In this document: positions 1-38,786 of the stretch, piece by piece | Numbering within the stretch: the stretch's first letter is position 1 | Layout: each line of letters opens with the position of its first letter | Notes under the pieces: generated by a model | Told to the model about the DNA's origin: nothing | Seen by the model: the letters and a program-made list of their open reading frames with translations, nothing else | Database searches by the model: none | Made by a program: the position numbers and the translations under genes | Virus record (IMG/VR): IMGVR_UViG_3300045988_157946 | DNA: 38,786 nucleotides | Source: a virus | Reading direction: 5' to 3' (one strand)

Positions 1-44
1 GATGTGGGGATTCGAACCCCAGAAGCCTCGTTAAAGACTTACAC
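1..44. repeat. attL core (direct repeat, identical to 38743..38786)
   Basis: gatgtggggattcgaaccccagaagcctcgttaaagacttacac occurs at both ends. The right copy is cut by the window edge, so the true core may be longer. Confidence 0.9.
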
Positions 45-57
45 GATTTCCAATCTC
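1..57 (-). other. Displaced 3' fragment of tRNA-Ser(GGA): T-arm, long variable arm and anticodon loop, no 5' half
   Basis: The reverse complement reads ..GA TTGGAAA TCGTG TAAGTCTTTAACGAGGCTTC TGGGG TTCGAAT CCCCA CATC. It shows a GGTTCGAATCC T-loop, a roughly 20-nt variable arm and a U-GGA-A anticodon loop. Sequence beyond position 57 has no D-arm. Confidence 0.6.
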
Positions 58-221
58 ATATTTTTCTTGTAAACACAATGGGTTTTATAGCAAGTACAAC
101 AATAGTAATACAGTATATTATTAGTGATACAAAAACAACCTCAGTTACTCAGCCGAGAGCGGTTTTTCTTATTTTTATATGTTGCCATTTGTTTTTTTAC
201 TAAATGAATGTTGTAGGACTA

Positions 222-242
222 ATTGCTCCCTTTATTGCTCCC
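222..242 (+). repeat. Tandem ATTGCTCCC x2 (12-bp period) in the attL arm
   Basis: attgctccc at 222..230 and 234..242. Function unknown; possibly a protein-binding arm site. Confidence 0.4.
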
Positions 243-273
243 ATAAAAATAATATGATTTTTTTATAAAAGCC

Positions 274-302
274 TTGACACATCACCCAATGAGTGATACA
301 AT
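274..302 (+). promoter_or_regulatory. Near-consensus sigma-70-type promoter of the attL-proximal cassette
   Basis: TTGACA (274..279), a 17-nt spacer, then TACAAT (297..302). The spacer contains the inverted repeat ATCAC..GTGAT. Confidence 0.65.
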
Positions 303-421
303 ATAATTGTTGAGAGGGAGAAGCGCTCTCGTTCTTGACAATATGGTGGCAAGTACCACTCATCGCACCTTTAATATAACACAATTAAGCAAAAAGGCAA
401 GATATATTTAAGGAGATTATT

Positions 422-913
422 ATGACTATCAAAGAAGCAAGATTGGCTAAGAATTTAACTCAACAAGCACTTTCGGAATACCTTGGCATTTCAAAAAGAA
501 ATATCGAAAATTGGGAAGCAGGCAAAAGAAAATGCCCTGATTGGTGTGAAAAGCTTATAATAGATAAAATTTTAAGCTACAACGCAAGCAATCAATACAC
601 CGTGATTTATGCAGACCGACAGGGCTTACACGAGATATTCAGTAGTGATGATTATAACGCTTGTGAAGAAGAAAGAATCAACTTTTCTAAAAAGATAAAT
701 CCGTCTGTCAAAGGAATTACTGAAGATTGTTATGTCGTAAGCAGGGCTGAGCAATGCCAAAATAATTTGCGAAATTCAGCATTAAATATATATTTGTCAA
801 AATTAACACCTGAGGAAAAAAGTGAGATTGTCGAAATTGACGGAAGGAAATTTAATAAAGCAGTAATGAATTTCGCTGAGCTTTTCAATAATATTATTGA
901 AAAGGATAATTAA
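422..913 (+). CDS. XRE-family HTH protein with an uncharacterised C-terminal domain of about 105 aa
   Basis: AAGGAG lies 7 nt upstream of the ATG. The N-terminus LTQQALSEYLGISKRNIENWEAGKRKCP is a Cro/C1-type HTH. I recognise no motif in the C-terminal part. Confidence 0.8.
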   Translation: MTIKEARLAKNLTQQALSEYLGISKRNIENWEAGKRKCPDWCEKLIIDKILSYNASNQYTVIYADRQGLHEIFSSDDYNACEEERINFSKKINPSVKGITEDCYVVSRAEQCQNNLRNSALNIYLSKLTPEEKSEIVEIDGRKFNKAVMNFAELFNNIIEKDN

Positions 914-924
914 AGGGTGTATTT

Positions 925-1527
925 ATGAATATTATTCACATCGATGAAAAATCATATAGTCAACTAATGACTTGGAAAGCTGAAAATCACGAATTAATCA
1001 AAGCAGTATCTCCTTATAGCCGTTACTATTTCGAAAAAGTTCAAGTTGATTTTGGAATTTATCCTAATAATAATGGCAAATTGCTTGTAGCATATTTTGA
1101 GAAAAAGCACGATTATTTAGAATTTCGTGTTAAATATGACAAAGTGCAAATTGCCAAAGGCAAAATAGAAGCTGCACCTGAAGGAATTAACGACTACGGC
1201 ATTCATTACCGATTAAACGACAGCGTTGATAATAGCGACAAGATTCAGCACATTCTTTATATGATAGTCGAAAGCTATATTTCTGTTAACGCATTAATTA
1301 TTTATGGTAATCTTGTTGACGGTTCTTCGACGACCGTCAGGTCAAGAAGTGAGGATAATGATAAGCATTATTTCGTTAAGAAATTTCAAAACAAACTGTA
1401 TGCCATTACTTCGCATACTCACCGTTCCCCTGAGGGAGTATTTAGTGTAAGAGGACATTTTCGCAAATATAAAAGCGGAAAAGTAATATGGATAGACGAA
1501 TTTTTAAAAGGCAATAAAGAAAAATAG
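925..1527 (+). CDS. Hypothetical 200-aa protein, second gene of the cassette
   Basis: It starts 11 nt after the upstream stop and has an AGGGTG RBS-like element. There are no TM segments. The C-terminus is basic (SVRGHFRKYKSGKVIWIDEFLKG). I recognise no catalytic motif. Confidence 0.7.
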   Translation: MNIIHIDEKSYSQLMTWKAENHELIKAVSPYSRYYFEKVQVDFGIYPNNNGKLLVAYFEKKHDYLEFRVKYDKVQIAKGKIEAAPEGINDYGIHYRLNDSVDNSDKIQHILYMIVESYISVNALIIYGNLVDGSSTTVRSRSEDNDKHYFVKKFQNKLYAITSHTHRSPEGVFSVRGHFRKYKSGKVIWIDEFLKGNKEK

Positions 1528-1534
1528 CAAAACA

Positions 1535-1570
1535 GAAACGCCCTCAGCTCATACGAGCCGAGGGCGTTTC
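1535..1570. terminator. Bidirectional hairpin terminator between convergent genes
   Basis: GAAACGCCCTCAGCTC-ATAC-GAGCCGAGGGCGTTTC forms a 16-bp stem with one mismatch. A T-rich tract follows on the - strand. Confidence 0.7.
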
Positions 1571-1643
1571 TAATGAGATACGTAGTTTTTGGTATCGGAC
1601 TACGTGTTGTTATAATATCAATTATATTATGCTTTGTCAATAA

Positions 1644-2507
1644 TTATTTCAAATACGTTTTTGCAACATAATATGTAGCGCTGCCGTATTTGACTTTAGA
1701 CATTGTATATTTCTTGCCTTTGATTTTTTTAGTGCCGGCTGAAGCTCTTACAAGTTCAACCTTTGTATTGTTAGGAATAAGCGTGTGAGCTTCTTTGTCG
1801 CCGAGTGCCTTATAAGCATTCAAGCCGCCGTTTGCCTTGACCGTCTTGTAAACCTTAGCTTCTTTAAGATTTTTTTGATTTTTCGGTCGAAGAATACCGT
1901 TTACTGTTGATGAATTATAAGTTTTCTCTCTGAGTGTCATTTTATCGCCGTTCCCGGTTGCATTTTGGTCGTAATACTTAACCTTGCCGTTCTTAGTAGG
2001 CTCGGCAATAACAAAAATATGGCCGTATGTACCTGATGTTCTGATTCCGATATCACCCTTTTTGAGTTCGCCGTTTTTGTATGTAGGTGTAATAAAAACA
2101 AAATTCTTTTTGAGCCACGCAGATGATTTACGATTAGTCCACCAATATTTTGCATTGCCCCAAAAGCCTTTATCAAGTCCAAGGCATTCGTGGATATAGC
2201 AGTCAATTAAATCCACGCACTGCACACCGTAAACACCGTCATAGTTTGTTTTCTTGCCGAGGAATTTTTTAACCCAAGCAGAAAACTTCATACCGTTTGA
2301 GCCGCCTTTCTGCTCAATGTTCATAACAGCGGACAAGCCTGCTGCTACCGCCGAGGCAAGAACACCGAGAAGTGCCGCCTTAAGTGCGGACTTATCCTGT
2401 GTAAAATCAACCGTCGGCAAAGCGACTACAAGAAAAGCAATAAGTGCCTGAATGAATGTTTTTGCAACTCTGATGAGTGCTTCTTTGGTTAATGTGTAAT
2501 TTTTCAT
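1644..2507 (-). CDS. Endolysin with an N-terminal two-TM holin-like domain, a CHAP domain and a C-terminal SH3b-like wall-binding domain
   Basis: Two hydrophobic helices (FIQALIAFLVVALP and ALLGVLASAVAAGLSAV). CHAP Cys in GVQCVDLI and His in GHIFVIAE. The C-terminus KVYKTVKANGGLNAYK..KKYTMSKVKYG..YYVAKTYL is SH3-like. Confidence 0.8.
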   Translation of the reverse strand: MKNYTLTKEALIRVAKTFIQALIAFLVVALPTVDFTQDKSALKAALLGVLASAVAAGLSAVMNIEQKGGSNGMKFSAWVKKFLGKKTNYDGVYGVQCVDLIDCYIHECLGLDKGFWGNAKYWWTNRKSSAWLKKNFVFITPTYKNGELKKGDIGIRTSGTYGHIFVIAEPTKNGKVKYYDQNATGNGDKMTLREKTYNSSTVNGILRPKNQKNLKEAKVYKTVKANGGLNAYKALGDKEAHTLIPNNTKVELVRASAGTKKIKGKKYTMSKVKYGSATYYVAKTYLK

Positions 2508-2523
2508 AATTTTTTACTCCTTT

Positions 2524-2778
2524 TTATTTTAATCTATCTTCAAGGTCCTTAATTCTATGGTCGGCAACGCTAACCTTATTTTCAAGCACAGGCACACGCT
2601 GTGCAAAGTTATTATGTTGTCGAACTTCTCTTGTAAGTTCCTCGATTTTGGTATCTGTAACTGCTTGATTTTTTTCAAGCTCTTTTTGCATTTTTCGGCT
2701 GTTACCGATATTTGTAACGATAACTCCGAGAAAAGTTAAGCCGCCTGTTATTAATGCGACTAATACTTCATCTGTCAT
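2524..2778 (-). CDS. Putative holin or lysis-associated membrane protein (N-terminal TM plus coiled coil)
   Basis: 84 aa with a TM helix (VLVALITGGLTFLGVIVT) followed by a charged coiled coil. It lies immediately upstream of the lysin and overlaps the preceding gene by ATGA. Confidence 0.5.
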   Translation of the reverse strand: MTDEVLVALITGGLTFLGVIVTNIGNSRKMQKELEKNQAVTDTKIEELTREVRQHNNFAQRVPVLENKVSVADHRIKDLEDRLK

Positions 2779-3086
2779 ATCATCACCTCGGCTTGCTGTT
2801 GTTTTTCGATTTCTGCCTTTGCCTCAGGCGTAACTTCTCGCCAATTATCGGCAGAGAGCAAAGGCTCTGTGCCCTCCAACTCTCTGATTTTTGCACGGAG
2901 TTTTTCCGTGTAGGCTATCTGCTCTTGATATTCTTCTACAGTTGCAACTCCCATAGCAATTTTTACGCCTATGTAATCATAGCTTGCAAGCTCCTGCTTT
3001 AGTGCTTGAATTTCAGCCTGTGGGTCAGGTGTAAAGATTTCATCTTTGACATCAAGATATTCACCATTAATTAATGCTCTACTCAT
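2775..3086 (-). CDS. Hypothetical protein downstream of the tail fibre (start re-assigned to an internal Met)
   Basis: AAGGAGAG lies 9 nt upstream of the ATG at 3086. The longer track ORF (to 3182) would overlap the fibre gene by about 100 nt. Confidence 0.6.
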   Translation of the reverse strand: MSRALINGEYLDVKDEIFTPDPQAEIQALKQELASYDYIGVKIAMGVATVEEYQEQIAYTEKLRAKIRELEGTEPLLSADNWREVTPEAKAEIEKQQQAEVMI

Positions 3087-4116
3087 TTGCTGCCACTCTC
3101 CTTTTCGCCCATATGCGTATTCTCGTTCCGGGATTAAATACCGAAGTGTCAACATCAAAATAAATCCCAATTGTATCATCAACCGCTTGAAAAGCCTGCA
3201 TCGCTCCGTATCTAATTGCTTTTTGGCTGCTCTTTACTCCCACATAACTGTAGTTCACAATTACATCTTCGTTCATTTTCTGTGCGTGAATAACAGCAAG
3301 AACGTGTGATGACAATTTATCAACATATATGTTATGTGCGCCCCAAAGTATTGAGCGTAGAAAACCACTTGTAGAATGGTTTATCTGTATAAAATCATCG
3401 TTGGTAATTTCTATATGCACTTCAACTGCGTTTTTTATTTCATATTCGATTTTATTTACTTCCTCTTGCACCGTAGTATCTACTGCCAACTCCCACTTTT
3501 CGGATGAGCCTTGCGGTCCTTGTATTCCTGTGTCACCCTTTGGTCCTTGTTCGCCCTGCGGTCCTGTGTCACCTTTTGGTCCTTGTTCACCCTGCGGTCC
3601 TGTGTCACCTTTTTCGCCTTTAAGTTCGCCGTTCGCAAGCTTTGTTTCAAGCATTTCGGATATATCATTAGCTCGCTTAGTAGCCTCTTGTGATTTAACC
3701 GTTTCACTCGCAAGCGCCGAATAATCAGACATTGAGGTTATCCTATTTTCGTCGGTGAGCACGTCATACACCTCTATATTAAATCTCGGTGTAGTTAAAA
3801 GCTGAGCGCCTGCTGCATTTGAATCGTATATCCTCAATTCACACTCAACAGTACCTGCTGCCGTAATAAGCTGCTTTTCGACGTCAACAATAGCCATTCC
3901 GTTTTCAATAGCGCAATCCTTATATATCACATTACCGTCAGTCTTTTTGCCATATATTGTAGCAATCATATCACCGCCAAGTATAAAGGCTTTTCCGCCG
4001 TCGGTAAGGGATATAACTATCCTTCTTGAATTAACATCATTTAGCTTAACGTCTATGCTCCATTGTGCACCGCTTTTTTGCAAATCAAGAGATTTTCGAT
4101 AAACTTGTTTTTCCAT
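3079..4116 (-). CDS. Tail fibre / receptor-binding protein: BppU-N-like domain, collagen-like Gly-X-Y stalk and C-terminal head domain
   Basis: The N-terminal pattern [41 protein letters not shown] matches my recollection of the BppU N-terminal domain. The stalk is [37 protein letters not shown]. Confidence 0.75.
3527..3613. repeat. 36-bp tandem repeat (about 2.4 copies) encoding collagen-like [12 protein letters not shown] units
   Basis: Units at 3527..3562 and 3563..3598 differ at about 2 positions. A partial third unit follows. Confidence 0.85.
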
Positions 4117-4135
4117 ATAATCACCTCTTGAAATA

Positions 4136-4170
4136 ATTATACAAAAAGAACGAGGGTGTTTGTCACACCC
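4136..4170 (-). promoter_or_regulatory. Late-promoter candidate 3 (upstream of the tail fibre gene): GGGTGTGACA-N19-TATAAT
   Basis: On the - strand GGGTGTGACA is the reverse complement of 4161..4170 and TATAAT is the reverse complement of 4136..4141, exactly 19 nt apart. The same architecture occurs at 23343..23377 and 27683..27717. Confidence 0.55.
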
Positions 4171-4173
4171 TCG
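4141..4173 (-). terminator. Rho-independent terminator after the giant ORF, overlapping the late-promoter motif
   Basis: CGAGGGTGT-GACAA-ACACCCTCG forms a 9-bp stem and is followed by TTCTTTTTGT on the - strand. Confidence 0.65.
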
Positions 4174-4180
4174 CCGTTAA

Positions 4181-7100
4181 TTATTTGAGCCAATATTTAT
4201 TTATATAATTAATAACATCCGTTCTATTACCATACAATCCTGTTTTCGTCATTATAGTAATTATCTTAGCTTTTTCATCAGCATTACCGTTAATGAATTT
4301 CGCTTTATATTGATTGGCAATAGAAGTTCTGATACCAAAAACGGCATTATCCTGCGTCATACCGTTAGCAACTTTAGCCTTAATTCTGTTATCAACATAA
4401 TTACGAATGTTCTTGGTATCGTTTGACTTAAACGCTTCAACCATTGCCTCGGTATTATAAGACGACGCTTCCCAATTTGTAAAATCCTCATCATCAAAAT
4501 AGCCTGTTGATTCAAGTTTAGTTTTAATTTGACTGCGTTTTGAATTATCCGCAGCTAAATATTCTTCCTTAAAAGCACTCTTTAATGATGATTTTATGCT
4601 TCTTTCGGCCTCTGTCTTTGTCTTGCCGTTGCTTATATCGGTTGCAATATTGCCGTCAATAACAGTTTTCAAAACCGATTTATCACCGCTGTTTAAAGCG
4701 TTTATCAAGTCAGTTTTGTTATAAAGCTTACTGTCTTTGCTATCCTGTTCCTCGTCAATCTCGACCATATCAATTGCTTTTTTGACAGTTTCCTTATCCG
4801 TTCCGCTTGATATAAGCGTTTCAAGCGATTGCTTATATTTTTTGTCGTCGCTGTCCGCCTTATATCCTGCTGCCTTTTGAATTTCGGAAGAATAGGCTTT
4901 AATTGCTTTATAGGCAATCTCGTAGTCAAAGCCGTCGCTTTCAAGCTCTTTAGCGGTATTAATTGCCGTGCCAATATCTCCGTCAAGATATGCAAGGCCT
5001 GCTGTAGCAACTCGCTCGTCATTTTCTATCAATCCCTTCTTGATATAATTATCGGGATTAGAAACATTATCGGCAATGCGCTTATACATGTCCTTGTTGC
5101 CGTCCTTAATTGCCTCATATATCATTTGTTGCTTGTCTTTTTCAGGAAATAGGTCAAGGCCAAATACAGCAAGCACATCATCAGTAAGTAAAGCCTCTTT
5201 AATTTCCGATTGTGTAGCTTCTTTTGCCATTGAAGGATTGAAACTGTTTCCATTCTTTGCACCTTTGATAACATTTTCCACGCTGTTAATATCACGAATT
5301 ACGTTTTTTATCGGCAAGCCGAAAAATGCGCCAATCGAGCCGGCAAGACTTTCAATTTTTTGTGTATAGGTAAGATTGTCACTATTCAGATTGTGAATTG
5401 AATTATACAAATCACTAAACACCGACATATCTGCCCTTGTCACATCATAGCCTTGGAATACAGATATAGCGTCTTTAAGAAAGGCTATTTGATTAACAGG
5501 GTTAGCATTGTCAATAAAATTAGGAATAAGCTCAGCAATATATTTTTCAGCATACGTTTTATCGTCATCATCATTACGTGCGGCGGTTACAATTGATTGA
5601 AGAAGAGCGTTTATAACACTTGCAATAACAAGTGAAGCAACAATTCTCGTGGCCTTTTTCTTGCTAAACTTTCCACGTTTTGCCTGAACGGTTGCATTGA
5701 AAAGCATATTAAGTGAAGTAGTCGGCTCTGCCATAAATGCAGTTGCCATTTTAACGGCGCCGTTTTTACTCCTCATTAAAGCCGAACGTGAAAATACCGA
5801 ATCATATACCTGTGTTTTTGTTATAACCTCAGTAAATCGTTCGCCGGCCTTTTGCAAACTTTCCTCTGTTGATAAATCAGGATATTTATCCTTGGTTTCC
5901 GCCTTGCAGGCATTCCAAATGTGAGACCAGGTTATTTCGTCAGCCTTTGAAGCCACATATCCAAATACCTCATCACGAAACGCTCCGTCCTTAAAAAATG
6001 CCGCAATCTTTTCCTTACCCTTATAATCAATATTATTAAGATAATCAATCGTACTTTGCGCCATGTTAGTATCAAAATATCCCATTTCCTTAATAATAGC
6101 AACAGGAGCATATTTCTTTATTTCCTCATAACTGCGCTTCGTAAATGTAGTTTTTGCGAAATATTTGGTATCAATGATTGATAACGCTCTGCCTATTGCC
6201 GACGGCTGCTGAATTGCAACGGAAGCGGAAGCAAAAACAGCATTTTTCTTGAACATACTTGTAAGTTTATCAACAATATCCGAGCCTGCTTCATGCACGA
6301 CACCGCCGTTAAGGTCCTCAAGCAAATCGCTTATATATCCTGTTGCCTTCTTACCGTATGCATTTTCCACTAAAGTTCTGATAGAACTAAACTCGTCGCC
6401 GTTGCTCGAATGATAATTATAAACCCGGTCGAAATTTTCAAGCGGTAAAGCAAAGGCATTATAGCTTGCCATTTCATCAACGTGGCTCGCCCATACGTTG
6501 TCAAATTCTTCAAGTAAAAGCGGATTTTTTGCTTTTTCAACAATCGCATTAGTAAAGCCTGAATTAATGATTTTTTTAGCGCCAATAGTTTCCATACTGC
6601 TTCTGTGCATGTAGTTTTTAGCGGTACGTGCAGGATAATAATTTTCTTCCTTAAAAAGTTCAACGTCATATAGCCGTCTTGATATCTCGTTGCCCTTTTC
6701 CGCCATATCGGTTGAAAGATATTTAACCATGTCACGAACATAATTCCTTTGTTCGTCGCTTAGCATTGACCTGATTTTTGATATATCCGAATAACTGAGC
6801 CTGTGAGTTAAACTGTCATTCCACTTTGAGCTTTTATCCTTAAGCGTTTGAATAGCACTTTTAGGCTTATCAGTCACTACAATACCGCCATGGATAATAT
6901 GATTAAGCGTTTGCTTTCGATTGCTCATTGCATATATCGCCATTATCTGTTCAAGGTTTAAATTAAGCTTGTCGCCTAATGAAGTTGTTATATCATAACG
7001 TTTCTTCCTATCCCAGCTTTTCCAATCGTATTTTTCTCTGACATCATCAGCGTAATTTTTGCTGTTGTCTATCGTAACCGCCCATGTGTCCTCACCTTTT

Positions 7101-10100
7101 CTGACATCACGGTAAAGTTTAAGCAACTCATCACTGCCAAGATATTCAAAAAAGTATTCCGGTTTCATAGAGCCGTATTTAATTGAATCAATAATACCCT
7201 TGTCTATCTTATACTTTGCATTTACTTGTTTAAGTTCTTCCTCAACCTTAGAAACACTCTGTTCGATAGTTTTATTTCTTTCGGAATAGAATATCTTATT
7301 AACATTATTGCACACTTGAACAGTTGTGCGCACAAGGTCATCCACCATTTTAAGCTCGTCAAGTGTCAATTGATTAGCATTCCTGTCACCAATCATTGTT
7401 TGCAACTGTTCAATATAGTTTTTGATATATCCGTTATATGCTTCGGTCACCTTTTCGTAATCGTCATTATTATTCAGCGATTTAAAACTGCGGTCGAGTG
7501 CATAAAGCTTTGAATATATTTTATCATCAAGCTTAGTACCAAATGATATAACATTTACTATTCCTTTGACTGCTTCGACAATATTATTAGGAATATGATT
7601 TTTCTTATCCTGCTTTGCAAGCTGTGCAAGTCTAATTGTGCTTTTTTGAAAGCTCTTATAAAGCAGACTGCGCTCACGCTTTTCTTTCTGCTTTTGCCTA
7701 TATTCAGCCTTATACTCAACTGTATCTCTATATAAGTTCGACCTATAATCTTGATTTTTCTTTATCTGCTCTTTGCGAAATTCAGAAAATTCCTTTTTAT
7801 GCTTTGCTTTTTCGTCAGCAAGCAGCTTTTGATAGTTGCTTATTTGCTGAGCATATTTCGACCTTGCTTTTAAAAAGCGCTTTTCGTTTTTATCCGCCTT
7901 GGTCTCATAAAGATTAGTCTTGAAATAATAAGAAAGAATATCATTAGCAAGGCTTTCGAGATATTCTTCCTTGCTGTAGCCGTAATCGTTTTCAATAATC
8001 TTATTTTTATAAGTATTAACCATATCAAGAAGCGCAATCGGCATATCCTGCGAATTGTCACTTGGCATTAATCCGCCAAATAATTCTTCCATTTCATTAG
8101 CCAAATCGTCAAGCGGTATACCATTTTCGGTAATGTTAATCTTTCCTCTTGCCGCATTCTTATACTTGCCGTAAGAGCCGAAATAATACGAAACCTCTTC
8201 CTTTTGCTTATCGGATAGCTTAATTTCTGTGTTCTTCAAATAATCAAGCATTTCCTGTTCTTCCTGCGTAGGCTGATACTTAATCTGCTTTTCGTTTTCA
8301 ACAAGCTTTTGTGCAAGGTCGTATGCAGCGTTAAAGAATTGCTGAGAAGTGTCGAGCGTGTGCCAGCTTTTCATTTCCTTAGCCACGTCAACGCCTGTCA
8401 TACGTGTAGGTGTAAGCTTAATGATTTTTCTTGCCGCAATTAATAACGAGTTCGTACTTACTTCCCTGCCGTTAGTAAGCTCAAATTGGTGCTTTAAGAC
8501 CTCATTGATTTCCTTAAGGTGCTTGTTTTCACGCTTAAGCTCTGCATACTCGGAATAGTCTACGTCTCGGGAGTATCTTTTTTTGCTTGTGTTATCATTA
8601 TCAGCATTTTTCCGATATCCGAATCCGTCACTTTGCCTTTCTGCTTGAAGCGTTTTTCTATTGAATGAATCAATATTTCCTGTTGTTCTTCCGTTTCTAT
8701 TGCTGCTAAGGCTTCTGCTATTGTATCTTTCGGAAGTTTCAAGTAATCCAGATAGTCTATTATCGTTTTTTGCTTTTCCGTGAACTCCATAATCATCCAA
8801 TCCCTTCAAATAATCTTCAATATTATATCTGCTGTAATATGTAATACCATTTTCATTGTATACAAAACGATATTTATAATCACCATAATTTATACTTCTT
8901 AACTCGTTAGAATATTTGTTTGCATATCTTGTTGTAATTGCACTTGATACAACAGCATATTCTTTTTTTCCAAGTCTGATTTCATTATAATCCGTATCAT
9001 CAAACTCGTCAATATTAACATCACGAGAAAATCTAACATCTTCAATTGAATTAACAACATCAAGTCGGCTCTGCTCGTTATTTGCTTTATATTCTGCATA
9101 CGAAACGCCTGCATTTTTTAATGCATTTTTCAACTTTTGACTTGCATTGTCAGGAATAACAGCAGTATATACTTCGTTAAAATAAACGGCTCTTTGCGGT
9201 TTTGCTTCAAAATAACTCGTTGGCAATGCACGAATATCATTAACGAGGGTCCAAATATCATCAACCGCCATATCACTGTAATTAGCCCAGCCTTTAAGCT
9301 CGGTTTTCAAATAATTTGCAAGCCCTGATTTTGTTTCTGTTTTTGCAACGCCGTCAACGATAATATCAGCCACAGCAAATGGGTTATCGTTTTTTGTCAT
9401 ACTTTGGGCAATTTCTTGAAATCTTTTATAAAGATTATTACGTATTTGATTGTATTCTTCATCATTAACATTTTGAAGTCGTGATTTATCATTTCTCACT
9501 TCATCAAGATTGTTATATTTCTTCGCTGAGCCACCGATTATATTGCTGACGAGAAAATTGCCACCCTGAGCATTTTGATTATTCATTGCCTTAACGATAT
9601 TTTCAAGGTTATAATCCCAATACAGACTTTCCCAATTCTTTCGATTACCGGATTCGGTAAAAGGGTCATTGCCTTTCCAAATACCCTTTTTCTCTACAAC
9701 GCCGTCAAATAAATCATTAAGCCAGCTTTCATATTCCTTTTGATTAATTTTATTATCAATAAGATTATGTGTTGCCTCATCATCTGAAACGAGTTCAACT
9801 TTTTCAGCTCCGTTTTTCAAATAATCGATAGCCTTTTTCACAAAAGCTTTTCTTTGAAACGCCGTCTTAATTTCATCCGAATTGTTGAAAATGTTATCTA
9901 TGTTCTCATCACTTATACCGGGAATTAAGGATTTATAGTAATCGGCGATTGATTGTTTTATCTTGCTATCGTATCTTTCAACCCATAATTTGCTCGGAAG
10001 CAACGGTTTGTTCTCAATTTCCTGAAGCGTATCTTTTATATTATCATTAAGAAAATCGAAAACGTCAGTATCTTCGCTTGTAAGAGTTGTTTTCTTTTCT

Positions 10101-13100
10101 CTTTGAACAATATCTCTAACCGGCTCAGACTTGTCTGCCAAATATAGCTCCTTTAAAGCATAATCATTTTTATACTTATTAACTAATTCGGCAATACTTC
10201 CTGCGCTGTCAACTTGGTCTTTGAAATTATCAGGCTGAAATAATGAAGCATTAGGCTTATATGCAAGTTTTTGCTTTACAAGATTGTTTATTTTGCTATA
10301 TAAATCCCATGCTTTCTTTTCATTAAGTTTGTGTTCGGCTTTAACTGATATCGGAGTATAAGCGTCAGAAGAATAAACCTTATTTGCATTACTTTCTTGT
10401 GGGTCAATAGTCTTTTTATCAAAAACAAGTGATATATCACCAAACTCATTATTTGCGCTGATATTTTGTGCTTTCATTATTGCTATCGACGGACTTGGTA
10501 AACCACCGAGTTCTAATGCACTGAGCAGTTTACTTTCGGTAGTATTATGAATTGCAACAAGTTCCTTTGCTTCCTCAATAGGTATATCAAGTGAAAATTT
10601 TGTTTCATTATTATTGACATTTGAAGAATTATTTGCTATATTATCTATGCGAGACAAGTCGTAACTATTATAACCTCTGGATTCTTTATCCTTTGCGTTC
10701 AGTGAGACTGTCTCGTTTTTATTTTGCAAATTCATATTATGAATATAAAACTTATTTTCAACAGGCGTTTTCTTTATTTTTATTTCAACATTATAATTTT
10801 CGCCGTCAACTATAGCAGGATGATTAAGTACCAAAAACGAACTACCCTCTTTTGAGTGGTAGTTTTTTTCATTTTCATTAACCACCTCTGCATATCTAAT
10901 CATATCTGGTAAGCTGTCAATAACAGCTATTTTTGCAGTTTTTATTTTACGTGGCAATGAAAAATATCGCTTTTCTGTAGATAATGTTTCTCTGATCCCG
11001 TTTTTAGTTATTGAAACAACAATATCCGTATCTGCATTTACAACAATATTTTTATTGTTTTGATTGAAAAAGTTATCGTTATCAAGAGTTGATATAACTC
11101 TTTTTTGAATATACACAAAATCATTAAGCGCATTTGCTGTATTTGATATGCCGAACTTTTCTAATTTCTCGTTAGAATTAATATCAACATCAGCAAATTT
11201 ACCTAGTGTCACGGAATTTTTAGTGTTTTCCTCAACCTCGGTACCGTTATAAAGATTATTGCTTGCATTATCGAGCATATCGAGAAACTGCTTGCGAATA
11301 TGGTCGGCTCTCTTTTGCTCCATTTCCATAGCGTTCCTTGCAGCCGTCTGCAAATTAGAAGTAGCAATCACACTTTTAATTTTTTCAATAACAGACTTAA
11401 GGAAATCTGCGATTGTTTCAATAATGCTTTTCTTTTCAGCTTCGGTTTTGTTGTCACTAAGCCACTTTGCAAACTGCTCAACGCCCTCATCCGTAGAAAA
11501 GAGACCCGATACAGCGTCGTTGGTAAGCTCGTCTATTGCCTCTGCTCTTGTTTTTGACCCCTCAGCCTTAGTATATGTATCGATATAAGCGTCAACAAGA
11601 GAGTTAAAATTATCTGCGCCCTTGTAGCTGACATACCAATCACGAATAGCGGCCTGCACGTTTTTGTATTCCTGCTCATTATAAGCAAGCCCAAACTCGC
11701 CAAGTTCGTGAATAAGTGCATTATACTCACCGCTACCGTCTGCATTAATGATAATTTTAGCAAGCGACGGAATAAACTGACCGTTTCCGCCCTGTCTGCC
11801 GTCGGAGTGTCTTTCAATATCCACTCTTGTTTTCCTTGCAACCTCGGTAAAGACATCATCAATCGTACTGTCACTGTCAGAAATATTCTTGTATTCACCT
11901 TCAATATGCCTTGTGGCTTTTGTAGGTGATTTTTTATTTTTTCTCTGCTCCTCAATATAAGCGTCATAGCTTTTAGCGTCTGTTTGTCCCGAACGGTAAA
12001 TATTAATCGCTTTGTCGCCGAGGAATTTAACGGCAGGATAAAAAGCCGGGTTTCTCATAACGAATTCATTAAACGGCACATCAGGCTTTGCAACGCCCAA
12101 ATCATAAAGCATTTTTGCCTGAGATACATACGTACTTACACTTGCGCCCTTTAAATTATTCGGGTCAAAATTGACATAAACGGCATTTGCCCCGGAGTTA
12201 CCGAAGTTTTTATTTATAATTTCATTTGTCAGGACCTGCTGCGTTTGATTTTTGAACGAAATATTGTTGTAATCAATGTCGCCGGCTGAGGTTTTAACCT
12301 TGAAATTACTGCGGTCGGCGCTGACCTCAAATGGGTGCTTGCCATAGATTTTTACCGCCGCTTGATTTCCGTCTGCCGTAATAGCAACAGCATTAACATT
12401 ATATTTAAGGTCGTTGCTCTGTTGTTCTGCTGTGAACGTTTCTGCAGGCTTTTGCGTATATTCCGATACGTTTGTTGTGTTTTCCTCTAAAGCGGCATTT
12501 TGAGCATTTTCTGCCCTGGGCTGATACTTGCTGTAGCCGCCATAAGTAAAGCTATAATCTGTATAGCCGTTCTTAAGCTTAGCCGACAATGCTTCAAGCG
12601 AATCGTTGCTGATATCTTTTTCAGTAAAGTCTGAGCCGAACTGTTCATTTATGGCATTAATAGCTTTTTCACTATCCTTAATCACCTTGACATCATATCG
12701 GCTCAATTCAAAGCCATTAACCATTTTGCTTATGGCCTTATTTATTCTGTCCTCGTTTTTTTCGCCCTCAATTGCCGTGGCAATGTTTTCCTTGAAGCCC
12801 TCTTTCACTATCTCTGTTTGAAGCTGTCCGAGCCTTTTTTCATTAATCTTACTGTAATCAGCTTCATCATAAATAGAAGCGCCGGCAAGTACATCACCGT
12901 TTGCTTGACTTGTCTTAACCTTTGCCTGCAATTCCTCGGCATACTTATATGCCTTACTGTTTTTATTCTTTGAAAGCCCCTCGTCTATAATCGCCTGAAT
13001 ATCGCTGTTGCTTTGTGCTTTTGCTTCTGCGCCGAGCTTTTTATTATCGATATTATTTTGTGTGCTTTCAATAATCTTGTTCGGTGCAATTTCGCTACCT

Positions 13101-14812
13101 GACATAACAGCGCCGGCAAAGCCTGCCTGCAAGGCGGCGAAGATATCCTCGGCAAGCATAGACTTAACAACCTCTTTGTCTGCCTCTTGTTCACTCAAAC
13201 CTTGTTCAAGATAGCTTCTTTTAAGCTGCGAAAGCTCGCTTAATTGTCCCTGTGTAATTTGGTCGTACGTTCTGTCAACAACATTACCGATAATTTCCTC
13301 TGTGCCCTCATTAAGTCCACTCACAAGAATTTTACCGAATGTGCTGTTTCCCTTGACGTCCGCCCATTCAAGCGGAGCGCCAACCATTTCCGTAAGGAAG
13401 TTAATTAATGCGCTTTTCACGCTGCTTTTAATCGTTTCACCCGAAGAACTTCCGCTTGCAAGCTGTGAAGACATATCATCGCCCATAGCCGCCGTACTGA
13501 ATACGCCGTTAATAAGTGCTTGTTTTGCCTTTTCTGCCTTACCCGAAGCGGTAATACCGCCTGTTATTCCGCCGCCAAAAAGTAATGAATTGTAAACATT
13601 CTCTGCCATTTGGTCTATGTTATCATATAGCGCCGCATTAACATTACCCATATTGTTGCCGAGAATTTCAATTTCGTTATTCTTATTGACGCTTATAGGG
13701 CCTATTTTTTTGCCGGCAAGATTGATAAGTCCGTCATTTGCTGCCTTATCTTCAAGTCCTTTTCGTGTGCCGTACGCTGCATTCGTAATAAAGTCCGCCG
13801 TGCCGTTAATACTGCTTTTACCGTTCACCGCCATATCAATGGTATTTGCTATATTCGCCTGCGCTCTTAAAGGGGAAGTAAGCGTTCTTGCTGCCTGCAT
13901 TATAACCGGGTGCTCCTGTGCCGCTTTTTCAGCGCCTTTTATAACCTTTGCCTGCTGCTCATTGTTTTTATTAGCAACATAATAATCAATCAAGTCCTCT
14001 GCCTTGATATCCTTATATCCTTTCTTGTTAATAAGGCTTTGAAGTTCTTTGAGTGAATCATTATATTTTTTGCTATAGTCAACGTCATTTTGACCCTTTG
14101 AGCCTACACCCATAGCATTAAGCATAGCACTGCTCATATCATCAGCGCCCGAAGCCTTGCTTTTCTCGGCAATTGCATTTCTATATCTGTATGCCTGCTC
14201 TGCTTTTTTTGATATTTCATTATCTTTGCTTAAAGCGTTCTTGTTTTTAGCTGCCGTTTCTTCTCTTGCTTTTTGCTTAATGTCAGCGTCGTATGCCTGT
14301 TGCTCATAAGCCTCTTGCTTAGATTTATTATAAATCTGCTTGACTTCATTTTTCCGCTCAGCGTCATACGGATTTCCGTACAAAGTCTCGCCGACTTTGC
14401 CTATTTCACTCATAAGTAAATTTTTCTTTTGCTTACTGCCGTTTAATGTCTCATACTCCTCCTTAAGCTTATCGTATGCACTCTGCTTTTTCTCTTTTTC
14501 CTTTTGAGCAGATTTATAGTTTTTCTTTGCCTCGGAAGCGGAAATACCGTCGGCAGGATTAATTATATTTAATATAGCCTTAAGCTGGCTTTTCCTCTCG
14601 TCATTAATTCCTTTCTTTTGCTCGTTTTTATAGGCCTTAGTGTTTTTAATATAATCATCATAATAAAGCTTATACGTATTTGCAGATACATTGCTGCGGT
14701 TATTCTTTGCGCCCTCATACATAGAACGAGAGTATTCGTATGCGTCCTTTTTCTGCTTTTCTTCATCACGCTTTTTAGCTTTTTTTCTTAATGTATCAAA
14801 ATCAATTGCCAT
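4181..14812 (-). CDS. Giant (3,543 aa) modular virion-associated protein; candidate internal/ejection 'polyvalent' protein
   Basis: The ORF is uninterrupted. The likely start is the ATG at 14812, with a GAGG core 5 nt upstream (the track begins 2 codons earlier at a GTG). It sits between internal-protein-like genes and the tail fibre. It has Gly-rich hydrophobic segments, an LIHELGEF segment (11693..11710) and multiple distinct sequence modules. Confidence 0.7.
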   Translation of the reverse strand: MAIDFDTLRKKAKKRDEEKQKKDAYEYSRSMYEGAKNNRSNVSANTYKLYYDDYIKNTKAYKNEQKKGINDERKSQLKAILNIINPADGISASEAKKNYKSAQKEKEKKQSAYDKLKEEYETLNGSKQKKNLLMSEIGKVGETLYGNPYDAERKNEVKQIYNKSKQEAYEQQAYDADIKQKAREETAAKNKNALSKDNEISKKAEQAYRYRNAIAEKSKASGADDMSSAMLNAMGVGSKGQNDVDYSKKYNDSLKELQSLINKKGYKDIKAEDLIDYYVANKNNEQQAKVIKGAEKAAQEHPVIMQAARTLTSPLRAQANIANTIDMAVNGKSSINGTADFITNAAYGTRKGLEDKAANDGLINLAGKKIGPISVNKNNEIEILGNNMGNVNAALYDNIDQMAENVYNSLLFGGGITGGITASGKAEKAKQALINGVFSTAAMGDDMSSQLASGSSSGETIKSSVKSALINFLTEMVGAPLEWADVKGNSTFGKILVSGLNEGTEEIIGNVVDRTYDQITQGQLSELSQLKRSYLEQGLSEQEADKEVVKSMLAEDIFAALQAGFAGAVMSGSEIAPNKIIESTQNNIDNKKLGAEAKAQSNSDIQAIIDEGLSKNKNSKAYKYAEELQAKVKTSQANGDVLAGASIYDEADYSKINEKRLGQLQTEIVKEGFKENIATAIEGEKNEDRINKAISKMVNGFELSRYDVKVIKDSEKAINAINEQFGSDFTEKDISNDSLEALSAKLKNGYTDYSFTYGGYSKYQPRAENAQNAALEENTTNVSEYTQKPAETFTAEQQSNDLKYNVNAVAITADGNQAAVKIYGKHPFEVSADRSNFKVKTSAGDIDYNNISFKNQTQQVLTNEIINKNFGNSGANAVYVNFDPNNLKGASVSTYVSQAKMLYDLGVAKPDVPFNEFVMRNPAFYPAVKFLGDKAINIYRSGQTDAKSYDAYIEEQRKNKKSPTKATRHIEGEYKNISDSDSTIDDVFTEVARKTRVDIERHSDGRQGGNGQFIPSLAKIIINADGSGEYNALIHELGEFGLAYNEQEYKNVQAAIRDWYVSYKGADNFNSLVDAYIDTYTKAEGSKTRAEAIDELTNDAVSGLFSTDEGVEQFAKWLSDNKTEAEKKSIIETIADFLKSVIEKIKSVIATSNLQTAARNAMEMEQKRADHIRKQFLDMLDNASNNLYNGTEVEENTKNSVTLGKFADVDINSNEKLEKFGISNTANALNDFVYIQKRVISTLDNDNFFNQNNKNIVVNADTDIVVSITKNGIRETLSTEKRYFSLPRKIKTAKIAVIDSLPDMIRYAEVVNENEKNYHSKEGSSFLVLNHPAIVDGENYNVEIKIKKTPVENKFYIHNMNLQNKNETVSLNAKDKESRGYNSYDLSRIDNIANNSSNVNNNETKFSLDIPIEEAKELVAIHNTTESKLLSALELGGLPSPSIAIMKAQNISANNEFGDISLVFDKKTIDPQESNANKVYSSDAYTPISVKAEHKLNEKKAWDLYSKINNLVKQKLAYKPNASLFQPDNFKDQVDSAGSIAELVNKYKNDYALKELYLADKSEPVRDIVQREKKTTLTSEDTDVFDFLNDNIKDTLQEIENKPLLPSKLWVERYDSKIKQSIADYYKSLIPGISDENIDNIFNNSDEIKTAFQRKAFVKKAIDYLKNGAEKVELVSDDEATHNLIDNKINQKEYESWLNDLFDGVVEKKGIWKGNDPFTESGNRKNWESLYWDYNLENIVKAMNNQNAQGGNFLVSNIIGGSAKKYNNLDEVRNDKSRLQNVNDEEYNQIRNNLYKRFQEIAQSMTKNDNPFAVADIIVDGVAKTETKSGLANYLKTELKGWANYSDMAVDDIWTLVNDIRALPTSYFEAKPQRAVYFNEVYTAVIPDNASQKLKNALKNAGVSYAEYKANNEQSRLDVVNSIEDVRFSRDVNIDEFDDTDYNEIRLGKKEYAVVSSAITTRYANKYSNELRSINYGDYKYRFVYNENGITYYSRYNIEDYLKGLDDYGVHGKAKNDNRLSGLLETSERYNSRSLSSNRNGRTTGNIDSFNRKTLQAERQSDGFGYRKNADNDNTSKKRYSRDVDYSEYAELKRENKHLKEINEVLKHQFELTNGREVSTNSLLIAARKIIKLTPTRMTGVDVAKEMKSWHTLDTSQQFFNAAYDLAQKLVENEKQIKYQPTQEEQEMLDYLKNTEIKLSDKQKEEVSYYFGSYGKYKNAARGKINITENGIPLDDLANEMEELFGGLMPSDNSQDMPIALLDMVNTYKNKIIENDYGYSKEEYLESLANDILSYYFKTNLYETKADKNEKRFLKARSKYAQQISNYQKLLADEKAKHKKEFSEFRKEQIKKNQDYRSNLYRDTVEYKAEYRQKQKEKRERSLLYKSFQKSTIRLAQLAKQDKKNHIPNNIVEAVKGIVNVISFGTKLDDKIYSKLYALDRSFKSLNNNDDYEKVTEAYNGYIKNYIEQLQTMIGDRNANQLTLDELKMVDDLVRTTVQVCNNVNKIFYSERNKTIEQSVSKVEEELKQVNAKYKIDKGIIDSIKYGSMKPEYFFEYLGSDELLKLYRDVRKGEDTWAVTIDNSKNYADDVREKYDWKSWDRKKRYDITTSLGDKLNLNLEQIMAIYAMSNRKQTLNHIIHGGIVVTDKPKSAIQTLKDKSSKWNDSLTHRLSYSDISKIRSMLSDEQRNYVRDMVKYLSTDMAEKGNEISRRLYDVELFKEENYYPARTAKNYMHRSSMETIGAKKIINSGFTNAIVEKAKNPLLLEEFDNVWASHVDEMASYNAFALPLENFDRVYNYHSSNGDEFSSIRTLVENAYGKKATGYISDLLEDLNGGVVHEAGSDIVDKLTSMFKKNAVFASASVAIQQPSAIGRALSIIDTKYFAKTTFTKRSYEEIKKYAPVAIIKEMGYFDTNMAQSTIDYLNNIDYKGKEKIAAFFKDGAFRDEVFGYVASKADEITWSHIWNACKAETKDKYPDLSTEESLQKAGERFTEVITKTQVYDSVFSRSALMRSKNGAVKMATAFMAEPTTSLNMLFNATVQAKRGKFSKKKATRIVASLVIASVINALLQSIVTAARNDDDDKTYAEKYIAELIPNFIDNANPVNQIAFLKDAISVFQGYDVTRADMSVFSDLYNSIHNLNSDNLTYTQKIESLAGSIGAFFGLPIKNVIRDINSVENVIKGAKNGNSFNPSMAKEATQSEIKEALLTDDVLAVFGLDLFPEKDKQQMIYEAIKDGNKDMYKRIADNVSNPDNYIKKGLIENDERVATAGLAYLDGDIGTAINTAKELESDGFDYEIAYKAIKAYSSEIQKAAGYKADSDDKKYKQSLETLISSGTDKETVKKAIDMVEIDEEQDSKDSKLYNKTDLINALNSGDKSVLKTVIDGNIATDISNGKTKTEAERSIKSSLKSAFKEEYLAADNSKRSQIKTKLESTGYFDDEDFTNWEASSYNTEAMVEAFKSNDTKNIRNYVDNRIKAKVANGMTQDNAVFGIRTSIANQYKAKFINGNADEKAKIITIMTKTGLYGNRTDVINYINKYWLK
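8560..8796 (-). CDS. Possible nested 78-codon ORF in the +1 frame of the giant gene
   Basis: It reads as a balanced helical protein (EFTEKQKTIIDYLDYLKLPKDTIAEALAAIETEEQQEILIHSIEKRF..). AAGGGA lies 4-5 nt upstream of its ATG. The host frame here is an S/R/N-rich low-complexity linker. Confidence 0.3.
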   Translation of the reverse strand: MIMEFTEKQKTIIDYLDYLKLPKDTIAEALAAIETEEQQEILIHSIEKRFKQKGKVTDSDIGKMLIMITQAKKDTPET

Positions 14813-14823
14813 AATCACACCTC

Positions 14824-16020
14824 TTATGCCAAGTCAAAATGATTAAGTAACCACTTTGCCTGTTCTTCATTAATAGTCTTTTTCTTAAGTAACCTTTCAA
14901 TTGCGTTTGTTCTGCCCTCATTGGTCCTGTTCATTCCGATATCTTGTAGCATACCGTTTGAAATACCTATATCGTCCTGTGTTTTTTCTTTATTACCGGA
15001 ATCATTTGACGAATTACTATTTCCTTTAGCAGTATAAGAATAGCCCGATTTGCCACTTGAACTTCCGCTTGACCGCCTGCCGCCTGAGCCACCGCTGCTC
15101 TTAGGTGGAGTATATTTGTATTGCTTATAAATAGCGTCTGCCTGATACTGAGTAATGTTACCTTTCTTAACCTGGGCTTTAAGATATGCTTTCATTCCTT
15201 TATTATCCTTTTTGTCCCGGTAGCTGTCCGCTTTGTCGGCAGCGATAGAAACATTAACCTCGTTCATAGACCAATATTCATCTCGCTTATTTTGTTTTGT
15301 ATCTTCCTTAAGCTGAGCCTTAAATTGTCTGCTGTTTTCTTTAAGGCTGTTATCGTTCCAATAGCGCTCACTGTTTGTTTCTGTGGCTTCATTTGCTGCG
15401 TTTTGCTCTTTCCAATATTGGTCAAGCCAAAAGTCTCTGTTATCCGTATATTGATTAATGGCATTAGCGTTCTCCTGATTCGACCTGCCTGCTGCAGCAC
15501 CGGCGATATCAGCCCAGGCATTGTTGCGGTTTACATTGCTGTTCTCAATATTTTTGAATCCCTCAATAGCTGCCTGATATGCTGCCAAATCGTTTTGTTT
15601 TTGTGCGTACCATTCTTCCTGGGATTGCTGATAAAACGCAGGCAAAGCAACGTCAACATTTGCCTGATACGCATTATCCGTTTGAGCGGCAACCTGCGGT
15701 GCGTATGTTGAGCCATATCCTGCCGTTAAATTCTCCGCCGCTTGCTGTGTCGCCGCCGTGGATAAACCGCCAAGCTGCCGATATAGCTCCGCCCACTGCT
15801 GATACGCTTTGTCATTTGCTTTGTCGTATGAGAAAGCACCTTTGTTTGCAACTCTGTTATACATTTCTTGCATTTGCTGCGCGTAATTATTAGGTGCATT
15901 ATTCGGCTGAGAATACGCCAACTGTTGAGCAGCCTCTCTCTGTCGCTTTTGCTCCTCTGTTTCGGCATAAGGAGTATTATATTGCTCGTATTTGCTTCTT
16001 GTGTTGTTTGATATAGCCAT
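14824..16020 (-). CDS. Q/N/A/Y-rich virion internal protein candidate (paralog of 16029..16886) with a Gly/Ser-rich tract
   Basis: AGGTG RBS. It shares the motif GxFSYD..D..Q....Y...G......AA..T.GY..(S/T)YA.Q.A with the upstream gene. It also contains an SSGGSGGRRSSGSSSGKSG tract. Confidence 0.6.
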   Translation of the reverse strand: MAISNNTRSKYEQYNTPYAETEEQKRQREAAQQLAYSQPNNAPNNYAQQMQEMYNRVANKGAFSYDKANDKAYQQWAELYRQLGGLSTAATQQAAENLTAGYGSTYAPQVAAQTDNAYQANVDVALPAFYQQSQEEWYAQKQNDLAAYQAAIEGFKNIENSNVNRNNAWADIAGAAAGRSNQENANAINQYTDNRDFWLDQYWKEQNAANEATETNSERYWNDNSLKENSRQFKAQLKEDTKQNKRDEYWSMNEVNVSIAADKADSYRDKKDNKGMKAYLKAQVKKGNITQYQADAIYKQYKYTPPKSSGGSGGRRSSGSSSGKSGYSYTAKGNSNSSNDSGNKEKTQDDIGISNGMLQDIGMNRTNEGRTNAIERLLKKKTINEEQAKWLLNHFDLA

Positions 16021-16028
16021 AATTACAC

Positions 16029-16886
16029 CTACTTTCCTCTTGATTTTTTCTTAGCAATTGTTTCCATTTTATTATTATGACGTCTTGTTTCGGAAAGCTG
16101 TTGGTCTGCCTGGGTTGCTTGCTGATTAAGCGTATTTGTTTTATTAATTTCATTAGCATTGTAATCATTAGCCCAATTAACCTGGCTCTGTGCGTTATTA
16201 ACTCTTGTCTGCGCTGCATTCCTGTTATCGCTCCACAAGCCGTATTGATTGTTGTAATCATCTTTATATGCGGTATTAAATACGTTATATGCATTATTTG
16301 CCGCATTAAGTTTGTTATAATAACTGCTTTCTTCTGCCGCCTTTTGGTTGTTTACAAGATTATATCTGTCTTGTATTTGGTTGTATTCGTTTTGCCAATT
16401 AGTAAGAGCATTTGCTCTAAGTTCAATTGCCTTATCGCTCAGTCCACTCATTGTATTGTTGTATGCCTGCTGCGCTGATTGCTGAGCATAACTGTTGTTA
16501 TATCCGCCTGTATTTGCAGAAGCTGCTGCAAGCTGATTTTTCATTGCGCCGGCACCTGCAGCTAAATACTGTTGCTTATATATTTGGAAAAGTTGGTCTT
16601 TTTCCTGGTCGTAACTAAAATCGCCGTAATTCATTATTTGGTCGAACAAATCATCAACCGTGGTTTGAAGCTTTTGCTGTGAAGCGTCAAAGTTTGCTTT
16701 TCCCTGTCCGCTGTAAAGGTCATTCCAATCATTAAAAGCGTTTTCGGACCTTTCTTTATATCCAGCGGCGTCGTTATAATTAAAATCGCCTATCGCCGTA
16801 AGCGCATTTTGTGCCGCAGTCAGCTCGTTGTTATATCCTGACGTATCAATCGTTTTAGCCTTATATTTTGGTGTTTTCTTTGACAT
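16029..16886 (-). CDS. Q/N/A/Y-rich virion internal protein candidate (paralog of 14824..16020)
   Basis: GGTGAGGA RBS. Motif GDFSYDQEKDQLFQIYKQQYLAAGAGAMKNQLAAASANTGGYNNSYAQQSAQQAY. Confidence 0.6.
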   Translation of the reverse strand: MSKKTPKYKAKTIDTSGYNNELTAAQNALTAIGDFNYNDAAGYKERSENAFNDWNDLYSGQGKANFDASQQKLQTTVDDLFDQIMNYGDFSYDQEKDQLFQIYKQQYLAAGAGAMKNQLAAASANTGGYNNSYAQQSAQQAYNNTMSGLSDKAIELRANALTNWQNEYNQIQDRYNLVNNQKAAEESSYYNKLNAANNAYNVFNTAYKDDYNNQYGLWSDNRNAAQTRVNNAQSQVNWANDYNANEINKTNTLNQQATQADQQLSETRRHNNKMETIAKKKSRGK

Positions 16887-16900
16887 ATATCCTCACCGTC

Positions 16901-17113
16901 CTATATTTCATATTCCTTTGTCGTTTGGTCGCTGTATTTAACTGTAATTAAATGCGTTGTTGCAACTATATCAACTACATATTTTGCCTCGTTTGCATTA
17001 CCTCTGTTGCTGTCTATATACCTCTGCAGTTTATTAACAAGCTGCTCAATATAATTCACAACGTATGGCAAATTGCCTGTTGCGCTCATTTTACTTATAA
17101 TCGGTAATTTCAT
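16901..17113 (-). CDS. Small structural-module protein (start re-assigned to Met9, ATGA overlap with the upstream stop)
   Basis: The ATG at 17113..17111 overlaps the TGA at 17112..17110 of the 1104-aa gene, which is typical of translational coupling. Confidence 0.55.
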   Translation of the reverse strand: MKLPIISKMSATGNLPYVVNYIEQLVNKLQRYIDSNRGNANEAKYVVDIVATTHLITVKYSDQTTKEYEI

Positions 17114-20100
17114 AATTCGCCACCTATCTCTAAACATTTTGTAAGAGAGTAAATTTTACATTTGCCCTCGCCCTCAATTTTGAATTTCAAATGGTCGCAC
17201 CTGCGTGGTCTGATAGGAAATACAAAAGAATTAATTCCACGTCCTATTATTTCTTTTCCGCAGCTTTCCCATTTGCCTGAGCTGTTATATTGAATATAAA
17301 ATCTTGCCTTTGCACCCTGTGCCAAATACATTCTCAATTGAAAACGTGAAACATATTTTTGATTTGGATATGAATATCCGTAAACGCCTGTCTCGACGCT
17401 CCAATTGATTTTATCTTCAAGCACATCATAATCATTATCGGCGTCAACAATCTTCACCTGTTTGTCTGTAACGTAATAAAGCGTGTTGCCGTCATTTATA
17501 AAGCGTGATATTTTTTCTTCTGTTTCCTTAGTCCACATACCCTTTTTAGTGTCGTAACAGAAAAGCTCATATTCATTTGTTTTGACGTTTTGCATTGACA
17601 CGTAATATTTGTTGCCCCAAGCGCCTGCCACAGCGTTCTTGTATTTATCCCTGCCGAGTGCCGAGGAAATAACGGTTGTACTTCCGTCATAAGCAATAAT
17701 GCCGTAAACGCTCTTGTAATATAAAATATTATCAATAATCGCAAAGCTTCTCTCGCTGCCTTCTTCAACACCTTTAAAATTGTTTACTTCCGTATACGAA
17801 AACTCACTCGGTGCCGAACCGTACACAATATAAAGTGTATCTTCTTTGAATATAAGAATATTACCGAGATAATTTACAATTCCTGTAAATTTGCCGTCAC
17901 TTCCGACATTAGCCGCCCAACTGTCGCTGTTAAGCCCTGAAAAGTCATAATAATTAGTATAATCGCCGAGAGCCGAGGCATATATCTCGTGGCCGTCTTT
18001 TTGACACAGCCATACTCTGTTACCGCATAAACAGCCAAACGGCATAACATCAGGAAATTTCTTTTCAATGGTAATATCAAATTTCTTATCGTTATTAGTA
18101 AATCCTGTCAGCCATTCGTTTTCATTTTCTTCGTAATTAATAAGCGGTGCAGAAAAATCAATGAAATTATTACCAACCTTGTTTATTCTGTAGTTATTAG
18201 TTTTCAATTTCCTTGTTGTACTGTCATATTCAAAAAGGCCTTTTTTGAATTTAGTTAAGTCAAGTTGACAATCGTCACTAAACTTAATACTGAACTCGAC
18301 ATTATCGCCCTTACTGAATTTATCGAAGCGAGCCGCCTCATTATAATAAAAGCTTACATAACTTGATATATCGGTCCATAATGTACTGTTGTCATTAAGC
18401 TTGACTTTCTTTTGAAGCGTTCCGCTTACTATTCGATAATTGGAATTTGAATTAATGCTGTAAATATTTGCATTAAAAGTGTTTTCGTCACCGTCGCATG
18501 TGCATAAAACAGAGGATATTTTATTTTCTTTATTGACAGAAAACGTATCCTTGTATGCAATCTTGCTTACCTTGCCGCTGTCGGTATCTATAATCACTCC
18601 GTCCGGGACCACAAGTATCTTAGTACCGCACTTAATTAATGCTTTTTTCTCGCCGTAATTTGCGCTCTTAAGCGTTTTAATATTCTTAATGTTCTGAGTA
18701 TCTGCTATCGTAGAACCGCTCATTTTAACATTGGTAACAGACGGTGCTTTTTGTTGCTTGCATACCAAATCCAGATTAATTACAGAAGTGTTGAAATTAT
18801 AAACATTTTTATTTTTCATAATTTCAATGTTTTCTTTTTTTGAAAACAACTCGCCCTCTATATCAACCCAACTGTTTTCCTCACTGAGTACGCTTTTTAT
18901 GTTTGATGAAAATTCGCAAATAAGGTTATATTTAAATTGCCAGCCCCTTTTCGGCACATCATATCCGTTTGCGTCCTTTTCAATGTCTGATAAATCAACC
19001 ACATAGCTAAATTGCAACGGTGTTGTATTAGCAATAAGCTTATAATGCGGAACGGCGACATTTTCGGGCATTTTATGTTTCCACAAATTGCCTTCTTTAT
19101 AAAAAATTATTGCAAATACTATTTCAATGTCATATTTACTCTCCACATACTGTTTATTTAAAACGTAACAGCCGAATTTTCTTTCATCGGCATTATGGAT
19201 AGCACCATTTTTATCAGAATAGTAAAAAACCTGAAAGCCTTTTTTCTTTGCGAAGTCGCCTTGATATGCTTCGTAATATTCATTGACTGCCTCTTTAACA
19301 TAAGGATAAAGTTTCGTTATATTGTCGCAATAGAGCATGCCGGTTGCTTTTTCCCATTTGTTTAATAACATTTCAGAAAAATTAGCGATTTGGTCTTCGG
19401 AAAGATAATAGTCTTGATAGTCGTCAAATTGCATATAAAGCTTAGATTTGCTTACTCTGTTTTTCATATTCAAGTATTTATAATCATCATCCGTAAAAGC
19501 GTGTATCGGATTGTCAACTACCTTTTTAAGCCCGGTCACATAAAAATAATGCTGCGTTTCTACGCTTGCTTCATCATTGTATATGTCAATAATAGTCTGT
19601 GCGGCGCTCTCCCAATCTTTGAATATACCTAAATACTGAGCCTTGCCGCAACATAAAGCCTTTATATTATCTACGTTATCGCCTAAATTAAAAGCGGCGG
19701 CGTTTTGACTTACATACCACTTTTCGCCGTGTTTATCTGTATATTCTTTTATGTACGTGCAATCCTTAAACGTTTCGTTCCAATTAATCTGTTCATTGAA
19801 AAAGGCGTCGTTATAATATATTTTTATTGCACTTTCCTTTTTAGCTACGAGCATAGGAAACGTCCACGGTGCTCCGTCGTCAGTAGTGGTAATGATTGCA
19901 CCGAGGCAAATATCATTTGAGGAAATGCTGTCTTTCGTTCGGTATTCAAACCAACGTCCGTTTATATTGCATATCGGCTCTCCTCTGCCATAGAAACACC
20001 ACTTATCCTGAAACTCCTTAAGCAAATTGTTTTGATATGTAATAGTACCTTCAATATCGCTTTTGGCAAATGAATATACTGCGTTTTGTGTATCCTTTAA

Positions 20101-20424
20101 AATCTGCCCTTCAGCAGTAACTGTACTGCCCTGCTGCATTGCACAGTTTTGTAATAGAGAAACCTTGCCATTAACAATAGCGGCGTCAAAAGCGCCTCTG
20201 CGTGTTTGAATAGTTAAATCATTATTTGATATCGTGTTTTCATAATCACTCGTCACAATACCACGCTTATTTCTTACGCTTGCAACCGGGTAATCATCAA
20301 GCGTCATATTTTCCATATCATACCAAGCACCGTTTTGCGCTCGCTCGTTATGGTCCAAGCCCTTAAATTCTTCAATATTTTCTTTCGTGACGTTATACGC
20401 ATTAAGTGACTGCGGTAATTTCAT
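17110..20424 (-). CDS. Large tail protein (nozzle/hub-like; C-terminal region resembles a beta-propeller)
   Basis: 1104 aa. The C-terminal third has repeated strand-rich blades (GNRVWLC..GHEIYASALGD, GKFTGIVNYLGNILIFKEDTLYIVYG, GIIAYDGS, NKYYVSMQ, ELFCYDTKKGMWTKE). Its position is equivalent to T7 gp12. Confidence 0.55.
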   Translation of the reverse strand: MKLPQSLNAYNVTKENIEEFKGLDHNERAQNGAWYDMENMTLDDYPVASVRNKRGIVTSDYENTISNNDLTIQTRRGAFDAAIVNGKVSLLQNCAMQQGSTVTAEGQILKDTQNAVYSFAKSDIEGTITYQNNLLKEFQDKWCFYGRGEPICNINGRWFEYRTKDSISSNDICLGAIITTTDDGAPWTFPMLVAKKESAIKIYYNDAFFNEQINWNETFKDCTYIKEYTDKHGEKWYVSQNAAAFNLGDNVDNIKALCCGKAQYLGIFKDWESAAQTIIDIYNDEASVETQHYFYVTGLKKVVDNPIHAFTDDDYKYLNMKNRVSKSKLYMQFDDYQDYYLSEDQIANFSEMLLNKWEKATGMLYCDNITKLYPYVKEAVNEYYEAYQGDFAKKKGFQVFYYSDKNGAIHNADERKFGCYVLNKQYVESKYDIEIVFAIIFYKEGNLWKHKMPENVAVPHYKLIANTTPLQFSYVVDLSDIEKDANGYDVPKRGWQFKYNLICEFSSNIKSVLSEENSWVDIEGELFSKKENIEIMKNKNVYNFNTSVINLDLVCKQQKAPSVTNVKMSGSTIADTQNIKNIKTLKSANYGEKKALIKCGTKILVVPDGVIIDTDSGKVSKIAYKDTFSVNKENKISSVLCTCDGDENTFNANIYSINSNSNYRIVSGTLQKKVKLNDNSTLWTDISSYVSFYYNEAARFDKFSKGDNVEFSIKFSDDCQLDLTKFKKGLFEYDSTTRKLKTNNYRINKVGNNFIDFSAPLINYEENENEWLTGFTNNDKKFDITIEKKFPDVMPFGCLCGNRVWLCQKDGHEIYASALGDYTNYYDFSGLNSDSWAANVGSDGKFTGIVNYLGNILIFKEDTLYIVYGSAPSEFSYTEVNNFKGVEEGSERSFAIIDNILYYKSVYGIIAYDGSTTVISSALGRDKYKNAVAGAWGNKYYVSMQNVKTNEYELFCYDTKKGMWTKETEEKISRFINDGNTLYYVTDKQVKIVDADNDYDVLEDKINWSVETGVYGYSYPNQKYVSRFQLRMYLAQGAKARFYIQYNSSGKWESCGKEIIGRGINSFVFPIRPRRCDHLKFKIEGEGKCKIYSLTKCLEIGGEL

Positions 20425-20436
20425 ATTTTCACCACC

Positions 20437-20814
20437 TTATAATCTGTAGCCGTGCACACCTATAGGTCTGTGCGCTCGGTTATATGCAGCATAGAAATTG
20501 TCATAATAGCTTTGAAACATTGTCATAGCGTTATTCATTCTGTCAATTTCGCCGTTAGCATAGTGAACACTCTTTTCAAGCCAAAATCTATATAACTCGC
20601 TGTATTCGAGCGGCACTATCATTTGTGTATTAATATCTGTATCGGCTGTGTAGCCGTTAAATGCAATTTTGTCAGCGTCCTTATGTGTTTTTATAATATC
20701 GTTATAAATCTGTGCCTCTATCTCGTTTAGCCACCTTATCTTTTCCTCGTCTGAATACTGATTAGGCACTTGATTGTCAAAATAGCTTAATACCTCGCAA
20801 ATTGTAGTTTTCAT
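20437..20814 (-). CDS. Head-tail adaptor/connector candidate
   Basis: 125 aa with a GAGGTGA RBS. It lies between the head genes and the large tail protein. Assignment is by position only. Confidence 0.4.
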   Translation of the reverse strand: MKTTICEVLSYFDNQVPNQYSDEEKIRWLNEIEAQIYNDIIKTHKDADKIAFNGYTADTDINTQMIVPLEYSELYRFWLEKSVHYANGEIDRMNNAMTMFQSYYDNFYAAYNRAHRPIGVHGYRL

Positions 20815-20835
20815 ATTTCTTTCACCTCAAATAGC

Positions 20836-20863
20836 AAAGGGCAAGGATTTCTCCCTGCCCTTT
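20836..20863 (-). terminator. Strong hairpin (attenuator/terminator) after the capsid gene block
   Basis: On the - strand AAGGGCAGGGA-GAAA-TCCTTGCCCTT forms an 11-bp stem with one G-U pair. The U-tract (TGCTATTT) is weak. Confidence 0.5.
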
Positions 20864-20880
20864 AAAATTACAACAAAGAG

Positions 20881-21291
20881 TTAAAGCGTTACCTCTTTAG
20901 TTCCTTCGTTAGTTCTTATATATGAATGCTCAACCTCTCTGAGATTAAGGCTCATTTTAAGTCGGTCGGCATATTTTTTCTTGATTTTGCAAACCTTACC
21001 ACGTGGAACGAATGTTGCCACGCCGTTTACTGCAACATATTCGCCCCTTGGGTCGTCATTAGGTCCGAGATACATAGGAATTTTAATGATTTCCATTTCC
21101 TCACCCTCAGGGTTATCCTGTATAAATTCAGGCTTTTCCTGCATAGCTTCGCTTTGAGCCTTAAGCTTTTCGGCAAGAATAGCGTCAAGCTCTTCCTGTG
21201 TATATGTTTTTGCAGTTGTTTCTTTAACAACTGCAGTTTCTTCAATCGCCGCATTTTCTGCGGCTGCTTTACTTTTCGCCATAATATTCAC
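20881..21291 (-). CDS. Hypothetical head-associated protein (decoration candidate)
   Basis: 136 aa, immediately downstream of the major capsid gene. The N-terminal half is acidic and Ala-rich. Confidence 0.45.
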   Translation of the reverse strand: MNIMAKSKAAAENAAIEETAVVKETTAKTYTQEELDAILAEKLKAQSEAMQEKPEFIQDNPEGEEMEIIKIPMYLGPNDDPRGEYVAVNGVATFVPRGKVCKIKKKYADRLKMSLNLREVEHSYIRTNEGTKEVTL

Positions 21292-21310
21292 GCTCCTTTA
21301 TTAGTTAGCT

Positions 21311-22354
21311 TTAGTTAGCTTCATCATCATTTGCAAACTCTGCCGAAACAGTCTCGATGCTGAGAAGTCGTGTAGGATAAAGCACAGCAGAAGCGGTAGA
21401 AAACTTAAAGCCTACCGAGCCTCTCTGTCCAAGTGGGTCTTCTGGGCCGCCTGAGCCGACCTGCTTAACAATCATCTTAAGACTTGCACCGTCAGGCTTA
21501 ACAACGCCCCAAGCGTCCTTACCGAAAACAAGAGTTGAATATACGCTGTAGCCTACCGGGCAATTATCGGTATACACCTTAGCATTATCGCTTTCAACGA
21601 AACGTACGCCGTGAAGCTCACCGATTTCGCCGTTAAAGATTTCTTTTGTTGCAGAATACTTATGTGCTTCCTTCCAACCGTCGCTATCCCTTAAATCGAA
21701 AGAAACAGACGGATGAATAATACCGATATATGAGCCGTTGATTTTAGGTGCTTTATTCTTCTTAAGAATTGCAACAGCTTTATTGATAACTCTCGGTGTG
21801 AGCTGACAAGTTTTATCGAGTTTATCACGTGAAGCAACTGCCGTGCCGTCGCTCTTACGTGGGAAAAGTACATTCTTAACAGCCTCAGTCATAACAGAGT
21901 TACGTGTAACAATATCCATTGTTTGTGCCGCAAGGTCGCCAAATAATTCTGTAGCGCCGCCGATTACATCATCAAGGTGTGTAAGACTAAGTACATCTGT
22001 TACATAAGCATAACGGCCATACTGATTAATTTCCGCTTCAATGCTTGTCTGTCCGAGCTTGTCACCTGTAGGTGTAATACCTTCCTGAAGCGGAACAGTT
22101 GAAACGGTAAATGTATTCCATTTACGCCACTCTACCTTCTTACCACTGTGCTTTGGCAATGGCTGCTGTTTTCCAAACTGTGCAAAATATGTTTGACTAC
22201 CCACATTTTGGAGTAAAGCTGTGTCATAAAAGATTTTCATACCCGGTGACAAATCGCTGTCGCTGGTTGTGTTAAGTACATCGTCGGCAAAAAGCTGTGC
22301 GCTGTATTTCTTTGCGCTGATACTTGCGCTTTTTAATGATTTAATAATATTCAT
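21311..22354 (-). CDS. Major capsid protein with a cleavable N-terminal propeptide
   Basis: 347 aa with an AAAGGGAG RBS, directly after the scaffold gene. N-terminus ..KKYSAQLF^ADD (22283..22297). The HK97-fold assignment rests on context and my recollection of similar capsid sequences. Confidence 0.75.
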   Translation of the reverse strand: MNIIKSLKSASISAKKYSAQLFADDVLNTTSDSDLSPGMKIFYDTALLQNVGSQTYFAQFGKQQPLPKHSGKKVEWRKWNTFTVSTVPLQEGITPTGDKLGQTSIEAEINQYGRYAYVTDVLSLTHLDDVIGGATELFGDLAAQTMDIVTRNSVMTEAVKNVLFPRKSDGTAVASRDKLDKTCQLTPRVINKAVAILKKNKAPKINGSYIGIIHPSVSFDLRDSDGWKEAHKYSATKEIFNGEIGELHGVRFVESDNAKVYTDNCPVGYSVYSTLVFGKDAWGVVKPDGASLKMIVKQVGSGGPEDPLGQRGSVGFKFSTASAVLYPTRLLSIETVSAEFANDDEAN

Positions 22355-22393
22355 AATGCTCCCTTTCTGCTGAAAGTAAGAGCGAATTACATA

Positions 22394-23272
22394 TTATTTT
22401 GACAAATATTTCATAAAATTATTTTCGTCAATTATTTCGCCCATACTTGCAGCGTTCATTAATTCTTTGATTTGCTTTTGATTTAACTTATCAAAAGACA
22501 TTCCGCTGTAATTAGTGGCCTGCTGCTGTGACGTTCCGTTTTCAATCGGACGGTTAGCATTAGCCCTCATTGTGTCGGCGATATCCTGTCGGCTTTGATT
22601 GTATGCGTAGCCCATAGCAGCGCCCTTAAGCTCTTCTCTGTGAACAAACTCATAAGCGTCCTTAACGCTCATACCTTTGTTAAGCCAATTACGAAATTCA
22701 TCATTACTGCTTTCCTGCTCAAAATCGAAATTTGGATAATATTCCTTAAGAGCTTCAGCTTCATTAACCCAAGCGTTATATTGATTCTGAAAAGCTGCTC
22801 TTTGAGCGTCCTGCTGCTGTCTGATTTCATCTTGCCTGATGATTCTCTCAGCCTGCATAAGCTCCTTAGCCTGCTCAACCGTAACGCCTCTCTCGGTTGC
22901 GATTTCTTCATAAATCGAATTGTCGTTGTCGATAGCCGATACAATTGAATCAATATCCGTCGAATCTTTAATTCCGTATTTAGCGGCGAATTTTTCAAGT
23001 GCCGGGGTAAGCTTGTTTCTGAAATCTATACCCTCTTGAATTTGCGCATTTGCTTTGCTCATACGCTTGTTAAGCGCCTTATCAAATTTAGCTTGATAAT
23101 CTTGCTTGTATCTGCCCTTGATTAAATCGTCAAAGCTTTCTTCCTTAGCGTCTTGTGTGCCTGTCGCACCGTCAACATTGGTATCAACCGTACCTTCAGC
23201 CGTTGTACCTACTCCGTCAGCTCCTGCAGTAGCCGCACCGTCGGCAAATAACTGAATATGATATTTCTGCAT
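22394..23272 (-). CDS. Scaffolding protein
   Basis: 292 aa, acidic, helical and Q-rich, between the protease and the capsid gene. The N-terminus MQKYHIQLF^ADG (23240..23254) carries the same motif as the capsid protein. Confidence 0.6.
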   Translation of the reverse strand: MQKYHIQLFADGAATAGADGVGTTAEGTVDTNVDGATGTQDAKEESFDDLIKGRYKQDYQAKFDKALNKRMSKANAQIQEGIDFRNKLTPALEKFAAKYGIKDSTDIDSIVSAIDNDNSIYEEIATERGVTVEQAKELMQAERIIRQDEIRQQQDAQRAAFQNQYNAWVNEAEALKEYYPNFDFEQESSNDEFRNWLNKGMSVKDAYEFVHREELKGAAMGYAYNQSRQDIADTMRANANRPIENGTSQQQATNYSGMSFDKLNQKQIKELMNAASMGEIIDENNFMKYLSK

Positions 23273-23285
23273 AATAATACTCCCT

Positions 23286-23328
23286 GCTGATTAAGTCAGC
23301 GAATCTGTAATCTGTGGGTTAAGCCCAC
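23286..23328 (-). promoter_or_regulatory. Two 15-nt stem-loops with identical CUUAA loops in the scaffold 5' UTR
   Basis: On the - strand GTGGG-CTTAA-CCCAC (23314..23328) and GCTGA-CTTAA-TCAGC (23286..23300) lie 13 nt apart. The second abuts the AGGGAG RBS. Confidence 0.5.
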
Positions 23329-23342
23329 GGCTCTTTATCCTC

Positions 23343-23377
23343 ATTATACCTAAGGGCGTTATTTCAATGTCACACCC
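23343..23377 (-). promoter_or_regulatory. Late-promoter candidate 2 (upstream of the scaffold gene): GGGTGTGACA-N19-TATAAT
   Basis: GGGTGTGACA is the reverse complement of 23368..23377 and directly follows the Prp stop codon. TATAAT is the reverse complement of 23343..23348. The spacer is exactly 19 nt. Confidence 0.55.
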
Positions 23378-23698
23378 TCAAAATAACTTTTTTACATTTT
23401 TTTCAAACTCTTCCGAAAGCCAGCCAACACCCTGCTTTACCGTTTCAAAATTGCTTGCAATTTCTTTATAATATCGCTTTTTCGGATAAGCACATATAAG
23501 CGCATATCCGTCCTCAACAATAATAAGTGCCGGTATTTTCAGTTTGTTTTCGTTTTCTTCAAGCGTTTTCGCAAGAGCAACAATAAGTGTAGAAACACCG
23601 GCGCAAGCTATGTCCTTGCCTTTTTCGGCATATCTGCAATGTCCCTCAGCCTTTAATTCAAAGCCGTTTCTTGTCTTACTGTATGTAATCTCAACCAT
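23378..23698 (-). CDS. prp: Prp-like cysteine protease (ribosomal-processing protease family); candidate prohead protease
   Basis: 106 aa. The His-Cys dyad context EGHCRYAEKGKDIACAGVSTL matches the GH...DIVCAAVS signature of Prp/DUF464 as I recall it. Confidence 0.7.
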   Translation of the reverse strand: MVEITYSKTRNGFELKAEGHCRYAEKGKDIACAGVSTLIVALAKTLEENENKLKIPALIIVEDGYALICAYPKKRYYKEIASNFETVKQGVGWLSEEFEKNVKKLF

Positions 23699-23712
23699 TA
23701 TTCTTTACTCTC

Positions 23713-25755
23713 CTATCTCGGCTGTGCCGATTCATTAGCCTTTTGCGCCGCCTGCTCGGCAAGTGAGCCTTTGTCGCCGGTGCTTACGCTTTGCATTCCC
23801 TCAGGTTTTGTGCTTTCCATATTTGCGCTGCCGCTTGTTGAAGCCTGCGCTACATCAGGACTGCTGCCCTGCTGCTTTCCTTTCATTCCTGTAAGATTGC
23901 TGTTGTCAATGTTCAAATCGCACATAACCTTAAGCTTTTCGTTTTCCTGCTGCAATTGTTGCAATTGCATTTGTGCCTGCTGTAAAGCGTCAAGCAATGT
24001 GCCGTTTTTCTTAATTTGATTTATAACGTCGCTCTTGTGGTCGAAATCCATAATATTAAGGCAAGCAAGTGATTGGTCTGTATTCTGCGGATTGAAAAAC
24101 CCTGCGCTGTAAAGTTGCAGCGCAAGTTCATTTTGTGCTGCCTTGCTGTACGGTGAAGCCTTTTGCGCCGCCACCTCAATATCAAACTCAGGCAGATATT
24201 GTGCCGTATCGCCTTGAAGCGTCTGCCTTTCCTGCAATTTCAAATTGCTGTTATCGTATGTATCAAAATCGTCGGTGCCGTCGTCGCCTGTTATCCTTAC
24301 ATACCGAGGCAAATCATAAAACTGTCTCATACGCTCAATTATGAGGTAGATTATATTTTCAAAAGCGTCATACGTGCCCTTAATTGCCATTCTGCTTACT
24401 TTCGAGCCTGTTTCGATAAGTGCTGATATAGCGCTTGCGGCAGTAACACCACTTGTTGTACCGCCTGTTGATACATCACGGTTAGCCGTTGTTTCTTTAA
24501 TCTCGTTAATCTTGCTGTCACGCTGAGTAAATACCGCACTGTCAAGTCCTCTAACATTAATTTCCCTTAAATCATCTTGACCGAGGTTTGTATTTGTTTT
24601 TACAAACGGCTGCGTCCAGTCGAGGAACTCTTCCTCGTTTATCTCGCTGTCTTGCCGTTCGAAATATCGTGGCATTGAGTTCATCAATACATTTTGGAGT
24701 ATTCCTGCGTCCATTTTGTCAATGTATTCTTGCGGTTGCTTGCCTACGTCAATAAAGCCAAAGCCTGCAATAGTGCCCTGCATAGGGAACATAACGTCAA
24801 AAACAAACGGATAATTACCGTCGTCATAATAGCCGTTCGGATATTCGTCAGGCTCATTTTCCGTCGCAAACAGCACAACATTATTAACAAATTTGCAGTA
24901 GTGAAGCTTGCCGTCCTTTTTATACCACCAATCAATAACAAGGCTCTTATCGGTCGTATCGATATAGTCCTCATACAAATACTGCTTTAAATCAACTTCA
25001 CCGTCGCTTGTTATATTTTCAGCCTCACTCGGATATTGCTTCTTCAAGAGGTCTGTATCAACAAGCTCAACAGTAAATACATTTCGGCTTTTCTGAATAT
25101 TCGTTATACCGCCCTGCCAAAAGATTGAAAGAATATTTATATTTTGAATTTCAACGTCGCCTATGCCGTCCTTTTTCGGATTCCAACCTACGTATGTTAT
25201 GCCGGTACCACTCTTGCTTTTTTCGGATATATCTGCAATGTACGTTTTGTAAAATTTATTTCGCTTCAAAATCATAGGAATAACATTCTTAAGTCTTTCC
25301 GCTTCAGGTACGTCGCCGCCTGTCCTTGCTCTTATATTTGCTTCGGGATAATTATCTGAGAAGTCGGCAATCTTATTAGTAATTGAGTTGAACAGCCACG
25401 CTGATGAAGAAGGTGTTTCAATACCGTTAGGATTTTCCCTATCTGCCTTTGCTGCGTCCTTTTTCTTTATCTGCTCCCAATTATGTATCTTCCACCACTC
25501 TTCGTTGTTTACAACTCTGCTTTCAAGCGACTGCTTTTGTTGCTTGTATTTCTGCAGCGTTTCACGTGCTTTGATTATTTCTTCAACACCGATTACCTTT
25601 AATCGCTCGCCGCCGCCCTTGCCGCTTTTGTGCACTTCAAGCCCATTTGCCTGATTAAAGCTGTCAGCCTTATTCATAGGCTTGTCTGCCTGCTGCTCAG
25701 TTTCTTTCAAAACCTTATTGTTTTTTTCGTCCATAGGATTTTTGTACTTACTCAT
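23713..25755 (-). CDS. Portal protein with a C-terminal Q-rich coiled coil
   Basis: 680 aa with an AAGGAG RBS, immediately downstream of terL. C-terminus LLDALQQAQMQLQQLQQENEKLK followed by a disordered tail. Confidence 0.75.
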   Translation of the reverse strand: MSKYKNPMDEKNNKVLKETEQQADKPMNKADSFNQANGLEVHKSGKGGGERLKVIGVEEIIKARETLQKYKQQKQSLESRVVNNEEWWKIHNWEQIKKKDAAKADRENPNGIETPSSSAWLFNSITNKIADFSDNYPEANIRARTGGDVPEAERLKNVIPMILKRNKFYKTYIADISEKSKSGTGITYVGWNPKKDGIGDVEIQNINILSIFWQGGITNIQKSRNVFTVELVDTDLLKKQYPSEAENITSDGEVDLKQYLYEDYIDTTDKSLVIDWWYKKDGKLHYCKFVNNVVLFATENEPDEYPNGYYDDGNYPFVFDVMFPMQGTIAGFGFIDVGKQPQEYIDKMDAGILQNVLMNSMPRYFERQDSEINEEEFLDWTQPFVKTNTNLGQDDLREINVRGLDSAVFTQRDSKINEIKETTANRDVSTGGTTSGVTAASAISALIETGSKVSRMAIKGTYDAFENIIYLIIERMRQFYDLPRYVRITGDDGTDDFDTYDNSNLKLQERQTLQGDTAQYLPEFDIEVAAQKASPYSKAAQNELALQLYSAGFFNPQNTDQSLACLNIMDFDHKSDVINQIKKNGTLLDALQQAQMQLQQLQQENEKLKVMCDLNIDNSNLTGMKGKQQGSSPDVAQASTSGSANMESTKPEGMQSVSTGDKGSLAEQAAQKANESAQPR

Positions 25756-25767
25756 TTTGTCTGCTCC

Positions 25768-27180
25768 TTAATAAATCTTAATTCCGTAGTTGTTCATACT
25801 ACTTCTGTATTCGCCACGCTGATTAAGTGGGTCGTCAGCAAGTTCCTTAATCGGCTTACTCTTTATCGGCTTAATCGGCAGCTTGTTACACATATATCTG
25901 ATTTCATCTGCAATATGGTCCTCGCCGTCTGTGTCAAGGTCCTCAACCTTGTGTTCGTCATATTGAAGCGTCGGCAATGTACGAATTGTATTTTTACACG
26001 TGTTGAATATATACATTCTCGGCTTGCCGTTAGCAGCAAAAGTGAATCTATAATGAACCTGCTGCCAACCGGCAATTCTGTTGTTATCGCCCTTTTGGAA
26101 ATAAACACCGTTTCTTGCCGCCACGTCATAAATACTGATACCTGTTGTTTTTTGCCATATTGCCGGGTCGGCAATCCCGATTATGTTCTTACCCTTAAGC
26201 CACCTATGCGTTGTTTCAATTTCCTTTACTCTTTGAAAAACTTGCTGAGGGTCCCACTGCAAGCCCTCGTTTGCTTCGTTCTTTACGCAACCATATAATT
26301 CCATTATCCTGTACAGCACACCGTCATAGTCTACAGCCCACCAACCGACTGAAAAAGGTTTATGATAACCCCAGTCGAAAGAGCGATATATGGTCCAATT
26401 CGGCGGAATTTCAAACGGCTCTATCACGTGAGTATATAAGCCTGTGGCCTGCTGCTCTTTTGTGCCAACTCTAAAATCCTCAAAGAACATTCCCTCTGCA
26501 ACATCCCACAAGCCGTAAAGAAACATTCTCTTTTGCTTTTCAGGTAGATTTTCAAGCTGTTGCAAATACTCAGGCTGTTTTGCCATAAGCGCAATATTAT
26601 CCGTCACAAGTGCTTGAATAAACGAATAATCTTCCGGGTTTTCGTCAGGCATATAATCTTTATCGATAAAGATTCGCTTAAAATAGTGATGTGACGCTCC
26701 GCCGGGGTTAGTAGTGAAGTATATTCTTTTGGGAAATTCATTTGCACCACGCATACAAAGTCCTATAGTTTTAATTTGGTATTCTGTTAAATGCGTTGCT
26801 TCGTCAATGAAAATAACATCAAATTCCGTACCTTGAAAGCGGTCGAGGTCAGCGTCATTGCGGCAGTACATAAACTGAATTGTGCTTCCGTTCGGAAAAT
26901 AAAATATCTTTTCCTTATCAACATATTTTGCAATCTTATACAAAATATTTCTCATTTCACGAATGTGGTTATTCATAAGTTCAGGATAAGTTTGTCGAAC
27001 GATTAACACCTTTATTCCTGCATAAAATACGGCAAGCAGAATAGCTTTAACTCTTACAAACCAACTCTTTCCACCGCCACGTGCGCCACCGTAACCGATA
27101 TATTTGTGCTTATCTTCTAAGGCGAGCTTTTGCTTTGGATTCACTTTCGAAAAATCGAGGTCAAGTGTTACTGCGCCCAT
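25768..27180 (-). CDS. terL: Terminase large subunit
   Basis: Walker A YGGARGGGKSW and Walker B VIFIDEATH. The C-terminal nuclease-like region has DTDGEDHIADEIRY. Confidence 0.9.
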   Translation of the reverse strand: MGAVTLDLDFSKVNPKQKLALEDKHKYIGYGGARGGGKSWFVRVKAILLAVFYAGIKVLIVRQTYPELMNNHIREMRNILYKIAKYVDKEKIFYFPNGSTIQFMYCRNDADLDRFQGTEFDVIFIDEATHLTEYQIKTIGLCMRGANEFPKRIYFTTNPGGASHHYFKRIFIDKDYMPDENPEDYSFIQALVTDNIALMAKQPEYLQQLENLPEKQKRMFLYGLWDVAEGMFFEDFRVGTKEQQATGLYTHVIEPFEIPPNWTIYRSFDWGYHKPFSVGWWAVDYDGVLYRIMELYGCVKNEANEGLQWDPQQVFQRVKEIETTHRWLKGKNIIGIADPAIWQKTTGISIYDVAARNGVYFQKGDNNRIAGWQQVHYRFTFAANGKPRMYIFNTCKNTIRTLPTLQYDEHKVEDLDTDGEDHIADEIRYMCNKLPIKPIKSKPIKELADDPLNQRGEYRSSMNNYGIKIY

Positions 27181-27665
27181 TCTTTTTTACCCTCTATTAT
27201 CTTAATTTCAACGTTCTTTTTATCCTCATCCTCTGTCAAATCATTAAGCTGTTTTATAGTGTCATTCATGGTGGAAATGGTGCTTGCAAAATCCTTTAAC
27301 GCTCTTGTGTCAAGCTTTTTAGTAATTCTTACCGATTCAGCTCCACTTGATGTTCTGAGTATTTGCCGGTATAGCTGCTCCGGGTCGTCTAACGCTTCAT
27401 TTAATTTAACTGCAAGCTTGTCCGCCGCCTCAATTAAATTATTAAGCTTTTGCGATTTATTCTTAATATCAGTCGCGCGTGCGTTTTGTAAAGTGGCCTG
27501 CGCCACATTTGACCTATATTTATCACGTTTTTTTACCCAATTTTGCTTTTTTCCTACCGCCGATACCCTCGACGGCGCTATTTTGTGCTTGTTTGCAAGT
27601 GCTCTGTAAGACATTTCACCGCATACATATTCATTTTCAAGCTCTTTCCAGTCGACTTTGCTCAC
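27168..27665 (-). CDS. terS: Terminase small subunit
   Basis: 165 aa with a GTG start and an AGAGGTGA RBS. It has an N-terminal HTH-like segment (SYRALANKHKIAPSRVSAVGKKQNW) and overlaps the terL start. Confidence 0.7.
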   Translation of the reverse strand: MSKVDWKELENEYVCGEMSYRALANKHKIAPSRVSAVGKKQNWVKKRDKYRSNVAQATLQNARATDIKNKSQKLNNLIEAADKLAVKLNEALDDPEQLYRQILRTSSGAESVRITKKLDTRALKDFASTISTMNDTIKQLNDLTEDEDKKNVEIKIIEGKKEWAQ

Positions 27666-27682
27666 GTTCTCACCTCTTATTT

Positions 27683-27717
27683 ACCTTATCATTTCAAAAC
27701 ACTTTAATGTCACACCC
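27683..27717 (-). promoter_or_regulatory. Late-promoter candidate 1 (upstream of terS): GGGTGTGACA-N19-TAAGGT
   Basis: GGGTGTGACA is the reverse complement of 27708..27717. TGATAAGGT is a -10-like element whose TAAGGT is the reverse complement of 27683..27688. The spacer is 19 nt. Confidence 0.5.
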
Positions 27718-27723
27718 ATAAAG

Positions 27724-27757
27724 CAAAAAAATAAAGCCCCTGCCTCTCGGCAAGAGC
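27724..27757 (-). terminator. Rho-independent terminator separating the early/middle genes from the packaging genes
   Basis: On the - strand GCTCTTGCC-GAGA-GGCAGGGGC forms a 9-bp stem with 2 G-U pairs and is followed by TTTATTTTTTT. Confidence 0.7.
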
Positions 27758-27769
27758 TTATACGTTTGC

Positions 27770-28201
27770 TTATTCTTTTTCCTCGTGGACTTCGTATGTA
27801 TTTTCCGCCTGCGTATCTTCAACACCGTGGCGTTTAAACATTTCTTTCCAGGCGTCGCCATACATTTGCTTTAAAAGGCAGTAGCAAAATGCCTTAAAAG
27901 GATTGTTGACGTCTCCCTCTTTGAGCTTAACCCAAGTTGTTTTGCCGTCATTCCACTTAACCACAGTCTTATTATCCTTTGTCACGATAATATCTTTAAC
28001 GCTGTAGGATTGAAGCATTTGGGCAAGCGCTTTGCTTGCTTGATTTTTCGCCATTTTAGCGTCCATTTCTGCAGCTTTATTAAAGCCGTTTCGATATGCC
28101 TCTTGTTCCTTTTTGTCAATAAGTAAAGAAGTAGCAGCTACAGCCACACCTAAAAGCGCAACAAAAACAGCCGCTAATAAAATAATAATAGCAGTTTTCA
28201 T
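27770..28201 (-). CDS. Membrane-anchored hypothetical protein
   Basis: 143 aa with an N-terminal TM (AIIILLAAVFVALLGVAVAATSLL) and a C-terminal globular part (VVKWNDGKTTWVKLKEGD..FCYCLLKQMYG). Confidence 0.6.
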   Translation of the reverse strand: MKTAIIILLAAVFVALLGVAVAATSLLIDKKEQEAYRNGFNKAAEMDAKMAKNQASKALAQMLQSYSVKDIIVTKDNKTVVKWNDGKTTWVKLKEGDVNNPFKAFCYCLLKQMYGDAWKEMFKRHGVEDTQAENTYEVHEEKE

Positions 28202-28210
28202 AAGATTACC

Positions 28211-28447
28211 TCATTTCTCGTATTTTTGATTTATAAGTTGATACATTTCGCAGTTTTTGCAACCGGAAATGCTGTTACAATAGGTGTTAAGCCATTTGTC
28301 GCCTCTCTGTACGCTTGGAAATCTAAGTACAATGCACCCTTTGCTTATTATTTTTTCGCATTTGATATACATTGCACCGCTTTTTTCCTTTTTCTGCGTT
28401 TGGTAAAAAGGACAACACGCTTTGACATCACGATATAAATTCGACAT
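28211..28447 (-). CDS. Cys-rich 78-aa protein (possible zinc-binding regulator)
   Basis: Eight Cys residues, including CC at positions 11-12 and CKNC at 63-66. It lies two genes upstream of terS. Confidence 0.55.
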   Translation of the reverse strand: MSNLYRDVKACCPFYQTQKKEKSGAMYIKCEKIISKGCIVLRFPSVQRGDKWLNTYCNSISGCKNCEMYQLINQKYEK

Positions 28448-28460
28448 AGCTCAACTCCTT

Positions 28461-29222
28461 TTAATTCCGCTTTTTAAACAATATAGCGGTAACATAAGTA
28501 TGGCCGTTATATTCGTTTTCGCATACTTCAACACGCTCGTATGTATAACCCGGGTATTTGTTCTCCCAAAACGCTCTGTCATCCTTGTATTTTGCAAGGC
28601 GGTTGACATATCTGTTAGTCACCATTCGCTTTTTTGTTCTTTCAATCGGCTTTTTTAGATTTTGAGTAGAAAACCAACGCTTTCTGCCCTTTGGGTCCTT
28701 CGATACATACCTTGCCGCAGTTTCAGGGCCGAATACATCAGGATTGTACCTGTTTGCATTTACCCAACCGAATTTCCACATATCCTCGGCTCTGTCCCTG
28801 CCGAAGCCGCCATTATTCATGAATATGTGAAAATGAATATTAACAAGCCCTGCATACTTGCCTGTCTTGTATGTTTTTTCTTCCATAATTACAACCGCCC
28901 TAAGTTCGGGGAGTTTATGCTTTCTGCGGTAATATCTCACACGGCGGATATAATTATAAGCGTCACGGTATGCTTTGTCTGAACTTTGCGGAGCATTTTC
29001 AGGTGAATACGTGCAATGCAAATAGATATCTCCTGTATCAAAATTAGCATTAATAAGCCTGATAAGCTTTTTGGTGGATTGCTTTGCATTATAAAGCGCC
29101 TGCTGCTCTGATGTGATTTTACTTTTTGGTGCTCTTTCAGCAAGAGGTCTGCCGCTGTCCGTGCAAGGGAAATAACTCACCTCTAACAATCTTCCGCTTT
29201 TAATCTGCTTTTCCTTATTCAC
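28461..29222 (-). CDS. rep: HUH-superfamily rolling-circle replication initiator (pC194/pUB110 Rep_1-like)
   Basis: GTG start with AAAGGAG 7 nt upstream. Motif I IYLHCTYS, motif II (HUH) NIHFHIFMN, motif III ETAARYVSKD (compare ETAKYPVKD of pUB110 Rep, from memory). Confidence 0.65.
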   Translation of the reverse strand: MNKEKQIKSGRLLEVSYFPCTDSGRPLAERAPKSKITSEQQALYNAKQSTKKLIRLINANFDTGDIYLHCTYSPENAPQSSDKAYRDAYNYIRRVRYYRRKHKLPELRAVVIMEEKTYKTGKYAGLVNIHFHIFMNNGGFGRDRAEDMWKFGWVNANRYNPDVFGPETAARYVSKDPKGRKRWFSTQNLKKPIERTKKRMVTNRYVNRLAKYKDDRAFWENKYPGYTYERVEVCENEYNGHTYVTAILFKKRN

Positions 29223-29276
29223 CTTTATGCTCCTTTCTTTATTTTCGTTCAGTAGTTAAGATACAATACAAGCTCG

Positions 29277-29328
29277 TAAGCCGGACTTGCACCGGCTTAA
29301 ATTTTTGCTATATATAATATGTATATAG
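29277..29328. promoter_or_regulatory. Two adjacent hairpins upstream of rep (candidate origin or regulatory region)
   Basis: TAAGCCGG-acttgca-CCGGCTTA (29277..29299) and CTATATA-taatatg-TATATAG (29308..29328). Confidence 0.4.
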
Positions 29329-29337
29329 ATATGGTGA

Positions 29338-29547
29338 TTAGAGTCTTCTGAAATCGTATTTTCTCATTTCGCTTTCGTGCACTGCACCTATGGGTGCGGC
29401 TTTTGAAAGCGGAACAAGAACAAATCCGTTCGGTGTCGACTTTGCTTGATACAAATAAGCACCGCTTATTACGAGCTTAAATTTGTCGCCGTCCCTAATC
29501 TCGTTGCCTTTTTCTTCAATATATCCGTTTGCTAATCCTAAGCACAT
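29338..29547 (-). CDS. Hypothetical protein (69 aa)
   Basis: ORF colinear with the operon; no recognisable motif. Confidence 0.45.
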   Translation of the reverse strand: MCLGLANGYIEEKGNEIRDGDKFKLVISGAYLYQAKSTPNGFVLVPLSKAAPIGAVHESEMRKYDFRRL

Positions 29548-29557
29548 AACCTGTCTC

Positions 29558-29653
29558 CTATATCGCTTTTGTTACATAAATTTCCATAAAAATAATTATT
29601 GCGCCTGCTAAAACCAAAAACCATTTGGTGCAAGCTTTGAAATCTTTGCTCAT
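29558..29653 (-). CDS. Possible 31-aa single-TM micropeptide (below the ORF-track cutoff)
   Basis: GGTGAG RBS 4 nt upstream of the ATG. The product is MSKDFKACTKWFLVLAGAIIIFMEIYVTKAI. It fills an otherwise empty 117-bp gap. Confidence 0.35.
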   Translation of the reverse strand: MSKDFKACTKWFLVLAGAIIIFMEIYVTKAI

Positions 29654-29664
29654 TTTCTCACCGC

Positions 29665-29967
29665 CTAACCCACAAGCGGCTCATAAATATAATCATAAGC
29701 TGTGCCGTATTTCTGCTTTTCCGCTGCCACAAGCTTTTGATAATATTTGCTTTCCATAAACTGATTTTCAAACTTTTCCCTCAGCTCATCCGTCATGTCA
29801 TATTTGCCGATATTGTTTTTCTTTTTAAAAGCTTCCCACTTTTTCGTAACCATAGGATGATTTATATTTAGTCTGAACCCATAAGGGTTGTTGAAAGTAT
29901 GAAGCATTTGGCTTTTCTGCTTTTCCGGGAACTCACTAAGTTTGTCCCATGCTGTTATGTAGTCCAT
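29665..29967 (-). CDS. Hypothetical protein (100 aa)
   Basis: ORF colinear with the operon; no recognisable motif. Confidence 0.55.
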   Translation of the reverse strand: MDYITAWDKLSEFPEKQKSQMLHTFNNPYGFRLNINHPMVTKKWEAFKKKNNIGKYDMTDELREKFENQFMESKYYQKLVAAEKQKYGTAYDYIYEPLVG

Positions 29968-29971
29968 TTAA

Positions 29972-30370
29972 TCACTCCACAAAATCAGGTCTTTGAGTTG
30001 ATAGTTCGCTGAGTTCAATATCTGCAGTCGATTGAAAACTGTTTTTATAAAATGCGACATAAAGACATAAGGTGTTATATTCTCTTGCACACTTTTCCTC
30101 AATGCCGCAGCCTCTTACCAAAGCCGGATAATTGCCCACGGTAGGTCCTTTATATGCAAAAACTGCAATATCGGCTTTGCTTAGCTTTTTAATAGATTCA
30201 CCTAAATACCATAACGGTTTAGCATTTGCCGGAGCACCTTTTATAAAACTGTCGATAATTTCAATATCATTTCCGTACTTTTCTTTAAGTGCTTCTTTAA
30301 TCTTTCCTCTTATGATTTCAATTTCAAAATTTGAATAGCCTTTCATAGGCTGACTTATAAATATTTTCAT
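29972..30370 (-). CDS. Nucleoside 2-deoxyribosyltransferase-like (DUF4406-like) protein
   Basis: MKIFISQPMKG..., ..PLWYLGESIKKLSKADIAVF... and ..RGCGIEEKCAREY fit my recollection of the DUF4406/NDT-like fold pattern. Not verified. Confidence 0.45.
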   Translation of the reverse strand: MKIFISQPMKGYSNFEIEIIRGKIKEALKEKYGNDIEIIDSFIKGAPANAKPLWYLGESIKKLSKADIAVFAYKGPTVGNYPALVRGCGIEEKCAREYNTLCLYVAFYKNSFQSTADIELSELSTQRPDFVE

Positions 30371-30374
30371 TGCT

Positions 30375-30977
30375 TTATTCCTTTTCGTCTTTCTTATGTT
30401 TTAATACTTTGCCTTGGTTTACTGAATTAATCACTTGTTCTTGATAGCTTTTTTCAAGTGCTTTTGCTACCGTCTTAAAATATGTAACTGTTTGCAAAGC
30501 AAGATTTGAATAATCTAAAACGATAACGGCCTTAACAAACATACCTACTTTTATTACGAGATACGAAACATCTTCGCTTGTTTTTCTTTCATACAGCTCG
30601 TATTCATCATTCTTAAACGGTTCAAAATAAATCGACGGTACAAAAACAGCACCTTTTGCCGTAAATATCGGTACGCATTCGTTCTTTCCGTCAAAGTCTG
30701 ACACCCTTATTTCCGGCAAGCTTACATACGATTCGTTGTCTGCAATATCGGATATATCAAATTCAAATGGAAAATCTTTCTTATCGAAAATTGTATTTTT
30801 AACCTCTAAAGGTTTTAAACCTGCAAAAGACGTTAAATATTCAGGCGTACAAATTGTACCGTCAGGCACTACAAACATTGCGTTGCCGGTACCGAGAAAA
30901 TATATCTTTTCTGAATACTTAAAAATTAAAAACTTTCTGCTTTTTTTGCATAATTCTGTTACTTTTTCAAATTTCAT
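30375..30977 (-). CDS. Hypothetical protein (200 aa)
   Basis: ORF colinear with the operon; no recognisable motif. Confidence 0.6.
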   Translation of the reverse strand: MKFEKVTELCKKSRKFLIFKYSEKIYFLGTGNAMFVVPDGTICTPEYLTSFAGLKPLEVKNTIFDKKDFPFEFDISDIADNESYVSLPEIRVSDFDGKNECVPIFTAKGAVFVPSIYFEPFKNDEYELYERKTSEDVSYLVIKVGMFVKAVIVLDYSNLALQTVTYFKTVAKALEKSYQEQVINSVNQGKVLKHKKDEKE

Positions 30978-30998
30978 TTTGAAAGTTGCTCCTTTTCT

Positions 30999-31271
30999 TT
31001 AAAACTTAGATAAATTCTTCAACTGCTCAATATACTCGGGCAGCTCAGCTGCGGAATCGGCAACAGCAACCGACAATCTGTTTTTCTTGCTTGTGTTTTC
31101 GTGTTCATCATATCTTTTCTTTATAAATTCTTCGACTTTATCAAAATTTTCTTGCATTAGCTGATTTTCCAACCATTCGCAAGCATTATTCGGCAATCCC
31201 ATTCCGTTAAATGAAAACTGCAAATCTTCAGCAATCAATTTCACAAAATATCTTGCTAATTCTCTATTCAT
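30999..31271 (-). CDS. Hypothetical protein whose C-terminus carries a truncated RLxVAVADSAxEL motif
   Basis: The C-terminus NRLSVAVADSAAELPEYI is encoded by the 39-bp repeat copy at 31043..31081. Confidence 0.55.
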   Translation of the reverse strand: MNRELARYFVKLIAEDLQFSFNGMGLPNNACEWLENQLMQENFDKVEEFIKKRYDEHENTSKKNRLSVAVADSAAELPEYIEQLKNLSKF

Positions 31272-31275
31272 TTTT

Positions 31276-31584
31276 TCAACTCCCTATCGTTAGTAATTTG
31301 TTGATAACAGCAGTAGAAATATAGCAATCATTTTCTTTTAATATTTCAAGTAACTCCTGTTTGCATTTATTCACACCGTCCTCAAAGCCCTTATCATACT
31401 GTTGTCTGTCGTATTTTAATGCTTTGATTAACTCGTCTTTATCAACATAAATTCCATACTTATGAATCACTTTAAGCGTTTCATTTGCTAATTGGCTTTC
31501 AATAGACGACATTTGTTCTTGAACAATCTGTATTGGAGCTTTATAAAACGTAGCCCTATCTATTTCAAACTCAAATTCAGTCAT
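31276..31584 (-). CDS. Hypothetical protein (102 aa)
   Basis: ORF colinear with the operon; no recognisable motif. Confidence 0.55.
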   Translation of the reverse strand: MTEFEFEIDRATFYKAPIQIVQEQMSSIESQLANETLKVIHKYGIYVDKDELIKALKYDRQQYDKGFEDGVNKCKQELLEILKENDCYISTAVINKLLTIGS

Positions 31585-31593
31585 ATCATCACC

Positions 31594-33270
31594 TCACCCT
31601 GCTGCTACTGCGTTAAATTCTTTCATATTGTCGCAAGATTTATCACACAGCCATTTACAATTTGCCATAACAAGCGCTTTTGAAAACGGCGGCGGTACTG
31701 CGTTACCGCACCTTGCTACTTGCTTTGTCTTGTTATATTCCTTGCCGTTGCAATCCTTATCAATGATATAATCATCCGGGAACCCCTGCGCCTTGTATAA
31801 TTCTTTAGGCTGCAGCATTCTCAGTCCGATATCAGATATAAAATACTCAACTCCGTTAATACAGAAAATAAGCACCTGATTAGCTGATATATTCCAATCT
31901 GTGTAGGTGTTGAGCAACTCTCTTATCTCATTCCAATGACCGAGGTTTTTACTATCGTATTCTCTCAAATAAACATCCGTCTTTGCAAAGTGATTTGCGT
32001 GAGCTGTTATAGTGGGAAGCGGCTCATTAATAGCTTTACAGTCCATATTTTTGCGGAGTATAGTTATATAGCTTTCGCATAAGAAATGCCGAGGCTTAAC
32101 AGTTACTGTTTGCAAAGGATTTAAAACGCTGTTAGCGTGGTCTGCACCGCCGTAATACTGAGTTAAATATGGCATAGTCAGCGAATTATGGTCTATTGCC
32201 GTAACGGTTGGTAATGGTTTATCAATTTTGCTGCCGACAACACCGCCAAAGTATTTAGAAAGATACGGTGTAAAAAGAGCATATCTCGGTGAGCCGTCGA
32301 TTGTATAAATAGGTTGATTGAGTTGTTGACCTCTCACTTCCGATTTAGCCGTTTCGCTGTGATATTGAATTAATGCAGGAGAAACAAGATATTGCTTGCA
32401 GCTGCTTACTATCGTTGTAAGCGGCTTGTCTATATCCTGCAAGCGTGGCTTTTGACCTTTTCGCTCGCCGTAGCCGATAGGAATGATAAATGGCTTTTCT
32501 TCCTTAATCACAAATTTTTCAAGTCCTCTTGCGATTCGTCTTAAAGTATTCGTTACAAGCGGCTTTTTTCGCTCAAAAATGCTTTGAGCAGGCAAAGAAA
32601 AATCTATACAGTCGGCGGCGGTTTTCCATGGCTTAAGCTTGCCACTCTTAACTTCTTCGCTATTTGGGTCACCATGTGTAGGCTTCGGGAAAACTATAGG
32701 TTCACCGTCACACCTCGCTACAAGAAAGAATCGCTTTCTTATAGTCGGCGCACCATAGTCACAAGCTCTCAACTCTCTATGCTCAATCTCATATCCGAGT
32801 GCCGAAAGTTGACTTTTCCAACGTTCAAATGTTTGACCCTGCTTTGACTTAACCGGCTTACCTTTGCGTACAGGGCCCCAAGTCTGAAACTCTTCTACAT
32901 TTTCAAGAATAATAACCCTCGGTCTTACCGTTCCTGCCCATTTGAGGACAATCCACGCAAGCCCTCTTATATTCTTATCGACAGGCTTACCGCCTTTAGC
33001 CTTGCTGAAGTGCTTGCAGTCAGGAGAAAACCAAGCAAGTCCTACCTTATGACCTTGGCATATTTCCTTTGGGTTAATATCCCATACGCTCTCTTGATAA
33101 TGACGAGTGTACGGATGATTTGCTTTGTGCATTGCAATGGCGTCCGGGTCGTGGTTAATAGCTATGTCAACAGGTCGCCCTGTTGCGAGTTCAATTCCGC
33201 AGGAAGCACCACCTCCACCTGCAAAGTTGTCAATAATCAATTCATCAAGAAAGTTTAACTGTCCTTTCAT
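31594..33270 (-). CDS. dcm: DNA (cytosine-5)-methyltransferase
   Basis: Motif I DNFAGGGGAS, motif IV SPDCKHFSKAKG, motif VI ILENVEEF, and C-terminal QGFPDDY and CGNAVPP. Confidence 0.85.
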   Translation of the reverse strand: MKGQLNFLDELIIDNFAGGGGASCGIELATGRPVDIAINHDPDAIAMHKANHPYTRHYQESVWDINPKEICQGHKVGLAWFSPDCKHFSKAKGGKPVDKNIRGLAWIVLKWAGTVRPRVIILENVEEFQTWGPVRKGKPVKSKQGQTFERWKSQLSALGYEIEHRELRACDYGAPTIRKRFFLVARCDGEPIVFPKPTHGDPNSEEVKSGKLKPWKTAADCIDFSLPAQSIFERKKPLVTNTLRRIARGLEKFVIKEEKPFIIPIGYGERKGQKPRLQDIDKPLTTIVSSCKQYLVSPALIQYHSETAKSEVRGQQLNQPIYTIDGSPRYALFTPYLSKYFGGVVGSKIDKPLPTVTAIDHNSLTMPYLTQYYGGADHANSVLNPLQTVTVKPRHFLCESYITILRKNMDCKAINEPLPTITAHANHFAKTDVYLREYDSKNLGHWNEIRELLNTYTDWNISANQVLIFCINGVEYFISDIGLRMLQPKELYKAQGFPDDYIIDKDCNGKEYNKTKQVARCGNAVPPPFSKALVMANCKWLCDKSCDNMKEFNAVAAG

Positions 33271-33452
33271 TCTCTTCCCTCCAACTCAACCTTTTCGTAC
33301 GTGCCGGTACCGTGCGATATTGAAGATAAAACCGTATTCTTTGTTGCGCCGACTAATCGGGCAAGCTCAACTGCGGAATCGGCAACGGCAACCGGCAATC
33401 TGTATTTATCGTTTGTCACTTTCATGTAACAACAGTTTTTCGCAACCCTCAT
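33267..33452 (-). CDS. Small HTH-like protein with the YRLPVAVADSAVELARLVG motif
   Basis: 61 aa. The GAGGAA RBS lies inside the ssb 3' end. It overlaps the methyltransferase start by ATGA. The motif is encoded by repeat copy 33365..33403. Confidence 0.55.
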   Translation of the reverse strand: MRVAKNCCYMKVTNDKYRLPVAVADSAVELARLVGATKNTVLSSISHGTGTYEKVELEGRE

Positions 33453-33817
33453 TATTCTATTTCCTCAAATTCTGTATTTTCGTTTACTTGCGCCGGGGTT
33501 TGTCCTTTTTCGCCGCAAAAGCTGACCTGATTTGCAATCACTTTTACGCTTTTTCTGTTTTCGCCTGTGTTTGCAACATAATTATCTGTTTGCAGTCTGC
33601 CCTCAATTGCAATCATTGAGCCTTTGTGAAAATACCTTTTCACAAACTCGGCAGTCTGCCGCCAAGCGGTACAATCTATAAAGTCACAAGCACGGTTGTC
33701 CTTGGAATAGCCTCGGTCAACCGCAATTTGAAAGTTAATAAAAGACGTGCCCTCATTTGTAGCCATTAACTCAGGCTCATACGTGAGCCGTCCCATTAAA
33801 ACAACACTATTTATCAT
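33452..33817 (-). CDS. ssb: Single-stranded DNA-binding protein (start re-assigned to Met9)
   Basis: OB-fold signature MINSVVLMGRLTYEPEL...FIDCTAWRQTAEFV...GSMIAIEGRLQ. The C-terminal tail EFEEIE is acidic. GGGGAG lies 5 nt upstream of the ATG at 33817. Confidence 0.8.
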   Translation of the reverse strand: MINSVVLMGRLTYEPELMATNEGTSFINFQIAVDRGYSKDNRACDFIDCTAWRQTAEFVKRYFHKGSMIAIEGRLQTDNYVANTGENRKSVKVIANQVSFCGEKGQTPAQVNENTEFEEIE

Positions 33818-34118
33818 CTTTGCTCCCCTTAGGTACTTCAATACACATTCCTTTTGAGCCTATTAAGCTCTTTAAAACACAATAATTAATCTCCTGCTTC
33901 GGATATCTCTTCATTGTGCCTTTTATCATTTCCGTAACTTGTTCAAGTGCAAAAAGAATAAAACTTGTTTCGACAGCTGAACTCGGTGTTATTACTGATA
34001 CAATATTATCAACTTCAAGCTGAGCAATTTTTAAGTAATTTTCCTTACTTTTCTTTCCGTCCGTCATTCCTTCCATAAGAAGTTGGCTTACTTTTTCAAT
34101 TCTTTCCTCTGATGTCAT
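33807..34118 (-). CDS. Hypothetical protein (start re-assigned, ATGA overlap with the upstream stop)
   Basis: The ATG at 34118..34116 overlaps the TGA at 34117..34115. Confidence 0.5.
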   Translation of the reverse strand: MTSEERIEKVSQLLMEGMTDGKKSKENYLKIAQLEVDNIVSVITPSSAVETSFILFALEQVTEMIKGTMKRYPKQEINYCVLKSLIGSKGMCIEVPKGSKDDK

Positions 34119-34717
34119 AATATATCCTCTCCGCACGAATGCATTAAAATATCTTTTTTTACCTGTTCAATATCATATGTAGGCTTGCAACTCAGTCTGT
34201 TTGGGTCGAATGCCTGATACTCGTTTAGGTACTCGGCAAAGCGTGTACTAAAAAGCGTTGACGGCCGCAAGTATAAGCTCATTTTCGGGTCATTTCCCCA
34301 ACTTTTGAATTTCTTGTCAATTACCGTCTTGAAATCCTTAACCGTGTAACCCTCATTCATTCTTGCCCTGATTAACTCTTTCATTTTTTTGCCATTCGGC
34401 TTATAGTGCGCACCGATTTTATTATTAAGATATTCAACAATAACCTTGATATCGTCGGTGCTCATATCCCCAGCGCTCTTGTCTGCCTGCTGCCATTCGA
34501 CATCAGGCAAATCATATACCACCTTTTCAACGACGGCTATCTTGCCCTCGCATTCGTATGTAATCTTAAGCTTATGCTTCGGCTTAGCCTTGTATAGCTC
34601 GCAGTCAACAACTGACCTCGTTAAATCGTCAAGCGTAATCTGCGTAAAATCCGCTTTGCATTTTTCAAAACTTTCATTCCTGCAGCTTGGGCAAATATCA
34701 TTTGTAAAAACTTCCAT
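34115..34717 (-). CDS. Replication-associated protein with a DnaD/phage 'conserved C-terminus' domain and an N-terminal Cys-rich region
   Basis: The C-terminal pattern VEYLNNKIGAHYKPNGKKMKELIRARMNEGYTVKDFKTVIDKKFKSWGNDPKMSLYLRPSTLFS.RFAEYLN matches my recollection of the Phg_2220_C/DnaD-like domain. Confidence 0.65.
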   Translation of the reverse strand: MEVFTNDICPSCRNESFEKCKADFTQITLDDLTRSVVDCELYKAKPKHKLKITYECEGKIAVVEKVVYDLPDVEWQQADKSAGDMSTDDIKVIVEYLNNKIGAHYKPNGKKMKELIRARMNEGYTVKDFKTVIDKKFKSWGNDPKMSLYLRPSTLFSTRFAEYLNEYQAFDPNRLSCKPTYDIEQVKKDILMHSCGEDIL

Positions 34718-34747
34718 ATTTTTTCAACTCCTATTGATTTTTTATAA

Positions 34748-34790
34748 GAGTTGTGATAACATAATAGTGTTGTATGGGTTATCACAACTC
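34748..34790 (-). promoter_or_regulatory. Perfect 13-bp inverted repeat (17-nt loop) between the early genes and the replication genes
   Basis: GAGTTGTGATAAC (34748..34760) pairs with GTTATCACAACTC (34778..34790). It overlaps the stop codon of the upstream small gene. No clear U-tract follows. Confidence 0.5.
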
Positions 34791-34971
34791 ATTTAATGCT
34801 GTGCAATATGTATTCCCACTCGGCATTATCGGAGAATATATATCGGCACTTTCTTTCAAAGTCATTCCGCTTGCGGAGTGGCTTTTTCTTTTTCCTTATT
34901 CTAATAGCGATTAAACACACTGCGCAATAAAATGCAAAAGTAGCAAGCACAATCAGCGGCAATTTATACAT
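34789..34971 (-). CDS. Small single-TM protein (start re-assigned to Met14)
   Basis: AGGAAG RBS upstream of the ATG at 34971. TM segment LPLIVLATFAFYCAVCLIAI followed by RIRKKKK. Confidence 0.5.
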   Translation of the reverse strand: MYKLPLIVLATFAFYCAVCLIAIRIRKKKKPLRKRNDFERKCRYIFSDNAEWEYILHSIK

Positions 34972-34982
34972 TTTTTCACTTC

Positions 34983-35186
34983 CTAACTCATTAATCTTGC
35001 AAGCGCACATTTGCTTATGTACTCAGATTTTCCGATTTTTTTAAATTCTTTCTTCCACGTAGTAAGTAAAGTGCGGCGGTCTATGCCGGTTACTTTTGAT
35101 ACTTGTGTAAGATTTAACATTTCTCCCTCAGGAAAATAAGTGTTAATTCTCATAAGGTTATCTCGGTAATCTTCCTTTTCTCGCAT
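34983..35186 (-). CDS. Small HTH DNA-binding protein (early regulator or excisionase candidate)
   Basis: 67 aa. MLNLTQVSKVTGIDRRTLLTTWKKEFKKIGKSEYIS resembles excisionase/MerR-type HTH_17 proteins. Confidence 0.5.
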   Translation of the reverse strand: MREKEDYRDNLMRINTYFPEGEMLNLTQVSKVTGIDRRTLLTTWKKEFKKIGKSEYISKCALARLMS

Positions 35187-35217
35187 ATTTATTTACACTT
35201 CCTTTCGCATTTTTTTA

Positions 35218-35403
35218 CACTAACACTTAACCAAAACAGCAGAGCTAACTATCTATAACTTAAGAAAAGGGGGTTATGTTTGATTTATTCATATATTTTT
35301 GGAGAAAATAAAACTATGGAGTTGATAGCTTTTCGACTGATTTCAGTTGAACAGTAAGGGGATATTTCAGCCTGCACCCTGCTGCCTTGATTAAGTGTTA
35401 GTG
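35218..35403. repeat. 13-bp perfect inverted repeat pair enclosing 160 nt of non-coding DNA
   Basis: CACTAACACTTAA (35218..35230) and TTAAGTGTTAGTG (35391..35403). Confidence 0.8.
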
Positions 35404-35408
35404 GATGT

Positions 35409-35424
35409 CTTGCGTATACGTAAG
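35409..35424. promoter_or_regulatory. Operator-like site O3 (CTTGCG-N4-CGTAAG) just downstream of cro
   Basis: CTTGCGTATACGTAAG has the same half-sites as the two sites in the cI-cro intergenic region. Confidence 0.5.
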
Positions 35425-35631
35425 TTATGCTGCAAAAAAAATAGAGTCAACTTCATCTGCAGACAAATTGAATAACACTTTAATCATTTTAATTTCATTA
35501 CGATTAAATTCCGTTTCACCTTTTATCTTTCGTGAAATAGAGGCTTCGCTTATTCCTAATTTATCCGCAAGCACAGCTTGACTCATTTCATTTTCTGCCA
35601 TTATTCCTTTTAAACGATTTGATTTAAACAT
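35425..35631 (-). CDS. Cro-like XRE-family HTH regulator
   Basis: 68 aa. MSQAVLADKLGISEASISRKIKGETEF is an HTH. AAAGGAG RBS. It is divergent from the repressor gene. Confidence 0.8.
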   Translation of the reverse strand: MFKSNRLKGIMAENEMSQAVLADKLGISEASISRKIKGETEFNRNEIKMIKVLFNLSADEVDSIFFAA

Positions 35632-35646
35632 AAAAAATGCTCCTTT

Positions 35647-35690
35647 CTTGCGTTTCCGTAAGTTAAATATATCACTTACTTATCCGTAAG
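35647..35690. promoter_or_regulatory. Operator-like sites O1/O2 in the switch region
   Basis: CTTGCGTTTCCGTAAG (35647..35662) and CTTACTTATCCGTAAG (35675..35690). The second lies inside the spacer of the cro promoter and the first between its -10 and the RBS. Confidence 0.55.
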
Positions 35691-35694
35691 TCAA
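35666..35694 (-). promoter_or_regulatory. Early lytic promoter (PR-like)
   Basis: On the - strand TTGACT (reverse complement of 35689..35694), a 17-nt spacer, then TATATT (reverse complement of 35666..35671). Confidence 0.65.
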
Positions 35695-35733
35695 TACTTT
35701 TTTGTAATTTTCTTTCTTTTCTGCAAGTTTTTG

Positions 35734-35762
35734 TTGCATTTTTGCAATACACTCTTTATAAT
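35734..35762 (+). promoter_or_regulatory. Repressor promoter (PRM-like)
   Basis: TTGCAT (35734..35739), a 17-nt spacer, then TATAAT (35757..35762). The region also contains TGCAA/TTGCA inverted repeats. Confidence 0.6.
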
Positions 35763-35794
35763 AAAATAAAAGAGCAAAGAAAAGAGGGATAAAA

Positions 35795-36232
35795 ATGGAT
35801 ACAAAAGATATATTAAAAAGCAAACGTAAAGAGCTTAATTTAAGTCAAAAAGAAGTTGCCGACTACGTAGGTGTAAGTGAAGCCACCGTTTCTCGTTGGG
35901 AATCAGGTAACATTGCAAATATGGGTAGAGATAAAATAGCATTACTTTCCAAAATATTAAAATTATCACCAAGCGTGATAGCCGGCTATGCAGATATAAA
36001 CGATTTTGAAACACCTTTTATATTAACTAAAGAGGAAAAAGAATTAGTAACTGCATACCGTAACAAACCTGAAATGCAATCAGCAGTAAACACTCTTCTC
36101 GGAATCAGTAATAATTCACAAAGAACAGTTGAATATCCTATGGCTGCACGTACTAATGCTAAAAAAATAAAACTCTCAGCGCAGGAAGTTGAGAGCTTGA
36201 AAAAAGCTAAAGAATATAATGAGGATATATAG
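35795..36232 (+). CDS. CI-like XRE-family repressor without a peptidase domain (ImmR-type)
   Basis: N-terminal HTH LSQKEVADYVGVSEATVSRWESGN. 145 aa with no S24 Ser-Lys domain, and followed by immA. Confidence 0.8.
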   Translation: MDTKDILKSKRKELNLSQKEVADYVGVSEATVSRWESGNIANMGRDKIALLSKILKLSPSVIAGYADINDFETPFILTKEEKELVTAYRNKPEMQSAVNTLLGISNNSQRTVEYPMAARTNAKKIKLSAQEVESLKKAKEYNEDI

Positions 36233-36305
36233 TTTATTATAATTACCAATATTTACCTGTATAATTTATTACTGCAAACATTTAAAATGTTTGTGGTGAT
36301 GAAAA

Positions 36306-36887
36306 ATGATAAATTATGGAAAATACAAATACGTACGCAACGCTTCATGGCAAGTCCTTTTAGATTATAACGTAAGGCAATTGCCGGTAAAAATAACCGA
36401 TATCGCAAAACAAGCCGATATTAAAGTTGTAAAAAATAGTGATTGTCATCTCCTCAAAGATAATCAAATAGGGTTAAGCATACTTATAGACAGCAAATGG
36501 TATATTGTTTTCGACGATAATATGTCATCAGAAAGAGCACGATTTACTATTGCACACGAACTCGGTCATATATTCTTGGGCCACATATCCTTGCTTAACA
36601 GAAGCGAAAGCGATAATGAATATAAAGAAAAGCCTGAAGAAGAAACACAAGCTGATATGTTTGCCGCTCGGCTACTTGCACCGGCTTGTGTCCTTTGGGG
36701 GCTTCACTTACATAGCGCAAATGAAATTTCGCAGATATGCAACATTTCTTATCAAGCCGCTACATACAGAGCGCAACGTATGGAATTGCTTTATAAGCGA
36801 AATAAGTTTTTAACAAGCCAATTAGAAAGAAAAGTTTATTCAAACTTTGAGGATTTTATAAAACAATATAATAAGGGGATAAAATGA
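36306..36887 (+). CDS. immA: ImmA/IrrE-family (M78) zinc metallopeptidase, anti-repressor protease
   Basis: HEXXH motif in FTIAHELGHIFLGH. The gene order repressor-then-protease is the same as in ICEBs1 ImmR/ImmA. Confidence 0.8.
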   Translation: MINYGKYKYVRNASWQVLLDYNVRQLPVKITDIAKQADIKVVKNSDCHLLKDNQIGLSILIDSKWYIVFDDNMSSERARFTIAHELGHIFLGHISLLNRSESDNEYKEKPEEETQADMFAARLLAPACVLWGLHLHSANEISQICNISYQAATYRAQRMELLYKRNKFLTSQLERKVYSNFEDFIKQYNKGIK

Positions 36888-37507
36888 AAGACGAATATAA
36901 TTTAACTGAGCAAGAATTATTGTATAAGCTCGCTACTGAAAACGGTTCATATATTTCTAAAAATACTTTTGAAAAAATAAAATCATCTATGCGAAAGGTT
37001 GATATCAATGTCGGTATATATGAATTTAGTATAGATACGTCACGTAATTTTAATAATTATGCAGCATACTATGTTGTTGAAAATAGCGGAAATGGCAGAG
37101 GTCATCTTTTTTGTGCAGATAGCACTAATGTTTGTGAATTTATACACAACGGTGAAGAACTGTATTTATATAATTGCAGCTATCAATTAAAAGAAAAGGA
37201 AAAATTAAACAACAATGCAAAACAAATACTCGGCATAATTCTTTCATTAATAATTCTATTATGTGCATCGTTTGCACTCGGACCGTTATACGGAAAGCCT
37301 CGTATTCTTCTCGCAGGTCCTATTGCTTTGATAGGAATTTATCAAATAGCCAAATGGCTAATTCCCAACTTCACTGATAAAATATCACTTAAAAAGGATG
37401 ATTATCAAAAAGCACTTTATGTATCATATACTATCGGTCAAAATGACAAAGAATTAGAAATCAATGTAAGAAATAAGAGAGATAAATATTACGAAGAACA
37501 GAGATGA
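36884..37507 (+). CDS. Two-TM membrane protein of the lysogeny operon (superinfection-exclusion/defence candidate)
   Basis: 207 aa. ATGA overlap with immA. It has a soluble N-terminal domain of about 110 aa and two TM helices (ILGIILSLIILLCASFALGPL and ILLAGPIALIGIYQIAKWLI). Confidence 0.65.
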   Translation: MKDEYNLTEQELLYKLATENGSYISKNTFEKIKSSMRKVDINVGIYEFSIDTSRNFNNYAAYYVVENSGNGRGHLFCADSTNVCEFIHNGEELYLYNCSYQLKEKEKLNNNAKQILGIILSLIILLCASFALGPLYGKPRILLAGPIALIGIYQIAKWLIPNFTDKISLKKDDYQKALYVSYTIGQNDKELEINVRNKRDKYYEEQR

Positions 37508-37542
37508 TAAAGCGAAAAAACAAAAATGAAAGGAGTATTGTT

Positions 37543-38580
37543 ATGCCTGCTAAAGACTATGAAATAAGAAAAAGAATATATGTACCTCAGCCTGACGGTA
37601 CTAAAAAGCCTAAATTAATATACGCTCATAACGAAGAAGAATTTTTATTTAAAACAAAAAGAGCATTAGCACAAGCGCAGGAAATAATCGAAAATTCCAA
37701 AAATCCAAAATTTAATGATATCGCCGACGAATGGAACGAAAAACATGAAAGTGAAATCGCACATTATACATACGACAGTTATCAGAGACCGCTTAAGGAT
37801 TTAAAGGAAGAATTTGAAGGCAAAACCATTAAGGAAATAACGCCTCTTGATTTGCAGCGCTTTATAACCAGTTACGCTCATAAAGGCTATGCAAAGCAAA
37901 CAATCAAATTAAGAAAAATTGTTGCCACTCAAATATTTGATTTTGCAATTTTAAAAGGGTGTATCAACTCAAATCCGGCATTAGCTGTTAAAGTTCCTAA
38001 GTCAGCTCCAAAAACGGAACGAGAATTACCGAGCGACGTTGACATTAATATAGTAAAACAATCCGTTGACAAAGAATTCGGATTATTTGCTTATCTTGTC
38101 TTATTTACAGGCTGCCGAAAAGGTGAAGCCTTAGCCTTGCGTTATGAAGATATTGATTTTAAAAACAATAAAATTAATATTGATAAAGTTCTTATTTTCA
38201 AAACCTCTTGCAAAAGTGAGATAAGACACAGAACAAAATCAAAAAGCGGTACAAGGATAATTCCGCTCTTAATACCCTTAAAAAATGTTCTACCTCATAA
38301 AACAGGCTATATCTTCAACCAAAACGGAAGTCCACTTACTAAAGCACAATTTGATACAGCTTGGAAACATTACATTAAAGCAACAGGAGTTGAATTAACG
38401 CCGCACCAATTGAGACACGCATTTGCAACAATATGTTACGACGCTGAAATAGGAGTAAAGGACGCTGCCGCCCTCTTAGGACACAGCAAGGTTGAATTAA
38501 CACTTGATATATATACACACATTAAGGAATCAAGAAATACAGTCAACGAAAGAAAGCTCAACGAATATCTTGCAAAATAA
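37543..38580 (+). CDS. int: Tyrosine recombinase (phage integrase); start re-assigned to Met14
   Basis: AAAGGAG lies 8 nt upstream of the ATG at 37543. Catalytic-region motifs HQLRHAFAT and LLGHSKVELTLDIYTH. Confidence 0.9.
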   Translation: MPAKDYEIRKRIYVPQPDGTKKPKLIYAHNEEEFLFKTKRALAQAQEIIENSKNPKFNDIADEWNEKHESEIAHYTYDSYQRPLKDLKEEFEGKTIKEITPLDLQRFITSYAHKGYAKQTIKLRKIVATQIFDFAILKGCINSNPALAVKVPKSAPKTERELPSDVDINIVKQSVDKEFGLFAYLVLFTGCRKGEALALRYEDIDFKNNKINIDKVLIFKTSCKSEIRHRTKSKSGTRIIPLLIPLKNVLPHKTGYIFNQNGSPLTKAQFDTAWKHYIKATGVELTPHQLRHAFATICYDAEIGVKDAAALLGHSKVELTLDIYTHIKESRNTVNERKLNEYLAK

Positions 38581-38601
38581 AAGTATCACAAAAGTATCAC
38601 A
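38580..38601 (+). repeat. Tandem 11-bp repeat AAAGTATCACA x2 (candidate arm-type integrase sites)
   Basis: 38580..38590 and 38591..38601, immediately after the int stop codon. The inverted GTGATAC heptamer occurs at 124..130 and 293..299 in the opposite arm. Confidence 0.4.
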
Positions 38602-38690
38602 CTTTATTGCAAAATTATGCTATATTTTGTAACTTTTTGTCGGTATAATTCACAATATCAAACACGTATTAATTTCACATAAAGATATAG

Positions 38691-38736
38691 AAAAAGCCTT
38701 GAAACCCCTTAAATAAAAGGATTTCAAGGCTTTTTT
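38691..38736. terminator. Bidirectional hairpin terminator between int and the tRNA 3' end
   Basis: AAAAAGCCTTGAAACCCCTT-aaataa-AAGGATTTCAAGGCTTTTT, with T-runs on both strands. Confidence 0.7.
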
Positions 38737-38786
38737 GGCGCAGATGTGGGGATTCGAACCCCAGAAGCCTCGTTAAAGACTTACAC
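38736..38786 (-). tRNA. 3' end of a class-II tRNA gene, read as tRNA-Ser(GGA), truncated by the window edge
   Basis: The reverse complement reads ..CTGGGGTTCGAATCCCCACATCTGCGCCA, giving the T-arm, the acceptor 3' strand, discriminator G and an encoded CCA. The anticodon is inferred from the duplicated copy at 1..57. Confidence 0.7.
38743..38786. repeat. attR core (direct repeat, identical to 1..44)
   Basis: Exact 44-nt match to the window start. Confidence 0.9.

Follow-up and report, generated by a model that had tools for sequence, protein, structure and literature searches.

A candidate self-repressed accessory operon with exchangeable cargo at the end of a prophage from gut Clostridia

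The two-gene cassette at one end of a gut Clostridia prophage (IMG/VR record IMGVR_UViG_3300045988_157946; "the window" below is the whole stretch of 38,786 nucleotides that was analysed) appears to be a mobile, insulated accessory operon that represses itself, rather than a fixed system of two proteins, and its payload is most likely an anti-defence or host-takeover factor. We put the probability of this reading at about one half. The observations behind it are the anatomy of the cassette, the conservation of a promoter-operator unit that co-occurs with an HTH protein, the variable cargo of this unit, and the presence/absence polymorphism of the cassette among prophages. Gut Oscillospiraceae and Ruminococcaceae phages carry accessory loci of which hardly any have been characterised. 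Searches of Pfam, PADLOC, PDB and NCBI phage records connected the present unit with no known system, in line with the initial annotation, which had called it not described.

Position in the prophage and optional presence

A 44-bp direct repeat at both ends identifies the window as a whole prophage. ARAGORN reports no tRNA in the window because only the 3' fragment of a tRNA is present there. The features at the cassette end are as follows.

1-44: attachment-site repeat, identical to 38743-38786; from its sequence, a tRNA 3' end in minus-strand orientation
139-164, no strand: small terminator-like hairpin upstream of the cassette, from a hairpin scan
274-302, plus strand: predicted sigma-70 promoter with extended -10 (11 of 12 positions, TG present), conserved in 34 loci
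281-297, no strand: putative operator, the 17-bp palindrome ATCACCCAATGAGTGAT in the -35/-10 spacer, proposed from its uniqueness and conservation
343-363, plus strand: leader hairpin, at the left edge of a 100%-conserved leader segment (357-421)
422-913, plus strand: gene 1, 163 aa, with a basic XRE-type HTH (aa 1-55) followed by a 108-aa acidic alpha/beta domain
925-1527, plus strand: gene 2, 200 aa, the cargo (phrog_10678), starting 11 nt after gene 1
1533-1572, no strand: 18-pair terminator hairpin, common to the cassette and the convergent lysin, the exact right boundary of the cassette
1644-2507, minus strand: CHAP lysin, convergent with the cassette

The integrase (37504-38580) is encoded at the opposite end. 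The cassette had been placed between the lysin and attL; it does lie between the CHAP lysin and an att repeat, and this end is defined here as integrase-distal. Its convergence with the lysis genes is borne out by the CHAP lysin and an XhlA-like holin, both on the opposing strand. The segment between lysin and att is the classic moron position. The acr loci of Listeria may also reside between lysin and att, a parallel to which no weight is given here. The cassette was also claimed to be more AT-rich than the structural genes. Its GC content is indeed 0.33 against an average of ~0.39, yet stretches just as rich in AT occur elsewhere in the prophage, so that this composition is not distinctive.

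Prophages with an identical lysin protein lack the cassette, and their homology to the window ends at 1530, at the terminator; their tail-gene calls match in layout and Pfam domains. The cassette is therefore dispensable, and the suggestion that it is a moron, an autonomous and insulated accessory unit between lysin and att, holds since it is absent from these identical-lysin prophages.

Promoter, putative operator and boundaries

The predicted promoter consists, as first described, of a -35 box TTGACA (274-279), a 17-nt spacer and a -10 box TACAAT (297-302). The TG of the extended -10 is at 294-295. It is the joint best site in a scan of positions 1-2600, tied with a minus-strand site at 1640-1612, and in most of the 34 loci that share the promoter-operator the -10 box is a perfect TATAAT. 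The leader measures ~113 nt, close to the earlier estimate of ~120 nt, and the RBS AAGGAG of gene 1 is located at 410-415. At the site of the leader hairpin, relatives carry an additional 41-aa ORF. The fold of the entire leader is not significant (z = -1.7), and an Rfam search of positions 1-1700 yielded sub-threshold noise only.

The palindrome in the spacer is single in the window even when 2 mismatches are allowed (chance expectation, 0.06 matches). The pattern ATCAC-N7-GTGAT within the same promoter was found at 34 loci in the 1.5 Mb searched, always upstream of a cassette, compared with a rough chance estimate of only 1-2 matches. We presume that this palindrome is the binding site of a dimer of the gene 1 HTH. 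It had been overlooked in the initial annotation, which was made from the sequence alone.

The conserved mobile unit begins at about position 158: one related locus (L094) is 92-96% identical to the window at 158-303, and the flanks further upstream diverge. The hairpin at 139-164 probably insulates the cassette on this side. The right-hand terminator had been called strong and bidirectional; the 18-pair hairpin is evident, but the scan scores it for the minus strand (the lysin) only, as its plus side has a weak T-run, so that the term bidirectional holds in part.

The HTH protein as the likely autorepressor

Gene 1 is, as proposed, an XRE HTH joined to a domain of unknown affiliation (~108 aa; 105 aa in the original estimate), with Pfam HTH_3 (PF01381) matching aa 3-36 at 35.4 bits against a gathering cut-off of 23. 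Across Pfam, PHROGs and PADLOC, the two proteins of the cassette together returned nothing beyond HTH_3, phrog_10678 and a single marginal PADLOC match. Full-length homologues of gene 1 form just two clusters, and phmmer and jackhmmer searches with the C-terminal domain against all ORFs of the fetched loci returned no relatives beyond these orthologues. The AF2 model is poor (pLDDT 63), and a Foldseek search with it gave nothing significant. The HTH profile produces generic XRE matches in the PDB, namely the HigA-2 antitoxin (3e-4), Aca10 (7xi5; 5e-4), Aca3 (0.99) and ImmR; Aca10 and HigA-2 score about equally, and neither Aca entry surpasses HigA-2 or ImmR. Among solved Aca structures, to which this comparison applies, no specific Aca family is linked to the HTH by homology.

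The HTH reaches much further than the fusion. The N-terminal 50 aa of gene 1 are 60% identical to a 62-aa HTH from a clade in which gene 2 is only ~35% identical and the gene order is reversed (the 35%-identity clade). The HTHs of this clade are 62-64 aa in length, that is, a bare DNA-binding domain, and the partner HTHs in at least 31 loci span only 60-68 aa. A homologue of the gene 1 HTH is present in 32 of 32 gene 2 cassettes that have the strict promoter-operator pattern. Because the promoter-operator recurs always with such a homologue, the HTH is most likely the autorepressor of the cassette.

Related cassettes and variable cargo

Among 75 closer relatives of the cassette that contain gene 2, an HTH is encoded in 54, upstream of gene 2 in 15 and downstream in 39, and 21 do without it. 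In the cassettes that share the promoter-operator, the HTH is either an upstream fusion or a downstream 62-aa protein. The gene pair is more than chance, in view of the number of gene 2 homologues and the recurrence of the promoter-operator. The 35%-identity clade shows the order promoter-operator, 2-3 genes for small acidic proteins, gene 2, an overlapping 62-aa HTH gene and a convergent amidase lysin. Some cassettes contain two gene 2 paralogues and one HTH, and at some loci the HTH is kept beside a 32-aa remnant of gene 2. In a further 75 loci of phages resembling FP_Brigit, the gene 2 family occurs in early operons that have neither an HTH partner (0/75) nor such a promoter.

An independent DNA-pattern scan of IMG/VR recovered the same promoter-operator and HTH with other cargo.

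L193: a 170-aa protein, the HTH and a 161-aa protein
L179: an 84-aa gene followed by an HTH fusion
L190, L203 and L182: HTH fusions with differing C-terminal domains

The commonest cargo of this promoter-operator-HTH chassis is gene 2 (phrog_10678). Pfam searches of the alternative cargo and of the genes neighbouring gene 2 in the Brigit-like loci were uninformative, with traces of ASCH and NUMOD3 only.

The initial annotation viewed the cassette as a regulator or antitoxin followed by a tightly spaced effector. Such a fixed pair is at odds with the lack of an HTH in 75/75 Brigit-like loci and with the other cargo of the chassis; gene 1 is found whole in two clusters only, and gene 2 lacks an HTH in 21/75 closer loci. 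The specific form of this idea is a type II toxin-antitoxin (TA) or abortive-infection pair, in which gene 2 would be the toxin and gene 1 an antitoxin and autorepressor with a neutralising C-terminal domain. Several features resemble TA loci with XRE antitoxins (HigBA, MqsRA, Xre-RES): an HTH with an additional 108-aa domain is encoded directly upstream of a 200-aa protein, the promoter contains a palindrome, as in many TA loci, the reversed and overlapping genes of the 35%-identity clade recall higBA and mqsRA, the HTH persists beside the 32-aa remnant, and HigA-2 is among the profile matches. However, the pair is neither obligate nor conserved as a pair; most partner HTHs are bare proteins of 62-64 aa, too short to include a neutralising domain, and the C-terminal domain of gene 1 is limited to two close clusters; the operons comprise 2-3 additional genes, and in some cases two gene 2 paralogues accompany a single HTH. 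Moreover, gene 2 matches no toxin family in Pfam, PADLOC or PDB sequences (Foldseek TM <= 0.36), and conserved acidic catalytic residues are missing across its family. A TA or abortive-infection pair is thus a possible but improbable reading and not the best one, and an obligate TA pair is poorly supported.

The cargo protein

Gene 2 matches the profile of phrog_10678, a PHROGs family of unknown function, along its full length (E = 5.4e-13; aa 1-197 on positions 6-203 of 214), as do 82 of 83 distant relatives. The family includes gp91 of Faecalibacterium phage FP_Brigit (24% identical), and in the Brigit-like phages the gene differs in residing in an early operon outside the promoter-operator-HTH chassis. 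Clustering of the homologues leaves 127 at 90% and ~316 at 50% identity. The family appears to be phage-restricted, being near-absent from plasmids and 185,579 species genomes (1 partial match and 11 loci).

The description of gene 2 as a soluble 200-aa protein with a basic C-terminal tail and no assignable motif is upheld in its length, its basic C-terminus and the lack of a Pfam match. Its N-terminal domain (aa 1-128) is a beta-alpha-alpha-beta5-long-helix unit, and the basic C-terminal beta region (aa 145-196) bears the near-invariant motif HRSPEGVFSVRGHFRKYKSGKVIWIDEFLKG; the pI of the C-terminal 70 aa is ~9.6-9.9. Paralogues within one cassette are ~46% identical in the N-terminal half and ~91% in the C-terminal half, which points to a fast-evolving N-terminal domain joined to a near-invariant basic motif. 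The AF2 model has a pLDDT of 78 overall and is of low confidence in the most conserved part (pLDDT 43-61). With this model, Foldseek found nothing in the PDB at E <= 1e-3, the hits being GNAT- and START-like noise (TM 0.2-0.36), and only uncharacterised phage proteins in BFVD, the best from Bacillus phage PBC2 (TM 0.48). No PDB sequence was matched in a profile search, and the Pfam search of the 83 distant relatives returned nothing but one RusA fusion.

Several specific identities were considered and rejected. A PD-(D/E)XK nuclease is not compatible with the lack of conserved acidic catalytic residues across the family; for an ADP-ribosyltransferase, GNAT or AP2 protein, conserved catalytic residues or domain matches are missing. 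CasPR anti-CRISPR proteins combine a Cys-rich CapR zinc finger with an AP2 DNA-binding domain (bioRxiv 10.64898/2026.02.23.707548); gene 2 contains no cysteine and has no AP2 match in Pfam. A weak match of the C-terminal half (aa 100-196) to protein B of PADLOC system PDC-M04 (E = 6.4e-4) was also discarded, as it recurs in 0/48 relatives at E <= 0.01, and is treated here as chance or marginal.

Could gene 2 instead be a developmental regulator of the phage, a DNA- or RNA-binding factor involved, for example, in late or early gene control, with the cassette as a displaced regulatory module? The basic C-terminal hairpin would fit this role, as would the location of distant relatives in the early or replication region, where one is fused to RusA, and of the P0023 clade next to the terminase genes. 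Sister prophages with an identical lysin nevertheless manage without the cassette, gene 2 comes in tandem paralogues and remnants, neither Pfam nor PHROGs links it to known phage regulators, and the phage owns an ImmR/ImmA-type switch encoded elsewhere in the prophage, all of which makes a developmental role very improbable.

A role in protecting the lysogen, by defence or superinfection exclusion, would have the HTH keep gene 2 at a low level and gene 2 act on the DNA, RNA or protein of an incoming phage, with the variable N-terminal domain as a sensor, a function that the diversification of this domain among paralogues would suit. The moron position between lysin and att, the separate promoter, the convergence with the late genes and the presence or absence of the cassette at otherwise identical prophage ends are all in keeping with such a role, to which the weak PDC-M04B match of the window protein (E = 6e-4) might be added. 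Defence genes are normally found in chromosomal islands too. The confinement of the gene 2 family to phage contexts, including the regulator-less early operons of FP_Brigit-like phages, is unusual for such genes; the PDC-M04B match is absent in 48/48 relatives, and no known defence domain was found with Pfam or PADLOC. We consider lysogen protection rather unlikely. The broader notion of a lysogen-expressed conflict module of undescribed function, which the initial annotation also entertained, is tenable.

A self-repressed operon with an exchangeable payload

Under the preferred reading, a self-repressed accessory operon, the strong promoter at 274-302 would fire when the DNA enters a repressor-free cell. 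The XRE HTH of gene 1 would then dimerise on the palindrome and hold expression of the operon low and steady in the lysogen, and the flanking terminators would prevent transcription of the cassette from running into the lysis genes and the host. The payload would be gene 2, a phage-restricted two-domain protein in which the rapidly diverging N-terminal domain probably sets specificity; nucleic acid or a conserved host machine is the probable ligand of its invariant basic C-terminal beta-hairpin. As the design is that of an acr-aca or AcrIIA1-type operon, the payload can be expected to act in phage-host or phage-phage conflict, most likely in anti-defence or host takeover, a direction that we infer.

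The layout looks closer to an acr-aca operon than to a TA pair. In AcrIIA1, the N-terminal HTH domain represses the acr promoter via a conserved palindrome inside that promoter (bioRxiv 10.1101/787200), and the logic of Aca regulation has been summarised (PMC13551039). Like the acr-aca and HTH-Acr systems (AcrIIA1, AcrIIA15, AcrIF24; Aca1, Aca2, Aca10), the cassette combines a strong promoter and a palindromic, here putative, operator with a co-encoded small HTH protein as the candidate autorepressor. In the window, the HTH gene belongs to the cargo operon, 11 nt upstream of the cargo, and an inverted repeat lies in the promoter. In the 35%-identity clade the operon closes with the HTH gene, as acr-aca operons do; gene 1 of the window (163 aa) resembles AcrIIA1 (149 aa) in joining an HTH to a second domain; and variable, often small acidic cargo, tandem turnover and restriction to phages and prophages are shared. 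The cassette differs in that the comparison with solved structures shows no specific sequence or structural relation to any Aca or Acr, the Aca10 (7xi5) match being at the generic XRE level, in that the HTH gene of the window comes first and in that its main cargo is a basic protein of 200 aa. Several observations count against an acr-aca identity: the PDB profile search ties the HTH to no specific Aca family, gene 2 exceeds typical Acrs in both size and basicity, its most conserved part is modelled with low confidence, and the att-adjoining site and convergent orientation would also suit lysogen-expressed defence or conversion genes.

A narrower proposal, which we offer tentatively, is that the chassis represents a previously unrecognised Aca-like regulator family of gut Clostridia phages and phrog_10678 a new anti-defence family, whose hypervariable N-terminal domain would act on a host immune component and whose invariant basic hairpin (VRGHFRKY..GK.IWI) would bind nucleic acid, in the manner of DNA- or RNA-directed inhibitors such as CasPRs. 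In that case, guilt by association with the chassis would give access to numerous other inhibitors encoded in the human gut virome. The signature TTGACA-YATCAC-N7-GTGATA-YAAT, together with the cognate 60-aa HTH, is searchable and marks a hot spot of exchangeable cargo, among which phrog_10678 is the prime candidate family for a conflict-related function. Should the cargo turn out to be an effector of defence or anti-defence, this signature could serve guilt-by-association discovery, as aca genes did; otherwise, the cassette would still offer a clean natural example of an expression module, predicted to be insulated and autoregulated, in an under-studied phylum.

Restriction-modification operons regulated by C proteins offer a further parallel. 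The cassette differs from them in the absence of an adjacent methyltransferase and of PD-(D/E)XK-like conserved acidic residues in the gene 2 family. The two designs share a small XRE HTH on a palindrome at its own promoter (binding being putative in the cassette), by which the HTH sets, or in the cassette would set, when the downstream gene is expressed once the DNA has reached a new cell, and C.Esp1396I and C.Kpn2I are among the non-significant fold matches of gene 1.

Organization of the cassette and its prophage

On the sequence comparisons described here, the best classification for the cassette is that of a probably autorepressed phage accessory operon of ordinary design, with a cargo family that has no known function. 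The relevant features of the window are as follows.

274-302, plus strand: promoter, with TTGACA at 274-279, a 17-nt spacer, TG at 294-295 and TACAAT at 297-302
422-913, plus strand: gene 1, helix-turn-helix (HTH) protein, 163 aa
925-1527, plus strand: gene 2, 200 aa
1533-1572: hairpin of 18 pairs between gene 2 and the lysin
1644-2507, minus strand: CHAP lysin, convergent with the cassette
after the CHAP lysin, minus strand: XhlA-like holin
35795-38580: lysogeny module, comprising an ImmR-like HTH protein (145 aa), an M78/ImmA-type peptidase (193 aa), a membrane protein (207 aa) and the tyrosine integrase
37504-38580: tyrosine integrase at the right end, beside the tRNA att site

The window covers an entire prophage, in which bases 1-44, reading as a tRNA 3' end on the minus strand, are duplicated exactly at 38743-38786. 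Because the integrase and lysogeny genes occupy the right end, the cassette lies at the integrase-distal end. The 207-aa membrane protein, without a Pfam match, possibly functions in superinfection exclusion.

The initial annotation had described an independently promoted two-gene cassette convergent with the lysis genes, and this observation is confirmed, including the promoter, the leader (about 113 nt, with the ribosome-binding site AAGGAG at 410-415) and the 200-aa protein with a basic C-terminus. Its interpretation as a lysogen-expressed toxin-antitoxin, abortive infection or other undescribed system is partly supported. The proposed bidirectional terminator is a genuine hairpin; in a terminator scan, it scores as a terminator of the convergent lysin, with a weak score on the plus strand. 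The low GC content of the cassette (0.33) is real but is matched by other prophage segments.

A putative operator within the promoter

In a promoter scan of the first 2.6 kb, the cassette promoter (11/12) and a minus-strand site (1640..1612) tie for the top score. Nearly all of its 17-nt spacer is filled by a palindrome, ATCACCCAATGAGTGAT (281-297), that the initial annotation overlooked and that is single in the window even at two mismatches (chance expectation, 0.06 matches). The composite TTGACA-YATCAC-N7-GTGATA-YAAT occurs in 34 fetched loci (1.5 Mb in total), every time upstream of a gene 2 cassette, providing a clean, searchable regulatory signature. In relatives, the palindrome is often more perfect (e.g., ATCACGCAATGCGTGAT) and the -10 element often the consensus TATAAT; the promoter-operator is also kept where gene 2 is only ~35% identical to that of the window.

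Pfam HTH_3 matches gene 1 at aa 3-36 (35.4 bits, cut-off 23), and the short HTH proteins (62-64 aa) of the 35%-identity clade are 60% identical to its first 50 residues. An HTH is present in 32/32 gene 2 loci that have the promoter-operator. Given this co-conservation, the HTH would most simply be the cognate autorepressor of the cassette promoter. A search of 5.8 billion proteins gave only two clusters of homologues for gene 1 as a whole; its C-terminal domain has no relative among other cassette ORFs, and the gene 1 structure model is too poor for a meaningful fold search.

Over its last 65 nt, the leader shows 100% identity to that of relatives, although gene 1 is only 73% identical. The leader also contains a hairpin (343-363) whose stem (GAGUGG/CCACUC in relatives) resembles the operator half-site (GAGTGAT/ATCACTC). 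Aca2 and Aca1 bind RNA motifs in acr leaders, and the likeness recalls this mode of binding; the parallel is speculative, and the leader fold has no statistical significance.

Gain and loss as a unit

Twenty-four contigs encode a lysin protein exactly matching that of the window. One type (L212) matches window 1-1800 at 100% identity, whereas the other (L207-L211, L213, L214) shares the tail, holin and lysin genes and lacks the cassette; here, homology ends at window 1530, where the terminator hairpin has its outer edge, with host genes beyond. This break, exactly at the terminator in prophages sharing a lysin, is direct evidence that the cassette is an optional moron, acquired or lost in one piece.

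A chassis with exchangeable cargo

The 35%-identity clade has the order promoter-operator, 2-3 small acidic genes, gene 2, an overlapping HTH gene and a convergent amidase lysin. A DNA-pattern scan of IMG/VR with the promoter-operator alone as the query yielded 33 loci, 23 with gene 2, of which 20 have an HTH called. Some loci pair the HTH with other cargo:

L193 (IMGVR_UViG_3300045988_115842): 170-aa protein, 67-aa HTH, 161-aa NUMOD3-like protein
L190, L182, L203: HTH fusions with unrelated second domains; the L203 N-terminus is nearly identical to that of gene 1
L179: 84-aa gene followed by an HTH fusion

The cassette is thus a chassis with exchangeable cargo. Cys-rich proteins of ~150-160 aa (L193; L015 3099-3545) are alternative or neighbouring cargo; they show NUMOD3 or treble-clef traces and the motif W.L.SPEG..Y.C.NL..F, and may represent DNA binders of the CapR/CasPR kind.

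Further variation is seen in the cassettes most closely related to that of the window (gene 1 73% identical). Those in L083-L094 carry an extra acidic 41-aa ORF (MADDMTNEQFDKF...) between promoter and gene 1 (e.g., L083 3250-3375), with a strong ribosome-binding site and 15-bp inverted repeats on both sides; the window lacks it through a deletion at GCCA microhomology that retained the leader hairpin. Some have a second gene 2 paralogue and a 123-aa gene, which in L083 lies between paralogues at 3994-4602 and 5001-5603. Within one cassette, the paralogues are ~46% identical in the N-half and ~91% in the C-half, a pattern that suggests N-domain diversification or gene conversion of the C-terminus. 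In L076-L082 (e.g., L079 6013-6286), gene 2 is cut to a 32-aa C-terminal remnant and the overlapping 65-aa HTH gene is intact.

The gene 2 family

Gene 2 has no Pfam match and belongs to phrog_10678 (full-length match, E = 5e-13), a family of undescribed function. An exhaustive profile search of 1.84 billion proteins, clustered at 50%, gave 316 representatives, nearly all of 190-230 aa and of a single architecture; among 83 distant members, the only Pfam domain is one RusA fusion. This is a well-defined orphan family for experimental follow-up.

The AF2 model (pLDDT 78, pTM 0.73) comprises a confidently modelled N-domain (aa 1-128; beta-alpha-alpha-beta5-long helix) followed by four beta-strands that bear the family hallmark motif HRSPEGVFSVRGHFRKYKSGKVIWIDEYLKG. 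The profile has no PDB relative, and a Foldseek search with the model gave no significant PDB match; in BFVD, it recovered solely uncharacterised phage proteins. Across the wide family, V175 and G177 are invariant and R176, H178, R180, G185, W189, K195 and G196 nearly so; the lack of any conserved acidic residue speaks against a metal-dependent nuclease. The last 70 residues form a strongly basic stretch (pI ~9.6-9.9), supplemented in distant members by Lys-rich linkers and tails. We infer a fast-evolving specificity domain joined to a nucleic-acid-binding or machine-docking hairpin.

Distribution and possible function

The family is restricted to phage contexts in gut Clostridia, among them Eubacterium, Acutalibacteraceae, Oscillospiraceae, Ruminococcus and Faecalibacterium phage FP_Brigit; 185,579 species genomes gave 11 loci, plasmids a single partial match and IMG/VR well over 150 loci. 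In 75 FP_Brigit-like loci, a member lies inside an early plus-strand operon without promoter-operator or HTH. The most widespread relative, the P0023 clade (L002-L009; 221 contigs), occupies an island of opposite orientation, flanked by the small terminase on one side and the resolvase/large terminase on the other, where a 396-aa FtsK/SpoIIIE-like ATPase precedes it by a 536-nt gap, with neither an HTH nor the ATCAC-N7-GTGAT operator.

The FP_Brigit-like loci, together with the HTHs that accompany other cargo, argue against the fixed pair of regulator or antitoxin and effector originally proposed. Four points weaken the toxin-antitoxin reading: the HTH and gene 2 do not form an obligate pair, the partner HTHs are mostly bare domains, the operons comprise several genes and toxin homology was not found. 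A lysogen-protective defence role is a serious rival, which the position of the cassette and its presence/absence polymorphism fit equally well; that the family is restricted to phages and also occurs in early lytic operons counts against it and tips the balance towards an anti-defence or host takeover factor. The sole PADLOC match of gene 2 (PDC-M04B, E = 6e-4) was reproduced by 0/48 relatives.

The closest parallels in regulation are acr-aca operons and AcrIIA1-like bifunctional regulators, which share a strong promoter with a palindromic spacer, a small HTH that is last in the operon or fused to another domain, variable and often acidic cargo, rapid turnover and phage restriction. AcrIIA1 (149 aa) represses the acr promoter with its HTH N-terminal domain via a conserved palindrome inside the promoter (bioRxiv 10.1101/787200; PMC6538845), and acr-aca logic is an expression burst on entry followed by shut-down (PMC13551039). 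The likeness concerns how the cassette would work, not membership: the HTH profile match to Aca10 (5e-4) is no better than those to the HigA-2 antitoxin (3e-4) or ImmR.

Other features of the prophage

The near-consensus, minus-strand promoter-like site at 1612-1640 (TTGACA-17-TATTAT with TG, 11/12) sits past the lysin stop codon and ahead of the terminator, reading into the hairpin, and could give rise to an RNA of ~80 nt whose end would fall at the gene 2 stop. Cassette-less relatives (L207) keep the site, which may be a chance occurrence in AT-rich DNA. The early region encodes a C-5 cytosine DNA methyltransferase (558 aa; 31594-33270, minus strand); no endonuclease was noticed beside it. 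On the minus strand, 4181-14818 is one ORF of 3545 aa, with an LPD3 (large polyvalent protein-associated) domain in relatives; a BppU_N/collagen-repeat baseplate protein comes next, at 3079-4116.

Follow-up and report, generated by a model that had tools for sequence, protein, structure and literature searches.

Three intergenic copies of a 10-nt box at a fixed distance from -10 hexamers mark candidate late promoters in a gut Clostridia prophage

How does a prophage of the gut Clostridia switch on its late genes? Late-gene switches are well described in staphylococcal, enterococcal, lactococcal and enterobacterial phages; for the very abundant gut Clostridia prophages we know of no described switch, and our literature searches for one found none. 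The question arises at a stretch of viral DNA of 38,786 nt (IMG/VR record IMGVR_UViG_3300045988_157946; the window). The original prediction held that the 10-mer GGGTGTGACA lies 19 nt upstream of a -10 hexamer before the terminase small subunit gene (terS), the scaffold gene and the tail fibre gene, always on the same strand, always between genes and nowhere else in the window. The elements concerned are the following.

27708..27717, - strand: box 1, an exact match to GGGTGTGACA, in the -41..-32 region of the proposed terS late promoter
27683..27688, - strand: -10 hexamer TAAGGT of the proposed terS promoter; the TGA before it makes an extended -10, TGnTAAGGT
27168..27665, - strand: terS, first gene downstream of promoter 1 (PHROG 1206, terminase small subunit, E = 8e-29)
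27734..27759, - strand: intrinsic terminator at the end of the early/middle operon, separated by 16 nt from box 1 downstream (11-bp stem, 6 GC pairs, T-tract)
23368..23377, - strand: box 2, GGGTGTGACA, starting directly after the TGA stop codon of a Prp-like gene
23343..23348, - strand: -10 hexamer TATAAT of the proposed scaffold-gene promoter, exactly N19 behind box 2
23328..23314 and 23300..23286, - strand: CTTAA-loop hairpins with 5-bp stems, both in the 5' UTR of the scaffold gene
22394..23272, - strand: putative scaffold gene (an assignment of the original prediction), downstream of promoter 2 and positioned upstream of the capsid gene, with homologues at the same position in relatives (tblastn)
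4161..4170, - strand: box 3, GGGTGTGACA, which also supplies the 5' arm and the loop of the terminator behind the gene for a 3545-aa protein
4136..4141, - strand: -10 hexamer TATAAT of the proposed fibre-gene promoter, exactly N19 behind box 3
4175..4149, - strand: site-3 terminator, GGCGAGGGTGTGACAAACACCCTCGTT then CTTTTTGT, a GC-rich hairpin (11 pairs, 6 GC) followed by a T-tract, as in an intrinsic terminator
3079..4116, - strand: tail fibre gene, downstream of promoter 3 (PHROG 10972, E = 3e-144), with a BppU_N domain plus collagen repeats (Pfam BppU_N and Collagen)

A pattern scan of both strands of the window, allowing up to one mismatch, returned exactly three matches to GGGTGTGACA, all exact, all intergenic and all on the - strand (4161-4170, 23368-23377 and 27708-27717). 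The predicted coordinates, N19 distance, common strand and lack of further copies were thus confirmed, and none of the three copies lies inside a gene, where frequent occurrence had been named beforehand as an argument against the idea. Behind further copies with up to two mismatches, no TAnnnT at N19 was found in the window. The triple occurrence of a 10-mer is not in itself rare: the composition of the window is biased, and 304 different 10-mers are found three or more times, versus about 126 in Markov-1 simulations. Three matches to GGGTGTGACA at up to one mismatch (chance expectation 0.60) were reached in 2 of 100 shuffles. Only GGGTGTGACA, among these 304, has every copy in intergenic DNA, which makes up 5.3% of the window. 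Across the whole IMG/VR collection, box-N19-TATAAT has 27 matches, 26 of them within the lineage of the window phage. A literature search with the 10-mer retrieved only unrelated primer sequences.

All three hexamers fit TAnnnT. TATAAT at sites 2 and 3, which have GAGGGTGTGACA in common, matches the -10 consensus at 6/6 positions, and TAAGGT at site 1 at 3/6. The TG dinucleotide at -15/-14 is present at site 1 (TGATAAGGT) and absent from sites 2 and 3, so that this extension is confined to the weak hexamer. GTGACA, the 3' half of the box, matches the -35 consensus TTGACA at 5/6 positions at each site, above a threshold of at least 4/6. The spacer, however, measures 19 nt throughout, in the window as in the diverged lineages L017/L057, which is outside the 16-18 nt of sigma-70/sigma-A promoters, and a consensus promoter scan over 16-18 nt did not list the three box sites. 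The early promoter of the same phage is canonical, TTGACT-17-TATATT. Both results agree with the earlier claim that 19 nt is too long for an unaided sigma-70 pair. The terS-upstream intergenic region (27666..27769, 104 nt) holds one terminator and one box. Rfam searches of the window at the gathering threshold, and of the scaffold leader at an E-value threshold, gave nothing relevant. Hairpins with CTTAA loops and covarying stems occur in 13/61 related loci, at about 9 times background density.

Most relatives are more than 90% identical to the window phage, and L017/L057 provide a more diverged comparison (TerS 72% identical). In these, the box is 100% conserved and the N19 spacing and the -10 are kept, while only 10-11 of the 19 spacer positions are identical (53-58%). 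Site 1 there reads TGcTAAGGT (TGCTAAGGT) at the same 19-nt spacing, and site 2 has TATTAT instead of TATAAT with N19 unchanged. Absence of the motif from homologous positions in relatives had been named as refuting; the positions of sites 1 and 2 in L017/L057 carry it. Box 1 is conserved in all relatives with an exact site 1, L017/L057 included, and box 2 in about 20 IMG/VR contigs as well as in L017/L057. In 8 relatives the entire intergenic region at site 3 is unchanged, also in those whose upstream gene has a different 3' end. A scan with the 14-base pattern AGGGTGTGACA-N19-TANNNT showed no third L017-lineage site among the matches listed, most of whose contigs lay outside those of the lineage-specific searches. 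Megablast of 8.5 kb against GenBank phages gave no match.

More distant relatives, collected by a TerL alignment profile search of genome contigs, carry other boxes at the same places. Terminase-proximal and scaffold-proximal upstream regions were compared directly, exhaustive shared-k-mer listings being too noisy. L053 (TerL 58%) lacks GGGTGTGACA, and the three corresponding positions carry a different box, GCGTGGGGTGAA-N18-TAYRMT. This box has exactly three copies, with hexamers TATGCT, TACGAT and TACACT, which precede terS, the scaffold gene and a fibre gene of collagen-like type. The fibre gene sits behind a terminator and an opposite-strand ORF, and because the opposite-strand gene lies ahead, a promoter would be needed there. 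L055 keeps GCGTGGGGTGAA with a different spacer. In L073, L121, L102, L137, L136 and L067, terS and the scaffold gene are likewise preceded by a recurrent box and a -10 with constant spacing between them, each lineage having a box of its own. The spacing from box to TAnnnT hexamer is fixed in more than eight lineages, and many lineages have in common a G-run and then nTnA(C/G)A, at a distance of about 17-20 nt from the -10. Boxes such as TACCCTACCGA and GGATAGAG bear little resemblance to a -35 element. The box differs sharply between lineages whose hosts, by MAG name, belong to related Clostridia groups; judged from these sequences, the box code is lineage-specific, not general.

We consider the three sites to be late promoters that probably depend on a phage-specified factor, with a probability of roughly 0.55, because in distant relatives other boxes stand at these places. 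We infer promoter activity and factor dependence from the anatomy of the sites, their conservation and the analogous architecture of other lineages. The original prediction, which saw in the 10-mer the target of an activator or alternative sigma factor, gains from the same evidence: box, N19 and -10 are conserved while spacers drift, and L053 is built analogously. In the proposed mechanism, the three promoters would stay silent until the factor appears. Each would offer a sigma-A-type -10, the weak TAAGGT with a TG extension and the consensus TATAAT without one, and the box at about -41 to -32 would replace the normal -35, with GTGACA 19 instead of 17 nt from the -10. A protein from the early/middle operon would recognise the box and recruit or re-target host RNA polymerase, jointly switching on packaging (terS onward), head (scaffold onward) and the fibre/lysis block. 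Some observations speak against this reading: at sites 1 and 3 the predicted transcript would have only about 0-3 nt ahead of its Shine-Dalgarno sequence, box 3 forms one arm of a terminator, and an ACRCCC downstream of box 2 is able to pair with it.

Which protein could read the box? The most likely factor is the product of one small ORF, the candidate that had been put forward earlier:

28211..28447, - strand: candidate cognate factor ORF, 78 aa, four conserved cysteines (C12, C30, C57, C66), pI 9.2

It is followed by a 143-aa ORF, the terminator (27759..27734), box 1 and terS. We infer its functional link to the promoters from gene order only. Of the non-structural genes it is the one present in the largest number of related loci, and it adjoins terS, just upstream, in 28/66 assessable loci, which favours the earlier choice. 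In L017/L057 and L053 the terS promoter is likewise preceded by a Cys-rich homologue, and the gene is syntenic in the window phage, L057 and L053; the Cys-rich protein of L055 is a diverged family member. Eleven other non-structural window proteins were tested, and only a 253-aa protein reaches the L053 lineage. This PHROG 'replication initiation' protein, considered as a possible partner and not retained, co-occurs with the Cys-rich gene in 11 loci. The 143-aa ORF (27770..28201) was rejected as the activator: a hydrophobic segment lies at its N-terminus, and its homologues are confined to the window/L057 lineage.

The family to which the candidate belongs (about 75 aa, 676 cluster representatives, CPF[YW]...I.CEG...YC.S...C) matched no Pfam, PHROG or NCBIfam model, and no Pfam family matched the candidate or 75 relatives. 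By tblastn against GenBank phages, the 143-aa ORF, the 78-aa ORF and family member P0026 had no match. An AF2 model from a 76-sequence alignment reached pLDDT 88 (an earlier one from 8 sequences, at pLDDT 50, was unusable). Foldseek found no fold match for it in the PDB at E <= 0.001, and its sole match at that threshold in BFVD was an uncharacterised phage protein; as modelled, no DNA-binding fold is recognisable. This, the family's median pI of 8.2 and the G-rich boxes in loci without a homologue (L088, L097, L077 and L083, in fetched flanks of up to 10 kb) count against a Cys-rich factor. Absence of the gene in, for example, L088, L077 and L083 is not conclusive because terS lies at the apparent prophage edge, and covariation of the Cys-rich sequence with the box is confounded because gene and promoter are physically linked. 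It is tentatively possible that the four-cysteine family constitutes a late-transcription specificity factor of a new phage class, which reads a lineage-specific -35-region box and re-targets sigma-A RNA polymerase.

Pfam, PHROG and NCBIfam HMM scans of 20 early-region ORFs found no homologue of sigma factors, RinA/ArpU/Ltr or Ogr, in line with the earlier view that no sigma-like or RinA/ArpU-like gene is obvious. Upstream of terS, none of the families RinA, ArpU, sigma70_r4 (LtrA), DUF1492 (LtrB) and LtrC was matched.

Among known systems, T4 MotA/AsiA is, by analogy, the closest in mechanism to the pairing of a sigma-A -10 with a foreign box at non-canonical spacing. T4 middle promoters combine a MotA box with a sigma-70 -10, and MotA/AsiA appropriate sigma; as proposed for the window sites, the host-type -10 is kept and the -35 gives way to a phage-specific box that a phage protein reads. 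The MotA box is AT-rich and centred at -30, and two phage proteins are required. No homology of the window phage to this system was detected. Lambda cII, an HTH protein, acts on a TTGC-N6-TTGC direct repeat at PRE, PI and PaQ. There too, three promoters have a common activator motif overlapping a poor -35, but they serve lysogeny, unlike the proposed late promoters. Mu C and P2/P4 Ogr/Delta resemble the window phage in having several late promoters per genome with a common activator site. Ogr is a small zinc protein of about 72 aa with four cysteines, and the candidate is likewise a small four-cysteine protein, but the absence of a Pfam family or PDB fold match gives it no place in Ogr/Delta. 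The Mu C and Ogr sites are dyads (for Ogr, TGT-N12-ACA centred near -55), whereas the window box is asymmetric, lies at -41 to -32 and does not form the Ogr dyad. Mu and P2/P4 also have Gram-negative hosts, unlike the gut Clostridia phages. Mu C-dependent late promoters have a recognisable -10 and no typical -35 (PMC2582627).

The Ltr superfamily (RinA, ArpU, LtrA, LtrB, LtrC) comprises late activators at terS promoters of temperate phages of Gram-positive bacteria; they are lineage-specific, without cross-reaction, and the promoter controls packaging, morphogenesis and lysis genes (PMC3152322, PMC3753634). The window phage has the same gene order, with a small candidate regulator gene ending the replication module, then a terminator, a promoter and terS. 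The binding site of Ltr proteins consists of three 7-nt direct repeats and lies upstream of a lone late promoter (PMC3753634), whereas in the window phage one 10-nt box occupies the -35 region at each of three separate proposed promoters; by eye, triple 7-nt direct repeats were not found in 27666..27769.

Several alternatives need to be weighed against factor-dependent late promoters. It is unlikely that an alternative sigma factor, either from the host or a phage one that escaped recognition, uses the box as its -35 element, with no activator acting alongside sigma-A. The box does occupy the -35 region, the common G-run and nTnA(C/G)A core could reflect one conserved recognition domain, and some loci that lack the Cys-rich gene also have G-rich boxes. 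Yet no early-region protein matched sigma-70 region 2 or region 4 models, the -10 elements are of classic sigma-A type, the restriction of TG to the weak hexamer points to a sigma with region 3, and boxes differ sharply among lineages with related hosts.

That the sites are plain sigma-A promoters working unaided across a suboptimal spacer of 19 nt, with the upstream GGGT kept only by recent common descent, is highly unlikely. Some unaided activity is possible because GTGACA matches at 5/6 and TATAAT is perfect at two sites, and the close identity of most relatives would suit common descent. Against this, the 10-mer and N19 persist in L017/L057 amid neighbouring bases that are only 53-58% identical, TACCCTACCGA and GGATAGAG are scarcely -35-like, the site 1 hexamer reaches only 3/6, and structural genes behind constitutive promoters would be transcribed in the lysogen.

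Less probable again is that the repeats are not promoters, being parts of terminators or hairpins, boundaries of module recombination or 'stoperator'-like repressor operators. The terminator arm at box 3 and the pairing of box 2 fit this view, and the identical site-3 region despite differing gene ends suggests a recombination junction. However, the site 1 box has no complementary arm, the immunity region (35632..35794), where repressor operators must lie, holds no copy with up to two mismatches, and the fixed spacing to TAnnnT in the other lineages would be left unexplained. Chance coincidence, for which the many recurrent 10-mers might speak, is already effectively refuted by the all-intergenic, single-strand placement with a common N19 -10, by conservation in relatives and by the analogous architecture in distant ones.

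For the gut Clostridia prophages, factor-dependent late promoters would provide a testable grammar (a lineage-specific box, 17-20 nt and TAnnnT before terS, scaffold and fibre genes) and a concrete candidate regulator family without known relatives. If the four-cysteine family does read the boxes, a co-evolving box/factor code would extend across prophages of Oscillospiraceae, Lachnospiraceae and Eubacterium-like hosts. If confirmed, the switch would make late operons predictable in metagenomic phage genomes, offer orthogonal promoter/activator pairs for engineering gut Firmicutes, and help explain the timing of induction, packaging and lysis in gut Clostridia prophages.

Scanning both strands of the window for GGGTGTGACA with at most one mismatch returned exactly three copies, all of them exact, in agreement with the original prediction that this 10-mer (the box) occurs only three times. 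As also claimed, each box lies exactly 19 nt upstream of a -10-like hexamer at the coordinates listed here, and the TGA before the site 1 hexamer is confirmed and forms an extended -10 (TG at -15/-14). Sites 1, 2 and 3 precede terS, the scaffold gene and the fibre gene, respectively; all three are indeed intergenic and on the late-gene coding strand, with TAnnnT at the same offset.

Box copies and -10 hexamers in the window
4161-4170, 23368-23377 and 27708-27717, - strand: boxes 3, 2 and 1, exact matches
27688..27683, - strand: -10 of site 1, TAAGGT
23348..23343, - strand: -10 of site 2, TATAAT
4141..4136, - strand: -10 of site 3, TATAAT

Triple occurrence of a 10-mer is not rare in the window, which contains 304 10-mers with at least three occurrences, compared with ~126 expected from Markov-1 simulations, and among these 304 only the box has all its copies in intergenic sequence, which makes up 5.3% of the window. 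No inexact box copy in the window (up to two mismatches) has a hexamer at N19, that is, 19 nt away. Across all IMG/VR contigs, box-N19-TATAAT has 27 matches, 26 of them from the window's phage lineage. At site 2, a Prp-like protease gene ends directly before the box, its stop codon adjoining the first box base, and a 12-nt sequence, GAGGGTGTGACA, is common to sites 2 and 3.

The first and last 44 nt of the window (1..44 and 38743..38786) form a perfect direct repeat, whose terminal part, GGTTCGAATCCCCACATC, is similar to a tRNA T-arm and 3' end. Because of this terminal repeat and its tRNA-like end, the window appears to be a complete prophage in a tRNA gene; ARAGORN detected no intact tRNA within it. 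The 145-aa ORF of the recombinase-side module is read as a putative cI-like repressor.

Layout of the window, in gene order
35795..38580, + strand: putative recombinase-side module, including a 358-aa ORF (37504..38580)
after this module, - strand: cro-like HTH gene
next after the cro-like gene: replication module (Phg_2220_C domain protein, SSB, C5 DNA methylase)
28461..29222, - strand: 253-aa protein (PHROG 3584, 'replication initiation protein'), directly upstream of the Cys-rich ORF
28211..28447, - strand: Cys-rich ORF, 78 aa, after the 253-aa gene
between the Cys-rich ORF and the terminator: 143-aa ORF with a hydrophobic N-terminus
27759..27734, - strand: terminator, between the 143-aa ORF and box 1
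after box 1: terS, terL, portal, Prp
23378..23698, - strand: Prp-type cysteine protease gene (Pfam Peptidase_Prp, E = 3e-14), between portal and scaffold
after box 2: scaffold, capsid, tail genes, 3545-aa ORF
4181..14818, - strand: 3545-aa single ORF, between the tail genes and the fibre gene
after box 3 (inside a terminator): fibre gene (BppU_N domain and collagen repeats), then lysis genes

The cro-like gene is preceded by a canonical early promoter, TTGACT-17-TATATT with TG. A consensus scan at 16-18 nt spacing misses the late sites. The Prp gene is kept at its portal/scaffold position in many relatives, and the presence of a phage-encoded protease of this type implies that the head proteins are processed N-terminally, as a prediction. 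Between the head and tail modules lies a terminator-like hairpin, AAAGGGCAGGGAGAAATCCTTGCCCTTT, with a T-rich tail (20815..20880, - strand); since no box promoter follows it, the tail genes would need read-through or antitermination. Two otherwise unrelated small ORFs on the - strand (33267..33452 and 30999..31271) have the peptide RL(P/S)VAVADSA(V/A)EL in common, followed in the 61-aa ORF by an HTH-like stretch. The peptide may be a recombination remnant or a common DNA-binding module.

The box covers approximately positions -41 to -32. Of its two equally conserved halves, the 3' one is -35-like but 2 nt too far upstream, and the 5' one is GGGT. All three -10 elements belong to the sigma-A type; the weak hexamer has a TG extension and the perfect hexamers have none, which is what recognition by sigma-A regions 2 and 3 would predict. 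In addition, a prophage has to hold its structural genes silent. The sigma-A-type -10, the displaced -35-like box with its conserved GGGT, and this need for silence lead us to favour, on sequence grounds, factor-dependent promoters at the three sites. A phage protein would bind the box or re-target sigma region 4, and could be an activator, a sigma appropriator or an alternative sigma.

Comparison with relatives speaks for the three sites being promoters. At least one exact box copy is present in all 17 IMG/VR loci with TerS 72-99% identical to that of the window. In the intermediate relatives L017 and L057 (TerS 72%, portal 77% identity), the box is found before terS as AGGGTGTGACAT-N18-TAAGGT, with the TG extension kept, and before the scaffold gene as AGGGTGTGACAT-N18-TATTAT. 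Their spacers match that of the window at 11/19 (terS) and 10/19 (scaffold) positions. Because the spacers have diverged while the other elements are kept, selection appears to act on box, spacing and -10, and not on spacer sequence. At site 3, where the comparison is limited to close relatives, no base of the intergenic region changes, including in relatives whose upstream gene has a different 3' end.

The distant relative L053 (MT835607.1, human faeces), whose TerL is 58% identical to that of the window and whose sequence is visibly more GC-rich, lacks the window's box. It carries GCGTGGGGTGAA exactly three times, always on the coding strand and with a -10-like hexamer 18 nt on. An opposite-strand ORF and a terminator separate its fibre gene from the giant tail gene that precedes them, so the fibre gene requires its own promoter. 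The L053 counterpart of the 3545-aa ORF encodes 2685 aa (13404..21461). In another locus, L055, the L053 box recurs before terS at its L053 spacing, across a spacer of unrelated sequence. Using a TerL alignment, we retrieved 80 loci from Clostridia genomes, with hosts that include, by MAG name, Oscillospiraceae, Faecousia, Acutalibacteraceae and Lachnospiraceae; the closest is from a Eubacterium sp. MAG (94%). Further lineages each have their own recurrent box before terS and scaffold at a fixed distance to TAnnnT, and in many other loci terS is preceded by a terminator, then a G-rich box, then a -10.

Elements in other lineages
L053, before terS: -10 TATGCT
L053, before the scaffold gene: -10 TACGAT
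L053, before the collagen-like fibre gene: -10 TACACT
L073, L121 and L104: TACCCTACCG(A/C)-N17
L102: GGTGGGTTAGAA-N18
L137: GGTTAGA-N19
L136: GGATAGAG-N19, three copies
L067: GTGTGCAAAG-N15

In L136, a Faecousia MAG prophage, GGATAGAG-N19-TAnnnT occurs at 6747, 9483 and 13716, one copy lying 2.7 kb upstream of terS. Upstream of the scaffold gene in L129, a GGGATAGA box is followed by a tRNA-like sequence (GGTGGGTTCGATTCCCAAC; ~6812..7200), and the spacing of this box to its -10 is inconsistent with the terS site of the same locus.

With respect to the factor, HMM scans of 20 early-region ORFs (Pfam, PHROGs, NCBIfam) agree with the earlier reading, in which no sigma- or RinA/ArpU-like gene was obvious: they returned no sigma, RinA, ArpU, LtrA-C or Ogr homologue. 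In L017/L057 (62% identity) and L053 (31%), homologues of the Cys-rich ORF occupy the corresponding position, and all four cysteines are invariant; the L055 protein is a diverged family member. A profile search gave 676 cluster representatives at E <= 0.001; the best 150 are all short, most about 70-90 aa. The family signature is CPF[YW]...I.CEG...YC.S...C, without a match among Pfam, PHROG or NCBIfam models. The AF2 model built on 76 sequences has high confidence (pLDDT 88) and consists of three strands, three main helices and a short helix at the N-terminus; it has no match in the PDB, and its best BFVD match is an uncharacterised phage protein.

Of the 66 TerL-related loci that could be assessed, 28 have the Cys-rich gene upstream of terS at a distance of at most 900 nt, and 8 more have it elsewhere in the locus; in L136 the homologue is at 3398..3634, ~6 kb upstream of terS. 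When 11 other non-structural window proteins were compared, only the 253-aa protein was found beyond the immediate lineage; it carries an HFHIF motif of HUH-like type and matches nothing in Pfam. BLAST located it in 11 loci, and the Cys-rich gene is present in 11/11. Counted against the candidate is a family median pI of only 8.2. Also against it, the retrieved flanks (up to 10 kb) of four loci with G-rich boxes, L088, L097, L077 and L083, contain no member of the family. In some of these four (e.g. L088, L077 and L083), terS is seemingly at the prophage edge, and the gene may then be located at the opposite end of the prophage. We regard the Cys-rich protein as a tentative and rather doubtful candidate for the factor. 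A MazF/PemK-like toxin gene lies directly upstream of the G-rich box and terS in L088 (8982..9500) and L100 (710..1054), with no phage early genes near them; these loci may be prophage edges or defective late-gene-only elements.

The predicted starts at sites 1 and 3 give very short leaders, with the Shine-Dalgarno beginning ~0-3 nt from the 5' end. Box 3 doubles as the 5' arm of the giant-gene terminator, and box 2 is able to pair with a downstream ACRCCC. These overlaps may reflect compact design or an additional RNA-level role. The scaffold leader contains hairpins of its own.

Scaffold leader element
23286..23328, - strand: scaffold 5' UTR hairpins, one to three small hairpins per locus

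Such hairpins are also found in L088, L100, L062, L063, L065, L068, L082, L095, L105, L110 and L116. Each combines a 4-5 bp stem with a (A)CTTA(A/C)(C) loop; on the 3' side, (C)AGA lies between the hairpin and the RBS that closely follows. The stems covary between lineages (GTGGG/CCCAC, GCTGA/TCAGC, GCCC/GGGC, GTCC/GGAC, GTTC/GAAC). A strict pattern places the motif at that position in 13/61 loci, ~9x background density, and Rfam contains no family for it. Some factor may bind or process the transcript at this motif.

Mu C, P2 Ogr, lambda cII and T4 MotA/AsiA provide analogies for a phage factor at a promoter, Ogr being a small four-cysteine protein. The binding sites, positions and folds of Mu C and Ogr are unlike those in the window. 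Like the sites in the window, Mu C-dependent late promoters can be recognised by their -10 but are without a -35 (PMC2582627). The Ltr systems of Gram-positive phages (RinA/ArpU/LtrA-C) comprise a regulator, a terminator, an activator-dependent promoter and terS (PMC3152322, PMC3753634). The window has a matching layout, but lacks two features that define these systems: it has neither a homologous protein nor three 7-nt direct repeats upstream of the promoter. Other lineages carry their own boxes at the same positions, which argues that the window's motif is one case of a widespread putative promoter architecture with a lineage-specific -35-region element.

Follow-up and report, generated by a model that had tools for sequence, protein, structure and literature searches.

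What kind of protein does a short-tailed phage encode in a single gene that takes up more than a quarter of its genome? The window, i.e. the whole 38,786-nt stretch of DNA that we analysed, carries on its minus strand a single uninterrupted ORF of 10,632 nt (27.4% of the window). A first-pass annotation, made from the letters alone, had singled out this ORF as 3,543 codons long, covering 27% of the genome and encoding a candidate multi-domain 'polyvalent' protein delivered with the phage DNA. The coordinates and size of the ORF are confirmed by our analysis; its product is a protein of 3,543 aa and 399.9 kDa. Our best explanation, which we hold to be probable, is that this is a virion-associated polyvalent protein built from two parts, a conserved carrier and, set within it, an effector cassette that can be exchanged. 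In the carrier, an N-terminal region rich in Lys/Glu and Gly precedes a zincin-like module and an all-helical C block of ~1,000 aa with one hydrophobic helix; the cassette of this phage is made up of LPD3, the endoRNase domain PBECR5 and a 255-aa companion domain.

The gene and its flanking signals are as follows:

4181..14812, minus strand: giant polyvalent-protein gene, 3,543 codons plus stop, matched over nearly its full length by PHROG 22978
14818..14825, minus strand: Shine-Dalgarno sequence AAGAGGTG, 5 nt before the ATG at 14812
4149..4175, minus strand: terminator-like hairpin with an 11-bp stem and a trailing T-run, in the gap before the tail-fibre gene

The ORF listing runs from a GTG (4181..14818, minus strand, 3,545 aa), and initiation at the ATG at 14812 yields the 3,543-aa product. 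Since the Shine-Dalgarno sequence AAGAGGTG overlaps the stop codon of the preceding Q/N-rich gene, the arrangement suggests that translation of the giant gene is coupled to that of its upstream neighbour. The gap to the fibre gene is 64 nt long and includes the hairpin. The giant ORF is not an assembly artefact: four further contigs in public JGI/ENA assemblies, the largest 248 kb long, encode an identical 3,543-aa protein, uninterrupted orthologues of 3,485, 3,174 and 2,396 aa occupy the same slot in other genomes, and the split version seen at one related locus, L001, is explained by a one-base deletion in an A6 homopolymer and is not a genuine two-gene form. Complete ORFs were found at 88 related loci, with a median length of 3,229 aa. 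In a second relative, L002, the ORF split falls inside the cassette.

Homology searches of the giant protein were run by segments. PHROG 22978 has no assigned function, neither the giant protein nor its neighbours matched NCBIfam, and PDB sequence and profile searches returned nothing for the giant protein or the C block. Near-identical DNA was not found in cultured phages, no cultured phage in INPHARED carries the C block at the BLAST level, and tblastn with the giant protein retrieved only short uncultured contigs and PBECR-type matches.

The phage itself is temperate and podovirus-like, with a gut Eubacterium/Clostridia host. Its genome encodes an integrase, and TerS, TerL, a P22-like portal, scaffold, major capsid protein (MCP) and fibre surround the giant gene on the same strand; the capsid protein is closest to those of Page-type podoviruses. 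Two Q/N-rich proteins and a tail fibre had been named as the flanks of the ORF, which is indeed the case: the gene downstream encodes a tail fibre with BppU_N and collagen domains, and the two genes upstream are:

14824..16020, minus strand: Q/N-rich protein of 398 aa (20.9% Q+N), the upstream partner
16029..16886, minus strand: second Q/N-rich protein of 285 aa (25.6% Q+N), in conserved synteny

The 398-aa protein has no family match, and its homologues precede the giant gene in most distant loci. In distant Clostridia prophages, at more than 20 loci, the virion module contains the giant gene with the Q/N-rich partner ahead of it. Two slots are used: in the first, as in this phage, the gene comes after the tail gene and is followed by the fibre; in the second, seen in six relatives, it lies between portal/Prp and scaffold/MCP. 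The latter slot is where MuF-type head proteins sit. An upstream protein of 1,104 aa is labelled 'internal virion protein' by PHROG 511; comparisons with the Page tail protein and with PDB entries revealed no similarity, which leaves it a candidate tail component at most.

This gene neighbourhood bears on the reading of the giant as a tape-measure, tail-length or other external tail protein of a long-tailed phage whose remaining tail genes had been missed. Great length and a largely helical make-up would fit such a protein, as would weak Phage_HK97_TLTM matches in fragments of some relatives (E 0.004-0.007, below the cutoff). We nevertheless consider this very unlikely, given that searches of the phage genome turned up neither a tail-tube, sheath or tape-measure gene nor one for a chaperone, Dit or Tal, that the portal and capsid proteins are of podoviral type, that the gene of six relatives sits between portal and scaffold, and that the protein carries toxin domains that act in the cytoplasm. 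The first-pass annotation, which had seen no tail tube, chaperone, Dit or Tal gene beside the ORF and had argued against a conventional tape measure, was right on both counts.

The central part of the protein contains the domains that mark it as polyvalent:

10745..11068 (aa 1249-1356), minus strand: LPD3 (Pfam PF18798, E 1.5e-15, 57.8 bits against a cutoff of 27)
9791..10606 (aa 1403-1674), minus strand: PBECR5, predicted to be a BECR-fold endoRNase that needs no metal (Pfam PF18814, E 1e-89)
9026..9790 (aa 1675-1929), minus strand: companion domain of ~255 aa, which follows PBECR5 in 12 distant giants
8624..11242, minus strand: low-GC stretch (30-35% GC) that contains the exchangeable cassette

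LPD3 accounts for the compact module remarked on earlier at about 10800..11100, and the module beginning 'LVAIHNTT...' at about 10480..10570 is the start of PBECR5. Both are Pfam families defined from polyvalent proteins in the work that described them (PMC5512222), which bears out the multi-domain polyvalent assignment. The PBECR5 match reaches 301 bits against a cutoff of 25 and spans model positions 1-238 of 239; 13 divergent PBECR5 copies all share H1422, N1423, D1483 and T1486, and S1442 is almost invariant among them. PBECR5 is the predicted effector of the cassette, an RNase by family; it is not a recognised anti-restriction domain, and a role in countering host defence is one that we infer. 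The companion domain has no Pfam match and contains an invariant FEAKPxR motif at aa 1868-1874. The low-GC stretch is flanked by DNA of 41-44% GC upstream and 37-38% downstream. Pfam searches detected no peptidoglycan hydrolase domain in the giant protein and no Phage_Mu_F match at E<=1.

Comparison with related prophages had been proposed as a way of detecting module swapping, and it reveals exchange of the cassette between conserved N and C blocks. In syntenic orthologues ART-PolyVal, PBECR3, MuF_C, LPD23, RadC or an SNF2/methylase pair replace LPD3/PBECR5, and in close relatives the swaps lie between flanks that are 80-97% identical and replace the segment from about aa 1410 to 1924-2079. 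A census of the central region in 47 syntenic giants yielded ART-PolyVal (17), LPD3 (13), PBECR5 (9), MuF_C (7), PBECR3 (3) and ADPrib_exo_Tox (2), together with LPD23, RadC and a SNF2/ResIII/Eco57I-methylase set; the same domain repertoire is given for polyvalent proteins in PMC5512222. The carrier, comprising the N block, the zincin-like module and the C block, is far better conserved than the cassette.

A conserved carrier combined with variable ART and PBECR modules is also how polymorphic toxins, a concept described in PMC5576092, are built, and MuF_C domains occur in relatives. The giant could accordingly be a late-expressed polymorphic toxin that acts against competing bacteria without injection by the particle, being either freed at lysis or borne on particles, as has been discussed for MuF toxins of temperate phages. 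This we judge improbable: neither a signal peptide nor any other secretion domain is present, no immunity gene lies beside the gene, it is not evident how 400 kDa of free protein would get into a Gram-positive competitor, and the conserved place of the gene is within head or tail modules.

The carrier begins with the following regions:

13823..14812 (aa 1-330), minus strand: Lys/Glu-rich N-terminal region (23-33% K+E per 100 aa)
13013..13822 (aa 331-600), minus strand: Gly-rich, moderately hydrophobic segments (LLFGGGITGGITASG, AGFAGAVMSG)
11243..11872 (aa 981-1190), minus strand: zincin-like module

The first of these, read as coiled coil in the first-pass annotation, is conserved in close relatives only, and conservation of aa 331-600 is weak in distant giants. 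The segment LIHELGEF, noted earlier as zincin-like and incomplete, is an HExxE variant within a zincin-like module that is conserved across the family. The motif of the window protein is HELGE (aa 1035-1039, window 11696-11710), whereas about 100 of the 150 best family representatives have HExxH at this position; the HExGE variant is kept within a clade whose members are otherwise only 26-28% identical in the N block. E1095, downstream of the motif, is invariant across a 21-row alignment. The AF2 model of this part (pLDDT about 69-94) has a helix and three strands followed by the motif helix, a topology like that of zincins. Pfam DUF6782 metallopeptidase matches one relative (E 5e-9), while MPTase-PolyVal does not match the window protein and was hit by one relative only (E 0.033). 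Foldseek of the zincin/LPD3 model against the PDB gave nothing significant (best E 0.37, Mycobacterium tuberculosis PrpR), and a PDB search with the zincin profile gave motif-level matches only, e.g. CapP (E 0.39). Because the zincin of this clade lacks the second His, self-processing by the module may not occur. Processing by the phage's own Prp protease was also considered and rejected: QLFA|D sites are present in the scaffold and MCP, and none comparable is found in the giant.

The remainder of the carrier is the C-terminal part of the protein:

4184..8623 (aa 2064-3543), minus strand: conserved C block, defined by alignment; all-helical, unnamed and family-defining
5588..5644 (aa 3057-3075), minus strand: hydrophobic helix, conserved family-wide
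4232..4723 (aa 3364-3527), minus strand: tandem duplication of a ~76-aa helical unit (E 4e-12)

The long region around YYPARTAKNYM, noted before without an assignment, belongs to the core of the C block (aa 2401-3240, window 5093-7612). The block matches 6,927 clusters at E<=1e-3 and 4,628 at E<=1e-30, is usually terminal in proteins of 2,200-4,600 aa from ~38-45-kb podovirus-like Clostridia phages, and every IMG/VR contig that carries it is 45.5 kb or shorter. Its AF2 model is all helical (pLDDT 62.7) and gives 59 BFVD structure matches, to C-terminal parts of giant phage proteins. The C block has no match in Pfam, NCBIfam or the PDB; Foldseek of the model against the PDB returned nothing at E<=1e-3, only generic helical-repeat noise, and hhalign against the C-terminus of Bcep22 gp75 found nothing. 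Bacillus phage Page gp20, which has a similar position, was rejected as evidence, as hhalign produced no more than a faint QQPxSxxRA-like alignment with E 0.055 and a probability of about 1%. The C-terminal helical repeats that had been seen by eye proved to be a tandem duplication, aa 3364-3439 against 3452-3527, with an AF2 pLDDT of about 61-85. The hydrophobic helix (aa 3057-3075), also seen at first reading, is the sole strong TM-like segment in the giant protein; it is preceded by basic residues and followed by an RxDDDD acidic cluster, both conserved, and is a candidate membrane-inserting segment.

The strength of carrier conservation raises the question of which part of the protein matters most. 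The giant may chiefly be an essential structural ejection or conduit protein that spans the Gram-positive envelope, a one-protein analogue of T7 gp14-16 or P22 gp7/16/20 with a dispensable toxin cassette. A carrier that is far more conserved than the cassette and present in about 6,900 clusters, a helix conserved together with its charged flanks, and a T7-like gene position after the tail gene and before the fibre all speak for this reading. So do two precedents from other phages: gp25 of PTXU04, a putative polyvalent protein, is needed for infection (PMC11879866), and a conduit role has been suggested for phi24B gp47 by its authors (bioRxiv 10.64898/2026.04.10.717836). However, comparisons by sequence, Foldseek and hhalign linked the carrier to no known ejection protein, and it resembles none of the solved ejectosome proteins in sequence or structure; furthermore, every family member examined contains at least one effector-type domain. 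We therefore regard it as a serious but rather doubtful alternative, and one that overlaps with the carrier-and-cassette explanation without excluding it.

Size and context are likewise compatible with an N4-like or crAss-like virion RNA polymerase, since about 3,500 aa, a podovirus context and a likely location in the virion all recall N4 gp50. This is the least likely of the readings considered here, less so even than a tape measure: Pfam, NCBIfam and PDB sequence searches detected no polymerase family in the giant protein, the C block has no fold match, and a temperate phage with an integrase can use the host RNA polymerase. In good agreement, the first reading had seen neither a polymerase nor a peptidoglycan hydrolase motif, and domain searches found none.

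Returning to the polyvalent protein with an exchangeable cassette, we consider that it is most likely packed in the particle and injected with the DNA, because its position in the virion module is conserved and because there are published precedents. It would be synthesised late from the structural operon, with translation coupled to that of the Q/N-rich partner, and one or a few copies would be packed per capsid. That a capsid sized for about 39 kb could hold 400 kDa of protein cargo is made plausible solely by what is known of the T7 core and the N4 virion RNA polymerase. The protein would leave through the portal and tail, before or together with the DNA, whereupon the hydrophobic helix and the Gly-rich segments would contact the membrane as an ejectosome or conduit. 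The RNase cassette would then enter the cytoplasm, possibly after proteolytic release, and within minutes of the start of infection cleave RNA of the host or of a competitor. A bolder version, which we put forward tentatively and think somewhat unlikely, holds that the N block, zincin-like module and ~1,000-aa C block form a self-contained and so far undefined 'carrier-translocon'. While anchored to the capsid, it would provide the ejection conduit by placing its conserved hydrophobic helix in the membrane of the Gram-positive host, and would deliver interchangeable RNases, ADP-ribosyltransferases and a methylase-helicase. If so, few families of effectors injected by phages of gut Clostridia would be larger (about 6,900 clusters), and structurally similar C-terminal domains in environmental phages would widen it further.

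That this lineage devotes about 20-30% of its ~40-kb genome to a single gene implies strong selection. Temperate phages that infect gut Clostridia are abundant, yet they have scarcely been studied. In the family, nature supplies a collection of effectors, RNases and ADP-ribosyltransferases among them, that are probably injected at the onset of infection, and as such it bears on host takeover, inter-phage competition and lysogen ecology in the gut. The C block, unnamed and with no solved relative, could reveal how short-tailed phages cross the Gram-positive envelope, and the conserved flanks on either side of the swappable cassette suggest a chassis for protein delivery into Clostridia.

How does the giant compare with known systems? 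Its gene order is similar to that of T7, in which capsid, tail genes, internal proteins (gp14-gp16) and fibre follow one another. N4 gp50, a virion RNA polymerase of ~3,500 aa, is packed in several copies and ejected by a podovirus. Unlike the T7 core and N4 gp50, the giant has no lytic transglycosylase or RNA polymerase, nor was any likeness to them in sequence or fold detected. The MuF polymorphic toxins (Jamet et al. 2017; PMC5576092), which belong to temperate phages mainly of Firmicutes, also join a conserved, head-associated carrier to toxin domains that vary. They differ in that the toxin of the giant is internal and not C-terminal, there is no Phage_Mu_F domain or adjacent immunity gene, and the giant is roughly ten times larger.

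Polyvalent proteins are already known as a kind, while the very large C-block family has not been described previously. Like the polyvalent proteins of Iyer, Burroughs, Anand, de Souza and Aravind (2017; PMC5512222), the giant carries several unrelated conflict domains on one polypeptide, is encoded beside portal-terminase virion genes and shows domain mosaicism among relatives. In contrast to them, about 70% of it, including the C block, matches none of the 131 published domains, and it has no canonical MPTase-PolyVal match and no MuF or portal fusion; a zincin metallopeptidase is frequent, not universal, among polyvalent proteins (PMC5512222). The 'DarB-like' Bcep22 gp75 and JC1 gp69 of Lessievirus podoviruses (PMC9144972) are likewise giant (4,602 aa in Bcep22, 22% of the genome in JC1), lie at the end of the structural module and contain LPD3. 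However, they come from phages of Gram-negative hosts, contain a lytic transglycosylase, methylase, helicase and LPD38, none of which was found in the window protein, and have a C-terminal region without detectable similarity to it. Gp47 of the short-tailed Stx phage phi24B, a 2,811-aa polyvalent protein, was detected in the virion proteome, is missing from the cryo-EM map and was proposed to be a capsid-packed ejection protein (bioRxiv 10.64898/2026.04.10.717836); we liken it by description only, as its domains (LPD5, LPD1, LPD38 and MuF-C) differ from those found here. Finally, prophages phi1 and phi4 of C. clostridioforme LM41, ~41 kb, podovirus-like and from a gut Clostridia host, carry at their 3' end an 8-kb ORF that takes up about 20% of the genome and is LPD3-like (PMC11318856). 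This ORF is noted there in passing, is shorter (about 2,700 versus 3,543 aa) and is likened to ours by description; podovirus-like particles of these prophages are released (PMC11318856).

The 3,543-codon reading frame (window 4181..14812, minus strand), which the first-pass annotation had described as single, uninterrupted and 27% of the genome, is confirmed as such: the minus strand carries one ORF at 4181..14818, and translation from the ATG at 14812 yields 3,543 residues with zero internal stops. The encoded protein (hereafter the giant) has a mass of 399.9 kDa, and its gene takes up 27.4% of the window. Two elements flank the coding sequence:

14818-14825, minus strand: strong Shine-Dalgarno sequence AAGAGGTG of the giant gene, 5 nt ahead of the ATG at 14812
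64-nt gap from the giant stop codon to the fibre gene: hairpin with an 11-bp stem and a T-run

Because of where the Shine-Dalgarno sequence lies and because it shares bases with the TAA of the preceding gene, we read a GTG two codons upstream as part of the ribosome-binding site and not as the start; the same overlap suggests that the giant is translationally coupled to the upstream gene. The ORF is no assembly artefact, as seen from identical copies and intact orthologues. The identical protein is encoded on four contigs (JGI and ENA assemblies, up to 248 kb) in which the element is integrated in a bacterial chromosome, and the same slot elsewhere holds intact orthologues, 3,485 aa long in Eubacterium sp. 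CAG:251 and 3,174 aa and 2,396 aa long in other genomes. The ORF is complete in 88 of 104 related loci; the median length of these ORFs is 3,229 aa, and the longest has 4,307 aa.

Two relatives are annotated with a divided gene. An A6-T-A6 homopolymer lies inside the giant gene at about 11935-11947 (near aa 958-960); L001, a related locus on a 2.17-Mb contig of GCA_027494415.1, lacks a single A there (A5), which shifts the frame so that annotators call two genes. The shorter run may stem from an error in sequencing, from a mutation that inactivates the gene or from a site prone to slippage. In L002, a 98%-related phage, the slot is called at about 10001-10043 as two ORFs overlapping by 43 nt (1,550 aa with PBECR3 and 1,898 aa with ART-PolyVal), the frame changing within the effector cassette; an error or decay may lie behind this, as may a genuine split or frameshift.

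The window is a temperate prophage with an integrase and an ImmA-like protease; it also encodes replication genes and a DNA methyltransferase, after which comes the late operon:

Late operon, head part, minus strand: TerS, TerL, P22-like portal, Prp-like protease, scaffold, capsid protein
Late operon, rest, minus strand: small proteins, 1,104-aa protein, two Q/N-rich proteins, giant, BppU_N + collagen fibre, XhlA-like protein, CHAP endolysin
23378-23698, minus strand: Prp-like cysteine protease (Pfam Peptidase_Prp), between portal and scaffold
22394-23272, minus strand: scaffold, N-terminal MQKYHIQLFA/DG
21311-22354, minus strand: capsid protein, N-terminal ..KKYSAQLFA/DD
17110-20424, minus strand: 1,104-aa protein, apparently beta-rich, conserved across the lineage
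2524-2778, minus strand: XhlA-like 84-aa protein, just upstream of the endolysin
1644-2507, minus strand: endolysin, CHAP domain plus an N-terminal holin-like or membrane segment (aa 7-60, weak PHROG and Pfam holin matches)

No tail tube, sheath, tape measure, Dit or Tal was found among the window genes, in line with the earlier remark that tail tube, Dit and Tal genes do not accompany the giant, and a tape-measure identity was rejected on that absence. The capsid protein is most similar to those of uncultured human-gut phages; its nearest cultured relatives are Bacillus Page-type podoviruses and Streptomyces phages. Close homologues carry the name Eubacterium sp., and farther loci are from Clostridia MAGs (Faecousia, Oscillospiraceae, Lachnospiraceae, Mogibacterium). 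The N-terminal motifs of scaffold and capsid protein resemble the ribosomal L27 Prp cleavage site, suggesting Prp-dependent capsid maturation; the giant carries no such motif. The 1,104-aa protein is matched from end to end by PHROG 511 ('internal virion protein'), its conserved portion is the C-terminal ~320 aa, and no homologue was found in Pfam, PDB or cultured phages; it probably serves as the main protein of the tail or nozzle.

When compared with its homologues, the giant falls into three parts: an N block (aa 1-1410) and a C block (aa 2064-3543), both conserved, with a variable cassette (aa 1410 to ~1924-2079) between them. GC content is 30-35% from LPD3 to aa 2063, 41-44% in the N block just upstream and 37-38% in the C block. 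PHROG 22978, which has no annotated function, aligns to nearly all of the giant, while NCBIfam and PDB sequence searches gave no match. Pfam recognises two segments, the second of which is followed by an unnamed domain:

aa 1249-1356: LPD3, Pfam E 1.5e-15
aa 1403-1674: PBECR5, Pfam E 1e-89, whole model covered
aa 1675-1929 (window 9026-9790, minus strand): companion domain of ~255 aa

Both Pfam families were originally defined from polyvalent proteins (PMC5512222), and they are the two modules that the first-pass annotation had singled out. PBECR5 residues H1422, N1423, D1483 and T1486 are invariant in 13 of 13 divergent copies and S1442 nearly so, a pattern that would be compatible with the arrangement of His plus Ser/Thr known from PBECR domains. 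PBECR5 always has the companion domain after it, and the two travel as a unit among 12 distant giants; the companion has an invariant FEAKPxR motif and is the better conserved of the two (40-49% versus 33-45% identity in the closer ones of these giants). Possible roles for the companion are those of a further catalytic domain, a targeting domain or a built-in inhibitor. Past the left end of the window, the host flank of L003, another related locus, has short stretches (25293-25837) that are 67-80% identical to aa 1342-1418, the end of LPD3 and the start of PBECR5. They adjoin a 131-aa ORF outside the prophage, and may be a solo domain or what is left of a related prophage that once occupied this site.

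The LIHELGEF segment, first described as 'zincin-like but incomplete', is a variant of a zincin-like motif. At aa 1035, HELGEF lines up with (M/I)L(F/Y)TxxHE(L)xH(F/Y)IxxWSP in about 100 of the 150 top-ranking representatives of the family, so that most relatives are of HExxH type and the clade of the window giant, with HE[LI]GE[FY]xxAY[ND], is an HExxE variant. N-block identity within this clade is only 26-28%, and retention of the whole motif despite this argues that the variant is under selection. A Glu ~60 residues past the motif, in EExxAD, is invariant in the aligned members checked. As modelled by AlphaFold2 (block-mean pLDDT about 69-94), the topology is zincin-like: one helix, three strands, the motif helix, then more helices including the Glu. 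Foldseek against PDB returned nothing significant, the top match being the ImmA/IrrE-like domain of M. tuberculosis PrpR (E 0.37), and Pfam gave weak or indirect hits in relatives (DUF6782 metallopeptidase, 5e-9, in one; MPTase-PolyVal, 0.033, in another).

A profile of aa 2400-3543 matched 6,927 clusters (50% identity) at E<=1e-3 and 4,628 at E<=1e-30, the top matches being, with few exceptions, proteins of 2,000-4,650 aa that carry the domain C-terminally. No IMG/VR contig with the C block exceeds 45.5 kb, and many measure 38-45 kb; a fifth to a quarter of the genome of these phages therefore routinely goes to this one gene. The C-block model is all helical (pLDDT 62.7) and found no structural neighbour in PDB. 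The BFVD viral-model library yielded 59 matches at E<=1e-3, some in environmental phages at 11-16% identity; 49 of the best 50 listed are later pieces of very long proteins stored in parts, with automatic names such as Nuclease, PolyVal ADP-ribosyltransferase, MuF C-terminal domain protein and Type I restriction enzyme. The hydrophobic helix and C-terminal repeats noticed at first sight are both real: aa 3057-3075, the only strong hydrophobic segment in the entire giant, is kept in 19 of 19 members checked, with basic residues before and an RxDDDD-type acidic cluster after, and the final 180 residues are a tandem duplication.

Related prophages show the module swapping that the first-pass annotation had proposed looking for, as close relatives carry different cassettes between flanks 80-97% identical. 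In the central regions of 47 giants the Pfam repertoire is the polyvalent one: ART-PolyVal (17), LPD3 (13), PBECR5 (9), MuF_C (7), PBECR3 (3), ADPrib_exo_Tox (2) and, once each, LPD23, RadC, DUF6782 and a SNF2/ResIII/Helicase_C/Eco57I-methylase set. Gene order is kept as well: in most distant loci the giant is preceded by a homologue of the Q/N-rich proteins, and there are two arrangements:

Order 1 (window type): MCP, 125-aa protein, 1,104-aa protein, Q/N-rich partner, giant, fibre
Order 2 (L013, L015, L020, L021, L023, L025; six loci): portal, Prp, Q/N-rich partner, giant, scaffold, MCP, further genes

The two sites in related phages indicate that the pair moves as a unit. Order 2 places the giant in the usual slot of MuF-type head proteins; a MuF identity was rejected for want of a Phage_Mu_F domain.

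Domain content, mosaic exchange and virion-module position are directly supported, and the giant has the testable defining features of a multi-domain polyvalent protein, as first proposed. Also as first noted, it has neither a peptidoglycan hydrolase nor an RNA polymerase motif: a virion RNA polymerase was rejected since no polymerase family matched in Pfam, NCBIfam or PDB, and a gp16/gp75-type protein since the giant has no hydrolase and no similarity to solved ejection proteins. A giant ORF of this kind was mentioned briefly for podovirus-like prophages (~41 kb) of C. clostridioforme (PMC11318856), and automatically named relatives are already in UniProt. The concept will not surprise a specialist; the family is nonetheless large, uncharacterised and experimentally accessible. 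New here are its size, its carrier-plus-cassette architecture and its two conserved gene orders, together with the still unnamed C block and the conserved hydrophobic helix within it, the zincin clade of HExxE type and the companion domain of PBECR5.

In the mechanism that we propose, the giant would be packed inside the capsid and ejected from the particle, its hydrophobic and Gly-rich segments would act at the membrane, and the RNase cassette would reach the cytoplasm with or without proteolytic release. The non-canonical zincin, the lack of a peptidoglycan hydrolase and the absence of similarity to solved ejection proteins weaken this proposal. Nothing specific supports an anti-defence role; the effector of this phage is a predicted RNase. 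We infer packaging and ejection from precedents. N4 packages a 3,500-aa polymerase and T7 about 1.5 MDa of core proteins. The 2,811-aa polyvalent protein gp47 of phi24B is found in virions and is a proposed ejection protein (bioRxiv 10.64898/2026.04.10.717836); PTXU04 gp25 is needed for infection (PMC11879866); and in the Bcep22/JC1 podoviruses the last structural gene encodes a giant DarB-like protein with LPD3 (PMC9144972).

Follow-up and report, generated by a model that had tools for sequence, protein, structure and literature searches.

The locus described here raises the question of whether a short open reading frame (ORF), lying wholly inside a giant phage gene on the same strand but in another frame, is a gene in its own right, and what its product might do. 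The window (the entire 38,786-nucleotide stretch of viral DNA that was analysed) carries on its minus strand, in the ORF list, a 3545-codon gene (4181..14818) for a giant polyvalent or internal-virion-type protein. The nested ORF, 78 codons followed by a TAG stop, occupies positions 8560..8796 of the same strand, in the +1 frame of the giant gene. Based on the comparative data presented below, we take it to be a genuine coding gene that is dual-coded in the giant gene and whose product would most likely be the cognate partner of an adjacent domain, termed X, of the giant protein; the probability of this explanation as a whole is put at ca. 0.8.

The phage is podovirus-like, and its host is a gut bacterium similar to Eubacterium sp. 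CAG:251. The giant protein contains a Pfam LPD3 domain (aa 1251-1358, E = 1.5e-15) and a PBECR5 RNase-like effector domain (aa 1405-1676, E = 1e-89; 9791..10606, minus strand), and an ART-PolyVal domain is found in its relatives. In being very large and multidomain, with LPD and conflict effector domains, the gene conforms to what is understood as polyvalent. It is flanked by a gene for an internal virion protein (phrog_511), from which it is separated by two ORFs without PHROG matches, and by a tail fibre gene; judging from this synteny, the giant protein is probably packaged in the virion and ejected with the DNA. The endolysin of the window is encoded by a separate gene (1644..2507). Unbroken homologues of the giant gene, 3495-3851 codons long, are present in L015-L017, L020, L024, and L034-L036, and a blastn comparison of the region with phage and plasmid collections gave no match.

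Start signals of the nested reading frame

A sequence-only reading of the window had drawn attention to the ORF. Both the ORF and its translation match the DNA sequence, save that the peptide quoted in that reading lacked the last four residues, TPET. The giant gene had been said to contain eight same-strand alternative-frame ORFs of at least 60 codons, seven of them junk. The count proved to be exact, and in L015, a diverged relative, the other seven ORFs carry two to six stops each (mapped roughly, with boundary stops counted). The length of the nested ORF is by itself not unusual; it is conservation that sets it apart from the others. The ORF is intact in 87 of the 89 copies surveyed.

As judged from the DNA sequence, the ORF has translation start signals of its own. 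The AAGGGA element noted 4-5 nt upstream of the ATG is indeed present as a Shine-Dalgarno-like sequence (8801..8806, minus strand) 4 nt before the first ATG (8796), and the in-frame stop noted three codons upstream is a TGA (8806..8808, minus strand). The conserved start is the second ATG (8790..8788), since L016 lacks the first one and all members of the family align from the second; translation from this codon, 10 nt downstream of AAGGGA, would yield a 76-aa product. In type A and in most of the type B lineages, an A(A/G)GGA element precedes the conserved ATG by 8-10 nt, although the flanks are otherwise diverged. In most lineages, there is also a small-frame stop 1-3 codons ahead of this ATG; the stop directly precedes an ATA-ATG in most type B copies and lies 14 codons upstream in L019. 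The small protein would thus be translated independently of the giant one, from the internal Shine-Dalgarno-like element and the conserved ATG.

Selection on the two overlapping frames

The nested ORF forms, together with the region coding for the X domain, a variable cassette (8555..9031, minus strand). When the window was compared with its relative L009, differences in the upstream half of the cassette were distributed 9/6/18 over giant-frame codon positions 1/2/3, i.e., substitutions in the X domain sit on giant-frame third positions. Over the nested ORF, 20 differences were found, distributed 3/3/14 over small-frame positions (binomial P = 9e-4). Purifying selection therefore changes to the small frame exactly over the nested ORF. 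In 18 informative sequence pairs, the small-frame dN/dS was 0.08-0.17, while the giant-frame dN/dS over the same ORF was 0.5-2.4, with dS in such comparisons reaching up to 1.4.

The giant frame is, at the same time, actively kept open across the nested ORF. Resampling of the synonymous codons of the small ORF, carried out for 13 copies, led to an expectation of six to eight giant-frame stops on average; none was observed (P(open) at most 4e-4 in each of the 13 copies). The third frame contains 10-21 stops over the same stretch. Low small-frame dN/dS, combined with a giant frame that is open against the resampling expectation, indicates that both frames are maintained.

The giant-frame segment that overlaps the nested ORF (8558..8797, minus strand) is a basic, S/R/N/G-rich, stop-free linker without constraint on its sequence. 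It had been described from the sequence as linker-like and S/R/N-rich, and this is borne out by its composition (70% S/R/N/G/D/T/K), pI of 10.2, and GRAVY of -1.58. A single-sequence AF2 model of the giant-frame segment, weak evidence at a model pLDDT of 42, presents the linker as coil with pLDDT below 50. The 76-aa product of the small frame, on the other hand, had been described from the sequence as balanced and helical, and is predicted by AF2 to form four helices (pLDDT 89, pTM 0.75); its pI is 5.1, and 32% of its residues are hydrophobic. The constrained, folded frame is that of the small gene, and the unconstrained frame is that of the giant gene. The same bases would carry the giant ORF onward as a basic low-complexity linker, with selection for openness and none for linker sequence.

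In stand-alone copies of type C, the -1 frame is still open (P = 0.001-0.06). Continuity of the giant gene gives no explanation for this, and the basic peptide of the -1 frame might itself be a functional partner. No relatives of type C were found in scans of viral and JGI metagenome contigs.

An optional cassette and its small-protein family

The cassette is delimited by two motifs of the giant frame, RFSRDV (aa 1930) and RYSRDVDY (aa 2082-2088). Within it, the nested ORF is directly preceded by the X domain, a beta-rich module of ~75 aa encoded in the giant frame (8798..9019, minus strand), which belongs to no known family: searches of Pfam, PADLOC, and NCBIfam gave no significant match. In 50-aa bins, the giant proteins of the window and L017 are ~82-100% identical outside the cassette, mostly 96-100%, but only 21-25% identical over aa 1951-2050 and 60% identical over aa 2051-2100. 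The X domain and the small protein switch sequence type together, and in the distant relatives L021 and L022 the small ORF likewise follows an X-homologous domain. The conserved downstream flank was used to retrieve nine giants: five have the cassette, three have a replacement, and in one (L070) it is precisely absent. The small gene accompanies X in all five giants that have it and has no detectable homologue in the four that lack it; a 64-codon +1 ORF in the alternative cassette of L069 is not a detectable homologue either (5.5 bits). X and the small gene thus make up a single cassette, optional and hypervariable, with [FY]SRDV motifs at its borders. Since the two lie side by side, their co-variation could also be a matter of linkage only.

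PBECR5, the module encoded upstream of the cassette, does not co-vary with the small protein, since it is identical in phages whose cassette types differ. The cassette is also found after ART domains. On these two grounds, the possibility that the small protein provides specific immunity to the upstream PBECR5 RNase was discarded.

A nested homologue is found in the same +1 frame in 19 of the 19 related giant genes that have one (27-92% amino acid identity across the family), and the nesting holds across alleles only 44-48% identical to that of the window. Alleles that are 27-45% identical retain length, start, and helix pattern. A homologue search, which had been proposed as a check, was productive: the family comprises at least 155 database clusters (E at most 1e-3), nearly all of 72-95 aa and aligned from the same Met, and none of the homologues is in frame in a large protein. 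Every family member has the conserved ATG, stand-alone genes included; the latter consist of the ORF with a few flanking codons and are located among ordinary genes of unrelated phage contigs (L029-L032). The family is undescribed. The small protein has no match above threshold in Pfam, PHROGs, NCBIfam, or PADLOC, and a Foldseek search of the PDB returned nothing below E = 1. When its model was compared with BFVD, a single uncharacterised 64-aa viral protein was retrieved (TM 0.72/0.83, E = 0.08); no homologue with a known function was found by profile and structure searches.

The small gene is missed by gene callers because of its location inside the giant gene, and is annotated as a separate gene in chromosomal copies where the giant frame is truncated. 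Such orphans cluster in islands beside phage attachment sites, with up to four different alleles adjoining prophage junctions. The islands contain X-side remnants, copies of the small gene, and repeats of conserved linker DNA, and homology of orphan loci starts and stops at the [FY]SRDV motifs. ARAGORN identified a real tRNA-Ser beside the islands; the tRNA-like appearance of another conserved linker was not confirmed by the same program. Prophage L038 adjoins orphan alleles that are 84-92% identical to its own. About three independent disruption events are seen in the giant frame of orphans and about two in the small frame, which is too few for orphans to be used as evidence of host selection. 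Recombination between conserved flanks could likewise leave arrays of this kind behind as a by-product.

A candidate internal promoter is present near the upstream end of the cassette, where TTGACG-17-TATAAT (8984..9012, minus strand) matches the sigma-70 consensus at 11 of 12 positions. The match is 222 nt upstream of the conserved ATG, inside the stretch coding for IDEFDDTDYN, and TATAAT, TATACT, or TACAAT occupies the same position in every type A or type B cassette with an X domain. The total number of sigma-70-like matches over the promoter region was not above the shuffle expectation. The small gene may have its own promoter at the cassette start. In orphan L013, neither a convincing same-strand promoter upstream of the small ORF nor a terminator was found.

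Three explanations for the ORF had been offered at the outset, and of these, independent expression of an overprinted gene is supported by the switch of selection between frames, the conserved ATG and Shine-Dalgarno-like signals, the 155-cluster family, and nesting in 19 of 19 genes. That a former in-frame domain has been displaced by two compensating indels or by sequencing errors would agree with the alternative frame being the more protein-like one, but 19 giant genes, from independent assemblies and with very diverged alleles, share the frame relation, the upstream stop, the ATG, and the terminal stop, and the giant frame is stop-free against expectation. No large protein was found to contain the domain in frame; three candidates from a HMMER search (P0003, P0004, and P0007) turned out on inspection to be repeat-driven partial matches. 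We therefore reject this explanation as having next to no chance of being correct. Programmed +1 frameshifting, which would produce a truncated fusion protein, is rejected as well and considered extremely improbable. A Shine-Dalgarno-like element stimulates +1 slippage in prfB, and the one located just upstream of the nested ORF could in principle do the same; however, the small-frame stop close before the conserved ATG in most lineages (14 codons ahead of it in L019) leaves little or no room for a frameshift, the site lacks a conserved slippery motif as well as any stop or rare codon in the giant frame, and the ATG is kept even in stand-alone genes. The conserved ATG, A(A/G)GGA, and close upstream stop together argue against frameshifting and compensating indels alike.

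Two further explanations dispense with a small protein or with a single giant gene. Conservation could act at the nucleotide level, on a recombination site or RNA structure, with the ORF being passive. The flanks of the cassette are recombination hot spots, and the linker DNA repeated in chromosomal islands would fit such a view. The three-base periodicity of substitutions in the small frame and a dN/dS of ~0.1 at dS up to 1.4 are, however, a protein-level signature, and alleles of 27-45% identity share length, start, and helix pattern. A search of Rfam at the gathering threshold returned nothing over the region, and the one linker fold tested (giant nt 4060-4232) was not significant (z = -1.6). 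The odds of a purely nucleotide-level cause are accordingly very small. It is hardly more credible that the giant ORF is in fact two large genes flanking the small one, with the giant frame open by chance. Separate annotation of the small ORF in chromosomal copies with a truncated giant frame is what such an arrangement would produce, but the chance of an open frame is at most 4e-4 per lineage, the frame is open in 19 of 19 giant genes, and the giant-frame motif RYSRDVDYxEY runs across the stop codon of the small ORF.

Possible function and relation to known systems

With dual coding taken as the preferred reading, a role for the small protein can be proposed. The product of the nested gene would most likely be a cognate binding partner of the X domain, and could neutralise X in the producing cell as an inhibitor or immunity-like factor. 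Alternatively, small protein made from prophage or orphan copies could act against a superinfecting phage with the same cassette type by neutralising its giant protein on entry. Any such exclusion must be allele-specific, given that L038 resides next to orphans 84-92% identical to its own allele. The cassette would be exchanged, gained, and lost by recombination at the flanking [FY]SRDV motifs. This functional part of the explanation, i.e., partnership with X and an inhibitor or exclusion role, is tentative, and we hold it at somewhat less than even odds. A fuller version, in which the cassette is an effector-immunity or exclusion-specificity pair within an ejected phage protein, X acts in the newly infected cell, the 76-aa protein is its allele-specific neutraliser, orphans serve as an anti-phage repertoire, and phages escape by swapping cassettes at [FY]SRDV, is speculative and more doubtful. 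If it is true, overprinting on a linker would let an internal module carry its own antidote with the giant ORF unbroken, and the orphan alleles beside att sites would be an immunity repertoire assembled by bacteria and resident prophages.

The small protein could instead be an assembly or packaging chaperone that is made from the same late mRNA and binds the emerging X domain, with no part in immunity or exclusion. The position of the small gene right after X on the same transcript, the small, acidic, and helical nature of its product, and the joint change of type in X and the small protein are all compatible with a chaperone. Such a role leaves unexplained why phages that are nearly identical elsewhere are hypervariable in the cassette, why other phages carry stand-alone copies, and why chromosomal islands hold several alleles, and the cassette is missing from four of nine closely related giants; we consider a chaperone role rather unlikely.

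The arrangement can be compared with several known systems. In lambdoid phages, the spanin gene Rz1 is wholly embedded in the +1 frame of Rz, and the two products bind each other; the embedding of Rz1 in Rz was reportedly described by Summer et al. in 2007. Similarly, a short phage gene with start signals of its own is here wholly contained, in the +1 frame, within a longer gene, both frames are kept, and binding between the products, X and the small protein, is what we infer. Unlike Rz1, the small protein looks cytoplasmic, acidic, and helical, and carries neither a lipoprotein signal nor a Cys lipobox; neither an N-terminal hydrophobic segment nor a conserved Cys, features of an o-spanin, was found in it. 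Unlike Rz, the host gene is no lysis gene but codes for a 3545-codon polyvalent protein, and, in a further difference from the Rz/Rz1 pair, the embedded frame is constrained while the host frame is an unconstrained linker. The locus clearly exemplifies long-term dual coding in tailed phages, beyond the classic examples.

In polymorphic toxin-immunity cassettes, CdiA-CT/CdiI follow a VENN motif; Rhs-CT/RhsI pairs are another case, and orphan arrays are known. The locus resembles these systems in having a variable module delimited by a short conserved motif, here [FY]SRDV, a small candidate partner gene that travels along, alleles swapped between otherwise identical loci, and orphan partner arrays with toxin-side remnants in chromosomes. 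The likeness is one of cassette layout, X being a putative module without a toxin-family match. In contrast to toxin-immunity cassettes, the module is internal and not C-terminal, which is why the partner gene overprints a linker and does not come after a stop codon, and delivery would be by phage ejection, not by a secretion system. If the partner or immunity reading is true, polymorphic toxin-immunity logic would extend to virion-delivered phage proteins, and a concrete and testable explanation would be at hand for the arrays of fragments next to attachment sites of prophages in a bacterium common in the human gut.

Polyvalent proteins of phages and conjugative elements have been described by Iyer et al. 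(2017, PMC5512222). Like them, the giant protein has LPD3 and PBECR5, with ART-PolyVal in relatives, and is a mosaic whose modules are gained and lost. Neither X nor the small protein matches LPD or other Pfam models, and a term search of that article for overlapping genes, for frameshifts, and for immunity proteins gave no result; it appears that no polyvalent-protein gene with a second gene embedded in it has been described before. Polyvalent proteins, which are large and poorly understood conflict proteins, can evidently carry embedded second genes and exchangeable two-part cassettes. A protein family hidden by standard gene calling is revealed at the same time: its 155 clusters are unannotated "orphans" because members of the family enter databases only where the giant gene around them is disrupted or truncated.

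As in viral overprinting reviewed by Pavesi (2021, PMC8227390), one of the two frames is ordered and constrained, and the other is disordered, biased in composition, and fast-evolving. In the usual case, the short embedded ORF is the young and disordered one. Here, in contrast, the embedded ORF is folded, conserved, and also found as a stand-alone gene, and it is the frame of the long gene that looks like the secondary reading. This direction of overprinting, in which a long gene crosses a folded small gene as a disordered linker, is unusual and bears on the origin of both fusion genes and overlaps.

A dual-coding gene within the giant gene

The giant ORF (3545 codons; 4181..14818, minus strand) encodes a protein with Pfam LPD3 and PBECR5 domains, and is therefore assigned to the polyvalent proteins, a category of Iyer et al. 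2017 (PMC5512222). It lies in a podovirus-like phage genome with the gene order large terminase, portal, major head protein, 1104-aa internal virion protein, two unknown genes, giant gene, tail fibre, and endolysin. Since the giant gene of a Eubacterium sp. CAG:251 prophage (L024) is almost identical to this one at its ends, a host of this type is suggested.

The small ORF (78 aa; 8560..8796, minus strand) is in frame +1 within the giant ORF. Its translation agreed with that quoted in the sequence-only reading, which lacked the last four residues, TPET. The AAGGGA element (8806..8801, 4 nt from the ATG) and an in-frame TGA three codons upstream of the ATG were confirmed. Over the same nucleotides the giant frame is linker-like, as proposed (70% S/R/N/G/D/T/K, pI 10.2); the small protein has a pI of 5.1 and normal hydrophobic content. 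Eight alternative-frame ORFs of 60 codons or more do exist on this strand, as counted before; rough mapping placed 2-6 stops in each of the other seven in L015, a diverged relative. The longest (144 codons, frame +1; 11533..11967, minus strand) corresponds to an open stretch of 173 codons between stops in relatives L016, L017, and L020, and contains four stops in L015; its sequence resembles frame-shift junk.

Homologues 92% or 44-48% identical to the small protein were found in frame +1 of the giant ORF in six viral contigs, whose four complete giant ORFs span 3510-3743 codons. We surveyed 89 small-ORF copies in 63 sequences. All 19 copies enclosed by an open frame of 1000 codons or more were in +1, with no giant-frame stop in the overlap; among 70 orphan or short copies, 52 had no such stop and 18 had one. 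The third frame always contained 10-21 stops, and small-ORF length was 71-79 codons in 87 of the 89 copies. Even in very distant family members from organisms of ~50% GC (L021, L022), a homologue of the X domain, the giant-frame segment just before the small ORF, is present, and the overlapping frame is open and R/N/G/S-rich.

Comparison of the window with the related locus L009 revealed differences mostly at giant-frame third positions in the upstream half of the cassette formed by X and the small ORF (9/6/18), while the 20 differences over the small ORF were distributed 3/3/14 on small-frame positions (P = 9e-4). For 18 informative sequence pairs, Nei-Gojobori dN/dS was 0.08-0.17 in the small frame versus 0.5-2.4 in the giant frame. 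When synonymous codons for the small protein were redrawn by the giant gene's codon usage (5000 trials, 13 copies), the resampled ORFs had 6-8 giant-frame stops on average, and the giant frame was open in ≤0.04% of trials for each copy. Thus, given the low small-frame dN/dS and a giant frame that is open against the resampling expectation, both frames are maintained, the small one for its sequence and the giant one for continuity only. We put the probability that the small ORF is a dual-coding gene at about 0.8 to 0.85.

Three possible explanations of the small frame had been offered: an independently expressed overprinted gene, a former in-frame domain displaced by compensating indels or sequencing errors, or a product of programmed frameshifting. 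The same arrangement, start and stop included, turns up in dozens of independent assemblies, which disposes of indels and errors. It is the second ATG (8790) that is conserved as the start, the first being absent from L016. A(A/G)GGA is found 8-10 nt upstream of it in type A (the window's class) and most type B lineages, despite differing flanks, and a small-frame stop lies 1-3 codons upstream of the start in most lineages, immediately preceding ATA-ATG in most type B copies. These start signals and the upstream stop exclude frameshifting as the route into the small frame, and internal initiation would fit. The overprinted gene is favored by the conserved start signals, the existence of a family, and small-frame selection, its expression being predicted from sequence. 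A near-consensus σ70-like match, TTGACG-17-TATAAT (9012..8984, minus strand), lies inside the coding motif IDEFDDTDYN at the cassette start; the hexamers occupy a constant position, 222-225 nt upstream, in all X-bearing cassettes of types A and B, and in distant relatives TGnTATAAT is found at this place. We treat this candidate internal promoter as a lead, not as evidence.

The small-protein family and its stand-alone copies

A word-indexed search revealed one close relative, P0001 (92% identical, 76 aa), which gene calling lists as a separate gene on 17 contigs, and an exhaustive HMMER search added five full-length small proteins of 36-44% identity. Three large-protein HMMER matches, considered as in-frame homologues, were repeat artefacts on inspection. 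Profile searching produced 155 clusters at E ≤ 1e-3, nearly all of 72-95 aa and some occurring on hundreds of contigs, none with a Pfam domain or informative name. A 38-sequence alignment (27-91% identity) begins at one conserved Met and yielded a confident four-helix AlphaFold2 model (pLDDT 89, pTM 0.75) with no informative structural neighbours. Searches of Pfam, PHROGs, PDB sequences, PADLOC, and NCBIfam matched nothing to the family, which is undescribed. Two alleles are chimeric. In P0015, a 155-aa product, the small ORF continues in frame into downstream sequence also found in the linkers of chromosomal islands, and the allele at locus L038 (10007-10237) joins a type A small protein to a C-terminal tail of type B; recombination therefore occurs inside the small ORF too.

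In other phages the small gene follows replication genes (L029/L030) or adjoins HNH and terminase genes (L031/L032). Homology there is confined to the small ORF and a few flanking codons, showing that the unit is able to work as an independent gene. In type C stand-alone copies (L029 10001-10234; L031 10001-10240), set in unrelated phage contexts through which no giant gene runs, the −1 frame is open or nearly open across the whole ORF (P = 0.001-0.06), perhaps reflecting either recent capture or a function of that frame.

Most of the small genes called "stand-alone" are relics within bacterial chromosomes. In one island a tRNA-Ser(GGA) gene is situated directly upstream of the orphans (L004 7497-7800; L023 4121-4213); the tRNA terminator and the ~60 nt that follow it have a duplicate 126 nt beyond, in what looks like a putative att-site scar. 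A second island is located between Mn-catalase and glycosyltransferase genes (L011-14, L025-28). In some strains (L011, L026, L038) an intact prophage abuts the island, its endolysin gene adjacent. Islands contain one to four different alleles, decayed giant-frame pieces, and repeated linker DNA, and their homology to the window's giant gene stops within about 24 nt past the small ORF's stop. The arrays resemble orphan immunity clusters; just as well, recombination of prophage cassette flanks with the islands could have left them as by-products. Independent disruption events in orphan copies are few, and allow either outcome on host selection for the small ORF.

An exchangeable cassette

The giant proteins of the window and L017 are about 82-100% identical per 50-aa bin (mostly 96-100%), but identity falls to 21-25% across aa 1951-2050 and to 60% across aa 2051-2100. 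This divergent part corresponds to the interval from RFSRDV to RYSRDVDY, which contains the ~75-aa beta-rich X domain and the small gene that overlaps the giant frame. Types (A, B, B') switch jointly in X and the small protein; the upstream PBECR5 domain does not vary with them. Among nine giants retrieved through the conserved downstream flank, independently of the cassette, X and the small gene were present in five, another module in two, and a different 165-aa cassette in one (L069); in the last (L070), an ART domain is joined directly to RLSRDVDYAEY. Present in five of nine giants and replaced or missing in the others, the cassette is therefore optional, and the motifs are the sites of its gain, loss, and exchange.

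These motifs, [KR][FY]S[RL]D[VI], occur at giant aa 1408, 1930, and 2082 (window ~10595, 9031, and 8575, minus strand) and mark module boundaries, modules being joined, deleted, or swapped exactly there, as in L070; they could be recombination junctions, protease sites, or both. The alternative cassette of L069 (~2790-2990) occupies the same giant-gene position and has a 64-codon +1 ORF of its own, which terminates at the shared TAG within RDVDY. Homology of this ORF to the small-protein family was undetectable (5.5 bits), which makes it a possible second type of embedded gene. Further blocks of the giant protein (aa 2351-2850, 3101-3200, and 3351-3545) are 26-60% identical to some relatives and are flanked by blocks of 96-100%, a mosaic that points to frequent recombination throughout the giant gene. 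The linker before the PBECR5 domain (10587..10759, minus strand; giant nt 4060-4232) encodes NETVSLNAKDKxSRGxNSxDLSRxDNIANN..NNNETKFSLD and is repeated several times in chromosomal islands (L004 7900-9700), in some cases without an intervening module; a hairpin predicted in it was not significant (z = −1.6).

Possible role and comparison with known systems

The embedded gene is conserved and dual-coding, has its own start signals, and sits in an optional, hypervariable cassette. Any role for its product is tentative, and the one we propose is somewhat doubtful. The small protein would bind the X domain, most economically as an allele-specific inhibitor, which might protect the producing cell itself or, expressed from a prophage or from orphans, might exclude superinfecting phage. 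A packaging chaperone is possible, but fits cassette optionality and hypervariability less well than an inhibitor.

A term search of the polyvalent-protein paper (PMC5512222) returned no mention of overlapping genes, frameshifts, or immunity proteins. The closest logical analogue of X and the small gene is a polymorphic toxin-immunity cassette, and the closest architectural analogue of the embedded ORF is Rz1 inside Rz, both taken as analogies. Embedded overlapping phage genes are a known kind, to which this gene belongs; it is represented here by an undescribed protein family.
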